From positions 62,001 to 126,000 of the forward strand of contig NW_027590142.1 in the NCBI RefSeq assembly GCF_964213995.1: a stretch of DNA of 64,000 nt. The letters are read 5' to 3'. The stretch is from Mustelus asterias (taxonomy: Eukaryota). Under the pieces are notes generated by a model that saw nothing but the letters and a program-made list of their open reading frames with translations, had not been told where the DNA came from and did no database searches. Made by a program: the position numbers and the translations under genes. Positions 1 to 64,000 of the stretch are shown in pieces (position 1 is the first letter of the stretch; the number at the start of each line of letters is the position of its first letter).

Positions 1-215
1 CCCCGCCCCTGCCGCCATGGCAACGCCTGCCACCGTTAACCGTTCCCCCTTTCAAATCTGATTCCGATCCAGAGAAGAACCCGCGCGCTTCCGTCAACAA
101 AACACTCCGCTGCAATGCGCATGTGCGATCCCAACCTCCTCAGCGTTCTGCGTACACCGCCCATTGCCCCGCCCCCACGTCGCCGCCATCTTTGTTAAGG
201 GCACATTGGTTCTTC
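1..215. promoter_or_regulatory. GC/CpG-rich housekeeping-type promoter; its gene probably lies left of the window
   Basis: GC boxes (ccccgcccc at 1 and ~167), RFX-like gccatggcaac (~14-24), NRF1-like tgcgcatgtgc (~117-127), YY1-like cgccatcttt (~184-193) and attgg (~205) cluster within about 200 bp. Confidence 0.5.
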
Positions 216-624
216 ATCTTCTGTCCAAACGGAGGACGTCTGCCCCACACAAAGATGGACATCACTTAATTTCAGAGATATTTAAAATATTGCTTTTATC
301 GCTTCAACCGTAACACCGCATAAAACGTCAATAAAACCGAAAGGACCTTGTCTACTCATTCAGCAACCAAAATTATAAGAATCCATTGTTAATAGGTTTC
401 TCCACAGATGCCGCCAGGTCTGCTGAGTTTATCCAGTATTTTCAGTTTAAATTTCCCAATTCCAACATCCGCAGTATTTTACTTTTATTTCCTTCCCATT
501 CTACCTCCAGTGCAACTGGATATCATGAGTAAAGCTACCACCAGGCTGATCCTTCCGGGTGGAACAGTGGTTAGCATTTACAGTGCTTGGGATCTGGATT
601 TGATTCTTGCCTTGGGTGACTGTG

Positions 625-1355
625 CGGAGTCCACCCACTGTGGTTGACAGGGCTCTTGACTGTGTCCAACTCATGCCCCAGGCCACTGCTTGCACCCCCT
701 CCCTCCTAGAAAGAGGACAGGGTTCCCACGTCCTCACGTTTTACCAGACCAGAGACCAGCCTCCGTGTTCAAAGTATCATCCTCCGCCATTGCTGCCAAT
801 TCCAGCATGAAGCCACTCCTCAACACATCTTCACCTCACCCCTCACACCCAACAGCATTTCACGCGGAAGGTTGTCTCTGGGACAGCCTGGTCCACGCCT
901 CCATCCCACCCAACATCCCATCCTCTGCCCACAGCATCTTCCCATGCAATGGTAGAGGGTGCAACACCTGCCCCCTTTACCTCCTCCCTGCTCACCATCC
1001 CAGGTCCTAAACACCCCTTTCAGGTGAAGCAGCGCTTCACATGCATCTCCTTCAGTCTAGTCTATTGCATTCGCTCCTCCCCATGAAGTCTACTCTCCTA
1101 CATTGGAGAGACCAAACACAAACTGGGTGATCGCTTTGCTGAACACCTTCAGTCCGCCTGCAAGCAGGACCCAGAACTTCCAGTTCTTGCCGCTTCAACA
1201 CAGCACCCTGCTCTCCTGTCCACATGTCCATCCTTGGCACTTTGCAATGTTCTAGTGAACCCCAACGCAAACTGGAGGGACAGCACCTCATCTTTTCATT
1301 GAACACTTTACAGCCTTCCAGACTAAACATTGAGTTCAACAACTTCAGAGCATGA
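625..1355 (+). mobile_element. Penelope-like retroelement fragment (GIY-YIG endonuclease), degenerate
   Basis: ~1052-1150 reads LVYCIRSSP*SLLSYIGETKHKLGDRFAEHL, a GIY-YIG motif; paralogous to 27290-28005. Confidence 0.75.
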
Positions 1356-2505
1356 ACTCTCCCCTGCACGTTTATCCCCTTTCCATTTATTTCATTTCAT
1401 TCTGTTTCTTCTTTTCATCTCATTCACCCATTTTTATCATACTTCTTTCTCGCTTCCATTTTTCTATTTCTTGATTCCTGCTCTCCTTCTTGCCTCCCTC
1501 CCACGCACCCCCCGCCCCCCCCCCCCCAACACTCCTCTTTCAGGGCAACTGCCTTAACCACATTTACCTCTGCTCTGCCATTCTGATTGCTTAATGGACA
1601 TTTTTAGCATCTCTCTCAGCCGTCTTTATCCTAATTTGGATTCCCTTTGTCCACTTACAGCACCCGCCTTCCACCCATAATTTAAATCTTTTCTGCTTTT
1701 CTTTGCTCTTAGCTCTGACGAAGGGCCATCCAGACTTGTATTGTTGGCTAGTTACTCAATATTTGTTTTGTTATTCGATATTAAATATTAATACATGTAT
1801 TTAATACATACGTCTTCATTCTGAATTGAATATCTCGGGAATATGCAACATTGAATTGCAAACTTGACTGACCAATAAAAGAAATCGAGTCACTGGGTAA
1901 TACACATCCCATGGTGCCTATTTGAGACAGTCAGCTTTTAAACAATATCAAATATCTTTAAAGGGAAAAGATTTAATAATGATTTGCTAGTTATACTTGA
2001 TCCCTCTTTATTCTGCATGTGAAACATTCTGGCGCCTAAATCCCGTTCATCTATAGGAAAGTCCAGCAGATCTACGCTGAGTTTCGATTTACTCATCTGC
2101 CTCAGTGATTTTTTTTCCATTTCTTTATTATGAAGAACAATTTTAAAAATATGCTGCCGGGAAATGTGCGCCATTTCCTCTAGTTCAGTTACACTTTCAC
2201 TTGTGTCTGTCTTTATGAGCACACACTACTATTACACATGTTTCAGATGGTGATTAACTATGTTAGTCTGCATTTATACATCCTTTAAATTCTGTTATGG
2301 ACTGAACAAGTTGCTAATATGCGCACGGTGTTAAAAGTACAAACTTTTATTTCCTCATTGCGTCTTAAAATACAGCATTTCTGATTTTGCTGAAAGCATT
2401 TGTGGCCGAGTTCCGAGCAAAGATAACACGGCTGCAACATGGAGAATCGGATAATGTTCAGCAACAACGACCATGCAAAACTTCCCTCACACTAAATAAA
2501 GTGAA

Positions 2506-2578
2506 TGTTTCTGCCCAGTTTCGAACCGGGGACCTTTCGCGTGTGGGGTGAACGTGATAACCACTACACAACAGAAAC
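2506..2578 (-). tRNA. tRNA-Val(CAC), variant and possibly non-functional
   Basis: Reverse complement GTTTCTGTTGTGTAGTGGTTATCACGTTCACCCCACACGCGAAAGGTCCCCGGTTCGAAACTGGGCAGAAACA matches vertebrate tRNA-Val-CAC; it has an A-C mismatch in the anticodon stem and C at position 33. Confidence 0.85.
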
Positions 2579-3608
2579 AACTGATTGCATAGCGCCGCCA
2601 ATTGGCCTGGCCACAATGTTCAACTCCACTGTGTTGCTGCAGGTTCGAATGGTTATACTGAGAGCCCATGTCACTGAATACAAGACAAAAATCGTTTCTT
2701 TCAACCTGATTTCTCAAGTTATCTTGAACTTCAACCTTTAAAAGCGGTCGTCGGGCAAATATCGAAGGAAGCAATGATTTCTGCTCAATCATTAATGCAT
2801 CATTCTCATCTTCCTTCGAATAATTTCAACCAATTCTACCCAGTATTTGTTCGTTGTTCAATGTTTAATATTAATATATTTTTATTAATTACATATCTCC
2901 TCATTCTGAATGACATATCTCCGAAATAGACAACATTGAATTTCAAACATGGCTGACCAACGAAAGGAATCGAATCACTGGGTAATACACATGTCACGGT
3001 GCTTCATTGAGATTGACCACAATCAGCTTTTGAACAAAATCAAATATCTTTAAAGGGAATAGATTTAAGAATGATTTGTTAGTTATACCTGACCCCTCTT
3101 TATTCTCTGTATGAAACACTCAGACGTCTAAATCCCATTCAGCTGTAGGAAAGTCCAGTACATCCGCACTGATTCTCGATTTCCTCAACCGTCTGAGTCG
3201 TTTTCCCTCTTTGTTTACTCTGAAGAACGATGTTAAAATAATGGTTCCGCGCAATGTGCGCCAATTCCTCTAGTTCAGTTACAGTTTCACTTGTGTCTGC
3301 CTTTTTGAGCACACAATACTATTAGACATGGTTCAGATGATGATTCACTTTGTTAGTCTGCATCAACAAAGCCATTAAATTCTGTTGTGGACTGAATGAG
3401 TTGCTGATATGTCCACGGTGTCAAAACAGCAACATTTATTTCCTCTCATTAAGTCATAAAAATACAAGATCTCTGATTTTGCTGAAAGATTTTGAGGCCG
3501 AGGACAGAGCAAAGATAACATGGCTTTAATATTGAGTTTCGGATAATGTTGAGCAACAAATTTCAATCATGTAAACTTCCCTCACTCTTAATGAACAAAT
3601 GTTAATAA

Positions 3609-3680
3609 TATTTCGGCATGGTTTTGAACTAGGGACTTTTGTGTCTGAGTTAAATGCAACCACCATTACACTACAGAAAC
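3609..3680 (-). pseudogene. Degenerate tRNA-Val pseudogene
   Basis: Reverse complement GTTTCTGTAGTGTAATGG...GTTCAAAACC; same position within the second tandem unit. Confidence 0.7.
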
Positions 3681-3770
3681 TGCTGGCGTCCGTAGGACAC
3701 AATGGAACTCTCTTGAAATGTTGCAACATTCATTGGGACTGCTGTAGACATATTGATCCAAGAATGACTT

Positions 3771-5175
3771 TGATTTGATTTATTATTGTCACATGTATTA
3801 ACATACAGTGAAAAGTATTGTTTCTTGCGCGCTATACAGGCAAAACATACCGTTCATAGAGAAGGAAATGAGAGTGTGCAGAATGCAGTGTTACAGTCAT
3901 AGCTAGGGTGCAGAGAAAGATCAGCTTAATGCAAGGTAAGTCCATTCAAACGTCTGACAGCAGCAGGGAAGAAGCTATTCTTGAGCCGGTTGGTATGTGA
4001 CCTCAGACTTTTGTATCTTTTCCCCGAAGGAAGAAGGTGAAAGAGAGAATGCCCGGGGACATGGAGTCCTTAATTATGCTGGCCGCTTTGCCGAGGCAGC
4101 GGAAGTGTAGACAGATTCAATGGATGGGAGGCTGGTTTGTGTGATGTATTGGGCACATTCACGACCTTTTGTAGTTCCTTGCAGTCTTGAGCAGAGCAGG
4201 AGCAATGCCAAGCTGTGACACAGCCAGAAAGAATGCTTTCTATGGTACATCTGTAAAAGTTGGTGAGAGTCGTAGTTGACATGCCAAATTTCCTTAATCT
4301 TCTGAGCAAGTAGAGGCGTTGGTGGGTTTCTTAACTATAGTGTCGGCATTGGGGAAGGGGTGGGGGGGAGGAACCAGGACAGATAGTTGGTGGTCTGGAC
4401 ACCTAAAAACTTGAAGCTCTCGACCCTTTCTACTTCGTCCCCGTTGATGTAGACAGGGGCATGTTCTCCTTTACGCTTCCTGAAGTCGATGACAATCTCC
4501 TTCGTTTTGTTGGCATGGCGGGAGAGATTATTGTTGCTGCACCAATTCACCAGATTCTCTACCTCATTCCTGTACTCTGTCTCATCATTGTTTGAGACCC
4601 GACCCACTATAGTGGTGTCGTCAGCAAACTTGAAAATCGAATTGGAGGGGAATTTGGTCACACAGTCATAGGTGTATAAGGAGTATAGTCGGGGGCTGAG
4701 AAAACAGCCTTGTTGGGTACTGGTGTTGAGGATGATTGTGGAGGAGGTGTTGTTGTCTATCCTTACAGATTGTGGTCTGTGAGTTAGGAAGTTCAGGATC
4801 CAGTCACAGAGGTGGTGCAGAGGCCCAGGCCACGGAGTTTGGAGATGAGTTTCGTGGGAATAATAGTTTTGAAGACTGAGCTGTGGTCAATAAATAGGAG
4901 TGTGTCCTTGTTATCTAGGTGATCCAGGGTTGAGTGCAAGGCCAGGGAAATGCCGTCTTGCTGTGGACCTGTTGCGGCGATAGGCAACTGTAGTGGATCC
5001 AGGTAGTCCGGGAGGCTGGAATTGATTCGTGCCATGACAAACCTTTCAAAGCACTTCATAATGATGGATGTTAGAGCCACCGGCCGATAGTTATTAAGGC
5101 ATGCTGCTTGATTTTTCTTAGGTACCGGGATGATGGTCGTCTTCTTGAAGCAGACAGGGACCTCAGATTGTTGTA
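3771..5175 (-). mobile_element. Rex1/Babar-type LINE, 5'-truncated and frameshifted
   Basis: ORFs with [20 protein letters not shown] and [23 protein letters not shown] (RT); short-repeat 3' tail at ~3771. Confidence 0.85.
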
Positions 5176-5774
5176 ATGATTGAAAATGGTTGGCAATGGC
5201 AAAGAACAATAAGAGTCCCTTCAACCCACCATGCCTATGCCAGCTGTTTTATGACGAGCTACCAAACTGACGTGTCGGTGCGGGCTTGGTGGGCCGAAGG
5301 GCCTGTTCCTGTGCTGCACTGTTCTTTGTTCTCATTTCAATTTCCTCCTCTCATTCCATGAAGTTGATTTTTCTCCCTTTCAAGTCATTGTCCAATCCCC
5401 ATTTGAAGAAGGAGTTTCTGTGGAATCCATGTACAGTTTGCTTTAAGTAACAACGTTTCGCTGACCCAATGGCATAAAGTATTGGATATAGCTTCCCAAT
5501 ATAGTTTTCAATGTAAACATATATTTATTTATGCAATTGATTTCAAATCGAATTTACAAAACGAGTTTAATCGGATAAAGCATCTCCTCATTATTTCTGA
5601 ATTATATATAATATTAACTCCGCAACTTTCCACAGAGTGTGGAATATAACAGAGGAGAATGAATCACCTATACCTGAAGCAGTCTCCTTGTGTTGTCCTC
5701 CTGTGTCCCGAACATCCGATCTGGCAACCTCGAGAATGGTGGGGAATCTGTCTTACCTACACCGACCTCATACG

Positions 5775-6066
5775 GGGTGGCACGGTAGCACAATGGCACG
5801 CTGCTGCCTCACAGCGCCAGGGACTCGAGTTTGATTCCTGGCTTGGGTCTGAGTGGAGTTTGCACGTTCTTCCTGTTTCTGTGTGGATTTGCTCCAGTTT
5901 CCTCCCACAATCTGAAACACGTGCTGGTTAGGTGCATTGCTATGCTACATTTCTCCCTTAGTGTACCCGAACAGGTGGCGGAGTATGGCGACTAGGGGAT
6001 TTTCACAGTAACTTCATTGCAGTATTAATGTAATCCTACTTGTGACATTAATAAATAAACTTTAAA
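5775..6066 (+). mobile_element. tRNA-derived HE1-family SINE
   Basis: ggcacggtagcaca...gctgcctcacagcgccaggga...tttcctcccaca head and body, with an aataaataaac tail. Confidence 0.75.
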
Positions 6067-6669
6067 CAAGATATGTGTTTGGCTGTTAAAATAAGTACAT
6101 CCATTATTGCTTATTCTCCAAAAGTGTCCACTGTGGAGTCATCAATTAATGATCACCATTGATGAGAAATAGATTTCTGGCTGTTCCTGTTGTTAAAATG
6201 GACAGTTCCATCGCAATGAATATCTAACACGATATTGCCGCACTGACATGCCTCTAGGGAATTCCAGTTCAGAAAGTTACTCTGGAGCTGGTACGCTTTT
6301 GACATTGTCCATGGGTGCACTTCTCTTGAGTGTGTCAGTGGCTGTGTTAATCTGATTGTTTATCTTCCTCAGTGATTGTCTGTGTGTCTATGTTTGAGTC
6401 GATCAGTTTGAGAATCGATCACTGTGTTTACTTGTCCCTGTGTCTATGCTTTTGTTGATTCTGTGCGGTTCACGAGGCTTCCAGTGAACACGGAGTTGGA
6501 GTTATTCATGTATTTTCATAGTTAGCAACTCAGACTAATGTGTCAGAAATCTACAGAATAATTCTGGATTTATAACGAGGGACGTTAGAATTGATGTCAG
6601 TGTCTGGGCATATATCTATATGGTTATATATCCTTACACGTGTTGGTCTTTGCACGTGGCCGTGTGTGT

Positions 6670-6900
6670 ATCTGCTCTCTCCGTCTCTGCGTGGGTTTCC
6701 TCGGGTGCTCCGGTTTCCTCCCACGGTCCAAAGATGTGCAGGTTAGTTTGATTGGCCATGCTAAATTGACCCCAGTGTCAGGGAGATTAGCGGGGTTAAT
6801 GTATGAGGTTACGGGAATAGGGCCTGGATAGGCCCTATTCCCGTAACCTCATACCGTACAAACCTCATACCGTACAAATTCTATGATTCTATGATTCTAT
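6670..6900 (+). mobile_element. HE1-family SINE 3' part with an internal fold-back
   Basis: gggtttcctcgggtgctccggtttcctcccac body and (ttctatga)n tail. Confidence 0.75.
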
Positions 6901-7160
6901 TATCTAGATATGTGTCAGTCTTTGCAGGTTGCCGTGCGTGCGTCTGTTTCCAATATGCAGCAGTGCGGTCCACGGGAGGGCGCTCTCTGATCACTTATGA
7001 AAAATCACGATTCCCTTCTGGAGGGAGCGATTGTTGGAAGATTAAAAATGGGCGGAGAGACGGAGTCACATTGGACGTCATTACACTCCACTGACTGTTT
7101 CAACTTCTCAATTTCCAGGTCTTATGCAGACAGTCTGTCTCTGGTGTTCAGACTGGAACT

Positions 7161-7647
7161 ATGGAGCTATGACAGCTCTGTCTGTCTCTGGTTATTGCCC
7201 TGGTCATAGGTCGGTCATTTTGAACCTTTGAATGAAATCCGCCAATCACCATATTAATTGCCCATTTCCATTTCTCGGCGATTATTCCGTTGTTGTTACT
7301 CCTTCTAACCCGCTGCGTGTCTGTTGTCTATTTTCAGAGATGAGTAACGGTGACTCAGTGTCCCAGTCAGAACCAGGAGTTGAAGCAGCAGAGGGTGAAG
7401 ATTCAGCAATACCCTGCAGTTACTCTGTATCGAGTTCAGTTGCAGTCTATGTCCTGTTCTGGCATCGCCAGTATCCACACCGAGCTCCTCAGTATCTGCT
7501 CAGAGCCGATAGTTATGGATTTACCGACACGGCTCCCGGCCTTAAACATTTCAGCGGGAATCTCAGCCAGACACAAAACACTTTTCACTTGTCCATGAAA
7601 GATTTGAAGATGTTAGACAACACCGTGTATTACTGTGCACTCAGACC
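7161..7647 (+). pseudogene. TCR alpha/delta V segment (leader 7161-7209, V exon 7338-7647); stop codon in leader
   Basis: Leader MEL*QLCLSLVIALVI then gt donor; open V exon GDSVSQ...C...WHRQYP...VYYCALRP; CRE-like gacgtca at ~7074. Confidence 0.85.
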
Positions 7648-7686
7648 CACAGTAAATGAGGCTCCCGCGGACCTCGTACAAAAACT
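7648..7686 (+). other. 23-RSS of V at 7161
   Basis: CACAGTA, 23 nt spacer, ACAAAAACT. Confidence 0.9.
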
Positions 7687-8422
7687 GGCGCAGGTCCACA
7701 ATCAATGGTTCCTTGTCCGCAAAACACATTGCGTTGAATTTCAGAGAAAATGAACCTGACAATGCAGCCTCATCTGAGTGGCTTTCCCTCCCTAACGTCA
7801 GTGATTGTCACAGTTGGGAAAATGTGACATTTGGCGCTCAGATTACTCCTGGATAAATCCAATCACAAAACCCACAGATGTCTCGGGTGAATAACTTAAT
7901 AAATCAATACTTCTAATCTTTCTGCATCAGATGCCTATCTGTCAGGGGAACCTGTTAAATGTGATCCAATATTAAAGGCACACTGAGAGTTGTCACATTT
8001 TGAAGTTTCTGGACAGAAATAATGACTGATTGAATCAGTACTTTCCCAGTATAAGAGTAATCCCAGTGGAAACGCAAGTCAATGTGGACTTGGGTGAATA
8101 CTTATCCCCGGTATAAATAAAGCAGTGACTACTATTATGTTCATGCAGTGGATGCACTCATTAATACCCGCAGAGTAAATGAGGGTAAATTATTTATTTC
8201 ATTTTAAACTTTATTTAGAAAGAAAAATCTATCTATAAAAAGGGGGATATTGAGTTCGAACGAAAGAGGGTTAACCGAGAAAGAGACAGTGTAACTGATA
8301 ACGTTATTCACCTTTCATGGAGAGAGAAAGAGAGTGAGAAAAACACACACAGCCCGGGATGGAATGTGTTTGGAGGGAGCCAGCTGTGTTTAGTCCACCA
8401 CTAACAGTGTTTGGTCCACAGC

Positions 8423-8485
8423 TGACGTCATCTCAAGGCGACCAGCCAATTGCAACACTGGGAAAACCCCCCAATTTGCCAATGA
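8423..8485 (+). promoter_or_regulatory. V-gene promoter: CRE plus CCAAT boxes
   Basis: TGACGTCA at 8423-8430 and three CCAAT motifs upstream of the leader at 8585. Confidence 0.6.
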
Positions 8486-8584
8486 TTGACGCTGCCTCTG
8501 ATCTGAGTTTACTCCGTGATATAAGACTAGAAGCAACAACATATTTTAAACAGTGTCGCTGTTTACTGTCCATTCAGGAACCAC

Positions 8585-9061
8585 ATGTTCCCTGCGTGTT
8601 CTACTGATAATAATGGACATGCTGCCCCGTGAGTCTGAGCTCAAATCCTCAGTGTTTGTTCAATGGGTTATATTCACTCACAGATTTCTCACACAGTCTA
8701 TATGTTGTTACAGGAACCAATGGCCAAACTTCAGTTTCCCAGGAGCCGCCTGAATGAACGGTTCAGGAAGTACAGACGGTAATTTTGAACTGCAGTTATA
8801 AAGCTAAGTACGTTGACCAAACTCTATTCTGGTACATCCTGTACCCCGGAGAAGCTCCGAGATATTTATTGAAAAGTTACGGCCAGGGGAAGGGGGATAA
8901 GTCTCCTGATTTTTCGGACCAGTTTTCTGCTAATTTGGACAGAGACAAGAAAACAGCTCCATTAAATATCACCGGGGTCCATGTCTCTGACTCTGCCGTG
9001 TATCTGTAACAGTGTGCGCTGAACCGCAGTTACAGAGACGCAGTTAGTCCGTACAAAAACC
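8585..9061 (+). pseudogene. TCR alpha/delta V pseudogene (leader 8585-8628, V exon from 8714, damaged RSS)
   Basis: Frameshift after the ATG; V reads TNGQTSVSQEPPE*TVQE...LNCSY...LFWY...DSAVYL*; nonamer ACAAAAACC at 9053-9061 with a degenerate heptamer. Confidence 0.85.
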
Positions 9062-10488
9062 AGCAAAGGCATTCTCACCTCCTCTCACTGAATCCGATCT
9101 CTGAGCTGGATTGTGAACAGTTAATAGAAACAAAATCATCTCATTAAAACCAATTAAACCGAATGATCAGGTTCTTTGTGCTGAATGTCTGTCAGTGTAT
9201 GTAAAATCCCTCTTTATAGTAGTTTCTGTCGTTTACGAGCAACTCTGAATAGGAGACTCTGGTGCCGTTATTACAACATGAAATAAAACTAATCAGAGTC
9301 ATATCTCAAAAATCATCTCAGTCAAAAACCATACATTCGCTTTAATGCACTCTATGTGTCAAAGAGAGCAATGATTGTTCAGTCGTTTGATTTCTTGATT
9401 TGTGGATATTCAGGGAAATAACGGATATGGAAGTAGTCATAGAGGTTTACAGCATGGAAACAGACCCTTCTGCCCAACTTGTCCATGCTACCCTTTTCTA
9501 ACCACTATGCAAGTCCCAATTGCCCGCGTTTGGTCCATATCCCAACAAAATATTTGTCTGAGCATAAAGACTTATCCCGCGGATTCGATTTCCCAAAGCA
9601 CTTCTGGTGATTACAGCAGACTTTTAAAGAAAGACTTTCGGGCATGTGGGCTTTGCTGGCTCGGCCGCTATTTATTGCCCATCCCTAGTTGTCCTTCAGG
9701 AACTTTCTGACGCTCTTCTCAATTAGGTTTTTGCATTCAGTCGATTTTCTTACCAAATGTTCCAGTGTCTAGAGTACACCAAACCTGTCCTCCGAGATTA
9801 TTAATAGAGATATTAATCATTGTTCATTGGATTCTAAGCATGCATTGAAATAAACTTTTGTACCTTTACTGTTAAGAATTCTGAGTTTTAATATGTGTCA
9901 AGTGTTCATTGTGTTAATATGAGTCACATTCTTCCGAACTCTTTCCAATGAAGTTTCTCTTCGATTCCCAGTTGATATTTTTATTTAATTACTGTAACAT
10001 TGAGAGATGTTTAATCAGGCTGTTGTGATTATGAGGATTTGCCGCAGCAGGCGGGCATCAGTTTACACTATTGACTGACATATCAAACCGAACAGTATTG
10101 GTTTCTTTGCCCCGAGTGTTCTTTGAAACATCAGAACAAGGGTACAACTAGTTCAAGGCTACCTGCAGCATTTTGAATTCTCAATGTTCGTGCCGATTTC
10201 CCGGTGATTCCAAATAAACAACAGCTAATTCTTCCCTCGCACAGCGAATGTAATAATCAGACGGATTCTGCGAACGATTTTAGATGGTGTTTGTGTGAAT
10301 TGTGGTCTGGTTTGCGTTCACAGGAATGTATTGACGTGTTAGTGTATAACCGTTTTTTTTTAACTGGTCGGTGCAACATCGTGGGCCGAAGGGCCTGTTC
10401 TGCGCTGTAATGTTCTATGTTCTATGTTCTAACCCGCTGTTAGAAACAGCTCTCGACAGACAGCAGCTGTGACTCAGAAACTTGCGGC

Positions 10489-10527
10489 AGTTTTTGTACG
10501 AGGAGTTCACTCGTTCTCATCACTGTG
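10489..10527 (-). other. 23-RSS of the minus-strand V
   Basis: CACAGTG (10527-10521), 23 nt spacer, ACAAAAACT (10497-10489). Confidence 0.9.
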
Positions 10528-11581
10528 AGACTCTTTGCACAGTAATAGACCGCAGTGTCAGACAACCGCAGCTCCGAAATAGTCACTCGGTACAAATTGT
10601 CTGACTGCTGGACTGAATCAGAAAACCGGGTCCGAGCGAAATCCGCCTTTAATTCAAAACCGCCGTTCTTGTCTCTCCGGACTGCAAACTCGGGCTGTTT
10701 TCCTGGGTATTGACGATACCAAATAAATAATAAGCATCGTCGGTAAAGGTGCAGTTTAAAGTGACATCTTCTCCCTCTGTCCGTGTGAGTGAGGATTCCC
10801 GCTGAGTAACAGAATCTCCATCGTTCAGATCTGAAACACACGGTTAAAGAAAGGAAAAACATTGATTAAAAGTTCAATTGAACTAAGGGAGAAAATTCAC
10901 TGACAGTGTAACGTAAAAATATGTATTGAATGTATTGAATCATACCACATTCTCTCCAACTGATCTCTGTTCCCGTTTACAATCCCCTGGAGATTCCTCC
11001 TTCTCGCCTCTTCTCAATGCATCTGTCCCTTTCTTCCTCAGCTGTTTAGTTTAGTTTACCTTTAAATTAGTCTTTGCTCCTCTCCTCAAGTGTTCATTGT
11101 GTTAACATGAGTCACATTCTACCCAACTCTTTCTAAAGCTGTTTCTCTCCGATTCCCAGTTGATCTCTTTGTTTCATTGGAATTGTGGGACATATATTTG
11201 GATTCCTCCCACAAGTGGAATCATCCTCTCCCCGTCCACCACACCAATCCTCGTTATCATTATAAATAGATCAGTCAGAGTTGCGTTAGTTTCCTTGGTC
11301 AGTCGAGAAAGTAATCATAATCTTGTATTCTGATAGCTCTCATCTCCCAATCCGAGTACCATTTCTCGAAATCGCCTTTTCAGTGTGCTTTTCGAAACTA
11401 TTTTCAAAAGACTAAAACCACTCGCAAGGATTCATTTGTGTTCTACGGCATGTCCAATGCCTGTATAACACGAATGTCCTGCTTTTCAACTTTATCTCTC
11501 CAGAAAATAACTCATTTTTAAAGTGTTAAACTTACCAACAATGAATGTCACCCAGATCAGAGTGAAAACGAGGAGCCGCAT
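10528..11581 (-). pseudogene. TCR alpha/delta V segment (leader 11581-11536, V exon 10830-10528) with a single 1-nt frameshift
   Basis: Leader MRLLVFTLIWVTFIV then gtaagt; V reads DLNDGDSVTQRESSLTRTEGEDVTLNCTF...YYLF/WYRQYPGKQPEF...DTAVYYCAKS; one T missing at ~10721. Confidence 0.88.
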
Positions 11582-11655
11582 TGCTGTTGCTCCTGGATTC
11601 CAGGGACCTGTGTCTCCGAAAGCTGCAGAAGATCGAACAAGATAAAGCTGAGAGC

Positions 11656-11743
11656 ATTGGCTGTGGCCGGTCTGACGTCACATCCTGCAGAACCTATGGT
11701 CGGAAGAGTGGAGATCACTGAATAGAGAATAAAGTGCTGATTG
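11656..11743 (-). promoter_or_regulatory. V-gene promoter: CRE plus CCAAT
   Basis: TGACGTCA at 11673-11680; CCAAT on the minus strand at ~11656 and ~11740. Confidence 0.6.
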
Positions 11744-12164
11744 GATATCACAATCCACAAGTTGATTTATTCCTGACAGCGTCATCAGGTGATAATCCAA
11801 TAAGCTCCTGGGCTCTTTACTCTGGATTCATCCAATCAGCCGAGAGCTCCTTTCGGCTCTAATTCATGACAGTAAGAAGCCTCACAACGCCAGGTTAAAG
11901 TCCAACAGGTTTATTTGGTAGCACAAGCTTTCGGACCGCTGCTCCTAGAATCAGACAAACTGTGAGCACCAGCTCAGTACAATATATTTTCAGCATTCTT
12001 AATATCGCAATCCGTCATCATAGTTTAAAATTTAAGAAAATGCTCATTAGAATGAATGCCTCTATTTCAGGTTTTATTTCTCTCATTGTTTTTCTGAATT
12101 AAATAACTGAATATTGTTTCAAAAGATGTGAAGGAGGAATTGTCTTGGGTTTGGGTAAATTTGA

Positions 12165-12580
12165 TTTGATCTGATTTATCATTTTCACATACACTGGTAT
12201 ACAGTGGAAAGTATTGTTTCTTGCATGCTATACAGACAAATGCTATACACAGAGAAAATAGGGGAGAAGGACAGGAGAGGGTGCAAGATGCTGTGTTACA
12301 ATTAACGCCAGGGTGGAGAGAAAGAAAAGCTTAATGTATGTTAGATCCATTTAGAAGTCCGATGGCCGCAGCGAAGAAGCTGTTCTTGAATCGGTTGGTA
12401 TGTGATCTCAGACACCTGTTTCTTTTTCCCAACGGAAGAAGGTGGAAGAACGTATGTCCGTTGTGCGTGAGGTCCTTGATTATGCCGGGCGCTTTTCCGA
12501 GGCAGCGGGAAGTGTAGACATAGTCAATGGATGGTCGGCTGGTTTGCGTGATGGACTGGGTTTCTTCAGAACTCTTTGTA
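12165..12580 (-). mobile_element. Rex1-type LINE 3' fragment
   Basis: Homologous to 3771-4170; RLRSHTNRFKNSFF-like C-terminus. Confidence 0.7.
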
Positions 12581-12887
12581 AAGAGCAGAGATGTGGAATT
12601 ATTTGGATAGCTCATGCGAAGTCCTGGCACAGGCACAATGGGCCAACAGACCCCTCCTTGTCTGTACGGTGTACAGATCTCCGTCTGCAACTGAAGTGAC
12701 TGAACTAATAACTGCTGCTGGTGCAGACCTGGCTCAAGATCGCTGTGTTGATATTAATTTGGATTAACCTTTCCCGCACAAGAGTCAAGAGCTAAAGGGT
12801 AACAAAATGCATCGAAATAAAGAGATGTAAAATACTGACAGGTTTCAAACGGCCCGAGTAACAATTTTCCAGAGGAATGGCTAGCAC

Positions 12888-14722
12888 CATAGAGTTATAG
12901 AAGTTTACAACATGGAAACAGGCCCTTCGGTTCAACTTGTCCATGCCGCCCTTTTCTTTTAACCCGGAAGCGAGTCCCAGTTGCCCGCATTTGGCCCATA
13001 TTCCTCTATACCCATCTTACTCAATCAACAGTCCAAATGCTTTTTAAAAGACAATATTGTATCTGCCTCTACTACTACCTCTGGCAGCTTGTTCCAGACA
13101 CTCACCAACCGTTGTGTGAAAAAATTGCCACTCTGGACACTTTTGTATCTCTCCTCTCACCTTAAACCTATGCCCTCTAGTTTTAGACTTCCCTAACTTT
13201 GGAGAACGATATTGACTACCTAGCTGATCTATGCCCCTCATTATTTTATAGACCTCTATAAGATCACCCCTAAGCCTTCTACGTTCGAGAGAAAAAAGTC
13301 CCAGTCTATCCAACCTCTCCTTATAACTCAAACCATCAAGTCCCAGTAGCATCCTAGTAGATATTGTCTGCACTCTTTGTAGTTTAATAATATCTTTTCT
13401 ATAATTGGGTGACCAGAACTGTACACAGTGTTCCTACTGTGGCCTTACCAATGTTTTGTACAACTTTAAGAAGACATCCCAACTCCTGTATTGAATGCTC
13501 TGACCAATGAAACCAAGCATGCTGAATGCCTTTTTCACCACTCTGTCCACCTGTGACTCCACTTTCAAGGAGCTGTGAACATGTACCCCTCGATCTCTTT
13601 GTTTTATAACTCTCCCCAACGCCCTACCATTAACTGAGTAAGTTCTACTCTGGTTCAACCTATCAAAATGCATCACCTCACATTTATCTAAATTAAACTC
13701 CACCTGCCATTCGTCAGCCCACTGGCCCAATTGATCAAGATCCCGTTGCAATCCGAGATAACCTTCTTCACTGTCCACTATGCCACCAATCTTGGTGTCA
13801 TCTGCAAACTTACGAACCATGTCCCCTATATTCTCATCCAAATCATTAATATAAATGACAAATAACAGTGGACCCAGCACTGATCCCTGAGGCACACCGC
13901 TGGTCTCAGGCCTCCCGTTTGAAAAACAACCCTGTGCAACCACCCTCTGGCTTCTGTCATCAAGCCAATTTTGTATCCATTTAGCTACCCACCCTGGATT
14001 CCATGAGATTTAACCTCATCCAACAACCTACAATGCGGTATCTTGTTAAAGGCCTTGCTAAAGGCCATGTAGACAACACCAGCTGCACTGACCTCATCTA
14101 CCTTCTTGGTTACCCCTTCAAAAAACTCAATCAAACTTGGGAGACGTGATTTTCCACTCACAAAGCCATGCTGACTGTCCCTAATCAGTCCTTGCATCTC
14201 TAAATGCCTGTAGATCCTGTCTCTCAAAATACTTCCAACAACCTTACTCCACACAGGTGTGAGGCTCAGTGGCCTGTAGTTCCCAGGCTTTTCCCTTCAG
14301 CCTTTTTTAAACAAAGGCATAACATTTGCCACCCTCAAATCTTCAGGCACCTCACCTGTGACTATCGATGATTGAAATATCACTGCTAGGGGACACACAA
14401 TTTCCTCCCGAGCCTTCCACAATGTCCTGGGATACACTTCATCACGTCCCGGGGATTTATCTACCTTGATACGCTTTAAGACTTCCAACACCTCCTTCTC
14501 TGTAATATGTACACTCCTCAAGACAGCACTATTTATTTCCCCAAGTTTCCTAACATCCATGCTTTTCTCAACAATAAATACTGACGAGAAATATTCATTG
14601 AGGATCTCACCCATATCTTGTGGATCCGCACATCGATGACCTTGTTGATCCTTAACTGGCCCTACTTTCTCCCTTGTCACTCTTTTGCTCTTTATGTATT
14701 TGTAGAAGCTCTTTGTATTCAC
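12888..14722 (-). mobile_element. CR1-clade LINE, truncated and frameshifted RT
   Basis: SGVPQGSVLGPLLFVIYINDLD, KFADDTKIGG and LFSLERRRLRGDLIEVYK. Confidence 0.9.
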
Positions 14723-14799
14723 CAGTAGTTCACAACTTATTGAAGGGAGCAGCGGTATCTGTGGGGATTGTGTACTCGCAATGACTGGGACGCTGTGTT

Positions 14800-15625
14800 T
14801 TTGGCAAAAAAAAACTTATTCATAAAATATCTGAAAGTACATTACACAATATTTCAAAATGGCCATAACAGCAAGTGCAATAACATTCAAGTTTTCGACA
14901 ATGAAGCTGTTGCACTCTGTGTACAATTAAAGGAACATTACAGAACGTTTCAGAATAGTCTTTACAGAAAGTACATTGACGTTCAGGTTTCGTACACAGA
15001 TAATTTTGCACGTTGACGTGCTTCAACACATTCAATGAAACATTACAAAACTTTGCAAAATGGTAATTTCAGAAAGTGCAGTGATACTGAAGATTTCTGC
15101 AAAGGTATTGTTGCGCATTGAAGATGTTCAGTGGAACATAATACATATTTTAAGATCGTCAATACAGGAAGGACGTTGTCATTTAGGTTGTCTACGTTGA
15201 ACAATGTGCACGCTGAGGTGCTTCACTAGAATTGCGAGACGTGTAATATTCACTGCATTCCTTCAATGTGAGTCCTACAGCAAGAGGGGCTCAGAATGAG
15301 TTCTGCTCCCCTCAGTTCACAAGGGCCGAATGGTCTCAGTCAGCGGGTTTTCCCCATTGCGCCTTTGCAGCAACTGCCCCAAGGTTTAGTGCGTCCCTCA
15401 GCAGGTAGTCCTGCGCCCTGGAATGTGCCAGTCTGCAACACTCGCTCGAGGACAATTCTTTGCACATGGAGATCAACCAGTTTCGAGAAGGCAAAGAGTA
15501 TATTTTACCGAGTTGAAGATTTTCCAAACAGCAATTGGTGCTTGTCTCGGTTTGTGTCCCTGGGAACAGTCCGGAGAGCACAGAGTCCTTCGTCACAGAG
15601 TTGCTTAGGATGAACATATACCAAT
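14800..15625 (-). mobile_element. L1/Tx1-like LINE 3' end (ORF2 C-terminus and AT-rich 3' UTR)
   Basis: ORF 15336-15617 GLFPGTQTET...ECCRLAHSRAQDYLLRDALNLG...AQWGK resembles the Tx1-type ORF2 tail; assignment from memory. Confidence 0.6.
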
Positions 15626-15692
15626 AAAAAACTTCTCATCACCTCGGGATATAAATGGATAGTTTATCTGCTACGTTCGGGTTTGATGTCTC

Positions 15693-15985
15693 AGTGACTC
15701 ACAGCCACAGTAATACACCCCAGCGCCTGATACCGATGTGCTGTCTCCATTAGGACTGGTCAAACGTCTTGTTGAGTGAATGAAGAGTTTGAAGAGTCTG
15801 TGGTGTTTCTGCTAACAGATGAAATGACAAATTTCAGGCCACGGTCCTGTGGCATGTTGAACGAGCGGATGCTCTCAGGGCATCAGGTGATTGTATTTCA
15901 TTGGATTTCAATCGATTGTCACTCTTGTGTTAATATGTGCTGTCATTGAGAGATTTCAGACGCTCAACCGATAATTGTCCATGCA
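15693..15985 (-). pseudogene. Highly decayed V-domain relic
   Basis: Minus-strand pieces read GQLSVE, SMTAHINTRVTID*, PQDRGLKFVISSVS and GAGVYYCGCE at V-like spacing; multiple frameshifts. Confidence 0.5.
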
Positions 15986-17072
15986 AAAGAAAGTTATTAT
16001 ATTCAACACTCTCCTTCAAAAAATACTCACTTAAAATCAAAACGTGAAGCTGCAATTACACTGATTGCCGTTTCCTGGTTTCTGCATTCCCTGGATCCAG
16101 AATATTAAAGGAGAATGGCGTCAATTAAGGTTTAATGGAATACGTAATCATGTATATAACTTCCATGGTAAATACCTTGCATATCGTCACCGAGGACAAA
16201 GTAGAAATGCAACACTGATGTGCGGTTTTCGATTAGTTGCCTTGGGACAGAATTTTCATATATCCTTTTCAGTAAAAGGCAGAATTATCTCCTTTGCTCA
16301 GCCAACTCGGAGCTTCAACGTCGCAAAAGTTTAGCTCAGTTTCTCTCTCCACAGAGTCTTTACAGCAATTTTCTGTTTTTATTTCAGATCTCCCCTATTC
16401 CCGGTATTTTATCATATGTACACATAGACATCCATTATTTCATATTGGCACCGAGAACATTCCCGTCGGTTTAATGTTGCAATTCCTCCTGTTTTTCATT
16501 ATACCCAAGGAAATTACTAATAACGGCTTTTGGTGTGGAAATTAATATTTGATATTAACGCGGGAGTGTTTGAAGTCTGTCGATATGTTGGGCGTTGGAT
16601 ATACATGATTTGCACGATGTGTATTGGTTGCAAGTTGTTGATTAATCTCATTCCTTACAACAGCAACATGCATCACATTCTGGAGTACTTCCATGGAGTG
16701 GAATGTAAAATGACCACTTGGATTTTTTCAAAGTATCAAAACATTACGGTGGACCTGAGCACCAGCTGATGGCCCATTATGCGGGATATTTGTTATTGAA
16801 ACCTGTAAGGGAGAGACAAGGGAGAAATGTAGGTGGAGATATGGGAAGAAAACAAGAGGTATTGAATAATTGGAAATGGAGGCGAGACCTGGAATTAAGC
16901 AGAGCAAGAAGCGGTGATATAAATGAATGAGACAGGAATAGATTTAGAGGAAGTTATAATCAGAGAAACAGCTGCAGCAAAACAGACATATACGAACTAA
17001 AACATGGGGAATATTTGTTCCAAGTGTTATTTTCACTCCCAGATATTTGATACATTCTGTGTTTTGTTGCAG

Positions 17073-17350
17073 AAACCAATAGTGATGATTCTGTGTCCAA
17101 GGATCAATCTGAATTAAGGGTTCTCCAAGTACAGAGCATAATGTTGGATTGTAAATACTCGGACAGCGATTCTCCCTACTCTGTTCTGGTATCCGGGCGA
17201 AACTCCGAGATATTTAATGAGGATTTATAGCTCGGAGGATGTGAAACAATATTGTCTACTTTGTACAAAGGAACACTGTTCCTCAAATGTCACCAGGACG
17301 CTTCTCTCCGGTACCGCCTTATGTTTCTGGTGCAGAGATAGAGCGGATCA
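17073..17350 (+). pseudogene. Decayed TCR V pseudogene, related to the V at 8585
   Basis: Acceptor ttgcag, then TNSDDSVSKDQSELRVLQVQSIMLDCKYS, TLFWY and PGETPRYLMR; deletions and frameshifts. Confidence 0.7.
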
Positions 17351-17989
17351 CCGCACTGATAGTTCCAGTTCGCGCTCACACCGAAAAGCAGAAATAATAA
17401 GTGAGAGTAACAGAAATGTATTATAATTCCGAGCCAAGGCACTCACCAAAGTGAGTTAGTGGTTCGTCAGCTGACAGTTTGTCTCTGGTGTTATTTCCTC
17501 GTCTGTATCAATTATTGGCCAGCCCTTTCCCTTCCGTTTCTCGGTCCATTTGATCACAGTCGGTACACAGCGTGTGTGTGATCAGAATGCTTTTTTGCGA
17601 ATATTACTGAATTTCCCCACAATGCCACTGTCATATCGAGCGTAATTTTAGAGCTTTGTTGTTTCCTGACACCTTTTACGGACCAGAATCTCTGCCTTAC
17701 CATAACTAGATCAGGATTTTCTTCTGATTTGATCAACGCCAAAGGACACCTTGCCCTTATAAGGAGATTAATTATATCCCAGTTCAATGGTCTTCCATTG
17801 ACTCGCAGTCAGCTCACCAGACAGGGAATCGTGGACAAAACATGTCGCACGTTTTCTCTTAGCTCGCAAGCATGGATTGAATCACAAATTTAAACTCACT
17901 ACCGTCTTATTTCTTTTTTTCGGGGTTGGATCTTGGAGATTCTGTCACTCAGCGACTGTCCTTCGATGTTATCAGTGATCGGTGGATAT

Positions 17990-18470
17990 GTACGCCCAGG
18001 TCTCTCTGCCTGTCAATATTCCTAAGGGTTCTACCTTTCCTGTATAATTCCGACATGCATTGGACCTTCCAAAATGCATTATCTCACACTTGTCCAGATT
18101 AAACTCCATCTGCCATTTTCCCGCTCAAGTCTCGAACCGGTCTATATTTTGCTGTAGCTGTATCCTCTAACAATCCTCTTCACTCTCCGCAACTCCACCA
18201 GTTTTTGTGTGGTCTGTGAACGTACCAATCATACCAGCTACATTTTCCTCCAAATCATTTATAGGTCCCAGAACTGATCCCTGTGGATCATGGCTAGTAA
18301 GAGTTTTAACAACACCAGGTTAAAACTCTTACTGTGTTCACCCCAGTCCAACGCCGGCAACTCCACATCATGACGATCATGGCTAGTCACAGCCTTCCAG
18401 TCAGAAAATCACCCCTCTACCGCTACCCTCTGTCTTCTATGGCCAAGCCCCAGTTCTGTATCCATCTTCT
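17990..18470 (-). mobile_element. Old CR1 RT fragment with a nested short Penelope-type terminal piece (~18295-18372)
   Basis: ccttccaaaatgcatt...aaactccatctgcca CR1 motif; the insert shares ccccagtccaacgccggca with 23770. Confidence 0.6.
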
Positions 18471-19387
18471 CGCAGAGAACATAAGGCGCATGTGCAGTTC
18501 CGCCTTCGGCATCTTTTATATTAAATTAACAATTGTATTTTTATTTACATATCAATCACCTCCCGGTGGCGTGTCTGGGTCAGAATTTCAGTCACCTTCT
18601 CCATTTCTGAACAGTGTTTTTTTTCTTTTAAAATAAACGGTGGGTGTCGGGGTTGGTGGTGACGTCACCGAAACAGGACGGCCTGTCCTTCCCCGCCTCT
18701 GGCTGCTGATGTTCCGCCAAAGAGCTGCACCTAGTCCAGGGTGCGGCCAAGATGTGACACTGTGAGGAGCAGCAGCAGCTGCTGCAGGGAGTGGTCAAGT
18801 GGCCCCTGGCGCCCCGAGGGGAAACAGCAGCAAGCAGAGTCTCTACCCAATGACTTCCCCAAGTTCAGTTGTTCAGTGACACTGGGAAGCTCTTCAAATC
18901 TAATCTTTTACATCTCAGATTCATCCCTCCATCCATCACTCCTTCCCTCGATCGGTCTCTCGATTCATCCATCCGTCCATCCCTTCCTCCCTCCATCCAT
19001 CCCTACATGTGTCCCTCCATTCACACAAGAAGAACTATTCAGTCTGCACAGCAGCTTCAGTCTCATTCCCCCAGTTTGTTTTCCACCCTTTATCACTCCA
19101 ATTCTTCTCCCACATACTTCACATCATAACATTATAATTCAAATTTGATAATCTCTCCAATTTGACATTTGTTCAGGGGTACAGACAGCAGATACATTAT
19201 CAATTACACCCCAACCTGGGCTATGGTGATACATTTACACATGATCTCATTTCACAATAAAACCCACACACCGGTTTTAAGTTTGCTTCCGTTATTGCTG
19301 TTGTGCCCAGCAGGTTGATTAAAGTGAAATTGACATCAACACTTTATGGTCTCTGTCTCTCTCTGCGTTTGTGAGACTGCCCGTAAT

Positions 19388-19393
19388 AGTGTG

Positions 19394-19427
<34 letters not shown>

Positions 19428-20906
19428 CGTTCTTCTGAAAGTATATGTTTTTGGTTTTATTTTATTTATTACTGTCACATGTATTAGTATACAAAGAAAA
19501 GTATTGTTTCTTGCGCGCTATACAGAGAAAGCATACGTTTCATAGAGAACAATAAGAAGTCTCACAACGCCAGGTTCAAGTCGGACATGTTTATTTGGAA
19601 TCACGAGCTTTCGGAGCGCTGCTCCTTCATTAGGTGAGTGGAGAGGTAGGTTTTACAAACACAGCATTACACGTACATGGAGAAGGAAAGGAGCGAGTGC
19701 AGAATGTAATGATACAGTCATAGCTCGGATGTAGAGAAAGATCAATTTCATTAAAACATTGTAATAGAGTTCAAAAGAGTTAGAATATCGTTTTAAAAGC
19801 ATAGACCAAGAGTAAAAGATAGCATTAGAGAGATGATGGGCACAGCTTGCAACAAGTAGCCACGGTCCGACGCCATCTTGATTTTTTTGGTTTGTCTCTG
19901 TTTATCTGAGGGTGTGTGTCTGTGTTTGTTGTCTGAGTGTTTATGTGTATGTGTCCATGTGTGCGACTTTGCTTGTGTCTATTTGTCTGCAATCGTGTGA
20001 CTGTTTTGCCTGAGGCTGTGTGTGTGTGGATGTGTGCCTGTGTATGTTTGCTTGTCTGGTCATGTGTGTATATATGTGTGTGTGTTATGCTGAAAGTGTG
20101 TGTCTGTGAGTTTGCGAGTTTGCCTATGTTGTTTGACTGAGATCATGTGTTGTGCCCATGTTTGACTGTGTGCATGTGTTGCTGTGTGCGTGACTGTGTT
20201 TGCCTGAGTGTTTGTGTGTGTGTTTGTGCGTGTGTGTTTTTCTGTGATTGTATGTATGTCTGAGTGGTTGACTGAGACTTGTGTCTAAATGTGTGTGTTT
20301 TGTCTGAGAGTTTGTGCATATCTGTGTGCTTGCATCAGAGTGAATTTGTATGCATATGCGTGTTCGTTTGATAGGACATCTGTGTGTGGGTCTGTTTCTG
20401 TATGTTTGTCAGCGTGTGTGTGTGTGTGTGTGTGTGCATGCATGTCTGAGAGCATATGTTTTCTTTGTGTGTTTGTCTGAGTCTTTCTCTCTATATGTCT
20501 ATGTTCACGAGTTTGCTTGTGTGTGTTTGTCTGAGTGTGTGCTTATGACTGTGTGTTTGTCTGTGAGTGCATGTGTATGCCTGTGTTTTTCTGAGACTGT
20601 GTGTCTGTGTGTTTGCAAGATTTCCTGTGTCTGTTCGTCTGCGAAATGTGTGCCTGTATTTGCCTGACTGTGTGTTTGTGTGTGTGTTTGTCTGGACTTG
20701 TCTGAATGCGTGTGTGTGTTTGTGTCTGTGTGATTGGCTGTATGTGTGTGTGTGCTTGTCTGACAGCCTGTCTGTGTGTCAGAAAGAGAGAGAAAGTATG
20801 TGTGTGTCTGTGTGTCTGAGCGTGTATGTCCATGTATGTGCCTATGCGTGCGAGTTTGCCTGTATCGGTTTTTCTGAGATCCTGTGTGTGCGTGCTCGTG
20901 ACTGTT

Positions 20907-20937
<31 letters not shown>

Positions 20938-20945
20938 GTGCTCGT

Positions 20946-20976
<31 letters not shown>

Positions 20977-21128
20977 CGTGTGTGTTTTTCAGAGGTGCAT
21001 TTGGCTGTGTGTGTGTATGTGTTTGCGAGTTTGCTTGTGTCTGCTTGTTTCAGAACTTGTGTGTTTGTCTGAATGTGAGTGTGTGTATGTTTGGGTATGT
21101 GAATTGGTCTCGGATTGTGTGTGTGTGA
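19388..21128. repeat. TG-rich low-complexity/microsatellite tract, interrupted by Rex1 and Penelope tails at ~19460-19750
   Basis: Long degenerate (TG)n; the overlapping CVCV/THTH ORFs are artefacts. Confidence 0.9.
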
Positions 21129-21149
21129 ACATTTAAAATAAAAATGGAT

Positions 21150-22235
21150 AATAGAAAAGCTACAGCACAAACAGGCCCTTCGGCCCACAAGTTGCGCCAA
21201 ACATGTCCCTACCTACTAGGCTTACCTATAACCCTCTATCTTACTAACTTCCATGAACTTATCCAAAGGTATCTTAAAAGAACCTATAGAATCCGCCTCC
21301 ACCACCACTACCGGCAGCCGATTCCACGCACCCACCACCCTCTGAGTGAAAAACTTACCCCGAACATCTCCTCTGTACCTACTCCCCAGCACCCTAATCT
21401 CAAACCATCAAGTCCTGGTAGCATCCTAGTAAATCTTTTCTGCACTCTTTCTAGTTTAATAATATCCTTTCTATACTAGGTTGACAAGAACTGTAAACAG
21501 TTTTCCAAATGTGGCCTTACCAATGTCTTGTAGAACTTCAACAAGACGTCCCAACTCCTGTATTCAATGTTCTGACCGATGAAACCAAGCATGCCGAATG
21601 CCTTCTTCACCACTCGTCCACCTGAGACTCCACTTTCAAGGAGCTATGAACCTGTACCCTTAGATCTTTTTGTTCTATAACTCTCCATAACACCCTCCCA
21701 TTAAATGAGTAAGTCCTGTTCTGGTTCGATCGACGAAAATGGATCACTTCGCATTCATCTAAATAAAACTCCATCTTCCATTCACCAGCCCACTGGCCCA
21801 ATTGATTAAGATCCCATTGCAATCCTTGATAACCTTCTTCACTGTCCACTATGCCACCAATCTTGGTGTCATCTGAAAACTTACTAACCACGCCTCCTAA
21901 ATTCTCATCCAAATCATTAATATAAATGACAAATATCAGTGGACCCAGCACTCATTCCCGGAGGCACACTGCTGGCCATAGGCCTCTAGTTTGAAAGACA
22001 ACCCTCTACAACCACCCTCTGTCTTCTGTCATCAAGCCAATTTTGTATCCATTTAACAACCTCAACCTAGATCCCGTGACAGTGTTTCCAGCTTCTGCTC
22101 CAACCGAACCATGCGGGTTGTGAGGAGCTGCCCCTGGTCACACAACCCGCAAACATAGCCGCCAGGGACACTAGGAAGTTCCCTGATCTCCCACATCGAG
22201 CAGGAGAAACATATCACGGCCCTAACTGCCATCTC
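21150..22235 (-). mobile_element. Composite CR1 LINE fragments
   Basis: LGPLIFVIYINDLDE and KFSDDTKIGG; inverted twin at 53342-53875. Confidence 0.85.
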
Positions 22236-22580
22236 TGCACTTGGACACTGAAAAATAAAAGAATAAGAATCTTACTTGCTTTTGACAAAGAGGGACATTC
22301 CCAAACTCTGGGTGGCAACAGCCAGAGGGGTCGCGGGACGAGATTCTGGGGTCGGGAGCTCCGAGGCAGCGATAACTATGGAACCTCGACTGAATGTTCA
22401 TAGCTTTCCGCCACCTTTAGATTCTCGAGATTTATTTTAAACAATGGGCGTGGCCTAAATTGACGACGTTCGGGCCTGATGTCTTTCAGTTCAGCTCTGA
22501 GATCCAGTGTCCCAGAGGAGTCCAGCTCTGCAGTCTCCAGCTCCCCGTCATATAAACCATCAGGTCCGGGCAGCAGAGCG

Positions 22581-23070
22581 ATGGGCATTCTTCTTGTTTT
22601 CAGCCTGTGTGTCTATTTACCCAGTGAGTACTGATCACACTAAACTACATTGTGTGGATTGAATATAAAGCTGCCCCAGTCCATCCCAATTACAGACATT
22701 GTCTGGAGTTTTAGCCCCGTTGTGTGGTTCAGCTCTGATGGGCCTTTAAACTCTCTGTGTTTAATTTCCAGGATCTTTCAGTCAGTCAGTGGTACAGAGC
22801 CCGGCAGCGGTGACCAGAAAGGAATGTCAGTCCCTCACCATCACCTGTGTTTTCTATGGTGGATTCTACGCTCGTGCTTTGGAGAGGGCGGAATTCTTCA
22901 GGCAAACACAGGCTGGGACAGAGCGGGAGCGGATCTCCGGCGGAGGGAGATTTGTTGAGTCGGTGAATAAAGCAGAAAAGACATTTTCGTTGGAAATTCG
23001 GGATGTGAGAGTTGAAGACGCCGCCACCTATTACTGTAAAGCTCATTACAAAGGAGACGGCTGGGACAGT
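22581..23070 (+). CDS. NAR-TCR V gene, already joined to D (leader 22581-22623, V-D exon 22772-23070)
   Basis: Leader MGILLVFSLCVYLP then gtgagt; IgNAR-like V lacking CDR2 (RQTQAGTERERISGGGRFVESVNKAEKTFSL), extra FR1 Cys (RKECQS); YYCKAHYKGDGWDS is followed directly by a 12-RSS. Confidence 0.9.
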
Positions 23071-23098
23071 CACAGTGAAAAGGAGCTGAGCAAATACC
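23071..23098 (+). other. 12-RSS (D-type 3' RSS)
   Basis: CACAGTG, 12 nt spacer, GCAAATACC; near-identical to the 3' RSS of the free D at 52106-52133. Confidence 0.9.
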
Positions 23099-23408
23099 TG
23101 TGCACAATTACCTTATACATTCGCAGAGCCCAGAGAGAGAATTATGGGTTGATGTTATTAGCGCTGCAATCTGGATTAATTACATTGCACTTTCCATCAC
23201 TCACATCTTTCTTTGATATTTTTCTCAGTTAATATGAAGCGACTATCTCCTACCTGGGGATATTTACTGAGAACGCGGGGCCTCAAAAAGAACAGTTTGA
23301 ACTGACAGAGACTTCAAAACATTGAATAATATTTATTGATTTAAATCCCCCGAATAATGGGAACTTCCAAATGACTGTGATGATTTCCCGTCAAGTTGAG
23401 CAGTCGGT

Positions 23409-23499
23409 AGTTCTTGTACGGGGAGACTGAGATCGGTATCAGTGTGTACGACCTGGTATGAAGCCGATGGATCAGGGACGGTGGTGACTGTCACAGCCG
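23409..23499 (+). other. NAR-TCR J segment (23447-23499) with 22-spacer RSS (23409-23446)
   Basis: AGTTCTTGT, 22 nt spacer, CAGTGTG; J reads TTWYEADGSGTVVTVTA plus G, then a gtaagt phase-1 donor. Confidence 0.9.
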
Positions 23500-23660
23500 G
23501 TAAGTTACTCCAACCCCGCCGTGTTACAAAATGTATCGTGTAACGCTCACCGTCATTTTATTATCGTGATCTGTATCGTTTCAGTCCAATTGATACGGAT
23601 AAGGATCTGTTTACAGATCCGTTACAGATTTTGATTTGGGGGCAGGACGTGATTTGGGAG

Positions 23661-23803
23661 TCACTCATCTGAAGAAGGGGCTTGCAGCTCCGAAAGCTTG
23701 TGTGGCTTTTGCTACCAAATAAACCTGTTGGACTTTAACCTGGTGTTGTTAAACTTCTTACTGTGTTTACCCCAGTCCAACGCCGGCATCTCCACATCAT
23801 GAC
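23661..23803 (+). mobile_element. Short Penelope-type terminal repeat with a hammerhead-like core
   Basis: CTGAAGA-A-GGGGC ttgca GCTCC-GAAA; related minus-strand copies at ~11870-11946 and ~19551-19641. Confidence 0.55.
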
Positions 23804-24234
23804 GGGTGTATCTAGGCAGACATCAGTGAGTTAGGCCGAATTGCCTGTTCCTCTTCTGCAGTTTCTATACAATGTAAAACTTAGAGAAAATTCCGCCCAG
23901 AGAGAGCAGAAGAGAATCAGTTAAAGAGCAAAAAAAGAATTGAAATTGTCAGAGAGCCAGAAGAGGCAGTTCCCAGTGAGTAACTGTAAAACCACTGCAG
24001 GAACTGAACAGAATAAACCCAACTGACAACTGAGAGACTTTGGGAGAACTTTCCACAATTGCAACGAACCCAAACAGCGCAAAATAAATGTTGAAACAAA
24101 ATAAAACTGACTGTAAATATTTCCAAGTAAAGAGAAAAGGAGAAAAGATGTTCCTGATAGTTAGATAGCAGAAGAAAACCAAATAGATGAATAAACAGAG
24201 ATTCCCGGGAAGTGTTAAACAGATATAAAGGAAA

Positions 24235-24577
24235 GGGCGGCACGGTAGCACAGTGGTTAGCACTGCTGCTTCACAGCTCCAGGGTCCCGGGTTCGATTCC
24301 CGGCTCGGGTCACTGTCTGTGTGGAGTTTGCACATTCTCCTCGTGTCTGTGTGGGTTTCCTCCGGGTGCTCCGGTTTCCTCCCACAGTCCAAAGATGTGC
24401 GGGTTAGGTTGATTGGCCAGGTTGAAAAATTGCCCCTTAGAGTCCTGGGATGTGTAGATTAGAGGGATTAGTGGGTAAAATATGTGGGGGTAGGGCCTGG
24501 GTGGGATTGTGGTCGGTGCAGACTCGATGGGCCGAATGGCCTCCTTCTGCACTGTAGGGTTTCTATGATTTCTATGA
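24235..24577 (+). mobile_element. Full-length HE1-family SINE
   Basis: A box (tagcacagtgg), B box (ggttcgattcc), CR1-like 3' end and (ttctatga) tail. Confidence 0.9.
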
Positions 24578-25172
24578 CATTTGAGCACCGATGTTCAACA
24601 TCATTCCATCCCCATTGGAGCTGATGAATCACAGTCATTCCCTGTTGGATCTTGCTGTGCGCTTCGACGTAGCGCAGCTGGGTTAGTCACTTGGAACGGA
24701 TTACCTCACTGATAATAAAATGTTCCCTCGTGTCTGTCTCTTAGGAAGGGAAATAGAAAGTGAAATGTAACATACATCATTGAATCCTGGAGAGCGAAAG
24801 GGTGACATTCGGCCCCTCGAGTAGATGCAGCCCTTTATAAGTGAAATCCAGTTCTTCCCCTCAGTCATGAATTTTCCCCATAACCCTGTTTTATTCCTGT
24901 TCCGGCGCTTGACTATTCCCGTGTGTTTGTCACTGTTGATTCAGCTCCCACCATCATTCTGACATTGCATTCCAGACCGTTGGATCTTGTTGTGTAAAGA
25001 AAACCTCATTTTCCACTGGTTTACAATAATAATAACAGTGAATACAGTTCCATCAGATTTAAAGTGATAATAGCACCGAATAAAACTGAGCTACTCCCGC
25101 AATTGACACATTCCCCTGGTAAACAATGACTGAAACACAGAAGAAAACGCTGTTTCTTTTTTTATCCTCCAG

Positions 25173-25478
25173 ATTCTAGTTCCCTGGTGTCGAAAAATCC
25201 GCCTCTCCAAACCTCTGCTGCTGGTGACACGGTTGCTTTAAGCTGTGAATATTCAGGGTTCTGTCAGTACACAGTACACTGGTACAGTCAGTCCGCAGGG
25301 CAGGCTCTGAAATACCTGCTTCAGACACACACTTCAGGAGAGGAGAATAAAGAAAATGCTGCCGGGGGGAGAATTTCTGCTTCTATCGATTCTGCCGAGA
25401 AAATCAGCTGGTTAAAGATCTCCAAACTGGAACTGAGCGATTCCGCTGTGTATTACTGTGCACTGAGTCGGAGCACAG
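25173..25478 (+). CDS. Leaderless NAR-TCR supporting V-delta segment
   Basis: Acceptor tcctccag; in frame with the J donor: DSSSLVSKNPP...LSCEYSGFCQYTVHWY...DSAVYYCALSRS; extra CDR1 Cys; no leader exon seen between J and this exon. Confidence 0.9.
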
Positions 25479-25655
25479 CACAGTGATACAGAACATGGAG
25501 AGAGCTGTACAAAAACCTGGACATGGTGCGTATTACAGACACAGTGATACAGAACACAGAAAGAGCTGTACAAAAAAATGAACATGGTGAAAATCACAGA
25601 CATAGTGATACAGAACACAGAGAGAGCTGTACAAAAACCTTAAAATGGTGAGGTC
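25479..25655 (+). repeat. Three tandem 61-bp units, each containing a 23-RSS
   Basis: Heptamers at 25479, 25540 and 25601; nonamers at 25509, 25570 and 25631. Confidence 0.92.
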
Positions 25656-25656
25656 T

Positions 25657-26572
25657 GCAGTGAGTAAACTGTTAGAAGGTATTCTGAGAGACAGGATCTA
25701 CAGGCATTTAGAGAGCACGGACTAATAAGGGACAGTTACCATGGCTTTGTGAGTGGAAAATCATATCTCACGAAATTGATTGAATTTTTTGAAGGAGTAA
25801 CCAAGATGGTAGATGAGGACAATGCAGTGGATGTTGTCTACATGGACTTTAACATGGGGCGGCACGGTAGCACAGTGGTTAGCACTGCTGCTTCACAGCT
25901 CCAGGGCCTGGGTTCGATTCCCGGCTCGGGTCACTGTCTGTGTGGAGTTTGCACATTCTTCCTGTGTCTGCGTGGGTTTCCTCCGGGCGCTCCGGTTTCC
26001 TCCCACAGTCCAAAGATGTGCGGGTTAGGTTAATTGGCCATGCTAAATTGCCCCTTAGTGTCCCGGGATGCGTAGATTAGCGGGTAAATATGTGGGGATA
26101 TGGGGATAGGGCCTGGGTGGGATTGTGTTCGGTGCAGACTCGAGGGGCCGAATGGCCTCTTTCTGCACTGTAGGGTTTCTATGATTTCTATGGTACCACA
26201 TGGTGCATTGCTGCATAAGGTTCAATCTCACGGGATCCACGGCGAAGTAGCCAATTGGATGCAAAATTGGCTTGATGAGAGAAGACAGGGGGTGGTTGGA
26301 AAGGGTTGTTTTTCAAACTGCAAAATGGTCCAGAGTGCATTTTTCTCACTCAGAGGCTGGTGAGTGTCTGGAAAGATCAGCCAGAGGTAGTAGTGGAGGC
26401 GGGGACAATTTTTACTTTTAAAAAGCATTTAGATACTTCCATGGGTAAGATGCGTATAGAGGGATATGGGCCAAATGCGGGCAATTGGGACTAGCTTAGT
26501 GGTAAAACCTGGATGGCATGGACAAGACGGGCCGAAGGGCCTTTTTTCAACGCTGTAAAGCTCCATGACTCG
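25657..26572 (+). mobile_element. CR1 fragments with a nested full HE1 SINE (~25857-26191)
   Basis: LTKLIEFFEGVTK...VDVVYMDF is interrupted by the gggcggcacggtagcacag SINE. Confidence 0.85.
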
Positions 26573-26859
26573 AGAGCATTAACACTCCAGTACCGCAGGA
26601 GGAAACTGTTACACTGGTACCGACTCATCCTGAATCATGCTGGAACCAGCGTCTTGGCAAATCACACAGCTAGGGCTGCAGATATGGCATTTAACTGAAT
26701 AATGGGGCAGGGGGGAGACAAGGACCTGTTGCATGAAAAATTTTTAAAAATCGAAGATGAAGGAGAAGGTTGGACTGCAGGTGAGCGAACATGAAGGCAC
26801 AGAACATGTGAACATCATATTGCACCAAAATCGTGCAAGAATGGGGAAATTTGAAAACA

Positions 26860-29731
26860 GAACAAACTTCAGGGCTTTGTATCTTTGAATGCGTGAAACA
26901 TTCTGAATAAAATTAATGAGTTAACAGCACAATGAGAGACAAATGGACATGACTTAGTAGCGATTCCTGAGGCGTGGTTGCAATGAAAACCAGATTTTGG
27001 AATTGAAGATCCAAGGGCGCTCAATACTTCAGACGGATAGACAGAAAGGAAAATGAGATGGTGGAATAATGTATATGTCCCCAAACAGTCGGTCTGTAGT
27101 TGGGCACAGGAGAAATAAGAAGATTTTGGGGGCTTGTGAGAAAGGTGTTGCAATAATTATGGATTATTTTAATATGCATATACATTGGATTTAACAAATT
27201 GGCAAGGCAAGCCCCGAGGGAGAGTTCACTGAATGCATTAGGGATTGTTTGCTGCAACAATATGTTGTGGAACCAATTAGGGAGCATTCCAATCGTGGAT
27301 TTCCACCCACTGTGGTGGACAGGGCTCTTAGCCATGTCCGACTCATCTCCAGGGCTACTGCTCTCAGCCTCTCTCCTCCCTCCCAAGACCAGGATATTGT
27401 CCCCTTTGCCTTCGCTTTTCAGCTCATCAACGTCCTCATTAAAAGAATTATCATCTGCCATGTTTGCCAACTCCAGCATGACGCCACCATTCAAGCTATC
27501 TTCCCTTCACTCTCCCTGTCAGCACTCCACAGGCACCGCTGCCTCCATGACACCCGTGTCCACTTCTTCATCACACCTAACAACTCACCTATCGCCAATG
27601 GCAATCGTAGAAGGTGCTGCACCTGCCCCTTCACTGCTACCTCCTCGGCATCCCAGGGCCCAAACATTCTTTTCAGGTGAAGCAACGCTTCATGTGCACT
27701 TCCTTTAATCTGGTCTATGGCATTCGCTGCTCCCGATGCGATCTCATCTACATTGGAGAGTCAAATGCAGACTGGTTGAACGCTTTGCAGAATACCTATG
27801 GTCAATCTGCATGCAAGACCCAGACATTTCTGTCGCTTATCGTTTGAACACACCACCCTGGTTGCCTCTCCACAGGTCATTTCTTTGTTTTGCAAAATTC
27901 CAGTGAAGCCCAACGTAAACTGGGCGAACAGCATCGCATTTTCAGATGAGGCACTTTACAGACTTCTGGACTGAGCATTGTATTCCACAAATTCAGGGCA
28001 TGACCTTTCGCCTCCACCTCCACTCCCTTTCCATTTATTTTATCTAATTTCTTCTTTTCATCATATTCGTCCATTTTTATAACTTTATTTTCTTATTTTT
28101 AGTTTTCAACTTCTAAAATCTCGTTTTCAATCCTGCTTCATCTCTCCCCCAAACCCATCCTCCCCATCCCAATGGGGACAACAGTTACATTCATATACTC
28201 TGCAATCTCTGTTTTGCCATTTATCCATCGCAATCTCTTAATGGACACTCTCAGCACCATTCTCAGCCTTTATCATCACATTTACATTCACTTTGTTGTT
28301 CTCTCTATGCCATTCGTTTCAACTACATACCGCCCCCCCCCACCCCCCCCCCCCCCCCCACCACCACCAGAAAACAAACCCATCCTCCCAGTACAAATCT
28401 TGTCCACATTTCCTTGTCTTCAACTCTGAGGAAGGGTCATCCTGACTCTAAATGTTGGCTCGATTCTCTCTCTACATATGCTATCAGACCTGCTGAGAGT
28501 TTTCAGCATTTTCTGTTTTTCTTTCAGATTCCTGCATTTGCAGTACTTTGCTATTATTATAGGGAGCAAACTGTTCTGGATTTGGTATTGTGTAATGAGC
28601 AGGGATTAATTGATGACCTCATAGTTAAGCATCCTCGAGGGAAGAGTGATCTTAGCATGATATAATTCCAAATTCAGTTTGAGGACGAGAAACTCAAGTC
28701 CCACACTAGACTTCTCGTGTTAAGCACAGGGAATTACGTAGGCATAAGGACAGAATTGGCCCGAGTGGACTGGGCAAGCAGACTGAAAGGTAAGACAGTT
28801 GATGATCAGTGGCAAATGCTGAAGGAGGCAAACAATTCCTCCCAGCTAAAATACATTGGTGAGACGAAGAAAGATTGTAAGAGGGGAAGAAACATCCATG
28901 GCTAAGCAAGGAAGTTAAAGACAGCATAAAGAGAATATCTAATGCATACCATATTGCAAGGGCAAGTGGCAGACTGGAAGATTGAGAAACTTTTAAAGAT
29001 CAACAAATGGTTACTAAAAAGTAAGAAAAAGATCAATGTTAAATTGTGAAAGAAAACTCGCACGGCGTTAAAGAAAACGTGCAGCAAAGGCATCTGTAAG
29101 AATCTAAAAGTGAGGAGTGGAGCTAAGGTGATTGCTGGACACTTGGAGTATTCCACTGGGGAGTTAACAGTGGGGAGAACAGAAAAGGTGGAAACGCTTC
29201 ATCGATATTTTGCCTCAGTTTTCACGCTGGACAACACGAGTACCATCACAATAGTAACAGATAATGCAGAGGTAATAGAAAGGAAGGGATTTCGAACAAT
29301 TATGATCAATAGGGAAAAAATGTTGATCGAACAATTGAGATTGAAGGTAGTCAAGTTCCCAGAGCCAGATGGCTAATATCTTATTGTCTTAAAGGAACCG
29401 GTAGTGGGGATAGTGGGTACATTGGTTATAATAATCCAAAATGTCTTGGATGCTTGAAATGTTCCAGTGGTTTGGAATAAATGGTAATATAATGCCCATA
29501 TTCAAAAAGAGAGGGAGGCAGAAGGTGTTAAACAAGACACCAACTAGTTTGACATCTGTCTTTGGAAAATTGTTAGAATCCGTTATTAAGATTGTAGTAA
29601 CGGGACATTTAGAATGCCACAAGGCAATTCATTAGAGTCAGCATTGTTTTACGAAGGGCAAATAATTTTGACTAATTTGCATGGAATTCTTCGAAGATGC
29701 AACAAATAAAGTGGACAATGGGGATCCTGTA
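26860..29731 (+). mobile_element. Old CR1 ORF2 (endonuclease to RT), split by a Penelope insertion and truncated at the ERV
   Basis: LNA*NILNK, REQTVLDLVLCNE and PTSLTSVFGKLLES motifs; GDPV|DV resumes after the ERV 3' LTR. Confidence 0.75.
27290..28005 (+). mobile_element. Penelope-like element fragment (GIY-YIG)
   Basis: NLVYGIRCSRCDLIYIGES; paralog of 625-1355. Confidence 0.75.
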
Positions 29732-30439
29732 TGAAGACGGGAATGGGTTAATGAACTTGTAACACTTAAACATTGAGACACGAGCTCTGTGATTTTGTGA
29801 TAAACACTGTAGAGCTTATGTTTACGTTAGGGCTCAGTGTTTTCATGTCTGTGGAATTTGTTTTCATGTATCCAAACCAGATAAGAGAGACAGCTGTCCT
29901 TGCTGTTCCCAGCTAATTGCGTATCAGGAATGTGGCTAAGCAGAATTAGCTAAGCAGACTCCATTTTATGTTCCTTTCTATTATGTACCTTTGTTTAACA
30001 CGGTGGAGCTGACATGTATACCTTCTGTCATTGTATCACAATAGATTCATATATATTCATTATATATGCTGTTCATCTGCACTATTTATACTGATATAAA
30101 GTGCTACGTAGGCACCTGTATCTTAGTTAACCTGTTTATGCAAACTTATAATGTTGTGTGATGGATAAACAACGCACAGGTGGCGACAAAACAGACATTC
30201 GCAGCCTTGAGGATGGCCACGGTTACACGGAAAAGACGGAACTTGCCGAGACAGCAATAATCGTGGGAAGATGAGGACGTGACCAGGGGCGAAAATATAT
30301 GTATAAATGTTTGCTCTTGACCTGAATTCAGTAAGAAGTCTGAGACCGTGTTAGGGAGGACCTCTTCCACAATTGTGCAAATAAACCAATGTACTTTGAC
30401 TCTAAAACTAGTCTCAGAGATATTATTTTACCTACAACA
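29732..30439 (+). repeat. ERV 5' LTR (~708 bp)
   Basis: tgaagacgggaatgg...cctacaaca; direct repeat of 39626-40332. Confidence 0.95.
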
Positions 30440-30441
30440 AT

Positions 30442-30459
30442 TGGTGCCGAAACCCGGGA
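30442..30459 (+). other. Primer-binding site, tRNA-Phe
   Basis: TGGTGCCGAAACCCGGGA is complementary to the 3' 18 nt of vertebrate tRNA-Phe. Confidence 0.9.
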
Positions 30460-31329
30460 TCTGATTACGGGTCCGGTCGAATGGCCACGACCGGGACACC
30501 GGAATAGATTACCGAACTTAATACAGTGGGTCAAAGTACAGTGGGTGATCATCTGTGATGAGAGGTTGTCTGAACTAATGAAAGATGGCTGAACTGATCA
30601 CATATGGACAAGGAGGCAATTGACTCTAACACCCAGCCTTAGATTGAATGTTAAGAGGTGAAATCTCCCACGCTGAGAGCAGGATTTGAAATGGGTGTTA
30701 GGGTCTAGAAAAAGGTTGCCTGAGGTGTGACGTTCAGACGTGAGTGAGAAAGAAACTGTCTGAGTGATCGCCGAAGTTGAAGGAAAAGCCTTCATGTGAA
30801 AGCCGGCTTAATAAAAGTATAGTATAAGTGGTGGTACGGAGGGATCTGATCACCCCTGACAGGTATCACCGAACTCGGATAAGAGCAACCTAGGAGGGGG
30901 AGAGTGAGAAAGGAGAATAGAAGACTCCAGGTGGTGAGTATAAATTTATCGATGTTATGGCGGGACAAGGACAATGGGGGGCCCCGGGGTCCCTGATAAA
31001 CGAATATATGGCTAAGAGGGACAAAGTCATTAAACAGATGAACAAAGGGGGTGGGATTTAGACCATCGACTAGACCAACAACGAAAATGGTTGAAAAAGG
31101 AAAAGAAAGACAGAAAGACGGAATAATTGAATAGGTCGCAGTCTTGGGTAAGAAATGGGCTGATGACAAAGCGAAAAGAGAATTAGAAAATAGAAACTAA
31201 TGTTTAGAGGGCCCCGGCTGGGGATCCTTGCCTCCCTATGGGCCGGTCGTAGAACCCACGGCACCAGTGGGAGACCCCGATGAGGAAGAGGTCCATGATC
31301 TCGGCCCATAACTCGGGGCGGGACATTAC

Positions 31330-31954
31330 AGAGTCCCACTGCCCGATACAAACCCTTCACCCCAGGAGAAAGACAACATGTTTTGGCATCTCTGGGAAGG
31401 CTCCATTTACATTTGCAGGATATACACCAGTTGATACGGGCCGCTTGCCCACAGGATAAGTGGAGACTGAGTTACGGAGCGGGTAACGCACCAACCAATT
31501 GGTCCAGAATTACCCATATTAAACGTTAAAGGGGTGAAGGAGCCTCCGAATTTGGGGAGCGACTCTTTCGAGTATACCATGAATGTTCGGGGATGCCCAA
31601 AACTGCCCGAACAGAGAGAGCCTTTTTAAAACATTGAAAGATGGGCTGTCGCCAGCTCACCAAAAAATCCTTAAAATGGGAGTTCTCAATACCCAGACTT
31701 ATGATGAATTAGTAGAATGGGCATCTGGAATTAGAGACGGACCAGATGAGAAACCATACCCACAAATAAAAGAGGAAAATGTTAGTGCAAACAGTGGAGG
31801 AGCTAAACCAAAGGATGCGTGCTATAACTGTGGGAAACCGGGTCACTTTGCCAGAGTCTGTGGGGTTCCAAAGGGAGGTAGAAGGAAGGACCCTGCCGGC
31901 CAGTTTTGCAATAAGTTGGGGGGGGGGGGGGTGGGTGATGCAGAGGGGCAATAA
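31330..31954 (+). pseudogene. gag: ERV gag remnant (capsid C-terminus and nucleocapsid)
   Basis: CYNCGKPGHFARVC is a CX2CX4HX4C zinc knuckle; located downstream of the PBS. Confidence 0.8.
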
Positions 31955-34512
31955 GGGGCCCCCGCAAGTTAGGGTAGGAAGGAAGGTAGAATCTACGTGT
32001 CTGCACTGGTAGGGGAGCCTCCATATCTATCACTGACCTACCCTTACCCATAACGAATAAAATGATCTATGTGAAAGGAATTAACGGACAGAACACCCCT
32101 GCCTACTAAAGAGAAACAAAACAAAGAAGATAGGAGTATTCTTAATACATCAGTTAGCTGGACTAATTGAGCAAGATAAAGAAAAGATTAGAGAGTTAGA
32201 ATCCAGAAGAAGGGAACAAGAGAAACAAAACCACGTATTAGAAGACAAGCAATGGAGAGGGGAAAGTGCTCCTCTACCTCCTAATGAGTCCATACAACAG
32301 GGACCAACCGCTCCTCCAGAGGAGTAGGAAGTGCTAGAACACAACTTAGTGCCAATACCCCGAAGGGGAACAGATGCGCAGCCAAAAGCAAATTATAAAC
32401 CCTTCACCCAGTTTAAAACAGAGACTCAGAGGGAATGCTCCCACTTACTGGAGCAGAATTACCACAACAAAACAGTTAAGAGGGGGGAAGAATGCACGCA
32501 GAAGAGGGATCAATGTATGTGATAATGAGGGAAACCCTAAGACTTGGGAAATGTTGAAATGGGAATGTGAGAAGTATGAGAAGGACAAAAGAGATAGAGC
32601 AGAACAGGAAAGACTGCAAAGGAAAGATAAAAACCCGGAAGTATCTGGCTTGCCAATGTTGTTGCAAACTACCGATACAGATGAACAGGAGGGGGATTGG
32701 TGGAATCGACCCAGTGTAGATAATTACCAGAAATCTAAGGTAGCCGTCATTGCCCCGATTATAATAACGCGCCAGTGCCACTGCAAAGACAGAAGGGACT
32801 CAAATCAGGTAAACTTGGTTCGCTTGAAGCATGATCGAACAAAGAGGGGAGTAAAGCGTCAAAAGGAAACAAGCTGTACGATTCTGTATGGCACAGAGTG
32901 AGACAGAGAGGATGTAATTGTGCAATCGAGAGCCTCATGTGATGGAATAGTGTATAGCAGATCAAAGTGAATTGCTTCTCTGTGTGCGAGTTTAATAAAT
33001 TATTTTCGGGGAAGTGTTAAAACTGTGAGAGATTAAAATGATAAGATTTCTTGAATTTACTTCTGTTTTGAATTTAATTACAGTTTGGAAGACAGAAGAA
33101 TAAAAGCGAATGTTAATCAACGTTCTGTATTGTCAAGTGTTTTACTTTCATCGCAGTTTCAGATGTTAAGTTTGAATGAATGTTGGAAGCTTCCATGTGT
33201 ATCCATATTTAACAAAGTGGATGTTTTGTTGTTGTTTGCTTTAATGTTTTAATGTTAAGGAAGGAGTTAAACCTTGGAAGGACCATGTGCTCTTTCCTTT
33301 GACTTGAAGTTGAAATTATAAAAGAGTTAGTTGAGAGAAGAAAATAAGTAAATTTGTGGAGAAGTAGAAAAGCAGGAACAAAAGAATGAGGTGAATATAT
33401 TGTCTATGCGTCAGTTTAAAGTATATCAAGTTCGTGAAATGAATCGTAGTTCTGATTACTCCAAGTTCCAGCGGGAGATTAATTGATTAAAACCTCAGTT
33501 GTCAATGCAGATAAAGATGTTGTCATTGAATATGTTTAATCTGCATTTGTTGCCAACCATTGAACACCATGATCTGTTGGAACATGAGTTGCCAGTTAGT
33601 TCTAAATAACATTTGGACCAATATGAAATGCAAGGCTTGTATGATGTTGTTTCGTTAACATGCAACAAATTACATCACCTGACATTGACGATAGTTCTGG
33701 CTAGCCCATCCAGAGGAAAACCTGACTACAGTACTAACTTCTGGAGACCAATACCAATACAAATTGCCCAGTAAGAATACAGTATTAAGATCCACAGAAT
33801 AAAGTGATTTACGAACGTCTGATAGTTTAGTATTCTGCAACTGGTTAAAATTATAAACTGCCTTTAGAATTTCATGTGCCTTCTATTATTCAAGGTTTTC
33901 CAAATATAAAAACACTGCAGAGCTTAAAGACTAGCCAGTTAAAAATCAAACCAAAACATTTCTAATCAATTAACTATTGTTATTGTTATATGTATTGTGC
34001 CTGTTATTTTTCTAAAAATGCAGGGATTTTAATCTGGAACTCAGTTTAAAAATAGACAAGACATAAATTAAAAGGGTTTGGATATCACAGTTATGATATA
34101 TAAAGTGGCATGATATAACTGCCGCTCGATTATTATACAGTATAAGCACTGCCATGTAGACCCGAGAATAAAATCAAATCCTGAAAGGCCTTAACCAGTT
34201 TTATGGTATATATTGTGTATTGATAAAACATAATTCTGTAGGAGAAAAGGCGATTTATTCCAAGCTAAATGTTTGTGTTTTAGTGGTACTTTGTGAAGTA
34301 CTATAATGCTTATGCGCAACCAAATTATCAAAATAAATCTAATGAAAGTATACATCACATAAAACTCAGAGCTGTATGGCATGTGATTTTAATGGAGAAA
34401 GCGATGTCTTTTGATAGGATTATATACAAATGAATGGATGTCCAGCTGCAGCCAGTGCAAAGTGTAATTTGATTCAAACTGAGCTTTCTATGGAAGGGGG
34501 ACATGTAATTAA

Positions 34513-34941
34513 ATGTATAATGCACGAGCTAAAGCCATACAGACATTGGGAAAAATGTGGACAAATGTATTGCCCACCATACTAACCACAAACGGGATAA
34601 CCGGATTAACCCCTTATGAACTAATGACAGGACGGGTGATGCAATTACCAGAAAACATCGTAACAGGTGGGACTGATGTTGGTCCGCTCAAAGATAAAAT
34701 CAGGAGATATGATTTGGAACTAAGCACCCAACTAAAAGGAATGTGCAAATTGGTAAAAGACAATCAGGAAATAAGAGACGCAGAGAGAGATCTTGAAATG
34801 CTCCCTGACGTCCCAACAGTGCGACGTCCTAGTGAAAACATTACCTGACAAACCAGGGTTTGCACCAAAATGGAATGGGCGATATGAAGTTATAATTAGT
34901 GGAGTCACCTGTGCCTCATAGACATAAGAGGGAAAGGTATA
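34513..34941 (+). pseudogene. pol: ERV integrase C-terminal remnant
   Basis: WTNVLPTIL, TGLTPYELMTGR and PGFAPKWNGRYEV (GPY/F-like); appears to resume as IWKH after the CR1 insert at ~37986. Confidence 0.75.
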
Positions 34942-37900
34942 TAAGAACATAATAAATAGGAGCAGGAGTAGGCCATCTAGCCCCTCGAACCTGCCCCCCC
35001 ATTCAACAAGATCATGGCTGATCTGAAGCGAATCAGTTTCACTTACCCGCCTGCTCCCCATATCCCTTAATTCCCTTATCGATCAGAAATCTATCTACCC
35101 GTGATTTAAACTTATTCAACGAGGTAGCCTCCACCACTTCAGTGGGCAGAGAATTCCAGAGATTCACTATCCTCTGAGAGAAGAAGTTCCCCCTCAACTC
35201 TGTTCGGAACCGACCCCCACTTATTTTGAGGCTGTGCCCTCTCGTTCTGGATTCCCTTCCAAGTGGAAAGAATGTCTCTACCTCTACCCTATCCAGCCCC
35301 TTCATTATCTTATAGGTCTCTATAAGATCACCCCTCAGCCTTCTAAACTCCAACGAGTACAGACCCAATCTGTTCAATCTCTCCTCATAAGCTACACCCC
35401 TCATCTCCGGTATCAACCTGGTGAACCTTTTCTGCACTCCCTCCAAGGCCAATCTATCCTTTCCCAAATAAGGGGACCAAAACTGCACACATTACGCCAG
35501 TTGCGGCCTCACCAGTGCCTTGTATAGTGGCAGCAAGACCTCCCTGCTTTTATATTCTATCCCCCTCGCGATAAAGGCCAACATTCCATTCGCCTTCTTG
35601 ATCACCTGCTGCACCTGCAGACTGAGTTTTTGCGATTCGTGCACAAGGACCCCCAGGTCCCTCTGCACAGTAGCATGATGTAATTTTTCTCCATTTAAAT
35701 AATATTCCAATTTACTATTATTTCTTCCAAAGTGGATAACCTCACATTTGCCAACGTTATATTCCATCTGCCAGATCCTCGCCCACTCGCTCAGCCTATC
35801 CAACTCTCTCTGCAGACTTACCGCTTTCCCATTCATCTTCGTGTCATCAGCAAACTTTGATACCCTACACTCAGTCCCCTCCTCCAGATCATCTATGTAA
35901 ATGGTAAACATTTGAGGCCCCAGCACCGATCCCTGCGGCACGCCACTCGTCACCAACTGCCAACCAGAAAAGCACCCACTTATTCCAACTCTCTGCTTCC
36001 TGTTAGATAGCCAATCCCCAATCCAAGCCAACACATTACCCCCAACTCCGTGTACCCCAATCTTCTGCAGCAACCTTTTGTGAGGCACCTTATCGAATGC
36101 CTTCTGGAAATCAAAAAACACCACATCCACTGGTTCCCCTCTGTCAACCGCACGAGTCACATCTACATAAAAATCCAGTAAATTCGTCAAACACGACTTT
36201 CCCTTCATGAATCCATGCTGCGTCTGCTTGATTGAACCATTCTTATCCAGGTGCTCTGCTATTTCCTCTTTAATGATGGACTCCAGCATCTTCCCAACTA
36301 CGGACGTCGAGCTAACCGGCCTGTAGTTACCCGCCTTTTGTCTACTTCCTTTTTTTAAACGGCGGCATAACAGTAGCTGTTTTCCGATCAGCCGGCACTA
36401 CCCCAGAGTCCAGCGAATTTTGATAAATAACTACTAACGCATCTGCTATTACCTCAGCCATTTCTTTCAGTACCCTGGGATGCATTCCATCCGGGCCTGG
36501 TGACTTGTCTACCTTCAGTCCCATTAGTCTACCAAGCACTACCTCTTTAGTAGCAGTAATCGTATTAAGGACCTCAACTCCCACCATTAAGGACCTCACC
36601 TCCCTCTCGATCTCTAATATTCGGTAAACTATTTGTGTCTTACACCGTGAAGACCGACACAAAGAACTTATTTAAAGTCTCAGCCGTTTCCTCGTTTTCC
36701 ATTATTAAATCCCCTCTCTCGTCCTCCAAGGTTCCAACATTCACTCTAGCCACTCTATTCCTTTTTGTATATTTGTAAAAACTTTTACTGTCATTTTTTA
36801 TATTTTGAGCTAGTTTAGTTTCATAATCTATCTTTCCTTTCTTCATCGCTTTCTTAGTCGTTCTTTGTTGTTTTTTTAAAGTTTTCCCAATCCACTAATT
36901 TGTTTTCATTTTAATACTCTCCTTTATTTCCTTCGTTATCCATGTCTAGTTATCCCTTTTCTTACAGTCCTTCTTTATCACCGGAATATATTTTTGCTGA
37001 GTACTTAAAAAAATCTCCTTAAAAATCCTCCACTGTTCCTCAGCTGTCCTACCTACCAGTCTGCTCGCCCAGTCTACATTAGCCAATTCCGCCCTCATCT
37101 TATCGTACTCCCCTCTGTTCAAGCAGAGGACACTGGTTTGGGACCCTACTTTCTCACCCTCCATCTGTATCAGAAATTCAACCATATTATGATCACTCAA
37201 CCCAAGAGGATCCCTCGCCAGAAGATCCTTAATTCTACCTGTCTCATTACACAGTACCATGCCTAAGATAACTCGCTCTCTCGTAGGTTCTGTAACATGC
37301 TGTTCAATGAAACTATCCCGACAGCATTCTAAGAACTCTTCCTCAAGCACTCCATGTCCAATTTGAGTCGACCAATCAATATGCAGGTTCAAATCCCCCA
37401 TGATTATTGCCATTCCGTTTTTGCACGCATCCATTATTTGCTTGTTTGTAGCCCTTCCCACCTCTAAGTTATTATTTGGGGGCCAATAGACCACGCCTAC
37501 CAGTGTCTTTTCCCCTCTACTCTTCCTTATCTCCACCCACAACGATTCCACGTTTTGCTCCTTAGAGCCTATGTCGTCTCTCACTACCGTCCTGGTATTA
37601 TCCTTTATTAAAGAGCTACCCCACCTCCTTTTTCTACCTCTCTATCCTTCCTAAATGTCTGATACCCGTGGATATTCAGTTCCCAGTCCCGGTCACCATG
37701 CAACCACGTTTCTGTGATGGCCACTAGATCATAGTCATTTGTATGGATTTGTGCCATCAAGTCATTTACTTTGTTTCGAATGCTTCGTGCATTCAGGCAA
37801 AGTGTCTTTATGCCAGTCTTTATCTGGACCCGGTTGGTTGAAACGCTACTAACATCTCCCGAGCCCTCTACTCCTTTAACTCGTTGAATGTCCTCAACAT

Positions 37901-37985
37901 TAACCTGCACTTGTACTCTCTCCTTTACCTTCGATTTTGTAATTCCCCTTACCCCTACACCCTCCCCCCGATTTAATAGTTTAAA
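34942..37985 (-). mobile_element. ~3 kb CR1 LINE nested in the ERV (APE and RT, frameshifted)
   Basis: LCLNARSIRNK, LVAITETWL, QHGFMKGKSCLTNLL and KFADDTK; 3' tail at ~34942. Confidence 0.92.
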
Positions 37986-38151
37986 TATGGAAACATTAAA
38001 CTCTGCTGAAAGAATATGCTGAAACTAATTGGGAAAATATGTGATATACTCCCATTGCAGGAATGTACAGACAACGACTGACCTCCAAGCAAGCTGAACG
38101 GGTTCGCGGGAAGTTGTATAACGGTCGCGCGGGTTATTAGTAAGAGATAAG

Positions 38152-39574
38152 ATGCTTTTCACGCTGCTTCTCACGACCCTGGCCCTGTCAACCATCGCGG
38201 GAAAGTATAGATGGAATTATGAGGATTTAGGGGTAAAGCACAGTGATCATCTCTGTAATGATGACTCTGTCTATTGTATGAACACCTTTGTGTATATGTC
38301 TTATCTGTATGCATCACAATCGAATCTGAGCAAGTGCTGGGTCTGTTCACACATTCCCATGCACGGAAGAAAGGGAGGAATTCCTTTATTCCCTATCCCT
38401 TTATCAGCTCTGGAAATAAAGAATGTATTTTAAATCAGAATGGAACCCAGGAATGGAAAAGGAAACTACATTTAAAACCCCATCGGGTACCACCATGCAG
38501 GACACGTTTAATATCAGCAACAGTGATGTTGTTTTCGGGCTAGGGGGCGGAGGGTGCACTTTATCGACCTTTAAGAAATATTACCAACCCAGCTACGACA
38601 GATCAGGATCTCCACCCTACTTCGTTGTGAAAAATCAACAAAGGGGATCTACCTGCCTGACAAGAAATGGAACGATACCTGCTGGCCGTCGCTACTGTAT
38701 ACAAGAGACTGATATCACGAATGACACTTGGGCCATGGTACAGGTCACAATCCAGTGCCCCACAGCCACCGTCCCGGTTAGTCTCTCCTCCGCTTATGTG
38801 AGCAGGATGACTGCATATAATGGTACCTATTTTGTCTGTGGAACCAATGCCTATCCATGGCTTCCCTGGAATTGGGCAGGATCATGCTACTTGGCATATG
38901 TGGTGCCTCATATTCACCATTACACTGACTTACGGGACCACCCCGAGATACACCTGCTTAGGGCTAAGCGAGCCATTAGTGAGACAGAACGGTTCTTCAT
39001 GATAGCCTACCCACTTTATGGGACAGAAAAGGCTGCACAGGAACTGATACGGATGGCCTCGACCCCAGAGAGAATTGCAAATGAGACTAAAGATGGGTTC
39101 GAGGAGGTGAGCACGGCCATCTCTGAAATATCAGCAGAGGTCGTAGCTATTCGGACTGTGGCGTTACAGAACCGATTGGCACTCGATTATGTGCTCGCCT
39201 CCCAAGGAGGAACATGTGCTATAGTTGGCTCCGAATGCTGTACGTATGTTCCCGATGCTTCGGAGAATATAACTCGCTTGGCAGATCACATTAAACATGT
39301 GGCGAAAACAATGCAGGATGAGGGGAACCAATATCACAATTATAACCCTCCGGGATGGCTGGGGCAATGGTTTGGGTCGTGGTGTGCATAGCTGATGCAT
39401 GGATTGATTGTATTAATTGTAATTGTAATTACCTGCTATGTTTGTATGGCATTGTTGAACACCTGTTGCAAAATAGGAACAGCGCGGATTATGCCGGGCA
39501 CAAGTGTACAGGCAGAGGGGGCAGACCACCTGACAAAGGAGGTAGGCCCATTCGCTGATAACATATGGTTCTGA
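38152..39574 (+). pseudogene. env: ERV envelope, gamma-type; one frameshift (~38425) and one stop (39389-39391)
   Basis: Signal peptide MLFTLLLTTLALS, CWVC (CXXC), furin site RAKR, ISD LQNRLALDYVLASQGG, CX6CC; hydrophobic TM LIVLIVIVITCYVCMALL after the stop. Confidence 0.92.
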
Positions 39575-39625
39575 ATTGGTCATGGGGCCATGTTTGGACC
39601 ATGTTGTCCGACCAACAGGGGAGAG

Positions 39626-40332
39626 TGAATACGGGAATGGGTTAATGAACTTTGTAACACTGAAGCATTGAGACACGAACTCTGCAATGTTGTGAGAAAT
39701 ACTGTGGAGCTAATGTTTACGTTAGGGCTCGGTGTTTTCATGTCTGTGGAACTTGTTTTCATGTATCCAAACCAGATAAGAGAGACAGCTGTCCTTCCTG
39801 TTCCCAGCTAATTGCGTATCAGGAATGTGGCTGAGCAGAATTAGCTAAGCAGACTCCATTTTATGTTCCTTTCTATTATGTACCTTTGTTTAACACGGTG
39901 GAGCTGACATGTATGCCTTCTGTCATTGTATCACAATAGATTCATATGTATTGATTATATGGTATTCATCTATCCTATTTATACTGACATAAATTGCTAT
40001 ATACGCTCCTGTATCTTAGTTACCTTGTTTATGCAAACTTATAGTCTTGCGTGATGAATAAACAATACACAGGTGGCGACAAAACAGACATTCGCAGCCT
40101 TGAGGATGGCCACGGTTACACGGGAAAGACGGAACTTGCCGAGACAGCAATAATCGTGGGAAGATGAGGACGTGACCAGGGGTGAAAATATATGTATTAA
40201 TGTTTGCTCTTGACCTGAATTCAGTAAGAAGTCTGAGACCGTGTTCGGGAGGACCTCTTCCACAATTGTGCAAATAACCCACTGTACGTTGACTCTACAA
40301 CTAGTCTCAGAGGTATTATTTTACCTACAACA
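39626..40332 (+). repeat. ERV 3' LTR, preceded by PPT aggggagag (39617-39625)
   Basis: Direct repeat of the 5' LTR with scattered substitutions. Confidence 0.95.
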
Positions 40333-40406
40333 CTGTAGATGTGGGATAACTTTATTTTCAGAGGACGTTTGTTGAGGTACCGCGCCTTGAAATGAAAGAG
40401 TGTGTC

Positions 40407-40437
<31 letters not shown>

Positions 40438-40670
40438 GAAATAAAGAGAGGGTCCAACAGATGGAGATGGCTGGAAGTGGGAGACTCTGTCTGTGTCCAC
40501 TCTTGTTAGCTATGTTTTGGTAACACCTCGTGTACAAACAAGCTGGATTTATTGTTCCTATTTCGGTGGAAGCCTAATAACTGCACTTCCTCTTCGGTTC
40601 TGCTTATCACTATAAAGAAGCAAGTCAAGATATATTGCACTATTCTAACCACTGCAAATACAATTTGCAG

Positions 40671-42592
40671 ATGGATCACCCACGAGAGTTAAATGTTTTC
40701 ATTCTAGCAGCAATCATCTCAGGTGAGTAACACTTCAGATTCGCATTGATTACCTCGCAATAAAAACTTTTATTCTTCCACATTTAATGTTGCTTTTTGG
40801 AGAAAAACTAGAGCAATATTCGCAGTTGTTGAATTGGCGGCATTTTGACATAATGTTTAGCATTGCTGCCTCACAGCGCCAGGGACCCGGATTCGATTAC
40901 CGGCTTGGGTCACTGTGCAGAGTCTGCATGTTTCTCCCATGTCTACATGAGTTTCTTCTGGGTGCTCTGGTTTCCTCCTGCAGTCCGAAAGATGTGCTGA
41001 TTAGGTGCACTGGCCGTGCTGATCTCTCCCTCAATGTAACCGAACAGGCGCTGGAGTGTGGCGACTCGGGGATTTTTACAGTAACTTAATTGCAGTGTTA
41101 ATATAAACCTTGTGACACTGATAAATCAACTTAACTGAATTATTCTCATTGATTTCCTTTCAGGAAATTATTTTACATTCTTATATTTAATGTTGATCTT
41201 ACGAGACAAGTGCACAACAATATTACTGGCGACTGATTTTTTTTAATTATTGGGATTTTACAAATAGTTGTTTAAAAGCTTCAGCAGTGAGAAAAGGCAA
41301 ACCTATCATAGATATGAACAGTTCACCAAACACATCTTCGACATACCTTCCAGACCCAAAACATCCCGCACTTGGAAGGAAATTTGCTGCTGATGGACAC
41401 GAAAAGCATCGCCTGCAGTATTCCCTCCGATCCACACATATCCATGAAGCTAGAATCACCTTTCTATGACTGTCGCTGTGTTAAAACCATTGGGGACACC
41501 ACCTTCCCTCTGAAAGTACTGTTGAGTGTGCCTTGTGCATCTGCACACGCAGCACTCCAGGAAAACAGTTCCACACTCTCTTCTCAAGGGCGGCAAATTA
41601 GCATGGGCAGAAATCCTGGCTCAGTCTCGCGACTCTCATATCCCAGGACAGAATAAATCACAGAGTCGTTAGTGTGGGATTTAGGCGAAGCCTTTTTATT
41701 TCCTTAAGTGAATGGTGAGAACGTGGAACTGTTGAACATGGAAAATGTGACGTGAACGGTGTTTATGTATTTCAGGGGGCTATCGGGTGGAGAGAAAGAG
41801 TAATAGGCGGCTCATCTCATAGTGTGAGAAGAAGTGGGGTTGGGGTGAATGAACACCAGCAAAAGCCCATGGGCCGAATGGCCTGCTACTGCGTTAACAA
41901 ATTTGAAATCTAATTAAAAACATGGCCTGTTATCAACTCAAATTGCATCCCACGCCTCATTAGGTTTTGGATACATGTTGCAGATATTGACCTAGCCAGA
42001 TCTTAAATCTCCAAGTCTCTGGCCAGGCGGCACACCAAGAGGCTGGAGACGCATCACCGCCCTCCAGCTCAGCTTCGTGCAATGGTACTGATGCACTCAC
42101 AGGGCAAAATCGCGACTGCTGGCTACCTCCAAGGGCAGCACGATGCCTACAGGCGGAACTGGGGCCGCCCTCCATTGGGCCCACGATCCTCCCCCTCCCC
42201 CGCGCCTCCCCAGTTTCAAATCGACATAGTGCCTGGAACCTCCACTTAATTCTCATTTTCTCTCCCCTTCAGGTAGCCTGGCTGCATCCGCAGTCATACA
42301 CCAGCCAGAGGCAGAAGTGATGGTCCAGCAGGGAGCCACCACGACAATCACCTGCTCCTACACAGAGGTGGAGAGGGCTTGCTTGGTCTGGTACCGGGAA
42401 CCTCTCCACCCAGCCATGGGAGGGAGTCCCGAGTATATTCTCGTCCGCTGCACCGACGGTTTCAGCGACAGCGCCACATTTTCCAGGCGTCGCTTTTCCT
42501 CCTCCCTGAGCAAAACTTACAGAAGCATCAGTCTGACAGTTGCACCCGTGACAGCTGAGGACTCCAGGAAATACTTCTGCGTCTTAAACACA
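40671..42592 (+). CDS. Divergent TCR alpha/delta-type V gene, apparently intact (putative leader 40671-40722, V exon 42273-42592)
   Basis: TATAAA at 40611; leader MDHPRELNVFILAAIIS-G then gtgagt; V reads SAVIHQPEAEVMVQQGATTTITCSY...CLVWYRE...VRC...EDSRKYFCVLNT; leader-V pairing is inferred from phase. Confidence 0.8.
40855..41130 (+). mobile_element. HE1-family SINE, degenerate, in the V intron
   Basis: gctgcctcacagcgccagggacccggattcga; same subtype as 5775. Confidence 0.7.
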
Positions 42593-42631
42593 CACACTGG
42601 CATATTCCGGGCAGCAGTCTCTGCATAAACT
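42593..42631 (+). other. 23-RSS, variant
   Basis: CACACTG, 23 nt spacer, GCATAAACT. Confidence 0.75.
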
Positions 42632-43194
42632 GCAGGTTCCTCTCCCAGGCAATGGAAGGTCTCGGCATGATGTGTAGTCCCATTGTCCAATGTCGGTGTT
42701 GTAGAATTGCAGCATCAACACAGAGATGGACAGGCAAACAGATGTGAATTAGATTCTTAGACACATCAGCTGATTCAGTAACACATAAAACAGATATATG
42801 GTCACTGGACAGCTAGCAAGATAGATTGATAGACACAGGAACTGATGCATTAACACACAAGGCAGAAATATGGTCACCGGACAGTTAGATAGATGTATAG
42901 ACACACGAACGGATGAATTAACAGAAAACAAATAAATGGTCACTCGATAGTTAAATGGATAGATTCATAGACAGAGCTAGACTAACATACAAAACATATA
43001 CATGGACACGAAGACGTTAGATAGTTTGGAGCCACATCAACTGCTGGACGAGCAGGCAAAATGGATACATGGTGACTAGCTTACTTGAAACTAACTTACA
43101 GGTGATGAACATACAAATAAGCAGGAAGGCACAGTGTGATCAGCTCTGAACAACAGATGGATACACGCAGACTTTTAGACATGAAGAGAGGCTA

Positions 43195-43640
43195 CGAAGG
43201 ATGTGATTACACTAGAGAGGGTGCAGAGGAGACTCACCAGGATGTTTCCTGGGCGAGATCGTTTCAGCTATGAAGGGAGGCTGGTTCGGCTGGGGTTGTT
43301 TTCCTTAAAGCAGAGATGTGGGAGGGACCTGATTGAGGTGTACAGAATTACGAGGGATATCGATATTGTGACTAGAAAGGGACATTTCCCCTTAGTTCGG
43401 AAGTCAATAACGAGGTGACATAAATTTAAGGTAGGGGGCAGCAGATTTAGTGGGGATTTGGGGTCAAAGCACTTTCATCCAATGGGTGGTGGGAATCTGG
43501 TACTGACTGCCTGATGAGACGGCGACCCCTCACAACATTTAAGAAGCATTCAGGTGAACACTCGACACGCCGTAGCATGCAAGTCTACGGACCAAGTGCT
43601 CGGAAATTCGACTAGAATAGCTGGGTGTTTGGTGATCCTC
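43195..43640 (+). mobile_element. Old CR1 3' fragment
   Basis: LERVQRRLTRMFPG...LGLFSL. Confidence 0.7.
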
Positions 43641-44419
43641 AACCACAGTTCTTGCCTGCAGATTGGAATGTCGCCTTTCGTATCCAGTGGACAGCGGCCA
43701 GTGGCAATGTCGGCCAAGGATTTGCGTCGCCTTGACTTTCCCCAGTACAATGCCCATGGATTGAAAACAGGATTCTGTGTGTGTGTGTGTGTGTGTGTGT
43801 GCCTGTGTGTGTTAGTATGTGTCTGTGTGCGCGGCGCAGTGAGTTCTGTCAATTATTTGTCACAATCATCATGACCATTGACATTGTAATTGATGCCGCT
43901 CCCCGCTGCTGCTGTGGATAAATTTAAATCCAAGCTAAGCACAGCTGCTGATCGTTCCGCACAGGTGGATATGAGGCACCTCAGTGACCCTTTTTTCAAT
44001 GTGGATTGTAACACAAACAGGTTATTTACCAGGCTTGGGTAGGATTGGATTAATGAACGTTGTGTCAGTCCATCGGCCATCTCGGCCTCTGCACACAGTA
44101 CAACTGGAACCAATGTGTGTGAGGTCCTCAGCACAAGGACAAGAGTCATTTTGTTTTCACGAAGACTGTTGCACTTAGTCCCTTAGCATATTGCTGGCGT
44201 GATCCGACTGAGTGCCACTATTGCTGAGGGGAAGCGGCGAATCTCGAGGTGCTAGAGACAGGAATCAAATTTGCTGCATAAATGAACATTTGTAACATTG
44301 AAATGATTCAAGTCTTGGCACTTGCTGCTAATAGAGAAGGCACCATTATTAATGGTTCTAAAGATTGTTATTTATTGCAAGTTCTGGTATTGTTCTTGCA
44401 AGAATACTATTGTTGTTGC

Positions 44420-44800
44420 AAAGGGTCATTGGTGTCCTCCCACACCAGTTACTGAAAGCAAGAATGCAGCGTCAGCAAGTAGTTAGAAAGGCATATGCTA
44501 TGTTGGCCTTCATTGCAAGGATGTATTCATACAGCTGTATCGGGCCTTGGAGAAACCATACCTGGAGTATTGCATGCAGTTTGGTCTCCTTATCTAATAA
44601 AGGATATACATACCATAGAGGGATTGCAGCAATGGTTGACCAGACTGGTTCCTGGGAGAGAACGATTGTCATATGAGGAAGTGATTGAGTCTACTGGGCC
44701 TATGTTCACTGAAATTTAGATGAATGAAAGGGCATCTCACGGAAACGTATAAAAGTCTAAAAGAGCTGGACAGCCTGATGCAGGGATGTTGTATTCCCTC
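44420..44800 (+). mobile_element. Old CR1 RT fragment
   Basis: QQVVRKAYAMLAFIAR and WSPYLIKDI. Confidence 0.65.
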
Positions 44801-45131
44801 TGAAACGATTATTAATAACCCACAAGTGCATAGAACCAATGATCGTGTCTTCAACACACACACACATCTGTGACACAGATTGGTGAGTAAAGGATCTTTT
44901 CAGTCTGCGATATTCGATGGTGATTCCTGCCCTTTTATGCAAACTTTACAACATGCATGAAATCCATTCCATTTCTCCTCCTTTTCTTGGCCATGGCCAA
45001 CAATGTTAATCAGTCTATTGGAGGATTCCATATGCAGAGTGGCTTGACAATTCTCCCAATGCCTCGTGTGTGTGTGTGTGTTTGTGTTTTCCACTGTGCC
45101 TCAACTCAGTGGTGTTAAACCGGCAGGAGTC

Positions 45132-45430
45132 ATCATAGAATCCCTACAGTGCAGAAGTCTGCACCCAGATCCACAACCCGCCCTTTCCCCTAACTTCGCC
45201 AATCAAACAATCTAAACGTCTTGGGACACTAAGGAGTAATTGAGCATGGCCAATCCACCAAAACTTCAGACATGTTTGGACTATGGGAGGGAACCGGAGC
45301 ACCGAGAGGAAACTTACACACACACGGGGAGACCGTGCAAACTCCATATAGTCAGCCAAGGCTGGAATCGAAACCTGTTCTGTCGTGTAATGCGGCAGCA
45401 GTGTCAACCAATGTGCTACCGTGTCGCCCT
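45132..45430 (-). mobile_element. HE1-family SINE, degenerate
   Basis: Reverse complement begins gggcgacacggtagcaca; body ggtgctccggttccctccca. Confidence 0.7.
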
Positions 45431-45463
45431 TCACCATGACTGATGTCTCTCTAACTTTAACAG

Positions 45464-45752
45464 ATGTCAAGTTGGAAGTATCGCTGACGCAGTCAGAGGC
45501 AGAGATGGGGCTCCCAGGGTAGTTCCTGCCCCTAGCCTCCAAAACCAGTTGCTTCGACTTCAGTGGCCAGTGGCCATATTAGAACCAGAAGAGTACCGGG
45601 AAGAGGCAGGACCAGCTAAATATCCAACAGTGAGGAGTCTGAAGGAAGAGTCACTGCTTCCAATGACCTTACACACAATATATTTGCTTTCGATGTCAGG
45701 AGGGTGACAATGGAGGACACCCTGCTTATGTCAGTGCACAGCTAACACAGTG
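45464..45752 (+). pseudogene. IgH-like V pseudogene
   Basis: DVKLEVSLTQSEAEMGLPG*...KTSCFDFSG...EGRVTASNDLTHNIFAFDV...EDT; heptamer CACAGTG at 45746-45752; no good nonamer. Confidence 0.7.
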
Positions 45753-46100
45753 AGGCTAAAGCAACATGAAATCGGTCACCTAGTGAAACAATATTCCAAA
45801 TGGTAATGTTAACGGGAACATCAGGAATAGGGTTCAATTCATCGTGAGTAACAGTGAGTCTGTGCAGACTTAATTAACAATGAAGATTTGTTGACGCCCA
45901 TTCTGTATTAAGGTGGGTGTCATCATGTGATGACAGCGTCTTCCATTCCAGGCAGCCAATAGTCGTTGTCTTGTCAAGGCCTTCCCCCGCCCATTGCACA
46001 AATCCTTGTGACTGACGATCAGAATCTAACGATCAGCTTAGTACGTTGTTCAGTGAGTGACTGGACGTTCTGTCGGGGTGTCTAATTTAACACAGGCTCC

Positions 46101-46576
46101 ATGAGCATGATGCTAGCGATATTTCTCTGTGTGTTCCTTGTCATCTTATCTTGTGAGTAGTTGGATATTATCAGAAAATTTGCACAGTTTCTGTTTGACA
46201 TCAATCATTCCCTGTGCAGTGACACAAACTGGATTCACCTCACCATAATTATTGTTTCTTCCCTTTAGCAGGCGTCCAGTCGGATGTGGTGTTGACCCAG
46301 CCAGAGGCAGAAACGGGGGTAGTAGGGCAATCCCTGACCCTAACCTGTAAAACCAGCGGATTTGATATTGGGAGCTTCATCATGCTCTGGTACCGGCACA
46401 GTCCTGAGACGGGACTGGGATGGCTGCTTTGGTACAATAATGAAAATAGCAAGGATTACAATCAGGAGCTTGGTGGACGATTCATTGCATCCAAGGACCT
46501 TTCCAACAACGTATTCGATCTCTCTGTCAGCACGTTAACAATAGCAGACAGCGCGACGTATTACTGTGCACAGCAG
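46101..46576 (+). CDS. Intact IgH-like V gene inside the TCR V array (leader 46101-46152, V exon 46272-46576)
   Basis: Leader MSMMLAIFLCVFLVILS then gtgagt; VQSDVVLTQPEAETG...LTCKTSGFD...GRFIASKDLSNNVF...YYCAQQ matches shark IgM/IgW VH framework motifs. Confidence 0.9.
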
Positions 46577-46615
46577 CACAGTGATATAGATCACATCCAG
46601 ACTTGTACAAAAACC
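46577..46615 (+). other. Consensus 23-RSS
   Basis: CACAGTG, 23 nt spacer, ACAAAAACC. Confidence 0.95.
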
Positions 46616-47854
46616 CACAAGAGGAATTGCAGCCATTTCCCTGCTTTTCTTTCCATTCATGGGATGCCCACGCTTAATTTTCCATGAATTGAATGGTTTC
46701 TTAGGTCATTTCAAATGGTGCTTGAGAGTCAACCGCATTGTTGCGTGGATATGCCGTCACATGTAAGCAAGATCAAGTAAGGAAGGCAGATTTCCTTCCA
46801 TAAAACGACATTCGTGAATCAGATTATTCTTCACGACAATCGACAATGGTTTCATGGTCATCATTAGATCTTTGCTTTCAGATTTTTATTGAATTCAAAT
46901 TTCAGCATCTGCCTTTGTGGGATTCAAGCCCCATTTGCACAGTAATTATTCCATTGCTCTAAGGTTCTTATGTGGAACTTGCTACCACAGGGAGTAACTA
47001 AGGCAAATCGCACAGATGCATTTAAGGGGAATCTAGTTAAGCATACGAGGGAGAGGGAAACCTAAAAATATATTGATCGGATTGGATGAAGAACATTGGA
47101 GGAAAGGTCATCCGCGGCAATAATATCAGTACGTTGGAACGACCGAATGACCGGCATCTGTGTGTCGACTCTATGAGTCGATGTTTCTGTTGCATTGATG
47201 AGTGCGTTCTGTTCATTGTGCCACCAGAGAGCATTGGGAGAGCAATGGCATTGAGAGCATTGACAAGCAAATAGATTAGCTACCGTTTTTTCTTCCACTA
47301 TTGAGCAAAGGTATACACGCGAGACGAATGAAACAACCGAGAAGCGCGACTGACTCTTCCTGATCCAGTCTGACAGAATTACACAGAGCTGTTGGTGAAG
47401 GACACTCACGCGGAGTTCAGGCCAGATAGCTGATCATTGAATGTGGATGCACCCTGTGAATCTTGACCAGGACCAGAATAGACGAAAGAAAAGCAAGTTT
47501 CTTCTGAAACTGAGGAATTCGAAAGGTTATTCCTTACTGCTAAACATGCGGATTATGTATTGAAACGTTTCTGATTGTCAGACGCAATGTGACAATGTGT
47601 GCTCTTCACTAATACTAAGTAACTGAAAGCAGCAGATTATTTCGATGGCTATTGAGATAATCATTGTCGCAGTGTGAACTTAGGTTCGCTCACAATAGTG
47701 GGTCCATGCGCATCCTTTTAGCCACATGCTTAATGTTAATTTCACATGGCGCATATTTCATGCACGGTTGTTTCAAACATAAAAACTGCGCAAATACCTG
47801 CTCACAAAGCTGTTTTGATTTGCCCAGGATGGAACAATACAACAAAACTTGCAA

Positions 47855-48340
47855 ACATTGCTTCCTTCATACCATCAAATGGTTAGAAGTGGGGATCTCT
47901 GCTTATGACTGCACAATGCTTAGCATCATTCGCAACTCCTCAGATGCCGACGCACTCTATGTCCAAATGCAACAAGACCTGGACAATATCCAGGCTTGAG
48001 CTTACAGGTCACAACAAAACATTTAAGCTGCACAAGTGCCAAGCAATGACCATCTCCAACAAGAAAGAGTCGAACAGTCGCCCTTAAAAATTCAACCACA
48101 TTACCATTACTGAATCTCATTCAACATTCCCCTCCAAGCTTCTCACCATCCTGGCTTGGAAATGTATCACCATTCCTTCATTGTGGCTGAGTCAAAATCA
48201 TGGGACTCCCTCCCTCGCATCACGGTGGGTGTAATTACACCACATGGACTGCAATGGTTCAAGTTGGTACTTCACCGCCACCTTGGACAATAAATGCTTC
48301 GCGACCCAGTAACACGCACAAACCTATAAGTAAACAATAA
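47855..48340 (+). mobile_element. Old LINE RT/3' fragment (CR1/L2-like)
   Basis: QMQQDLDNIQA and HKCQAMTISNK. Confidence 0.55.
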
Positions 48341-48709
48341 AAAGTTGGAACATGAAATTCTTTGCAAATGAATCTCTCATACCCTCCACCTTATCTCAGA
48401 TTTTGTACTTTATTTTCTTCCCGCTTTGCCCATTCAGTTGCTCAAAGCCTATTAGATTTCTAACTCTCCTGATGCAAGGTCACAGTCAAAAACTGGGAAC
48501 TCTCTTTCTATCTCCAAACTGTTGTCTGACCTGCTAAATATTCCCAATATTTTCTGCTTCGATTTCAGATTTGGTCGTGCACACCAGATTCATAGAATCA
48601 CTAAAGTGCAGAAGCAGTTATGAGGCCCATGAAATCTGTATCGACTCTCTCACAGAATATCCCTTGCCATCCCACGCAACCCAACGCATTTCCAACGCAG
48701 GTTGTAGCG

Positions 48710-49480
48710 AAAGGTCAACTTAATATGAGTTAGGTCCATTCAAAGGTCTGACAGCAGCAAGGAAGAAGCTGCTTTTGAGACGGTTGATACGTAACCTCAG
48801 ACTTTTGCATCTCTTCTCGACGGAAGAAGGTGGAAGAGAATATGCCCTGGGTGCGTGTGGTCCTTGATCATGCTGGCTGCTTTGCCGAGGCAGTGGGAAG
48901 TGTAGACAGAGTCAAAGGATGGGAGGCTGGTTCGCGTGATGAACTGGGCTTCGTTTACGATCGTTTGTAGTTTCTTGTGATCTTGGACAGAGCAGGAGCA
49001 AGCCGTGATAGAGCCATAAAGGATACTTTCTATGGTGCACCTCTAAAGGTTGGTAAGAGTCGCAGCGGACATGCCGAATTTCCTTAGCCTCTTGCGAAAG
49101 TGAAGGCGTTGGTGGGCTTTTTTTTAACTACAGCCTCGGCGTGGAGGGATAGGACGGGTTGTTGGTGATCCGGACACCGAGAAACCTGAAGCTCTTGAGT
49201 ATTTCCACTTCATCCCGTTGATGTAGACAAGGGCGTGTCTTCCACCACGCTTCCTGAAGTCGATGACTAGGTCATTTGTTCTTTTGACACTGAGGGAGAG
49301 ATTATTAGCATCGCATCAATTCACCAAATTCTCTCTATCTTTCCTGTGCTCTGTCTAATCATTGTCTGAGATCCGCCCTACTACAGTGGCGTCTCAGCAA
49401 AGTTGCAAATCGAGCTTGAGGGGAATTTGGCCACAGAATCTTAGGTGTATGAGGAGTAAAGTAAGGGGCTGAGGACACAG
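48710..49480 (-). mobile_element. Rex1-type LINE fragment, degenerate
   Basis: Colinear with 3920-4700. Confidence 0.75.
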
Positions 49481-51668
49481 ACTCGTGTCGAGAATAATGA
49501 ACACCTTGAATATATTCCATTCTCAACGAAAGTCATCACTCAGGAAGCAGCCAACACCCATCCATGTCTCACCCTTCAGAGCAAAGCTCTGTAAGGATAA
49601 CATCCTGCAATTATGTGTGGAGTCTGGAGAAACTGAGCTGACACAGAATATTCGCCATCCAAATTCGTATTTATATGGAATACCCAAGGAGAGATAATTG
49701 CATTGGCAGGAAGGCAGGTGTCAAAATCACGCAGATTTAAATGATTTGCACTCGTTTCTGGTTGTTCAGGAGCCATTTAGTTAGAGTGGGGGAGCCGGTT
49801 CGTTAGTGATTTTCAAAGGGGAGTACGTTCAGTATTTACAATGTCAACATTGTAAATATTATGTGTCAATTGCAGGGAGGTGGAAACATGTCGAAAAGGG
49901 GTTGAGTGATGGAATCTTCCATCCTGGTAGAACAGAAGGTTTATAGGAAGAACATCACTTTGGACTTCTTCTCCATGTCTGATCTCATCCTGACCTAACA
50001 ACATGTGTCCGCTCATTGATGGTTGTGGGTTTTCAATACTGGGATATGGGCAGTTGATAGGCCACTGGTATTGACACTAGATTAGCGACTCAGGGACCCA
50101 GGTTACTAAGTCGGGCGGGTACCCAAGTTCAAATCCGAACAAGGCAGATGATGAAATTTGAAGTAAATAAAAAAACCATTGAGACCATTGTCGATTGTTG
50201 TCAAAACCCATCTTGTTTACTAATGCCCTTTTAGGGAAGGAAATGAGCCTAAATGTGACTCCAGAAACACAGCAATATGGTTGGCTCTTAAAGGTTTCTG
50301 GTCAATGGATTCCCCCAGGATTTTTCAGCTATGAAAGAAGCATTTAGATGACCACCTGACACGCCTTATATACAAGGTTATGGACCAAGAGCTGGAAGAT
50401 GTGATTGGAATGGATACATGTTTGATGGCTAGCACAGACAAGACGGGCTGAAGGTCTGGAGAAGTTTATGACTCTTTGACTAACTCGACAGCTCCCCTTT
50501 CAAATCAGCCATGGGACATTAAACGCCCAACAGACAAGGCAGGCTGTTTGATACCTCGTCTAAACATTGATGAGTGACATTGCAGAACTTCCTCAACACA
50601 AACAGAAAATGCTAGAAAATCTCACAGCTCTGACAGCATCTGTGGGGAGCGAATAGTGCACACGTTTCGAGTCTAGATGACCTTTCGCTAGCTCTGACGA
50701 AGGGTTCTCTAGACTCGAAGCAAAAACAGAAAATTCTGGAAAATCCCAGCAGGACTGACAGCATCTGTGAAGAGAAAATGGAGTCAAGGTTTTGAGGCTG
50801 GATAACATAGAACCAAGCTTACTTGGTCTGACTCCAGATGCACAGCAAGGCTTGCCATCTGGAATGATCTAACAACTCTCCGGTTTCCTCCTACAGTCCG
50901 AAACATGTGCTGGTTAGGTGCATTGACCATGCTAAATTGTCCCTCAGTGTACCCGAACAGGTGCCAGGGTGTGGCGACGAGGGGATTGTCACAGTAACTT
51001 CACTGCAGTGTCAATGTAAGCCCAGCTGTTGCACTAATTAATAAACTTTAAACAATCCATTCAATTCAGGGCAATTAGGGATGTGAGCGAAGTCCTCACC
51101 CCTTGAGATAATAAATAAAACCAAAACCGATTCACCTACTTCTCATCAAATCCTTCGATGGATGCCCTTCTCACCGTCTCTGGAATCGTCTCCAACCTGT
51201 GTTCTTTTTCAATCTGTTGTTTCTATAGTTTTTGCCTTTTGAAAGTGCCCCTAATTCTTTTCGCCCCTCAATCCGCAACTATGCCTTCAATTGCCTTGTT
51301 CCTGAGCTGGGGAATTCTCTAGGTTAATTCCTCACCGCCCCGCCTGCCCGCCCCCCCCCCCACCCCTCCCCCAATCCCCCCCTCCCTCATCCCCGCCCAC
51401 TTTTCCACCTCAGCTTCCTTACCTCCGTTCCTTTAAAAATTTTCCTGAAAAATTACCCCAACCGCAGAACATCCTGCTGGTTATCTAACCCCTACAGGTG
51501 CGTTGTGCCAAATATGTTTAGCCAGTGCTCATGTGAAATCACATGGACGGTTTTAATCGGGTGCGTTGCTTCATGGGAGTAGAATTGATAGTTGCATCAA
51601 TCAGCGACATTCTGCTGTCGCAGCTGAAATGATACATGCGACAACAGTAGCAGCAACAGCTGCTGAAG

Positions 51669-51734
51669 AGTTTTTGTGCTGGCATGTATCACTGTGCACA
51701 GTGATGGGCCTCGGCTTCCCATCATACTAAAACT
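51669..51734. other. Precise RSS signal joint (12-RSS fused heptamer-to-heptamer with a 22-RSS)
   Basis: AGTTTTTGT, 12 nt, CACTGTG | CACAGTG, 22 nt, ACTAAAACT. Confidence 0.92.
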
Positions 51735-52060
51735 CTCACTGAAGATTTTCACATAAACAAATGAAAAAGCGGAGTTAATCTTCCCTGAAACCCGCACAGT
51801 TCCATCGCACACCGTCAATCCCACAGTCACGTTTATAATGAGGATTTGATTATTACCGTTAACATTCTGAGTGTTTTAAACAAGGAGTGTGTGCGGAAGC
51901 TGACATCTTTCCCGGGTTAGGTGTTGATGAATGAAGAATGGAAATGACTGATCCCAGTTACAAACCCAAACAAAAGATGGGATCATCGTCTCTCAGCTGG
52001 AACTGGGAACCGCAGTCCCCGCTGTTTAATTAATTTCCCTACATCTCACACAGTATCTGG

Positions 52061-52133
52061 GGTTTTGATGCTAAATTATAACACTGTGTAAATGGTTAGG
52101 AGAGTCACAGTGAAAAGAAGCTGAGCAAATACC
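52061..52133 (+). other. Unrearranged NAR-TCR D segment (52089-52105, taaatggttaggagagt) with 12/12 RSS
   Basis: GGTTTTGAT, 12 nt, CACTGTG, D, CACAGTG, 12 nt, GCAAATACC. Confidence 0.9.
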
Positions 52134-52480
52134 TGTGCACAATTACAATATACATTCGCAGGGCCCAGAGAGAGAATTATGGATTGATGTTATTAGCGCT
52201 GCAATCTGGATTAATTACATTGCACTTTCCATCACTCACATCTTTCTTTGATATTTTTCTCAGTTAATATGAAGCGACTATCTCCTCCCTGGGGATATTT
52301 ACTGAGAACGCGGGGCCTCAAAAAGAACAGTTTGAACCGACAGAGACTTCAAAACATTGAATAATATTTATTGATTTAAATCCCCCGAATAATTGGGAAC
52401 TTCCAAATGACTGTGATGATTTCCCGTCAAGTTGAGTAGTCGGTAGTTCTTGTACGGGGAGACTGAGATCGGTATCACTG
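52106..52480 (+). repeat. Direct near-identical copy of the D-J intervening DNA at 23071-23444, ending in a truncated J 22-RSS; J is absent
   Basis: Colinear with few substitutions and one indel; nonamer 52445-52453, 22 nt spacer, CACTG, then inverted V. Confidence 0.92.
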
Positions 52481-52962
52481 GCCGTCTCCTTTGTAATGAG
52501 CTTTACAGAAATAGGTGGCGGTGTCTTCAACTCTCACATCCCGAATTTCCAACGAAAATTTCTTTTCTGCTTTATTCACCGACACAACAAATCTCCCTCC
52601 GCCGGAGATCCACTCCCGCTCCGTTCCGGTCTGTGTTTGTTTGAAGAATTCCGCCCTCTCCAAAGCACGAGCGTAGAATCCACCATAGAAAACACAGGTG
52701 ATGGTGAGGGACTGACATTCCTTCCTGGTCACCGCTGCCGGGCTCTGTACCACTGACTGACTGAAAGATCCTGGAAATTAAACACAAGAGAGTTTAAAGG
52801 ATCATCAGAGCTGAACCACACAACGGGGCTAAAACCCCAGACAGTGTCTGTAATTGGGATGGACTGGGGCAGCTTTATATTCAATCCACACAATGTAGTT
52901 TAGTGTGATCAGTACCCACTGGGTAAATAGACACACAGGCTGAAAACGAGAAGAATTCCCAT
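52481..52962 (-). pseudogene. Second NAR-TCR V(D) copy, inverted; ORF open but RSS heptamer broken (leader 52962-52920, exon 52770-52481)
   Basis: Near-identical to 22581-23061 (YFCKAHYKGDG); adjacent heptamer reads GCCAGTG and lacks the essential CAC. Confidence 0.85.
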
Positions 52963-53314
52963 CGCTCTGCTGCCCGGAGCTGATGGTTGATATGACGGGG
53001 AGCTGGAGACTGCAGAGCTGGACTGCTCTGGGACACTGGATCTCAGAGCGGAACTGAAAGACATCAGGCCCGAACGTCGTCAATTTTGGCCACGCCCATT
53101 GTTTAAAATAAATCTCGAGAATCTAAAGGTGGCGGAAAGCTATGAACATTCAGTCAAGGTTCCATAGTTATCGCTGCCTCGGAGCTCCCGACCCGAGAAT
53201 CTCGTCCCGCGACTCCTCTGGCTGTTGCCACCCAGAGTTTGGGAATGTCCCTCTTTGTCAAAAACAAGTAAGATTCTTATTCTTTTATTTTTTTTCAGTG
53301 TCCAAGTGCAGAGA

Positions 53315-53341
53315 TAACCCTAACCCTAAGCCTAACCCTAA
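53315..53341. repeat. Short interstitial telomeric repeat (TAACCC)x~4.5
   Basis: taaccctaaccctaagcctaaccctaa. Confidence 0.85.
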
Positions 53342-54292
53342 TGAGTGCTGGGTCCACTGTTATTTGTCACTTATATTAATGATTTGGATGAGAATTTAGG
53401 AGGCGTGGTGTGATTTGCAGATGACACCAAGATTGGTGGCATAGTGGACAGTGAAGAAGGTTATCAAGGATTGGGCTAGTGGACTGATGAATGGAAGATG
53501 AAGTTTTATTTAGATGAATGCAAGGTGATCCAAATTGGTCGGTCGAACCAGAACAGGACTTACTCATTTAATGGGAGGGTGTTATGGAAAGCTATAGAAC
53601 AAAAGGATCTCAGGGTACAGGTTCATAGTTCCTTGAAAGTGGAGTCTCAGGTGGACAAAGTGGTGAAGAAGGCATTCAGCATGCTTGGTTTCATCAGTCA
53701 GAACATTGAATACGGGTGTTAGGACGTCTTGCTGAAGTTGCACAAGACATTGGTAAGGCCACATTTTGGATACTGTGTATAGTTCTTGTCAACCTATTAC
53801 AGAAAGGATATTATTAAACTAGAAATAGTGCAGAAAAGATTTACTAGGATGCTACCAGGACTTGATGGTTTGAGTTATAAGGAGAGGCTGGATATACTGG
53901 GACTTTTTAGGGTTGATCTTATAGAGGTCTATAAAATAGCGAGGGCATCGATCAGTTTGATGGTCAACATATTTTCCAAAAGGCGGGAGAGTCTACAACT
54001 AGAGGGCATAAGTTTAAGTTGAGAAGGGAGAGATACAAGAGGGTCCAGAAGGGCAATTTTTAACAAAGAGGGTGGCGAATGCCTGGAACAAACCGCTAGA
54101 GGCCGTAGTAGAGGCGGATACAATTTTGTCTTTTAAAAAGATTTTGGACAGTTCCATGGGTAAAATGAGTATGGAGGGATATGGGCCAAACGTGGGCAAT
54201 TGGGACTAGCTTAGTGGTTAATAAAAGGGCGACATGGACAAGTTGGGCCAAAAGGCCTGTTTCTATGCTGTAAACGTCTATGACTCTATGAC
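53342..54292 (+). mobile_element. CR1 RT and 3' end, twin of 21400-21956
   Basis: Shares NRTYSFNGRVLW and EQKDLRVQVHSS variants with the 21.6 kb copy. Confidence 0.85.
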
Positions 54293-55005
54293 TGCGGAAC
54301 ACACAGGGTGAAGTGAGTGTGATAGACACTAGCTTCAAGAAGGTTTCACACCACAAGTCCAGACAGATAGATGGGTGACTGCCAGGACAGGCAGGCATAT
54401 AATGCAGGAGTCTCCTGTGGCGCTTCCCCTCTCAAACAAGTATACCGTTTTGGATACTGTTGGGGAGGTGGTGGGGTGGAGGGGGTGGGGGGAATAACCT
54501 CTCAGGGGAAAATACCAGCAGTAGCCAGGCCTGTGGCACCACAACTGGTTCTGCTGTAGAGCAGGGTCGAGCTAAGTTCAAGCGAGTTAAAGTTGTAGGA
54601 GACTCGATAGCCAGGGGCACAGTCAGGCGTTTCTGTGGCAGCGACAGACATTCTAGGATGCTGTGGTCCCTCGCTGGTTCCAGGGTCCTGGGTGTCTCTG
54701 AGCAGGTACAGGCATCCTGAAACGGAAGGGTGAACAGATAGATGTCATTGTCCATATTGGCACGAATGACAGAGGCAGGAAAGGGGAAGAGGTCCTGTGA
54801 AGAAAATTCAGGGAGTTAAGTTGAGAGCTAAGAGCAGGACCTCTGGGGTAGTAATCTCAGGATTACCGCCCCCCCCCCCGCCGCCCCCGCCATGCCACGT
54901 GCTAGTGAGGCTTGCAACAGGGAGATAATACAGTTGAATACGTGGCTGAAGAGCCGGTGTATGAGGGAGGGCTTTAGAGATATGAATCACCGGGATGTTT
55001 TCAGG
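54293..55005 (+). mobile_element. CR1 ORF1 (SGNH/GDSL esterase) fragment
   Basis: VVGDSIARGTVRRFCG and VIVHIGTND motifs. Confidence 0.7.
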
Positions 55006-55134
55006 CAACTGAAGGATCTTATTGGAGGATTGTGCTATATTTTTCTTGTTCCTATTATTTTATTTTAATACAATTTAATGCAAATGAACCTATTCACAGA
55101 ATCGATACCAATCTCAGGAACAGCGATAGGCGAA

Positions 55135-55420
55135 CTCGAAGACATACACACACGAACACATTCACAAACTCAAACAGACACACGAAAACTCACAGGCACA
55201 CACACAAACACATATACGGATATACACAATCTCAGACAAGCAGCTGCAGGCAAACTGGCAGACACACACAAACACATTCACGGACGCACACAGACATGCA
55301 AACAAAAACACAGACTTACATAAACACAAGCACAGACACACACTCACAGACATGCAGACAAACAGACAAACACATAGACATGCACACCATCAAACGCACT
55401 CTCATAAACAGAGAGACAAA
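55135..55420. repeat. CA-rich low-complexity tract
   Basis: Degenerate (CA)n; inverted counterpart of the TG tract after 19345. Confidence 0.8.
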
Positions 55421-55865
55421 CTGAGACAATGAAGGGTTGAAGTCAATTTCACTCTAATCCACCTGCTGGGCACTAAGATAATAAGAGAAGCAAATCTAAA
55501 GCTCGTTGTGTTGGGTTTGTTGTGAAATGAGAAAAAGTATAAATATACCGCATAGCTCAGAATGGGACTGGAATTGATGATTTCTCAGCTGTCTGTGATC
55601 TCTTTGAACAAATATAGAATTGGAGAGATTTTAACGCGTGAATTGTAATATCTAATGGCGTAAAGTATCTGGGTGCAGAGTGGATTTGATAAAGGCTGGA
55701 AGACAGACTGAGGTAATGAGATTGAAGCTGCTGTTCTGAGTGAATGGTTTTTTTGCAGGGAGCGATGGATGGGGGAGAGAGGGATGGATGGAGAGAGGGA
55801 GGGAGAGTGAGATGGATGGAGGAAGAGATGGATCGATAGGGGTGAATGTGAGAAGCTGAAGTTTA

Positions 55866-57690
55866 TAGAACATTGAACATAGAATATTACAGTGCAGTAC
55901 AGGTCTTTCGGCCCTCGATGTTGCGCCGACCAGTGGAACCAATCTAAAGCCCCTCTAATCTACACTATTCCAATATCATCCATATGTTTATCCAATAACC
56001 ATTTGAATGCTCTCAATGTTGACGAGTCCACTACTGCTGCAGGCAGGGCATTCCACGCCCTTACTACTCTCTGAGTAAAGAACCTACCTCTAACATCTGT
56101 CCTATATCTCTCACCCCTCAATTTAAAGCTATGTCCCCTCGTGTTAGCCATCACCACCCGAGGAAAAAGGCTCTCACTATCCACCCTATCTAATCCTCTG
56201 ATCATCTTGTATGCCTCTGTTAAGTTACCTCTTAACCTTCTTCTCTCTAACGAAAACAACCTCAAGTCCCTCAGCCTTTCCTCATACGATCTTCCCACCA
56301 TACCAGGCAACATCCTGGTAAATCTCCTCTGCACCCTTTCTAACGCTTCCACATCTTTCCTATAATGTGGTGACCAGAACTGTACGCAATACTCCAAGTG
56401 CGGCCGCACCAGAGTTTTATACAGTTGCAGCACGACCTCATGGCTCTGAAAGTCAATCCCTCTACCAATAAAAGCTAACACACCGGATGCCTTCTTAACA
56501 ACCCTATCAACCTGGGTGCCAACTTTCAGGTATCTATGCACCTGGACACCCAGATCCCTCTGTTCATCCACACTACCAAGTATCTTACCATCAGCCCAGT
56601 ACTCTGTATTCCTGTTACTACTTCCAAAGTGAATCACCTCACACTTTTCCGCATTAAACTCCATTTGCCACCTCTCAGCCCAGCTCTGCAGCTTATCTAT
56701 GTCCTTCTGTAACCTGCCACCTCCCTCCGCACTGTCTACACCTCCACCGACTTTAGTGTCATCCGCAAATTTACTAATCCATCCTTCCACGCCCTCATCC
56801 AGGTCATTAATAAAAATGACAAACAGCAGTGGCCCCAAAACAGATCCTTCCGGTACACCACTAGTAACTGAACTCCAGGATGAATATTTCCCATCAACCA
56901 GCAACCTCTGTTTTCTTACAGTTAGCCAATTCCTGATCCAAACCACTAAATCACGCTAAATCCCATGTGTCCGTATTTTCTTCCAAAGCTTACCATGGGG
57001 AACCTTATCAAACGCTTTGCTGAAATCCATATACACCACATCAACTGTTATACCCTCATCCACCTCTTTGGTCACCTTCTCAAAGAACTCAATAAGGTTT
57101 GTGAGACACGACCTACCCTTCACAATACTGTGCTGACTATCCCTAATCAAATTATTCCTTTCTGGATGATTATCAATCCTATCTCTTAAAATCTTTTCCA
57201 AAACTTTGCCCACAACAGAAGTAAGGCTCACTGGTCTATAATTTCCAGGGTTGTCCCTACTTCCCTTCTTGAACAAGGGGACAATATTTGCTATCTTCCA
57301 GTCTTCTGGCACTGTTCCTGTAGACAATGACGACACAAAGATCAAAGCCAAAGGCTCTGCAATCTCCTCTCGAGCCTCCCAGAGAATCCTAGGATAAATC
57401 CCATCCGGCCCAGGGGAATTATCTATTTTTACCCTTTCCAGAATTGTTCACATCTCCTCCTTATGAACCTCAATCCCGTCCAGTCCAACAGCCTGCATCT
57501 CAGTACTCCCCTCGACAACATTGTCCCTCTCCTGTGTGAATACCGACGAAAAATATTCATTTAGTGCCTCTCCTATCTCTTCAGACTCCACGCACAACTT
57601 CCCACTACTGTCCTTGACTGGCCCTAATCTTACCCTCGTCATTCTTTTACTCCTGACATACCTATAGAAAGCTTTAGGGTTTTCCTTTGG
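55866..57690 (-). mobile_element. CR1 LINE, 5'-truncated, with a 328-aa RT ORF
   Basis: GNYRPVSLTSVVGK, SGVPEGSVLGPLLF and KFADDTK. Confidence 0.92.
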
Positions 57691-58389
57691 CCGGTCGGCT
57701 ATATGACATTATATTATTGCATCCTTATGTTAAGAAAAAGTGGAGTGAACGGTAATGCAAAAGAGAAGTCAACATTTCAGTGAGTTACTGAAGCCTCTGA
57801 GCGTGATCATTTTATCTTTGTAGTTCTTGGATCAAACCCACCGAATTAACATAAATAAGAAAATTTATTGGCGGTGCTAAGAGACATGATTGATAAGAGT
57901 GGAACACTGGAAACCAAAACAGATGGCAGACCAGAAAGAAAATATCGGAAAATTTATTTCTGAGAGAAGTTTTATACTAGCAATAATCCATTCTCCAAGG
58001 TAAAGTACTTCCTCCAACCCTTCGTCCGGAGAGAATGGCTTTGTTCCCATTTCACTGACAGCTGCTACCAGAAGATATGCCACTCGTCTGTCGCATCTAC
58101 TAACACAAGTGATGCGCTCTCATGCATCAAGTGTGGCTGGCCAGCAGTATGGCCTGTTCTTACCGCCTGTTAGGGATGAAGTTCTGAGATTGGACTAGAC
58201 ACAGTACCGTCTGTCTGGGCCGCAGTTCGATTATACATGGCGCCATCAGACCTTCGTGAACCGCCAACACACTTTCAGATCATTTATTAGAAAATTGTAC
58301 AATGCGAGTGCAATCCAGGGGATGAGGGCAAAACAAAACTTCTACAGTTCGATGATCTTACCCTCGAGATCAGAGTGGTTAACAGAGCT

Positions 58390-58620
58390 GGCTCAGCGGC
58401 AGTGAGCCGGGTTCAATTTCGGCCTCGGTGTCTCTCTATGTGGAGTTTTCGCATTCTCCATTTCTTCATTGGTTTCGTCCGGGTGCTCTGGTTTCCTCCC
58501 ACACTTCAAAGATCTGTAAGCTAGATGGGTTAGCATGGGGTGTGTGGGGAATGGGCTGTTCGTAGAGTCAGTGCAGTGTCGATAGGCCGAATAGCCTCCT
58601 TCTGCACTGTCAGGATTCCC
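58390..58620 (+). mobile_element. Degenerate HE1-family SINE
   Basis: gggtgctctggtttcctcccaca and ggccgaatagcctccttctgcactgt. Confidence 0.6.
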
Positions 58621-59799
58621 TAATGAAGCAAGGTGAAGGGACTTAGAATGATGGAAGATCATTGGCCAGCAATTTGTTGAAGAAAAAGTGATGCATTCAG
58701 TTTTCCAGCGAGAGTCAAACAAGCGGTTAATCAACTTTCCCATAGCATTTGCTCTTTGGCTGTACTCGAAATACAATGCAACTATGGGAAGCTGCTGCAG
58801 CAGGATTTCCATCACCACTTCCTCGGGAAAATAAATGCTGACAGCCATCCTTACAGTCAGGCATCTATAACAAATTTTGACTGAAGCATATCCGATAGAC
58901 AGGATTTACAGGTAAACATTGGTCTCGCGATATTAGGTGAGAGGAAATTAAAAAAATACTGAACTGACGAATGAGTTTGGAGAGGTGACGTGTAAAACGA
59001 GCAAGAGAAGTTCTAGGAACTGGTAATAGGATGTGAAATCCAACCACAAACAGACCAAAGGAAATCAACAAAATTTCAACTGTTCAAATTGTGGAGATCG
59101 GTGGGGCAGGGAAAGGGGAGGGGCGGGGTGGGCCGGTGGAAGGAAACGATCCTAGAAGTTGCAAGAAAAGTATGAAGAGTCGAGGTTTGTGAAAAATTGA
59201 GAAATCTTATAAATTAGTCAGAACAGAAACATTCTTATTGAAGGCCTTTGGACATTACCAACAATGGAAGGAAATTAGGGTGAGCGAAAAGTGCTATTCG
59301 GATCAAATGGACATAAATAAGAGCCAACGTCAACCACTTGGCTATTGTAGACACCTCTATCATTCAATAAGTTCATGGGTGTTTCAATCTTGGTGTGAAC
59401 TACACGTTGCCACGTGTTCCCCACAACACTTGAATTCCCTGTAGTTCGAACAATTGTCTAACTCAGCATTTGATTCATCCAGTGACACAGCATTGGCTGC
59501 TCTTTGAGGAAGAACATTATAAGGACCATAGGACTTCTGACGGAAAAAAACGTACCTCTCATCGCAGTATTGAATGGAAACATCATGGCTAGAATTCTCC
59601 CATCCCGCTCGCCAGGGGAATTGTAGCGGGTGGGGGGGTGGGCCATGTAACGGTCCATTGACCTCTGGCTGGATTCTCTGGATTTTGAGACGAGCATGCC
59701 CAGAGAATCACTCCATTAATAGTTAGAAAGTGCCCCTAATTCCAGATTTCCTCAACGAACATGTGCAGCGAAGAGTTGTTGCAGGAGAGTTGTTGCATT

Positions 59800-61630
59800 T
59801 TATTCATACGTTAGGAACAAAAGGGTTGTTAGGGAAAAAATCGGACCTCTCAGGGACAAAAGTGGGGACTTATGCTTGGAGCCCAAAGAAGTAGGGGAGA
59901 TCCTAAATGAATACTTTGCGTCGATATTCACAAAGGAGAGGGATGTGTTGACTGGAAGTGTCTCGGAGGGGAGTGTTGAACCGTTGGAGAAAATCTCCAT
60001 TACAAAGGAGGAAGTGTTAGGTTTGTTAGAGAATATAAAGACTGACAAATCCCCAGGGCCTGATGGAATCATAGAACATAGAACATTACAGCACAGAACA
60101 GGCCCTTCGGCCCACGATGTTGCACCGACCAGTTTAAAAAAAAAACTATCCAAGGCTGCTCAGGGAGACGAGAGGTGAAATCGTTGGGCCTCTGACGCAA
60201 ATCTTTGTCTCGTCACTGGACGCAGGTGAGGTCCCAGAGGATTGGAGGACAGCTAATGTGGTCCCGTTATTTAAGAAGGGTAGGAAGGATAACCCGGGTA
60301 ATTATAGGCCAGTGAGCTTGACGTCCGTGGTGGGGAAGTTGTCGGAGAAGATTCTTAGAGATAGGATGTATGCGCATTTAGAAAGGAATAAACTCATTAA
60401 CGATAGTCAGCATGGTTTTGTGAGAGGGAGGTCATGCCTCACTAACCTGGTGGTGTTTTTTGAAGAAGTGACCAGAATGGTTGACGAAGGAAGGCCGTGG
60501 ATGTTGTCTATATGGACTTTAGTAAAGCGTTTGACAAAGTCCCTCATGGTAGGCTAGTGAAAAAGGTTGGATCTCATGGGATAAAGGGGGAGGTGGCTAG
60601 AGGGGTGGAGAACTGGCTTGGTCATAGAAGACAGAGGGTGGTAGTGGAAGGGTCTTTTTTCCGGCTGGAGGCCTGTGACTAGTGGTGTTCCGTATTGGGA
60701 CCTCTGCTGTTTGTGATTTATATAAATGATCTGGAAGAAGGAGTAACTGGGGTGATCAGTAAGTTTGCGGACGACACAAAACTGGCAGGACTTGCAGATA
60801 GTGAGGAACATTGTCAGAGGCTACAGAAGGATATAGATAGGCTGGAAATTTGGGCAAGGAAATGGCAGATGGAGTTCAATCCTGATAAATGCGAAGTGAT
60901 GCATTTTGGTGGGAATAATGTAGGGAGGAGCTACACGATAAATGGAAGAACCATAAAGGGTGTAGAGACGCAGAGGGACCTGGGTGTGCAAGTCCACAGA
61001 TCTTTGAAGGTGACGTCACAGGTGGAGAAGGTGGTGAAGAAGGCATATGGCATGCTTGCCTTTATAGGACGGGGCATAGAGTATAAAAGTTGGGGTCTGA
61101 TGTTGCAGATGTATAGAACGTTGGTTCGGCCGCATTTGGAATACTGCGTCCAGTTCTGGTCGCCACACTACCAGAAGGACGTGGAGGCTTTGGAGAGAGT
61201 ACAGAGGAGGTTTACCAGGATGTTGCCTGGTATGGAGGGGCTTGGTTATGAGGAGAGATTGGGGAAACTGGGGTTGTTCTCCTTGGAAAGACGGAGGATG
61301 AGGGGAGACTTAATAGAGGTGTATAAAATTATGAAAGGCATAGACAGGGTGAACGGTGGGAAGCTTTTCCCCGGGTCGGTGGTGACGTTCACGAGGGGTC
61401 ATAGGTTCAAGGTGAAGGGGGGGAGGTTTAACACAGATATCAGAAGGACATATTTTACACAGAGGGTCGTGGAGGCCTGGAATGTGTTGCCGGGCAAGGT
61501 GGTGGAGGCGGACACACTGGGAACGTTTAAGACTTTCTCGACAGCTATATGAATGGAGTGGGAATGGAGGGATGCAAAAGAGTGGTCTAGTTTGGACCAG
61601 GGAGCGGCGCGGGCTAATTGTTCTTTGTTT
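59800..61630 (+). mobile_element. CR1 LINE, 5'-truncated, with a small inverted CR1-tail insert at ~60070-60146
   Basis: NPGNYRPVSLTSVVGK, KFADDTKLAG and LVRPHLEYCVQFWSP. Confidence 0.9.
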
Positions 61631-62499
61631 CTCGTTTCAAGGCTTCATTCTATGATCATCTTGCTGGTGCCAGTACAGAGCGAGACTGCGGATAGTTGGG
61701 AACCTGTCTCGGGGGCAGGGAATTCAGATGGTGTTCGTAAAGCAGAAGTGGAAATGAATAGGGTTGGGAAGCATTTTCTGATCAGGGCCAGTGTGATCTC
61801 CTGGACTCGTTTCGATCGCCTCAGGGGGTCGGAGAGGAATTTCCCAGATTTTCTTTCCCCATATTGGCCCTGGGGTTTTCACTCTGGGTTTTCGCCTCTC
61901 CCTGGAGATCACATGGTCTGGAATTGGGGGGTGGGGGTGAGTTAATAGGTTGTGATGAACAAAGCATCGTAGCTGTGAGGGACAGCTCGGTGGATAGGAT
62001 ATTAGGATGTAGATAGGCTGGAAAATTGGGCGGGGATCCTGGATTCAGGATTCAATCCTGGACCGGGGAGCGGCGCGGGCTTGGAGGGCCGAAGGGCCTG
62101 TTCCTGTGCTGTATTGTTCTTTGTTCTTGTTGTTCTTTGAGTGCTTCCTCTCAGAAGCGGACCCTTCTTACCTCCTAATCTCACAATGTCCAATAAGAGC
62201 ACCTCGCATTACTCCTAACTCTACTGAGTACAGGCACATACTACTCAACGTTCTTCGTAAGAGTACCCGTTTTGCCCAAATGAGGATCAAGAGAGTGAAA
62301 GTTAGCTGAACCCGTACCAAAGCATGTATATTTATTCACACATATTGAGAAAAAAAACTTTGCAGAATAATCTATGCGTGATCTCATGTATGTTCTCGTC
62401 CAGTTGCAGCAGAGAAAATAGAAAGGGAAGAAGTTATATCATCGTCACGAGAGAAAATGCACTGAGCGATTGTGCTTGACGGCAGGCAAGCCCCCAGAG

Positions 62500-63920
62500 C
62501 CTGGCTGCCTTCGTGTCAATGACCTTAAATTGTATGGCGTTGGAGAGAGTGCATCCATTTGCTACAATATTCTCAAATTTACTGGATGTGGATGTGGTTC
62601 CAGTGAATATCAAAAATGTTAATGTAACATCCTTATTCAAAAAGGGGGGAAGCAAAAGTAGGAATCTATTTGTTTAACATCCATCATTGGGAAATTGTTC
62701 GAATCAATTTTAAAGGAAGTAATAGCAGGATGTGTAGGAAGTGAAAATGCAATTCACCAGCCCCAGCACGGTGTTATGAAACGTAAACCGTATTTTGCTT
62801 GAGATCTTCGAAGATGCAAATAGTAAAATGGGTAATGCAGATCCTGTAGATGTAGACCTGAAGTCCAAAATGTATTTGTAACGTGCCATGCAAAATGATA
62901 ATACACATGTTTACTTAACGTGATATTCGGGATGATTTATAAGCTTGGATAGAGGATAGATTAACCAACATGAAGCAGAGATTCGGTCTAAATGGGTTAT
63001 TTGTGTGTTGTCGAGATGTATCGAGTCGGATGCCACAGGGATCAGTCCTCCAGCTCCATTTCTTTATGAACCATGTTAATTAATTTGATGCACGCATTGT
63101 AGATATCACCGTCAATTTACGGATGACACAAAGATCGGTGGGAGTCTAAGGTGTAACAGTTAAATAAGAAACTAAAAATTGAATAGGTTTAGGGTAAATT
63201 AATGTGGCAAAATTTGGCAAATGGAGTTTAACATGGATGAATGTGAGGTTATCCATCTTGGTAGGAAAAATATACAAAGGCAAATTATTTTCTCATTGGA
63301 GAGATACTTCGGAGTGTTTTGGTGCAGAGGGTTCTGGGTGTTCGTGTATATGATTCACAGAAAACTAATATGCACGTACAGCAGCTATCAATGAGGGCAA
63401 ATAGAGTCTTGGCATTTAGTTTAATGGAATAGAATATAAAAATAGCAATGTGGTGCTGCTACTATACAATGCATTAGTGAGACGGGACTTAGCATATTGT
63501 GCACAGTTTTGGTCCCGTTTATGACGATGGATGCAATTGCATTGGATGCACTTCAGAGAAGGTTCACTCGTTTGATTCCAGAGATGAGGGGTTTGACCTA
63601 CGAAGAGATTTGTCAGTTTAGGCCTATGCACCTTCCAGTTTAGAAGAATGAAGGGCGATCTAATTGAGGTAATCAATATGATCAGAGAGATTGTCAAAGT
63701 AGACGTGCAAAGCATGTTTCCTCTTTTAGGGGGCAATGAGGAACAAGAGATCCTAGTTTTAGATGATGGTTTACTGCAGAGATGAGGAGCAATTGCTTCT
63801 CTCAAATGGTCGTGAGTCCATGCAATTCATTACCCATTCGGCTTCGAGCAAATTAAAGGAAGAGGGTTACAGATTTTTAATTAGAATGGGTTTGAAGTGC
63901 TATAGGAAAGGGGCAAGAAA
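62500..63920 (+). mobile_element. Old, heavily decayed CR1 RT
   Basis: NVTSLFKKG, PQGSVL, DDTKIGG and YCAQFWS remnants. Confidence 0.7.
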
Positions 63921-64000
63921 GAGAGAGAGAGAGACAGAGAGAGACAGAGAGAGAGAGTATGTGTTGAGCAGGGAGTCTTTGTCTGTCGGTGTGTCTGCCT

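What the first reader, a model, noticed from the sequence alone, without database searches (positions are those of the whole stretch)
22581..52962. Three RAG scars together suggest germline V(D)J recombination rebuilt the NAR-TCR locus
Seen: a coding joint, a signal joint and a hybrid joint all involve the same NAR-TCR cassette family within 30 kb. Region 51697-52480 is a complete 22RSS-12D12-22RSS interior stripped of V and J and reversed relative to the adjacent V. Model (inference): (1) the minus-strand V joined a D by inversion, flipping its own D-J interior and leaving the signal joint; (2) the joined V-D was copied to the 22.6 kb cassette; (3) a hybrid-joint deletion removed the remaining middle. 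Caveat: the 12-RSS in the signal joint and its flank do not resemble the 5' RSS of the free D, so its donor is unidentified.
Basis: inference. Interest (0 to 1): 0.9.

Follow-up and report, generated by a model that had tools for sequence, protein, structure and literature searches.

The report
Germline RAG scars in shark NAR-TCR locus
A shark T-cell-receptor region carries, written into the assembled chromosome, three kinds of junction that the antibody-gene cutting enzyme RAG normally makes only in immune cells, which would be direct evidence that this enzyme has reshaped the locus in the germ line, although public reads from other animals could not confirm two of the three junctions.

Summary
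All three junctions exist in the assembly at the stated places. (1) At 22.6 kb there is an intact NAR-TCR cassette whose V is fused to the last 9 nt of a D; the D 3' 12-RSS, the J 22-RSS and J are intact. (2) At 51696|51697 a 12-RSS and a 22-RSS are fused exactly, heptamer to heptamer. (3) At 52480|52481 a J-type 22-RSS that lacks 2 heptamer letters is fused to the coding end of an inverted V. Homology between the two cassettes (96-97%) breaks at these RSS borders.

RAG-type recombination fixed in the genome is the best reading. It also conflicts with the non-homologous 12-RSS donor. A history of two 12/23-legal deletions around an in-situ plus-strand cassette, next to an inverted VD-joined paralogue, fits at least as well.

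Contigs of four public runs showed unrearranged paralogues and the left flank, which ended exactly at the heptamer border in two samples. No listed contig bridged the signal or hybrid joint. Germline fixation is therefore unproven.

Germline RAG joints are known in shark Ig genes. Here they sit in a TCR locus, and a signal joint is retained. The same scan noted similar events elsewhere in this genome; those notes are unchecked.

The parts
22581..22623 (+). Leader exon of cassette A (ATG at 22581, GT donor follows)
22772..23061 (+). NAR-TCR V exon of cassette A. The last 3 letters (23059-23061) lie beyond the V end seen in unrearranged copies and are probably D-derived.
   Evidence: Pfam V-set; 78% identical to the NAR V part of a basking-shark predicted protein; homology end; V ends in unrearranged copies
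23062..23070 (+). D-derived 9 letters of the germline V-D coding joint (7 of 9 match the 3' end of the free D)
23071..23098 (+). Intact D 3' 12-RSS of cassette A
23409..23446 (-). J 22-RSS of cassette A
23447..23499 (+). J segment of cassette A with GT splice donor
25173..25478 (+). Leaderless supporting V-delta exon of cassette A, followed by three tandem 23-RSS-like units (25479-25639)
   Evidence: (85% to the supporting V part of the basking-shark protein)
51669..51696 (-). 12-RSS of an unidentified donor ('X'), the left half of the signal joint
   Evidence: flank unique in the window
51697..51734 (+). V-type 22-RSS, the right half of the signal joint
   Evidence: in public contigs the same RSS is joined directly to a V end
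51735..52060 (+). V-D intervening sequence; the only copy in the window
52061..52088 (-). D 5' 12-RSS
52089..52105 (+). Free 17-nt D segment
52106..52133 (+). D 3' 12-RSS
52445..52480 (-). J-type 22-RSS with only 5 of 7 heptamer letters left; the signal side of the hybrid joint
52481..52770 (-). Inverted NAR-TCR V exon (cassette B) with an open frame; its end carries the same 3 extra letters as cassette A
52920..52962 (-). Leader exon of the inverted V (ATG at 52962, donor intact)

Best explanation
The window is part of a shark TCR-delta locus with NAR-TCR cassettes. It holds fossil products of the V(D)J recombinase (RAG1/RAG2 plus end joining) that are written into the assembled chromosome rather than made in a lymphocyte.

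Shown: there is a V-D coding joint in cassette A, an exact 12/22 signal joint, and a J-signal-end to V-coding-end hybrid joint. All three lie at RSS borders.

Inferred, preferred history (model T):
1. An ancestral cassette joined V to D by ordinary deletion and was then duplicated in inverted orientation. This gave A (22.6 kb, plus strand) and B0 (52.5 kb, minus strand). That is why both Vs end in the same 3 extra letters.
2. A separate unrearranged plus-strand cassette C lay between an upstream 12-RSS element X and B0.
3. X (12) recombined with the V-RSS of C (22). Because the two heptamers faced the DNA between them, X's coding part and V of C left on a circle and the signal joint stayed on the chromosome.
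4. The J-RSS of C (22) recombined with the D 3' 12-RSS of B0 in the hybrid mode. This deleted J of C, the supporting Vs and J of B0. It trimmed 9 letters from the V-D end and 2 from the heptamer.

Every step obeys the 12/23 rule and none needs an inversion.

Consequences: the 52 kb structure is a dead relic, because the V lacks the CAC of a usable heptamer. Cassette A remains a one-step (VD to J) rearranging gene.
For: - The palindromic heptamer fusion occurs once against 0.01 expected, with correctly spaced nonamers on both sides.
- Homology between A and B switches from inverted to direct within 3 letters of the V-D joint in A and within the heptamer remnant in B.
- The signal joint is exact and the hybrid joint is nibbled. 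This matches the passages on RAG products in PMC2193153.
- The A/B differences are 28 substitutions plus 4 gap positions in 835 columns, and 9 substitutions plus 1 gap in 379. By my count on the list, 17 of the 28 are transitions. The copies are therefore real diverged paralogues, not read noise.
- Five public contigs in 3 of 4 runs join a V end directly to position 51697. These V ends map to 52484, 52488 (two contigs), 52493 and 52494. None of the five reaches 52481, so the shared 3 letters are not V-encoded in any unrearranged copy seen.
- Models R, D and T all reproduce the observed order. R and T are 12/23-legal.
- X's RSS and flank have no relative in the window. T tolerates this and R does not.
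- A basking-shark predicted protein holds NAR V, CDR3, J and supporting V in one model. This hints that joined NAR-TCR genes exist in other shark assemblies.
Against: - No listed contig from four public runs bridges either the signal joint or the hybrid joint.
- I checked 24 listed variant positions that have a cassette-A counterpart. At 16 of them the runs read A's letter. At 9 of those 16, the best run (X17) has no depth at all for the window's B letter. B-specific sequence is thus largely unseen in three samples of the closest organism.
- In X19 and X20 the contig that is identical to the left flank stops exactly at 51696, and the V-RSS contigs run on into a V. This suggests those animals lack the signal joint.
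- Model T needs a third cassette whose V and J have left no trace.
- The '3 shared letters' argument rests on alignment ends of short contigs. It would fail if the A/B ancestor's V was simply 3 letters longer.
- The best run holds only 0.54 of the sampled words, so the assembly's own reads were apparently not among the runs.
- Contigs can drop variants, so absence is weak evidence.
Confidence: 0.55

Rival explanations
1. The minus-strand V joined the coding segment behind the 12-RSS by inversion. This flipped its own D-J interior and left the signal joint. The joined V-D was copied to 22.6 kb. A hybrid-joint deletion between the new D 3' 12-RSS and the J-RSS then removed J and the rest.
For: The model is topologically correct and 12/23-legal. 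It explains the shared V end with only two RAG events plus a duplication. The interior and V_B show similar private divergence from the public contigs.
Against: Cassette A's D 3' RSS and flank are 97.4% identical to the free D's, so the donor would have to be a NAR-TCR D paralogue. Its 5' RSS shares only 12 of 21 non-heptamer letters with the free D's 5' RSS (my count). Its flank of about 600 nt has no similarity to the V-D intervening region or to anything else in the window. No V lies upstream of it.
Confidence: 0.18
2. Model D. A and B are inverted duplicates of an unrearranged cassette. In B, the V-RSS and the J-RSS recombined in the hybrid mode and inverted the interior. The V-RSS then formed a signal joint with X by deletion. 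A joined V to D independently.
For: The model reproduces the order and needs no third cassette. Read-through ORFs of related V genes show that long V 3' ends, 5-7 codons past the Cys, are natural in this family.
Against: One step pairs two 22-spacer RSSs, against the 12/23 rule. It also needs the same 3 extra letters at two independent joints, about 1 in 64 if they were random additions. The alternative is a longer germline V, which was seen in 0 of 5 unrearranged junctions.
Confidence: 0.07
3. The signal and hybrid joints are not inherited features of the species. Either they belong to one rare haplotype or to somatic (lymphocyte) DNA of the sequenced animal, or they are mis-joins of the assembler between real paralogous pieces.
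For: No listed contig in four runs bridges either joint. B-specific letters are mostly unseen. The left-flank contigs of two samples stop exactly at the heptamer border. The source reads were not available.
Against: An assembler has no reason to join pieces exactly heptamer to heptamer. A clonal somatic allele would be far below consensus depth in ordinary tissue (inference). The B copy differs from A by 3-4% with a substitution-dominated pattern, so it is a real locus that must lie somewhere. Contig data cannot show absence (the tool's own caveat).
Confidence: 0.17
4. Ordinary (non-RAG) breakage and end joining, or recombination between the short inverted heptamer repeats, produced the rearrangements. 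On this view the RSS borders are coincidental.
For: The V-RSS and the J-RSS are inverted repeats sharing heptamer-plus-2 letters. These could support a microhomology-mediated inversion.
Against: Three separate breakpoints each lie within 0-2 letters of a heptamer border. One is an exact 12/22 fusion that is expected 0.01 times by chance.
Confidence: 0.03

Closest known systems
Germline-joined (VD, VDD, VDJ, VJ) immunoglobulin genes of cartilaginous fish, attributed to RAG activity in germ cells (Lee et al. 2000, PMC2193156, passages read; commentary PMC2193153, passages read)
   Same: There is a coding joint in the genome with the RSS pair and the intervening DNA gone. A partially joined VD with a remaining RSS is the type reported for shark IgH.
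   Different: This one lies in a TCR-delta/NAR-TCR cassette, not an Ig cluster. [quoted passage not shown]
Germline hybrid-joint inversion between D1 and D2 of a horned-shark IgH cluster (cited in PMC2193153 as its reference 9; the original paper is not held)
   Same: A signal end is joined to a partner's coding end and fixed in the genome. It is read as site-specific RAG action.
   Different: Here only one of the two reciprocal hybrid joints is present. In the preferred model it arose by deletion, not inversion. The heptamer lost 2 letters.
Chromosomally retained signal joints of inversional or 'divergent-RSS' V(D)J recombination in lymphocytes (for example kappa-locus inversions, PMC2118803, abstract seen in the listing)
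   Same: There is an exact heptamer-to-heptamer fusion of a 12- and a 22/23-spacer RSS that stays on the chromosome.
   Different: Those are somatic. PMC2193153 lists a germline signal-joint route only as a hypothesis (its Fig. 2B ii) and says that only routes i and iii have evidence from sharks.
Doubly rearranging NAR-TCR genes of sharks (Criscitiello et al. 2006; paper not held; described in passages of PMC12227049 and PMC5931798)
   Same: The cassette has a leader, a NAR-type V, its own D and J, a J splice donor, and then a leaderless supporting V-delta with its own 23-RSS.
   Different: In cassette A the first rearrangement is half done in the genome. Whether the published nurse-shark genes include such copies I could not check.

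Membership tests
RAG signal joint | Exact heptamer-to-heptamer fusion of two RSSs | tested here: met
   51690-51703: 1 hit with 0 mismatches, 0.01 expected
RAG signal joint | One partner has a 12-spacer and the other a 23(+/-1)-spacer, each with a nonamer | tested here: met
   Spacer 12 with nonamer 8/9; spacer 22 with nonamer 7/9
RAG coding joint (germline-joined V-D) | V and D are fused with small loss or addition. V-RSS, intervening DNA and D 5' RSS are absent. The D 3' RSS is intact. | tested here: met
   The missing piece is present in the paralogous copy at 51697-52088.
RAG hybrid joint | The signal end of one RSS is joined to the coding end that belonged to the partner RSS, with possible nibbling | tested here: met
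   J-type RSS (5/7 heptamer) abuts the V coding end at 52480|52481. Which partner RSS was used is inferred, not seen.
RAG hybrid joint | The partner RSSs obey the 12/23 rule | tested here: inconclusive
   Legal in models R and T, violated in model D. The partner RSS is no longer present.
Germline (inherited) rearrangement | The same joint is present in non-lymphoid DNA and in several individuals | tested here: inconclusive
   Four runs were laid. No listed piece bridges either 52 kb joint. B-specific letters are mostly unseen. Contigs cannot prove absence.
Germline (inherited) rearrangement | RAG1/RAG2 are expressed in germ cells | not testable with these tools
   No RAG gene lies in the window. 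PMC2193156 says the point was unsettled in 2000.
NAR-TCR cassette | A leader plus a NAR-type V-set domain, its own D and J, and a J splice donor leading to a leaderless supporting V-delta with an extra Cys | tested here: met
   V-set. 71/91 and 84/99 identity to the two V parts of Cetorhinus XP_078393577.1. J and donor. The 'NAR-TCR' name for that protein's architecture is my reading; the source calls it uncharacterized.

The most novel reading that the evidence does not exclude
The signal joint may be a segregating allele made by RAG in the germ line. The window's haplotype would carry the rearranged form. Other animals of the closest organism would still carry the 12-RSS attached to its own coding segment. 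That would explain why contigs identical to the left flank stop exactly at the heptamer border in two samples, while their V-RSS is still attached to a V. If so, germline V(D)J recombination in sharks is recent or ongoing. It could then be studied as ordinary structural polymorphism, with the reciprocal product (a signal joint) as proof that the recombinase made the joined genes, rather than reverse transcription or gene conversion.
Probability: 0.25. Interest if true: 0.85.

Novelty: new variant of a known kind. Interest (0 to 1): 0.6.

Why it matters
Joined antibody genes in sharks have long been taken as indirect evidence that RAG acts in germ cells and has reshaped antigen-receptor loci.

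A coding joint alone can also be explained by retro-copying or gene conversion from a rearranged template. A signal joint and a hybrid joint cannot be explained that way. They are by-products of the cut-and-join reaction itself.

Finding them in a chromosome, next to a VD-joined gene of the same family, would give a near-complete set of reaction products. It would extend the phenomenon from Ig clusters to a T-cell-receptor locus. It would also give concrete breakpoints for testing, in other individuals and species, how often and how recently this happens.

Cassette A also shows how a doubly rearranging receptor can be simplified to need one joining step fewer.

Tried and rejected
- Transposition of the RSS-ended interior. 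Rejected because there is no target-site duplication: the letters on the two outer sides of 51697-52480 differ.
- Re-integration of a V-to-D excision circle. Rejected because the left flank of the 12-RSS would then be V-D intervening sequence, and it has no similarity to it.
- The 12-RSS as the 3' RSS of a minus-strand D. Rejected for the same reason: there is no similarity to D-J intervening sequence.
- A single 30-kb inversion joining the V of one cassette to the D of the other. It does not give the observed order without a further 22x22 step (worked out by hand; not among the models).
- Read noise as the source of the A/B differences. Rejected because the differences are substitution-dominated.
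Only their read-through ORFs were used.
- Literature. Seven full-text searches found no paper describing a germline signal joint or a germline-joined NAR-TCR gene. Criscitiello 2006, Ott 2021 and Kokubu 1988 are not held. Supplementary files were not opened, so such a report may exist there.
It was corrected.
- I did not lay reads on the 22.6 kb joint, and I did not test RAG expression.


Full report
**What the window is.** The 64 kb holds several V-set exons followed by 23-spacer RSSs.

At 22.6-25.5 kb there is a complete NAR-TCR-type cassette on the plus strand:
- a leader (22581-22623);
- a V exon (from 22772);
- a 12-RSS (23071-23098);
- a 22-RSS (23409-23446) in front of a J (23447-23499) that ends in a GT donor;
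- 1.7 kb further on, a leaderless V exon (25173-25478) with an extra Cys and its own 23-RSS.

The V exon is 78% identical (71/91) to the first V domain of a 235-aa predicted basking-shark protein. The leaderless V is 85% identical (84/99) to the second V domain of the same protein. The source calls that protein uncharacterized; reading it as NAR-TCR is my inference. The best protein match to the V exon was 83%, so the species of the window is not in that collection. I do not know which shark it is.

*Signal joint.* The heptamer-heptamer palindrome occurs once, at 51690-51703, against 0.01 expected. A good nonamer lies 12 letters to its left and another lies 22 letters to its right.

*Stripped interior.* To the right of the joint follow 326 nt of unique sequence, then a 17-nt D between two 12-RSSs, then about 310 nt, and then a J-type 22-RSS (52445-52480).

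*Hybrid joint.* That J-type RSS has only the last 5 letters of its heptamer. It is fused at 52480|52481 to the 3' end of a V that reads on the minus strand. This V has an intact leader, intact splice sites and an open frame.

*Coding joint.* In cassette A the V runs straight into 9 letters that match 7 of 9 with the 3' end of the free D. The D's 3' 12-RSS follows.

*Self-comparison.* A and B are inverted relative to each other over promoter, leader and V: 22231-23061 versus 53315-52481, 96.2%. They are direct over the stretch from the D 3' end to the J-RSS: 23064-23441 versus 52099-52477, 97.4%. Homology therefore switches orientation within 3 letters of the V-D joint in A. In B it stops inside the heptamer remnant. 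Three independent breakpoints within 0-2 letters of a heptamer border are not what random breakage gives.

**Are the copies real?** A and B differ at 32 of 835 aligned columns in the V region (28 substitutions, 4 gap positions) and at 10 of 379 in the interior. By my count 17 of the 28 substitutions are transitions. In the V exon there are 12 differences in 288 nt: 3 in synonymous codon changes and 9 in non-synonymous ones. This is the pattern of diverged paralogues, not of sequencing noise or a recent assembly duplication.

**Evidence from public reads.** The best four belong to one coded organism (G; three samples, one study) and hold 0.37-0.54 of the sampled words. The reads used for the assembly were therefore evidently not among them.

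I laid X17, X19 and X20 (organism G, one run per sample) and X1 (organism A, share 0.11) on 51060-53330 at 85% likeness. All four are contigs, not raw reads.

Results in favour of the reading:
- Five contigs in 3 of the 4 runs join position 51697, the first letter of the V-type RSS, directly to a V end on the opposite strand. The V ends map to 52484 (X20), 52488 (X19 and X1), 52493 (X1) and 52494 (X1).
- These are unrearranged relatives. They show that this RSS is a genuine V-RSS.
- In none of the five does the V reach 52481. The last 3 letters shared by A and B lie beyond every germline V end seen.

Results against the reading, or neutral:
- Of the 32 pieces listed (2592 more were not shown), none bridges 51696/51697 or 52480/52481.
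- The interior appears only with 13-16 differences per 340-400 nt, and attached to a V.
- I could compare 24 listed variant positions with cassette A. At 16 of them the runs read A's letter. At 9 of those 16, run X17 has no depth at all for the window's letter.
- The left flank is matched perfectly: X17 at 51060-51280 and 51377-51678, X19 at 51378-51696, X20 at 51515-51696.
- In X19 and X20 the perfect contig ends exactly at 51696, the last letter of the 12-RSS heptamer.
- Together with V-RSS contigs that run uninterrupted into a V, this suggests those two animals do not carry the signal joint. It also suggests that their 12-RSS continues into something else.
- The tool warns that contigs show presence, not absence, and that paralogous variants can be dropped. 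I therefore treat this as unresolved rather than as a refutation.

**How it most likely arose.** I wrote the candidate histories as symbolic operations and checked that each gives the observed order of parts (one search had a bug in one step).

It works and is 12/23-legal.

*Model D:* hybrid-mode inversion between the V-RSS and the J-RSS, then a deletion that leaves the signal joint. It works but pairs two 22-spacer RSSs.

*Model T (mine):* no inversion at all.
- The interior is what is left of a plus-strand cassette in its original orientation.
- On its left, the upstream 12-RSS element and the cassette's V-RSS had heptamers that faced the DNA between them. Recombination removed that DNA, including the cassette's V, as a circle and left the signal joint on the chromosome.
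- On its right, the cassette's J-RSS recombined in the hybrid mode with the D 3' 12-RSS of a neighbouring inverted cassette that was already VD-joined. This deleted everything between them.
- Both steps are 12/23-legal.

**Choosing between the models.**

*Against R.* R makes cassette A a copy of 'V joined to the donor of the 12-RSS'. A's D 3' RSS and 370-nt flank are 97.4% identical to those of the free D. The donor would then be a close D paralogue, and its 5' side should resemble the free D's 5' side. It does not: 12 of 21 letters agree outside the heptamer, and about 600 nt of flank have no match in the window. I think it is a real inconsistency of step 2.

*Against D.* D needs a 12/23 violation. 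It also needs the same 3 extra letters to arise at two independent joints.

*For and against T.* T explains the shared V end as one old V-D joint that was then duplicated. It tolerates an unrelated donor and it obeys the rule. Its cost is a third cassette whose V and J are gone.

*Weights.* I put about 0.3 on T specifically and about 0.18 on R. I put 0.55 on the broader statement that these are inherited RAG products made in some order.

*Shown versus inferred.* The anatomy and the breakpoints are shown. The order of events, the identity of the lost partner RSS and germline inheritance are inferred.

**Comparison with what is known.**
- Passages of Lewis and Wu 2000 (PMC2193153) state that signal joints are exact fusions and that hybrid joints show base loss and addition.
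- The same paper says germline coding joints and one germline hybrid-joint inversion in a shark IgH cluster are documented. It proposes a germline signal-joint route only as a hypothesis.
- Lee et al. 2000 (PMC2193156, passages) showed germline-joined light-chain genes in several nurse sharks. They left open whether RAG is present in germ cells.
- My seven full-text searches found nothing on a germline signal joint or a joined NAR-TCR gene. The key NAR-TCR papers are not in the library, and supplements were closed.
- The kind of event is therefore known. New are the locus, the retained signal joint and the co-occurrence of all three product types.
- The scan's first-stage notes list further RAG-type events in other NAR-TCR cassettes of this genome. 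I did not check them and they do not count as support.

**Verdict.** The general interpretation, germline RAG activity, is the best explanation but is not proven to be inherited or fixed. The specific three-step inversion story is not needed and is partly contradicted.

I score interest at 0.6. A specialist would find a chromosomal signal joint next to a hybrid joint and a VD-joined TCR gene notable and worth validating. The underlying phenomenon is established for shark Ig genes, and the read evidence here is equivocal.

Noticed in passing
window 25479-25639: Three tandem RSS-like units with a 61-nt period lie behind the supporting V-delta. The first two have perfect heptamers with 23-nt spacers. 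The third has one heptamer change.
   Followed up: partly
window 51288-51439: A C-rich low-complexity stretch in the left flank collects word depths of 4000-11000 in all four public runs and many loose ends. It is a genome-wide repeat that breaks contigs just left of the 12-RSS flank.
   Followed up: no
P0007 (Cetorhinus maximus XP_078393577.1): A genome-predicted 235-aa protein contains leader, NAR-type V, a full CDR3, J and supporting V in one model. This suggests a fully joined NAR-TCR VDJ in the basking-shark assembly, or a model built on rearranged transcripts.
   Followed up: partly
window 10100-10527 (minus strand) and 7300-7686 (plus strand): Two TCR-alpha/delta-type V segments with 23-RSSs lie in opposite orientation. 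The minus-strand one needs two reading frames and is probably a pseudogene. Inverted Vs would rearrange by inversion and leave signal joints on the chromosome.
   Followed up: no
window 46286-46615: An intact V-set exon with a perfect 23-RSS (heptamer 7/7, nonamer 9/9) lies 5 kb upstream of the orphan 12-RSS, in the same orientation. It is a conceivable former partner of that 12-RSS element.
   Followed up: no
window 24233-24576, 25857-26192, 45223-45431, 50878-51055 and others: There are many copies of a tRNA-like SINE. A reverse-transcriptase ORF of a LINE lies at about 55960-57351 on the minus strand. The locus is riddled with retroelements.
   Followed up: no
window 51128-51336 in run X20: A low-depth contig differs from the window at 4 of 209 positions, while another sample matches the same flank perfectly. 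This hints at roughly 2% haplotype divergence in this region.
   Followed up: no

What the first reader, a model, noticed from the sequence alone, without database searches (positions are those of the whole stretch)
51669..51734. Perfect 12/22 V(D)J signal joint fixed in the chromosome
Seen: consensus heptamers abut exactly (CACTGTG|CACAGTG). Each has a correctly spaced nonamer, at 12 nt on the left and 22 nt on the right, so the pair obeys the 12/23 rule. Known: this is the diagnostic RAG/NHEJ product. It is normally lost on excision circles and stays in the chromosome only after inversional joining. Inference: the 22-RSS sits ~330 bp upstream of a NAR-type D, where a NAR V's RSS should be, so a V was cut away and replaced by a foreign 12-RSS. 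If this sequence is germline, it is direct evidence of heritable RAG activity at a TCR locus.
Basis: partly seen in the sequence, partly recalled or inferred. Interest (0 to 1): 0.92.

Follow-up and report, generated by a model that had tools for sequence, protein, structure and literature searches.

The report
RAG signal joint scar in shark NAR-TCR cassette
Two recombination signals fused head to head, with a matching second junction 784 bases away, mark a shark T-cell-receptor gene cassette that the V(D)J recombinase cut twice; whether this happened in the germ line is still open.

Summary
At 51669-51734 a 12-spacer signal (nonamer 8/9, perfect heptamer) abuts a 22-spacer signal (perfect heptamer, nonamer 7/9) with no base between them. 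About 3e-10 such pairs are expected per window.

The 22-signal is the native signal of a NAR-type V. Contigs of the same species and of a related one join it to a V coding end, and a bamboo-shark protein reads from V into its homologue.

That V was not lost. It lies inverted at 52481, joined to the J-type 22-signal of the same cassette, whose heptamer is cut short. The D (12/12 signals) between them is untouched.

The simplest lawful route is two 12/22 events that use the same 12-signal twice. The second event cuts it out of an earlier chromosomal signal joint, which gives a precise signal joint plus a pseudo-hybrid joint.

"Fixed" is not supported. None of the 32 listed contig pieces from three samples of the species bridges either junction.

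My odds are about 95% that RAG made it and about 60-65% that it is constitutional (germ-line) in the assembled animal. The remainder is a lymphocyte product or an assembly chimera.

First readers noted further chromosomal signal joints on other pieces of this genome; I did not test those notes.

The parts
51669..51696 (+). 12-spacer recombination signal 'x' (nonamer 51669-77, spacer 51678-89, heptamer 51690-96), of unknown parent segment; its left flank is single-copy DNA
   Evidence: no paralogue of 51056-51696 in the window; depth of 51472-51655 is like single-copy flanks (table 2)
51697..51734 (+). 22-spacer signal 'a' (heptamer 51697-703, spacer 51704-25, nonamer 51726-34), the native signal of a NAR-type V
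   Evidence: contigs join 51697 to a V coding end on the opposite strand (table 5); its translation matches the read-through tail of P0004
51735..52060 (+). V-to-D intervening DNA of the cassette
   Evidence: lies between signal a and the D 5' signal; contigs that begin in V coding run through it (pieces 11, 20, 28)
52061..52088 (+). 5' 12-spacer signal of the D (heptamer 52082-88)
   Evidence: 12 or 13 nt spacer, nonamer 7/9
52089..52105 (+). D coding segment, 17 nt, not rearranged
   Evidence: its 3' part aligns with the end of the joined V-D of cassette 1
52106..52133 (+). 3' 12-spacer signal of the D
   Evidence: 97% identical to the signal behind the joined V-D of cassette 1
52134..52444 (+). 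D-to-J intervening DNA
   Evidence: 52099-52480 matches 23064-23444 on the same strand at 97%
52445..52480 (+). J-type 22-spacer signal (nonamer 52445-53, spacer 52454-75) with only 5 nt of heptamer left (52476-80); no J follows
   Evidence: in cassette 1 the same signal is followed by a J at 23447
52481..52770 (-). NAR-type V exon, inverted, open frame; its coding end (52481) is joined to the shortened J heptamer (second junction, pseudo-hybrid joint)
   Evidence: 52481-53315 matches 23061-22231 inverted at 96%; V-set; the 16 best solved structures are all VNAR domains
52920..52962 (-). leader exon of the inverted V (ATG at 52962-52960, GT donor after 52920)
   Evidence: read by alignment with cassette 1; inference
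52963..53315 (-). upstream (promoter-side) DNA of the inverted V, homologous to 22231-22580

Best explanation
This is a scar of the V(D)J recombinase in one cassette of the doubly rearranging NAR-TCR (TCR delta) gene family.

Original layout (inferred). The cassette lay on the minus strand in the order V, 22-signal, D with 12/12 signals, 22-signal, J. An unrelated 12-signal 'x' sat beyond the J.

Step 1 (inferred). x paired with the J signal. The two coding ends, and all DNA between them (the J and probably the supporting V), left on a circle. The chromosome kept a signal joint, x|J-signal.

Step 2 (inferred). x was cut out of that joint again and paired with the V's own 22-signal. This inverted 51697-52480.

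Products (shown in the sequence). There is a new, exact signal joint at 51696|51697. At 52480|52481 the old J heptamer, handled like a coding end and now short of a full heptamer, is joined to the V coding end. This is a 'pseudo-hybrid joint'.

Consequences. Both steps obey the 12/23 rule. The cassette is dead: there is no J, and the V now faces a crippled signal.

Origin. I think it more likely than not that the events happened in germ-line or early embryonic cells of the assembled animal's lineage and that the allele still segregates. I do not think it is fixed.
For: Chance is excluded for the exact head-to-head 12/22 pair.

The 22-signal is a V signal. Contigs of sample X13 (same species) and X1 (another labelled organism, 5-9% divergent) join 51697 to 52488 on the opposite strand, that is, a V coding end next to this heptamer (table 5). 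The translation of 51697-51753 matches the tail that follows the V end in the Chiloscyllium punctatum protein P0004, 12 of 19 residues, E 2e-8.

Cassette 1 in the same window shows the normal order and strand: 52099-52480 matches 23064-23444 directly, and 52481-53315 matches 23061-22231 inverted. Both breakpoints sit at signal/coding borders.

The junction styles fit the pathway: one exact, one shortened. Re-cutting of chromosomal signal joints in cis, leaving a new signal joint plus a pseudo-hybrid joint, is documented in PMC1820826 (passages).

Germ-line RAG footprints are already known in sharks: joined genes (PMC2193156) and a hybrid-joint inversion (PMC2193153). Cassette 1 looks V-D joined.

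The structure sits inside a long assembled piece; notes place other findings 26 kb before and 13 kb beyond the window.
Against: No independent read support. None of the 32 listed contig pieces bridges 51696|51697 or 52480|52481 (table 8; 178,241 pieces are not listed).

In X13 the exact left-flank contig ends at 51696 plus one letter that does not fit. In X11 it ends at 51678. In X11, X13 and X14 the contigs that hold the 22-signal carry 28, 41 and 51 further letters on the left that are not the 12-signal.

Those contigs differ from the window by 2.6-4% over 51697-52480, so the window's own copy is not clearly seen in these samples.

If sample S8 is the assembled animal, this argues for a rare (somatic) molecule or an assembly fault.

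The parent segment of x and the lost J were not found, so step 1 is inferred only. The original J heptamer of this cassette is unknown: cassette 1 has CAGTGTG, and with that form more than 2 nt were lost and 3 were added.
Confidence: 0.55

Rival explanations
1. The recombinase made the same product, but in a T-lineage cell. The rearranged molecule, or a chimeric path through it, entered the assembly. It is then neither heritable nor constitutional.
For: None of the 32 listed contig pieces of three samples bridges either junction. Contigs stop or change exactly at 51696|51697. Non-productive products of this kind are common in thymocytes (PMC1820826). First readers list several more chromosomal signal joints on other pieces of this assembly (untested), which a lymphocyte-rich DNA source could also produce.
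Against: A polyclonal somatic event is present in far fewer than 1% of molecules, and consensus assembly normally drops it. The structure lies in a piece of more than 100 kb. Logan contigs drop minor variants and are mosaics of paralogues here: different samples keep different window letters at 51789, 51830 and 51917-24 (table 3). Their silence is therefore weak evidence. It is not known whether any of the three samples is the assembled animal; at 50061 sample X11 shows only a different letter from the window.
Confidence: 0.28
2. The recombinase acted, but by another route. First the whole V-to-J interval (51697-52480) was flipped by hybrid joints between the two 22-signals, which breaks the 12/23 rule. 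Later the V signal, now next to the J, paired with x. J and the DNA behind it were lost on a circle, and the signal joint was left behind.
For: The end product is the same. A germ-line flip of a signal-ended interval by hybrid joints is documented in a horned-shark IgH cluster (PMC2193153, passages).
Against: It needs a 22/22 synapse. In true hybrid joints the signal end is usually the intact one, whereas here the heptamer is shortened and the V end appears full length. The V-end inference rests on 41 = 34 + 7 letters in X13 piece 20 and on the same 6 codons after the Cys-Lys-Ala motif as in P0004.
Confidence: 0.1
3. An excised signal circle was re-inserted in trans at a V that carried the 12-signal x (episome reintegration).
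For: Reintegration leaves exactly this pair of junctions, a signal joint plus a pseudo-hybrid joint (PMC1820826). V-D joined NAR cassettes with a 12-signal exist, for example cassette 1.
Against: The circle would need a 22|22 signal joint. Signal x and its flank show no similarity to the 12-signal and D-J spacer that follow the 96%-identical V of cassette 1, so x is not this V's own signal.
Confidence: 0.04
4. It is not a recombination product. Alternatives are an emptied D element (its own 12 and 23 signals joined), ends of Transib-like transposons lying together, a fold-back sequencing artefact, or chance.
For: A 12|22 head-to-head pair has the geometry of a D segment without coding bases. 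The fused heptamers form an 18-nt palindrome.
Against: The 22-signal and its flank belong to a V, not a D. Depth is single-copy, so it is not a transposon family (table 2). The palindrome stops after 18 nt and the flanks are unrelated, so it is not a fold-back. The chance expectation is 3e-10.
Confidence: 0.02

Closest known systems
Chromosomal signal joints left by inversional V(D)J joining in lymphocytes, and their 'ongoing' recombination in cis (Vanura et al. 2007, PMC1820826; passages read)
   Same: Exact heptamer-to-heptamer fusion of a 12 and a 23-class signal kept in the chromosome. Re-use of one signal from that joint yields a new signal joint plus a pseudo-hybrid joint (signal joined to a coding end, imprecise).
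   Different: Those cases are somatic events in mouse and human thymocytes detected by PCR. Here the product stands in a genome assembly of a shark, has no productive coding joint beside it, and may be constitutional.
Germ-line-joined Ig genes of cartilaginous fish (Lee et al. 2000, PMC2193156; passages read)
   Same: Footprints of RAG-type recombination in inherited DNA of sharks. The paper judges the events recent and possibly ongoing.
   Different: Those are coding joints (VJ, VD, VDJ) whose signal joints were lost. The term 'signal joint' occurs 0 times in that paper. Here the signal joint itself is kept, and the locus is a TCR delta / NAR-TCR cassette.
Germ-line hybrid-joint inversion between D1 and D2 of a horned-shark IgH cluster (described in Lewis & Wu 2000, PMC2193153; passages read; the original paper, Kokubu 1988, not read)
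   Same: A signal-ended interval is inverted in the germ line, so that signals face foreign coding ends.
   Different: That was one 12/23 event with two hybrid joints and no signal joint. Here there is one signal joint and one signal-to-coding joint, and three signals are involved.
Lewis & Wu's proposal that D segments arose from germ-line signal joints with inserted bases (PMC2193153, figure 2B ii legend)
   Same: A chromosomal 12|23-class signal joint is the proposed raw material, and this one has that geometry.
   Different: There are no inserted bases here, so there is no D coding sequence. The commentary states that only its cases i and iii had evidence from sharks.

Membership tests
V(D)J signal joint | Two heptamers fused head to head without coding bases | tested here: met
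   CACTGTG|CACAGTG at 51690-51703
V(D)J signal joint | One 12-spacer and one 23-class signal, each with a nonamer at the right distance | tested here: met
   12 nt with nonamer 8/9; 22 nt with nonamer 7/9. A 22-nt spacer is also used by the J signals of both cassettes.
V(D)J signal joint | Each signal can be traced to a gene segment from which it was cut | tested here: inconclusive
   The 22-signal is traced to a NAR V. The parent segment of the 12-signal was not found in the window and could not be searched for elsewhere.
V(D)J signal joint | A reciprocal junction with coding-joint style processing | tested here: met
   At 52480|52481 a shortened J heptamer is joined to the V coding end, at the other end of the inverted 784 bp.
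V(D)J signal joint | Made by RAG1/RAG2 and end joining | not testable with these tools
   Inferred from breakpoints at signal borders only.
Germ-line (heritable) RAG rearrangement of cartilaginous fish | Present in non-lymphoid DNA, at allelic dosage, in more than one animal or transmitted | tested here: inconclusive
   None of the 32 listed contig pieces from 3 samples bridges the joint. Contigs cannot show absence, and the tissue and identity of the samples are not on record.
NAR-TCR cassette | V of the NAR type (single-domain V as in IgNAR) | tested here: met
   The 16 best solved-structure matches are all VNAR domains, best E 3e-18. V-set domain.
NAR-TCR cassette | Own D and J followed by a supporting V delta | tested here: not met
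   Cassette 1 has a J (23447) and a supporting V (25172-25477). The cassette studied here has a D but no J and no supporting V in the window, so it is a broken member.

The most novel reading that the evidence does not exclude
RAG is, or recently was, active in the germ line of this shark at TCR cassettes, and it acted here twice, the second time by re-cutting a chromosomal signal joint. The result is a still-segregating structural allele. Its 12|22 signal joint is the 'empty D' that Lewis & Wu proposed as raw material for new D segments and for swapping signal types, a step for which no natural example was known to them.
Probability: 0.3. Interest if true: 0.85.

Novelty: new variant of a known kind. 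Interest (0 to 1): 0.62.

Why it matters
Germ-line joining in sharks is the main natural evidence that the V(D)J recombinase keeps reshaping antigen-receptor loci over evolutionary time. Until now that evidence has consisted of coding joints and one hybrid-joint inversion. A signal joint kept in inherited DNA, together with its partner junction, would show three things. First, the recombinase's by-products also persist. Second, chromosomal signal joints are re-used outside lymphocytes. Third, non-productive and even destructive events reach the germ line at a TCR locus. It would also give a concrete example of the intermediate proposed for the birth of D segments. If the structure turns out to be somatic, it becomes a caution that reference assemblies of immune loci can carry lymphocyte rearrangements.

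Tried and rejected
1. Emptied D, chance, transposon ends, fold-back artefact: rejected (see rivals).

2. One simple inversion between the V signal and x: rejected. It would leave the J and a V-to-Cx coding joint, and it would then need a deletion ending at a place without a signal.

3. Second NAR J or supporting V for this cassette: not present in the window. The motif scan and BLAST found 1 J, at 23447. tblastn found NAR V only at 22783 and 52481, and one supporting V.

4. J-like or signal-like features on the minus strand left of x (49500-51696): none seen in six-frame translations or in the signal scan.

5. Protein search with the 77-aa frame that spans the joint, in the hope of finding contigs that carry it: no candidate. 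Such frames are evidently not in that collection, so the blank says nothing.

The V|signal junction in other sharks is therefore known only through the read-through tail of P0004.

7. The NAR-TCR primary paper (PMC1458790) and Ott 2021 (PMC7909615) are not held. I know them only from the reference list seen and from recall. No supplementary file was opened, and genomic maps of NAR-TCR cassettes may sit in such files.

8. Literature: searches found no paper that describes a signal joint kept in germ-line DNA of a cartilaginous fish. This covers only the held open-access library.

9. I did not scan the microbial, viral or metagenome collections for the joint, because they do not hold shark genomes.

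10. The V was searched as a single exon. Leader and V exon were not joined.

Full report
THE OBSERVATION. The left signal has nonamer AGTTTTTGT (51669-77, 8/9), a 12-nt spacer and heptamer CACTGTG (51690-96). It is followed at once by heptamer CACAGTG (51697-703), a 22-nt spacer and nonamer ACTAAAACT (51726-34, 7/9). The fused 14-mer occurs once in the window even with one mismatch allowed; 100 shuffles gave a mean of 0.01. With both nonamers at the right distances I expect about 3e-10 per window. Chance is excluded.

THE SURROUNDINGS. The window is part of a TCR V region. It holds V segments with 23-class signals at about 7358, 8734, 10766 (minus strand), 25172 and 46271, and two NAR-type V genes.

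Cassette 1 (plus strand) shows the working layout:
- leader at 22581;
- V exon 22772-23070, whose end already carries D-like bases;
- a 12-signal at 23071;
- a 22-signal with heptamer CAGTGTG at 23409-46;
- a J at 23447;
- a supporting V at 25172-25477 with a perfect 23-signal.

Cassette 2 is the one at issue. To the right of the joint lie 326 bp of spacer DNA, a 17-nt D (52089-52105) with 12-signals on both sides, 311 bp of spacer and a J-type 22-signal (nonamer 52445-53, spacer 52454-75). BLAST of the window on itself gives the key result: 52099-52480 matches 23064-23444 on the same strand (97%), whereas 52481-53315 matches 23061-22231 inverted (96%). Where the J should start, an inverted NAR V begins with its coding end. 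Only 5 nt of the J heptamer (CACTG) are left. The V is open and has leader and upstream DNA. It is a V-set domain, and its 16 best matches among solved structures are all VNAR domains. There is no second NAR J and no second supporting V in the window.

WHOSE SIGNAL IS THE 22-SIGNAL? Two independent results say it belongs to a NAR V.
- Contigs of public runs laid on 50000-55500 include a joint '51697 | 52488, opposite strands' in X13 (same species label as the best holders) and in X1 (another labelled organism whose pieces differ from the window by about 5-9%). That joint is a V coding end lying next to this heptamer, the unrearranged state.
- In X11, X13 and X14 the pieces that start at 51697/8 carry 28, 41 and 51 more letters on their left that do not fit the 12-signal.
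- A protein search with the V exon found four relatives. One of them, P0004 from Chiloscyllium punctatum, reads from the V end straight into a tail that matches the translation of 51697-51753 in 12 of 19 residues, E 2e-8 for the pair.

An 'emptied D' is excluded.

THE 12-SIGNAL. Its flank, 51056-51696, has no paralogue in the window. It has single-copy depth in the runs (table 2). It shows no J or other signal nearby. It points rightwards, like the 5' signal of a D or a J, and lies 5.1 kb downstream of an Ig-heavy-chain-like V with a perfect 23-signal (46271-46615). Whether it once served that V is speculation.

HOW THE STRUCTURE AROSE. Three signals are involved, so one event cannot do it. 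I went through the possible orders of events.
- A single inversion between the V signal and x would leave the J in place and give a V-to-Cx coding joint. Reaching the present state from there would need a deletion ending where no signal exists.
- A flip of the V-to-J interval by hybrid joints needs a 22/22 synapse.
- Reinsertion of a circle needs a 22|22 signal joint and a V that natively carries x, and the lack of homology between x's flank and the flank of cassette 1 speaks against that.

The route that obeys the 12/23 rule throughout is as follows. The cassette stood on the minus strand.
- Step 1: x pairs with the J signal. Both coding ends and the DNA between them (the J, probably the supporting V, and x's own segment) leave on a circle. 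A signal joint x|J-signal stays.
- Step 2: x is cut out of that joint and pairs with the V's 22-signal. They have the same orientation, so 51697-52480 is inverted.

This gives an exact signal joint x|V-signal. It also gives a junction in which the former J heptamer, treated as a coding end, is shortened and joined to the V end.

The observed junction styles fit this route. The signal joint is exact. At the other junction the V end appears full length. That is inferred from X13 piece 20, which has 41 letters before the heptamer: 34 fit up to 52488, leaving 7, and the window also has 7. P0004 likewise has 6 codons after the Cys-Lys-Ala motif. The heptamer there lacks 2 nt if it was canonical, or 5 nt with 3 added if it was like cassette 1's.

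Vanura et al. (PMC1820826, passages) describe exactly this signature, a new signal joint plus a pseudo-hybrid joint, for ongoing recombination of chromosomal signal joints in cis. Steps 1 and 2 are inferred; only the end product is shown.

GERM LINE OR NOT. This is the weak point. The only read evidence available was Logan contigs of three samples from one study (X11, X13, X14) and one run of a related organism.
- Results against a fixed joint: none of the 32 listed pieces bridges 51696|51697 or 52480|52481. The exact left-flank piece ends at 51678 in X11, and at 51696 plus one letter that does not fit in X13. The pieces holding the 22-signal run on into V coding without a break in all three samples.
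- Limits of that evidence: 178,241 pieces are not listed, and contigs drop minor variants. The pieces over 51697-52480 differ from the window by 2.6-4% and are mosaics. X13 keeps the window's letters at 51789 and 51830. X14 keeps them at 51917-24. At 51876, 51883, 51904, 52183 and 52287 no run shows the window's letter. The pieces therefore come at least partly from paralogous cassettes; piece 12 of X11 carries cassette 1's letters at 52183, 52287, 52338 and 52393.
- Small extra depth with the window's state at 52183 and 52393 in X11, and at 52393 in X14, hints that cassette 2's DNA exists in those samples.
- I cannot tell whether any sample is the assembled animal. The share of words held was only 0.58 at best, and at 50061 X11 shows only a letter different from the window.

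Weighing this against the low chance that a polyclonal somatic event survives consensus assembly in a piece of more than 100 kb, I put constitutional or germ-line origin at about 60-65%. I put a somatic or chimeric origin at about 30%. 'Fixed in the species' is not supported.

WHAT IS KNOWN. Germ-line joined Ig genes in sharks are attributed to RAG activity in germ cells and judged recent (PMC2193156, passages; the term 'signal joint' occurs 0 times there). A germ-line inversion by hybrid joints in a horned-shark IgH cluster is described in PMC2193153 (passages). The same commentary proposes that signal joints with inserted bases could create D segments and says that only its other two cases had shark evidence. 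[quoted passage not shown] The primary paper was not held. Searches found no report of a signal joint kept in germ-line DNA of a cartilaginous fish, within the open-access library only and with supplements not seen.

First readers of this scan noted further chromosomal signal joints and V-D joined NAR cassettes on other pieces of the same genome. I did not test those notes. They are leads, not support.

VERDICT. The claim of a fixed, heritable joint is unproven. The decisive experiment is simple: junction-spanning long reads, or PCR on non-lymphoid DNA of the assembled animal and of others.

Noticed in passing
window 23041-23098: The V of cassette 1 ends in D-like bases and is followed by the D's 3' 12-signal instead of a 22-signal. 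This looks like a germ-line V-D join. It shares the bases GGAGACGGC with the end of the inverted V.
   Followed up: partly
window 25479-25578: The supporting V delta of cassette 1 is followed by two 23-signals 61 bp apart (25479 perfect; 25540 with nonamer 7/9). A first-reader note counts three.
   Followed up: no
window 46271-46615: V exon whose best solved-structure matches are antibody heavy-chain variable domains, with a perfect 23-signal, on the plus strand 5.1 kb upstream of the 12-signal x. It may be a TCR-associated Ig-heavy-like V.
   Followed up: partly
window 53316-53340: Short telomere-like (CCCTAA)n run exactly where homology between the two cassettes' upstream regions is interrupted. 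Cassette 1 has 275 bp of other DNA there (21956-22231).
   Followed up: no
window 50736-51103 and 53312-54415: Very high contig depth in all four runs (about 1e6 against tens for the flanks). These are high-copy interspersed repeats. One lies upstream of both NAR V genes and at 12888-14006.
   Followed up: no
window 52092-52098 (run X1): In the related organism the D is longer: C, GGGG and GG are put in at 52092, 52093 and 52098. The D coding segment therefore varies in length between taxa.
   Followed up: no
window 7358-7686, 8734-9030, 10766-10489: Three further V segments. The first (plus strand) and the third (minus strand) carry 23-signals, so V genes of both orientations are interleaved here.
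   Followed up: no

What the first reader, a model, noticed from the sequence alone, without database searches (positions are those of the whole stretch)
52445..52500. Hybrid joint: J signal end welded to an inverted V-D coding end
Seen: the plus-strand copy of the D-J spacer runs to the J 22-RSS and stops at CACTG, two heptamer bases short. It then continues directly into the minus-strand NAR V, whose CDR3 is 9 nt shorter than copy 1 (it lacks tgggacagt). Both breakpoints lie within a few bases of RAG cut sites. Known: inversion-oriented substrates can resolve by deletion into signal-to-coding hybrid joints, often with trimming. Inference: a V-D with its 12-RSS and a facing J with its 22-RSS were cut, and the DNA between them (J and probably a supporting V-delta) was deleted.
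Basis: partly seen in the sequence, partly recalled or inferred. Interest (0 to 1): 0.88.

Follow-up and report, generated by a model that had tools for sequence, protein, structure and literature searches.

The report
Inverted NAR-TCR interval with RAG scars
In a shark T-cell-receptor locus, the whole stretch between a NAR V gene and its J is turned around and closed by two joints that look like work of the V(D)J recombinase; it would be a rare heritable record of that enzyme re-cutting its own products, but no public reads confirm it.

Summary
At 52480/52481 a direct copy of the D-J spacer of cassette 1 (97%) ends at CACTG, two letters short of a full J-type heptamer. It runs straight into an inverted NAR V (96%) that lacks TGGGACAGT.

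The joint is an RSS fused to a foreign coding end. But the V need not have been a V-D with a 12-RSS. Contigs of two other organisms show that NAR V genes natively carry the 22-spacer RSS now found at 51697, followed by the sequence 51735-52060. That RSS sits 784 bases to the left, in a perfect 12/22 signal joint.

So 51697-52480 is the complete V-to-J interval (V-RSS, V-D spacer, free D with two 12-RSSs, D-J spacer, J-RSS), inverted relative to its V. One end is a signal joint, the other a trimmed RSS-to-coding joint: the two products of one inversional reaction. J and the supporting V are absent.

My best model is two standard 12/23 reactions:
- The J-RSS first formed a signal joint with a foreign 12-RSS.
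- That joint was then re-cut against the V's own RSS.

Weakness: the best of 20 listed runs holds only 0.51 of the sampled words, and no listed contig bridges either joint. Germline status and assembly are therefore unverified.

The scan noted a similar "RAG-type inversion" in a NAR-TCR cassette on another piece of this genome (unchecked).

The parts
51669..51696 (+). 12-spacer RSS '12f' (nonamer 51669-51677, spacer 51678-51689, heptamer 51690-51696). It is foreign to the cassette and its original coding partner is gone from the window.
   Evidence: heptamer 7/7, nonamer 8/9. In run X19 a 200-nt contig matches 51515-51696 with 0 differences and then has 18 letters unlike the window (record 18).
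51690..51703 (.). Signal joint: two heptamers fused head to head without loss or gain.
   Evidence: 1 match in the window against 0.01 expected (100 shuffles). The spacers are 12 and 22.
51697..51734 (+). 22-spacer RSS '22e', the RSS type that NAR V genes carry natively.
   Evidence: joints 'opposite strands': 51697 to 52484 (X18, X19) and 51697 to 52488, 52493 and 52494 (X2). (heptamer 7/7, nonamer 7/9).
51735..52060 (+). V-D intervening sequence (X').
   Evidence: It is contiguous with V and RSS 22e in contigs of organisms H and A (records 3, 10, 19, 30). It has no paralogue in the window.
52061..52088 (+). 5' 12-spacer RSS of D ('12d').
   Evidence: An organism A contig spans it together with D, RSS 12a and B (record 29).
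52089..52105 (+). Unrearranged D segment, 17 nt.
   Evidence: It is flanked by two 12-RSSs. In organism A it is 7 letters longer while the flanks are kept (table 4). Its last 7 nt match the end of the cassette 1 V-D with 1 mismatch.
52106..52133 (+). 3' 12-spacer RSS of D ('12a').
   Evidence: It is homologous to 23071-23098 of cassette 1.
52134..52444 (+). D-J intervening sequence (B), a direct copy of that of cassette 1.
   Evidence: 10 substitutions and 1 single-letter gap over 52099-52480.
52445..52480 (+). J-type 22-spacer RSS '22b', with its heptamer cut to 5 letters.
   Evidence: Cassette 1 has the same nonamer and spacer, a full heptamer and then J.
52480..52481 (.). RSS-to-coding junction (hybrid or pseudo-hybrid joint).
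   Evidence: The direct and inverted homology meet here with no shared letters.
52481..52770 (-). NAR-TCR V exon of cassette 2, an open frame with no usable RSS.
   Evidence: Pfam V-set, E 9.3e-9, 35.9 bits against a cut-off of 26; 4 homologues.
52920..52962 (-). Leader exon of cassette 2.
   Evidence: Read by homology with 22581-22623 of cassette 1. The donor is GTGGGT.
52771..55752 (-). Upstream region of cassette 2, collinear in inverted order with 19030-22771.
   Evidence: 96.2%, 89% and 74.7% blocks.
22772..23499 (+). Cassette 1, used for comparison: V joined to D (22772-23070), 12-RSS (23071-23098), D-J spacer, 22-RSS (23409-23446), J (23447-23499). The supporting V lies at 25187-25478.

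Best explanation
Cassette 2 was once an ordinary NAR-TCR cassette on the minus strand. Its order was V with a 22-RSS, V-D spacer, D with two 12-RSSs, D-J spacer, 22-RSS, J, then a supporting V-delta. Two standard 12/23 reactions of the RAG recombinase changed it. In the first (inferred), the J-RSS paired with a foreign 12-RSS (12f) that faced away from it. The J, the supporting V and whatever lay between were lost on a circle, and a signal joint 12f/J-RSS stayed in the chromosome. In the second, the V's own 22-RSS paired with 12f, which lay in the same orientation, so the reaction went by inversion. The two true signal ends gave the perfect signal joint at 51696/51697. The two 'coding' flanks were the V end and the J-RSS heptamer that abutted 12f. 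They were processed like coding ends and gave the trimmed joint at 52480/52481, a pseudo-hybrid joint. The result is a V exon locked to a headless RSS with no J: a dead cassette that preserves both products of the reaction. Shown: the anatomy, and the native V/RSS pairing in relatives. Inferred: the order of events, the lost partner of 12f, RAG as the agent, and that the change is heritable.
For: (1) 51697-52480 is bounded exactly by two 22-RSSs. It holds V-D spacer, free D and D-J spacer in cassette order. (2) It is inverted relative to its V. In contigs of two other organisms, V runs into RSS 22e and X' (joints 51697 to 52484 in X18 and X19; 51697 to 52488, 52493 and 52494 and 51724 to 52492 in X2). 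(3) One end is a precise 12/22 signal joint (1 found, 0.01 expected). The other end is an RSS-to-coding joint with 2 letters lost. That is the pair of products of one inversional reaction. [quoted passage not shown] (4) Both arms differ from cassette 1 to the same degree: 10 substitutions in 382 nt of B, and 16 in 529 nt of non-coding upstream sequence. This is as expected if they come from one cassette. (5) The window holds one J and one supporting V, both in cassette 1. (6) A homologue ends ...KAHYKYD, one letter, then a heptamer (P0004). So the end ...KAHYKGD of cassette 2 is about a full germline V end, not a V-D remnant. (7) Germline RAG products, including one hybrid-joint inversion, are on record for shark Ig clusters (PMC2193153 and PMC2193156, passages).
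Against: No independent data show the structure. The best of 20 listed runs holds 0.51 of 144 sampled words. None of the 32 listed pieces (of 4,440) bridges 52480 or 51696/51697. In runs X17 and X18 only cassette-1 letters are seen at 4 of the 9 listed diagnostic places of the inverted arm (52802, 53050, 53156, 53214); in X19 this holds at 3 of them, with no depth at 53156. The window's own letters are absent at the listed places of X' between 51789 and 51904 in X17, X18 and X19, and at 51917-51924 in X17 and X18. The first step left no trace, and the old partner of 12f is unknown. Cassettes 1 and 2 share three letters after GAC. The contig of organism H does not seem to have them, which would also fit descent of both from one V-D joint. 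A P-nucleotide can explain only the third letter. The source tissue of the assembly is unknown, so a lymphocyte origin is not excluded.
Confidence: 0.5

Rival explanations
1. Two cassettes lay head to head. A germline-joined V-D with its 12-RSS (like cassette 1) and the facing J with its 22-RSS were cut. The signal end of J was joined to the V-D coding end (a true hybrid joint) and everything between was deleted. The signal joint at 51696/51697 is a separate event that removed the V of the left cassette.
For: Cassette 1 shows that such V-D/12-RSS genes exist here. Cassettes 1 and 2 share three letters beyond GAC, where the organism H contig leaves V, as if both descend from one V-D joint. The pairing obeys 12/23. 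Hybrid joints 'also exhibit base loss and addition' (PMC2193153, passage).
Against: It needs a third cassette and treats the signal joint 784 nt away as a coincidence. It expects the D-J spacer (from the unjoined cassette) to differ more from cassette 1 than the V arm does. Observed are 2.6% against 3.0% substitutions, though the power is weak. It also needs 9 nt of coding-end loss plus 2 nt of signal-end loss. The V end matches the length of a native germline V end (P0004).
Confidence: 0.2
2. Hybrid joints first. The RSS-bounded V-J interval was inverted in place by two hybrid joints (V to J-RSS, V-RSS to J), as in the documented shark D1-D2 case. The J, now carrying the V-RSS, later recombined with 12f, leaving the signal joint and losing J.
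For: It gives the same final anatomy. There is precedent for inversion of an RSS-terminated interval in the shark germline (PMC2193153, passage).
Against: The first step pairs two 22-spacer RSSs, against the 12/23 rule, and needs two hybrid joints at once.
Confidence: 0.1
3. The structure is not heritable. It is a somatic rearrangement from lymphocyte DNA, or a chimeric read, that entered the assembly.
For: No listed run holds the stretch. In X19 the flank of 12f continues differently (record 18). Several RAG-type oddities are noted across this assembly by the scan (unchecked). NAR-TCR cassettes are RAG targets in thymocytes.
Against: Both arms carry their own substitutions (3-4% from cassette 1), so a real paralogue exists. 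Assemblers follow the majority of reads, and each T-cell clone is rare. A misjoin would need shared sequence at 52480/52481, and there is none. The window holds no N. Organism H may simply be another species or lack this paralogue.
Confidence: 0.15
4. The V of cassette 2 carries its native RSS and V-D spacer, with only the first two heptamer letters mutated. Cassette 1 is then the derived one, made by inversional V-D joining and a second deletion.
For: On the minus strand the region reads as V, 22-RSS, about 310 nt, D, about 330 nt, 22-RSS, a normal-looking cassette. The letters CAGTGA lie in the same reading-frame register as the heptamer of homologue P0004.
Against: In 6 joints from 3 runs of two organisms, V is followed by RSS 22e and X', not by 22b and B. 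A paralogous V contig (records 5 and 12) runs on for 278 letters unlike B. In cassette 1, RSS 22b is followed by a bona fide J with a splice donor.
Confidence: 0.03
5. An inverted segmental duplication made without RAG, whose breakpoints fall at RSS borders by chance.
For: Cassettes 1 and 2 are inverted duplicates about 30 kb apart.
Against: Three breakpoints lie within 0 to 3 nt of heptamer borders. One of them is an exact heptamer-to-heptamer fusion. RSS-like sites cover a fraction of a percent of the window.
Confidence: 0.02

Closest known systems
Germline hybrid-joint inversion between D1 and D2 of shark IgH clusters (described in Lewis and Wu 2000, PMC2193153, passages read)
   Same: An RSS-terminated intervening sequence is inverted in the germline of a cartilaginous fish. 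An RSS ends up on a coding segment that is not its own.
   Different: Here the whole V-J interval with a free D is inverted, in a NAR-TCR cassette. Only one end is an RSS-to-coding joint. The other end is a perfect signal joint with a foreign 12-RSS, and J is lost.
Re-cutting and reinsertion of signal joints in thymocytes: new signal joint plus pseudo-hybrid joint (PMC6620893, passages read; PMC1820826 seen only as listing and abstract)
   Same: The same pair of products bounds the moved DNA: a precise signal joint and a processed RSS-to-coding joint, with 12/23 obeyed.
   Different: The known cases are somatic and act in trans on an excised circle. Here the joint that was re-cut would have been chromosomal (in cis, by inversion), and the product sits in a genome assembly.
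Germline-joined Ig genes of sharks (Lee et al. 2000, PMC2193156, passages read)
   Same: RAG-type products fixed in germline DNA of clustered antigen-receptor genes. Cassette 1 of this window is such a V-D join.
   Different: Those are coding joints made by deletion, so the signal joint is lost. Here the signal joint is kept and no useful gene results.
Inversional V(D)J joining with the signal joint kept on the chromosome (Ig kappa; PMC6620893, passage)
   Same: The topology is the same: the inverted segment is bounded by a signal joint and the reciprocal joint.
   Different: The reciprocal joint here is not V-to-J but V-to-RSS.

Membership tests
NAR-TCR cassette (doubly rearranging TCR delta) | The NAR V has a leader, a Cys in the a-b loop, and no Trp in the 'WYRK' motif (features as given in PMC1845163, passages). 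| tested here: met
   Leader exons at 22581-22623 and 52920-52962. The translation has ...RKECQSLTITC... and ...EFFKQ.... Pfam V-set. 4 homologues, one from Chiloscyllium punctatum.
NAR-TCR cassette (doubly rearranging TCR delta) | Its own J with a splice donor, followed by a leaderless supporting V-delta with a Cys in CDR1. | tested here: not met
   Met for cassette 1 (J 23447-23499 and donor; V 25187-25478 with ...SGFCQY...). Not met for cassette 2: there is no second J or supporting V in the window. Cassette 2 is a remnant, not a working member.
V(D)J signal joint | Exact heptamer-to-heptamer fusion of one 12-spacer and one 23(22)-spacer RSS, with nonamers in place. | tested here: met
   51690-51703, spacers 12 and 22, nonamers 8/9 and 7/9.
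Hybrid or pseudo-hybrid joint | An RSS joined to a coding end that is not its native partner. | tested here: met
   RSS 22b belongs to J in cassette 1. V natively carries RSS 22e in relatives.
Hybrid or pseudo-hybrid joint | Imprecise processing at the joint, and a reciprocal signal joint at the other end of the moved DNA. | tested here: met
   2 heptamer letters are lost. The signal joint lies 784 nt away, at the other block end.
Hybrid or pseudo-hybrid joint | Made by RAG1/RAG2 and end joining. | not testable with these tools
   Inferred from the anatomy only.
RAG-mediated transposition | A signal-ended fragment inserted at a non-RSS target with a 5-bp target duplication. | tested here: not met
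   The flanks are an RSS heptamer on the left and the V end on the right. The 5 letters on either side are not repeated (read).
Germline (heritable) rearrangement | The same junctions in independent individuals or in non-lymphoid DNA. | tested here: inconclusive
   Best holder 0.51 of words. No listed bridging contig, and cassette-2 letters are missing at several places in organism H. The species of the runs is coded.

The most novel reading that the evidence does not exclude
This is a heritable fossil of signal-joint re-cutting. Shark germ cells ran RAG at least twice on one NAR-TCR cassette. The second reaction used a chromosomal signal joint as substrate, inverted the complete V-J interval and killed the cassette. 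The event is young enough to be absent from, or polymorphic in, close relatives: the flank of 12f continues differently in another sample. Together with the V-D join of cassette 1, this would make the NAR-TCR array a place where ongoing germline V(D)J recombination, including its by-product reactions, can be read directly from genomes.
Probability: 0.35. Interest if true: 0.7.

Novelty: new variant of a known kind. Interest (0 to 1): 0.55.

Why it matters
Germline activity of the V(D)J recombinase is the accepted source of the pre-joined Ig genes of cartilaginous fish. It is also invoked for RSS swapping and for the birth of D segments. The record so far consists almost wholly of coding joints, because deletion discards the reciprocal product. 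A locus that keeps both products of one reaction would show three things:
- Chromosomal signal joints are re-used as substrates outside lymphocytes.
- The 12/23 rule held in those events.
- Such reactions destroy cassettes as well as create them.

It also gives a concrete, PCR-sized test for presence or absence among individuals and sister species. If the structure proves somatic or an assembly artefact, it is a caution about antigen-receptor loci in assemblies made from blood or lymphoid tissue.

Tried and rejected
1. Native-RSS reading: the V of cassette 2 carries its own RSS and cassette 1 is derived. I took this seriously because the minus strand reads like a normal cassette and because homologue P0004 has its heptamer in the same register. 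I rejected it after one search showed V followed by RSS 22e and X' in two organisms.

2. RAG transposition, or reinsertion of an excised circle closed by a 22/22 signal joint. There is no target duplication. The target would have to be a V-D with RSS 12f, but the D of this family carries RSS 12a.

3. A zero-length D1 of an IgH-like V-D1-D2-J layout at 51696/51697. There is no V or 23-RSS within the unique 640 nt to the left. The native contigs put V directly on RSS 22e.

4. Search for a second J, a second supporting V, or a paralogue of 51056-52105 in the window. None was found.

5. The read-through tail of P0001 as a clue to a native V flank. It has no significant match.

6. Literature on the genomic layout of NAR-TCR. 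Criscitiello 2006 and Ott 2021 are not held. Four searches listed no paper on signal or hybrid joints in NAR-TCR cassettes. The figures and supplements of Criscitiello 2006 may bear on the native RSS layout, and I could not see them.

7. Fetching DNA around the four homologues.

Full report
WHAT THE WINDOW IS. The window is a stretch of a cartilaginous-fish TCR alpha/delta-type locus. It holds V segments with 23-spacer RSSs on both strands (7232-7753 plus strand, 10440-10862 minus strand, 25187-25486 plus strand, 46286-46687 plus strand) and two NAR-type V genes. My RSS scan finds 21 sites, against 2.5 (sd 1.9, largest 10) in 100 first-order Markov simulations. The two NAR V exons score as Pfam V-set. 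They have the features listed for NAR-TCR V in PMC1845163 (passages): a leader, a Cys in the a-b loop, and no Trp in the WYRK motif. A protein search gave 4 homologues among 9 candidates, one from the bamboo shark Chiloscyllium punctatum.

CASSETTE 1 (plus strand). The order is leader 22581-22623, then V joined to D (22772-23070), a 12-RSS (23071-23098), a D-J spacer, a 22-RSS (23409-23446), J (23447-23499) with a GTAAGT donor, and 1.7 kb on a leaderless supporting V (25187-25478) with a Cys in CDR1.

THE OBSERVATION. 52099-52480 is a direct copy of 23064-23444 (97.1%, 382 nt). 52481-53315 is an inverted copy of 23061-22231 (96.2%, 835 nt). Inverted collinearity goes on to 55752.

WHAT LIES TO THE LEFT. 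Reading leftwards on the plus strand, the arm is the last part of a complete set:
- 22-RSS '22e', 51697-51734
- a unique 326-nt spacer X', 51735-52060
- 12-RSS '12d', 52061-52088
- a free 17-nt D, 52089-52105
- 12-RSS '12a', 52106-52133
- the D-J spacer B, 52134-52444
- 22-RSS '22b', 52445-52480

The heptamer of 22e abuts the heptamer of another 12-RSS ('12f', 51669-51696) with no loss or gain. The 14-letter fusion occurs once, against 0.01 expected.

WHICH ARRANGEMENT IS NATIVE. On the minus strand the region reads as a normal cassette: V, 22-RSS, spacer, D, spacer, 22-RSS. So I had to ask whether V next to 22b is native and cassette 1 is the derived one. I therefore laid public contigs on 51060-53330 at 80% likeness.

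Results for the native arrangement:
- In organism H, one contig each in X18 and X19 passes from the V end (52484, V sense) straight into 51697 and on through X' into D. Record 19 has 450 nt and 16 differences over 51697-52096.
- In organism A (X2), joints link 51697 to 52488, 52493 and 52494, and 51724 to 52492.
- Another organism A contig spans 12d, D, 12a and B. It has 7 extra letters inside D only (record 29, table 4).
- A paralogous V contig (records 5 and 12) runs on for 278 letters unlike B.

In the window, the whole V-J interval (51697-52480) is inverted relative to its V.

MECHANISM. An inverted segment bounded by a precise signal joint at one end and a processed joint at the other has the topology of one inversional V(D)J reaction. 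The signal joint uses 12f and 22e. So the reciprocal joint must unite their two flanks: the V end, which is the native flank of 22e, and whatever abutted 12f. That flank is the heptamer of 22b.

This means 12f and 22b earlier formed a signal joint themselves. Such a joint is the expected product if the J-RSS paired with a 12-RSS facing away from it, and that reaction removes J and the supporting V on a circle. Both steps obey 12/23 and use only standard chemistry. In the second step the 22b heptamer is handled as a coding end, which explains the loss of two letters.

The same pair of products, a new signal joint plus a 'pseudo-hybrid joint' with imprecise processing, is described for re-cutting of signal joints in thymocytes (PMC6620893, passages). 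A germline inversion of an RSS-terminated interval by hybrid joints is on record for shark IgH clusters (PMC2193153, passages). Germline RAG activity in sharks is argued in PMC2193156 (passages).

- The arms differ from cassette 1 alike: 10 substitutions in 382 nt of B, and 16 in 529 nt of non-coding upstream sequence.
- The V end of cassette 2 has the length of a native germline V end. Homologue P0004 ends ...KAHYKYD plus one letter before its heptamer, and cassette 2 ends ...KAHYKGD plus three.
- The 9 'missing' letters are then simply the D part of cassette 1.

Against this, cassettes 1 and 2 share three letters after GAC, and the organism H contig appears not to have them (51 letters beyond the aligned part, 49 of them placed on V). 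That would fit common descent from one V-D joint. If the germline V ends two letters after GAC, the third letter is the palindromic letter that either joint would add, but that end is not shown.

WHAT THE READS DO NOT SHOW.
- No listed run holds the stretch. The best, X17, has 0.51 of 144 sampled words.
- Of 4,440 pieces only 32 are listed, and none bridges 52480 or 51696/51697.
- In X17, X18 and X19, every contig at the listed variant places of X' between 51789 and 51904 carries the other letter; at 51917-51924 this holds in X17 and X18 only.
- At 4 of the 9 listed diagnostic places of the inverted arm (52802, 53050, 53156, 53214), X17 and X18 show only the cassette-1 letter. X19 shows the same at 3 of them and has no depth at 53156.
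- The main B contig of organism H carries cassette-1 letters at 52183, 52287 and 52393, and runs on for 63 letters unlike the window after 52477, as cassette 1 does into J (record 4).
- A weaker set of contigs (about 37 of 121 depth in X17) keeps the window's letters in B.
- In X19 the left flank matches 51515-51696 without a difference and then continues with 18 letters unlike the window (record 18).

So organism H, whose name is coded, either is another species or lacks this paralogue. It has 12f with a different right-hand flank, though 18 letters are too few to show what that flank is. This is compatible with a young or lineage-specific event. It gives no support for the assembled structure.

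AGAINST A PLAIN MISASSEMBLY. Both arms have their own substitutions. There is no shared sequence at the joint that could mislead an assembler. All three breakpoints sit at RSS borders. A lymphocyte origin of the reads cannot be excluded without the assembly's own data.

VERDICT. The joint is real in the sequence and is of RAG type. I put about 0.8 on the general statement: an RSS-to-coding joint, reciprocal to or associated with the signal joint, in a cassette that lost its J. I put 0.5 on the specific two-step model with a heritable product. It is a new variant of a known kind, germline V(D)J products in cartilaginous fish, and is so far unverified by independent reads. The scan noted a similar inversion in another NAR-TCR cassette of this genome (unchecked).

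Noticed in passing
window 25474-25651: Behind the supporting V of cassette 1, a 61-nt unit is repeated 2.9 times, giving three 23-spacer RSSs in tandem (heptamers at 25479 and 25540, and one more unit on)..
   Followed up: partly
window 53315-53341: A telomere-like repeat, TAACCC x 4.5, lies exactly where the 96% inverted homology to cassette 1 stops. It takes the place of the roughly 274 nt of cassette 1 (21957-22230) that have no counterpart here.
   Followed up: partly
window 23041-23098, and records 3, 10, 19: Cassette 1 is a germline-type V-D join. Organism H has a single-copy, unrearranged V / 22-RSS / spacer / D contig, 96% like the spacer of cassette 2. No contig there is near-identical to the window's spacer. 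So joined and unjoined states differ between close relatives.
   Followed up: partly
window 52089-52105, against run X2: The D segment is 7 letters longer in organism A (insertions behind 52092, 52093 and 52098), while both flanking RSSs and the spacers align. D coding sequence evolves faster than its signals (table 4).
   Followed up: no
window 31583-39391: A retrovirus-like element. It has a gag-like ORF with a CCHC knuckle (31583-31954) and an env-like ORF (38423-39391). It is split by LINE reverse-transcriptase ORFs on the minus strand (35492-37910).. Described only.
   Followed up: no
window 42317-42628: A V-like ORF (...EDSRKYFC...) without any RSS in my scan. It may be a V pseudogene or a V with a decayed signal.
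   Followed up: no
window 26598-26648 (minus strand): A weak J-like remnant (...GTSVTVSS) with a stop inside. tblastn E 0.66 against the NAR J; it may be chance.
   Followed up: no
window 51288-51439: A C-rich low-complexity tract draws thousands-fold contig depth and many back-joints in all four runs. It is a repeat that would trouble read mapping just left of the signal joint (tables 2, 5, 7).
   Followed up: no
window 10440-10862 (minus strand): An ordinary TCR V with a 23-RSS (heptamer first base at 10527) lies inverted relative to its neighbours. Inversional joining is therefore built into this locus.
   Followed up: no
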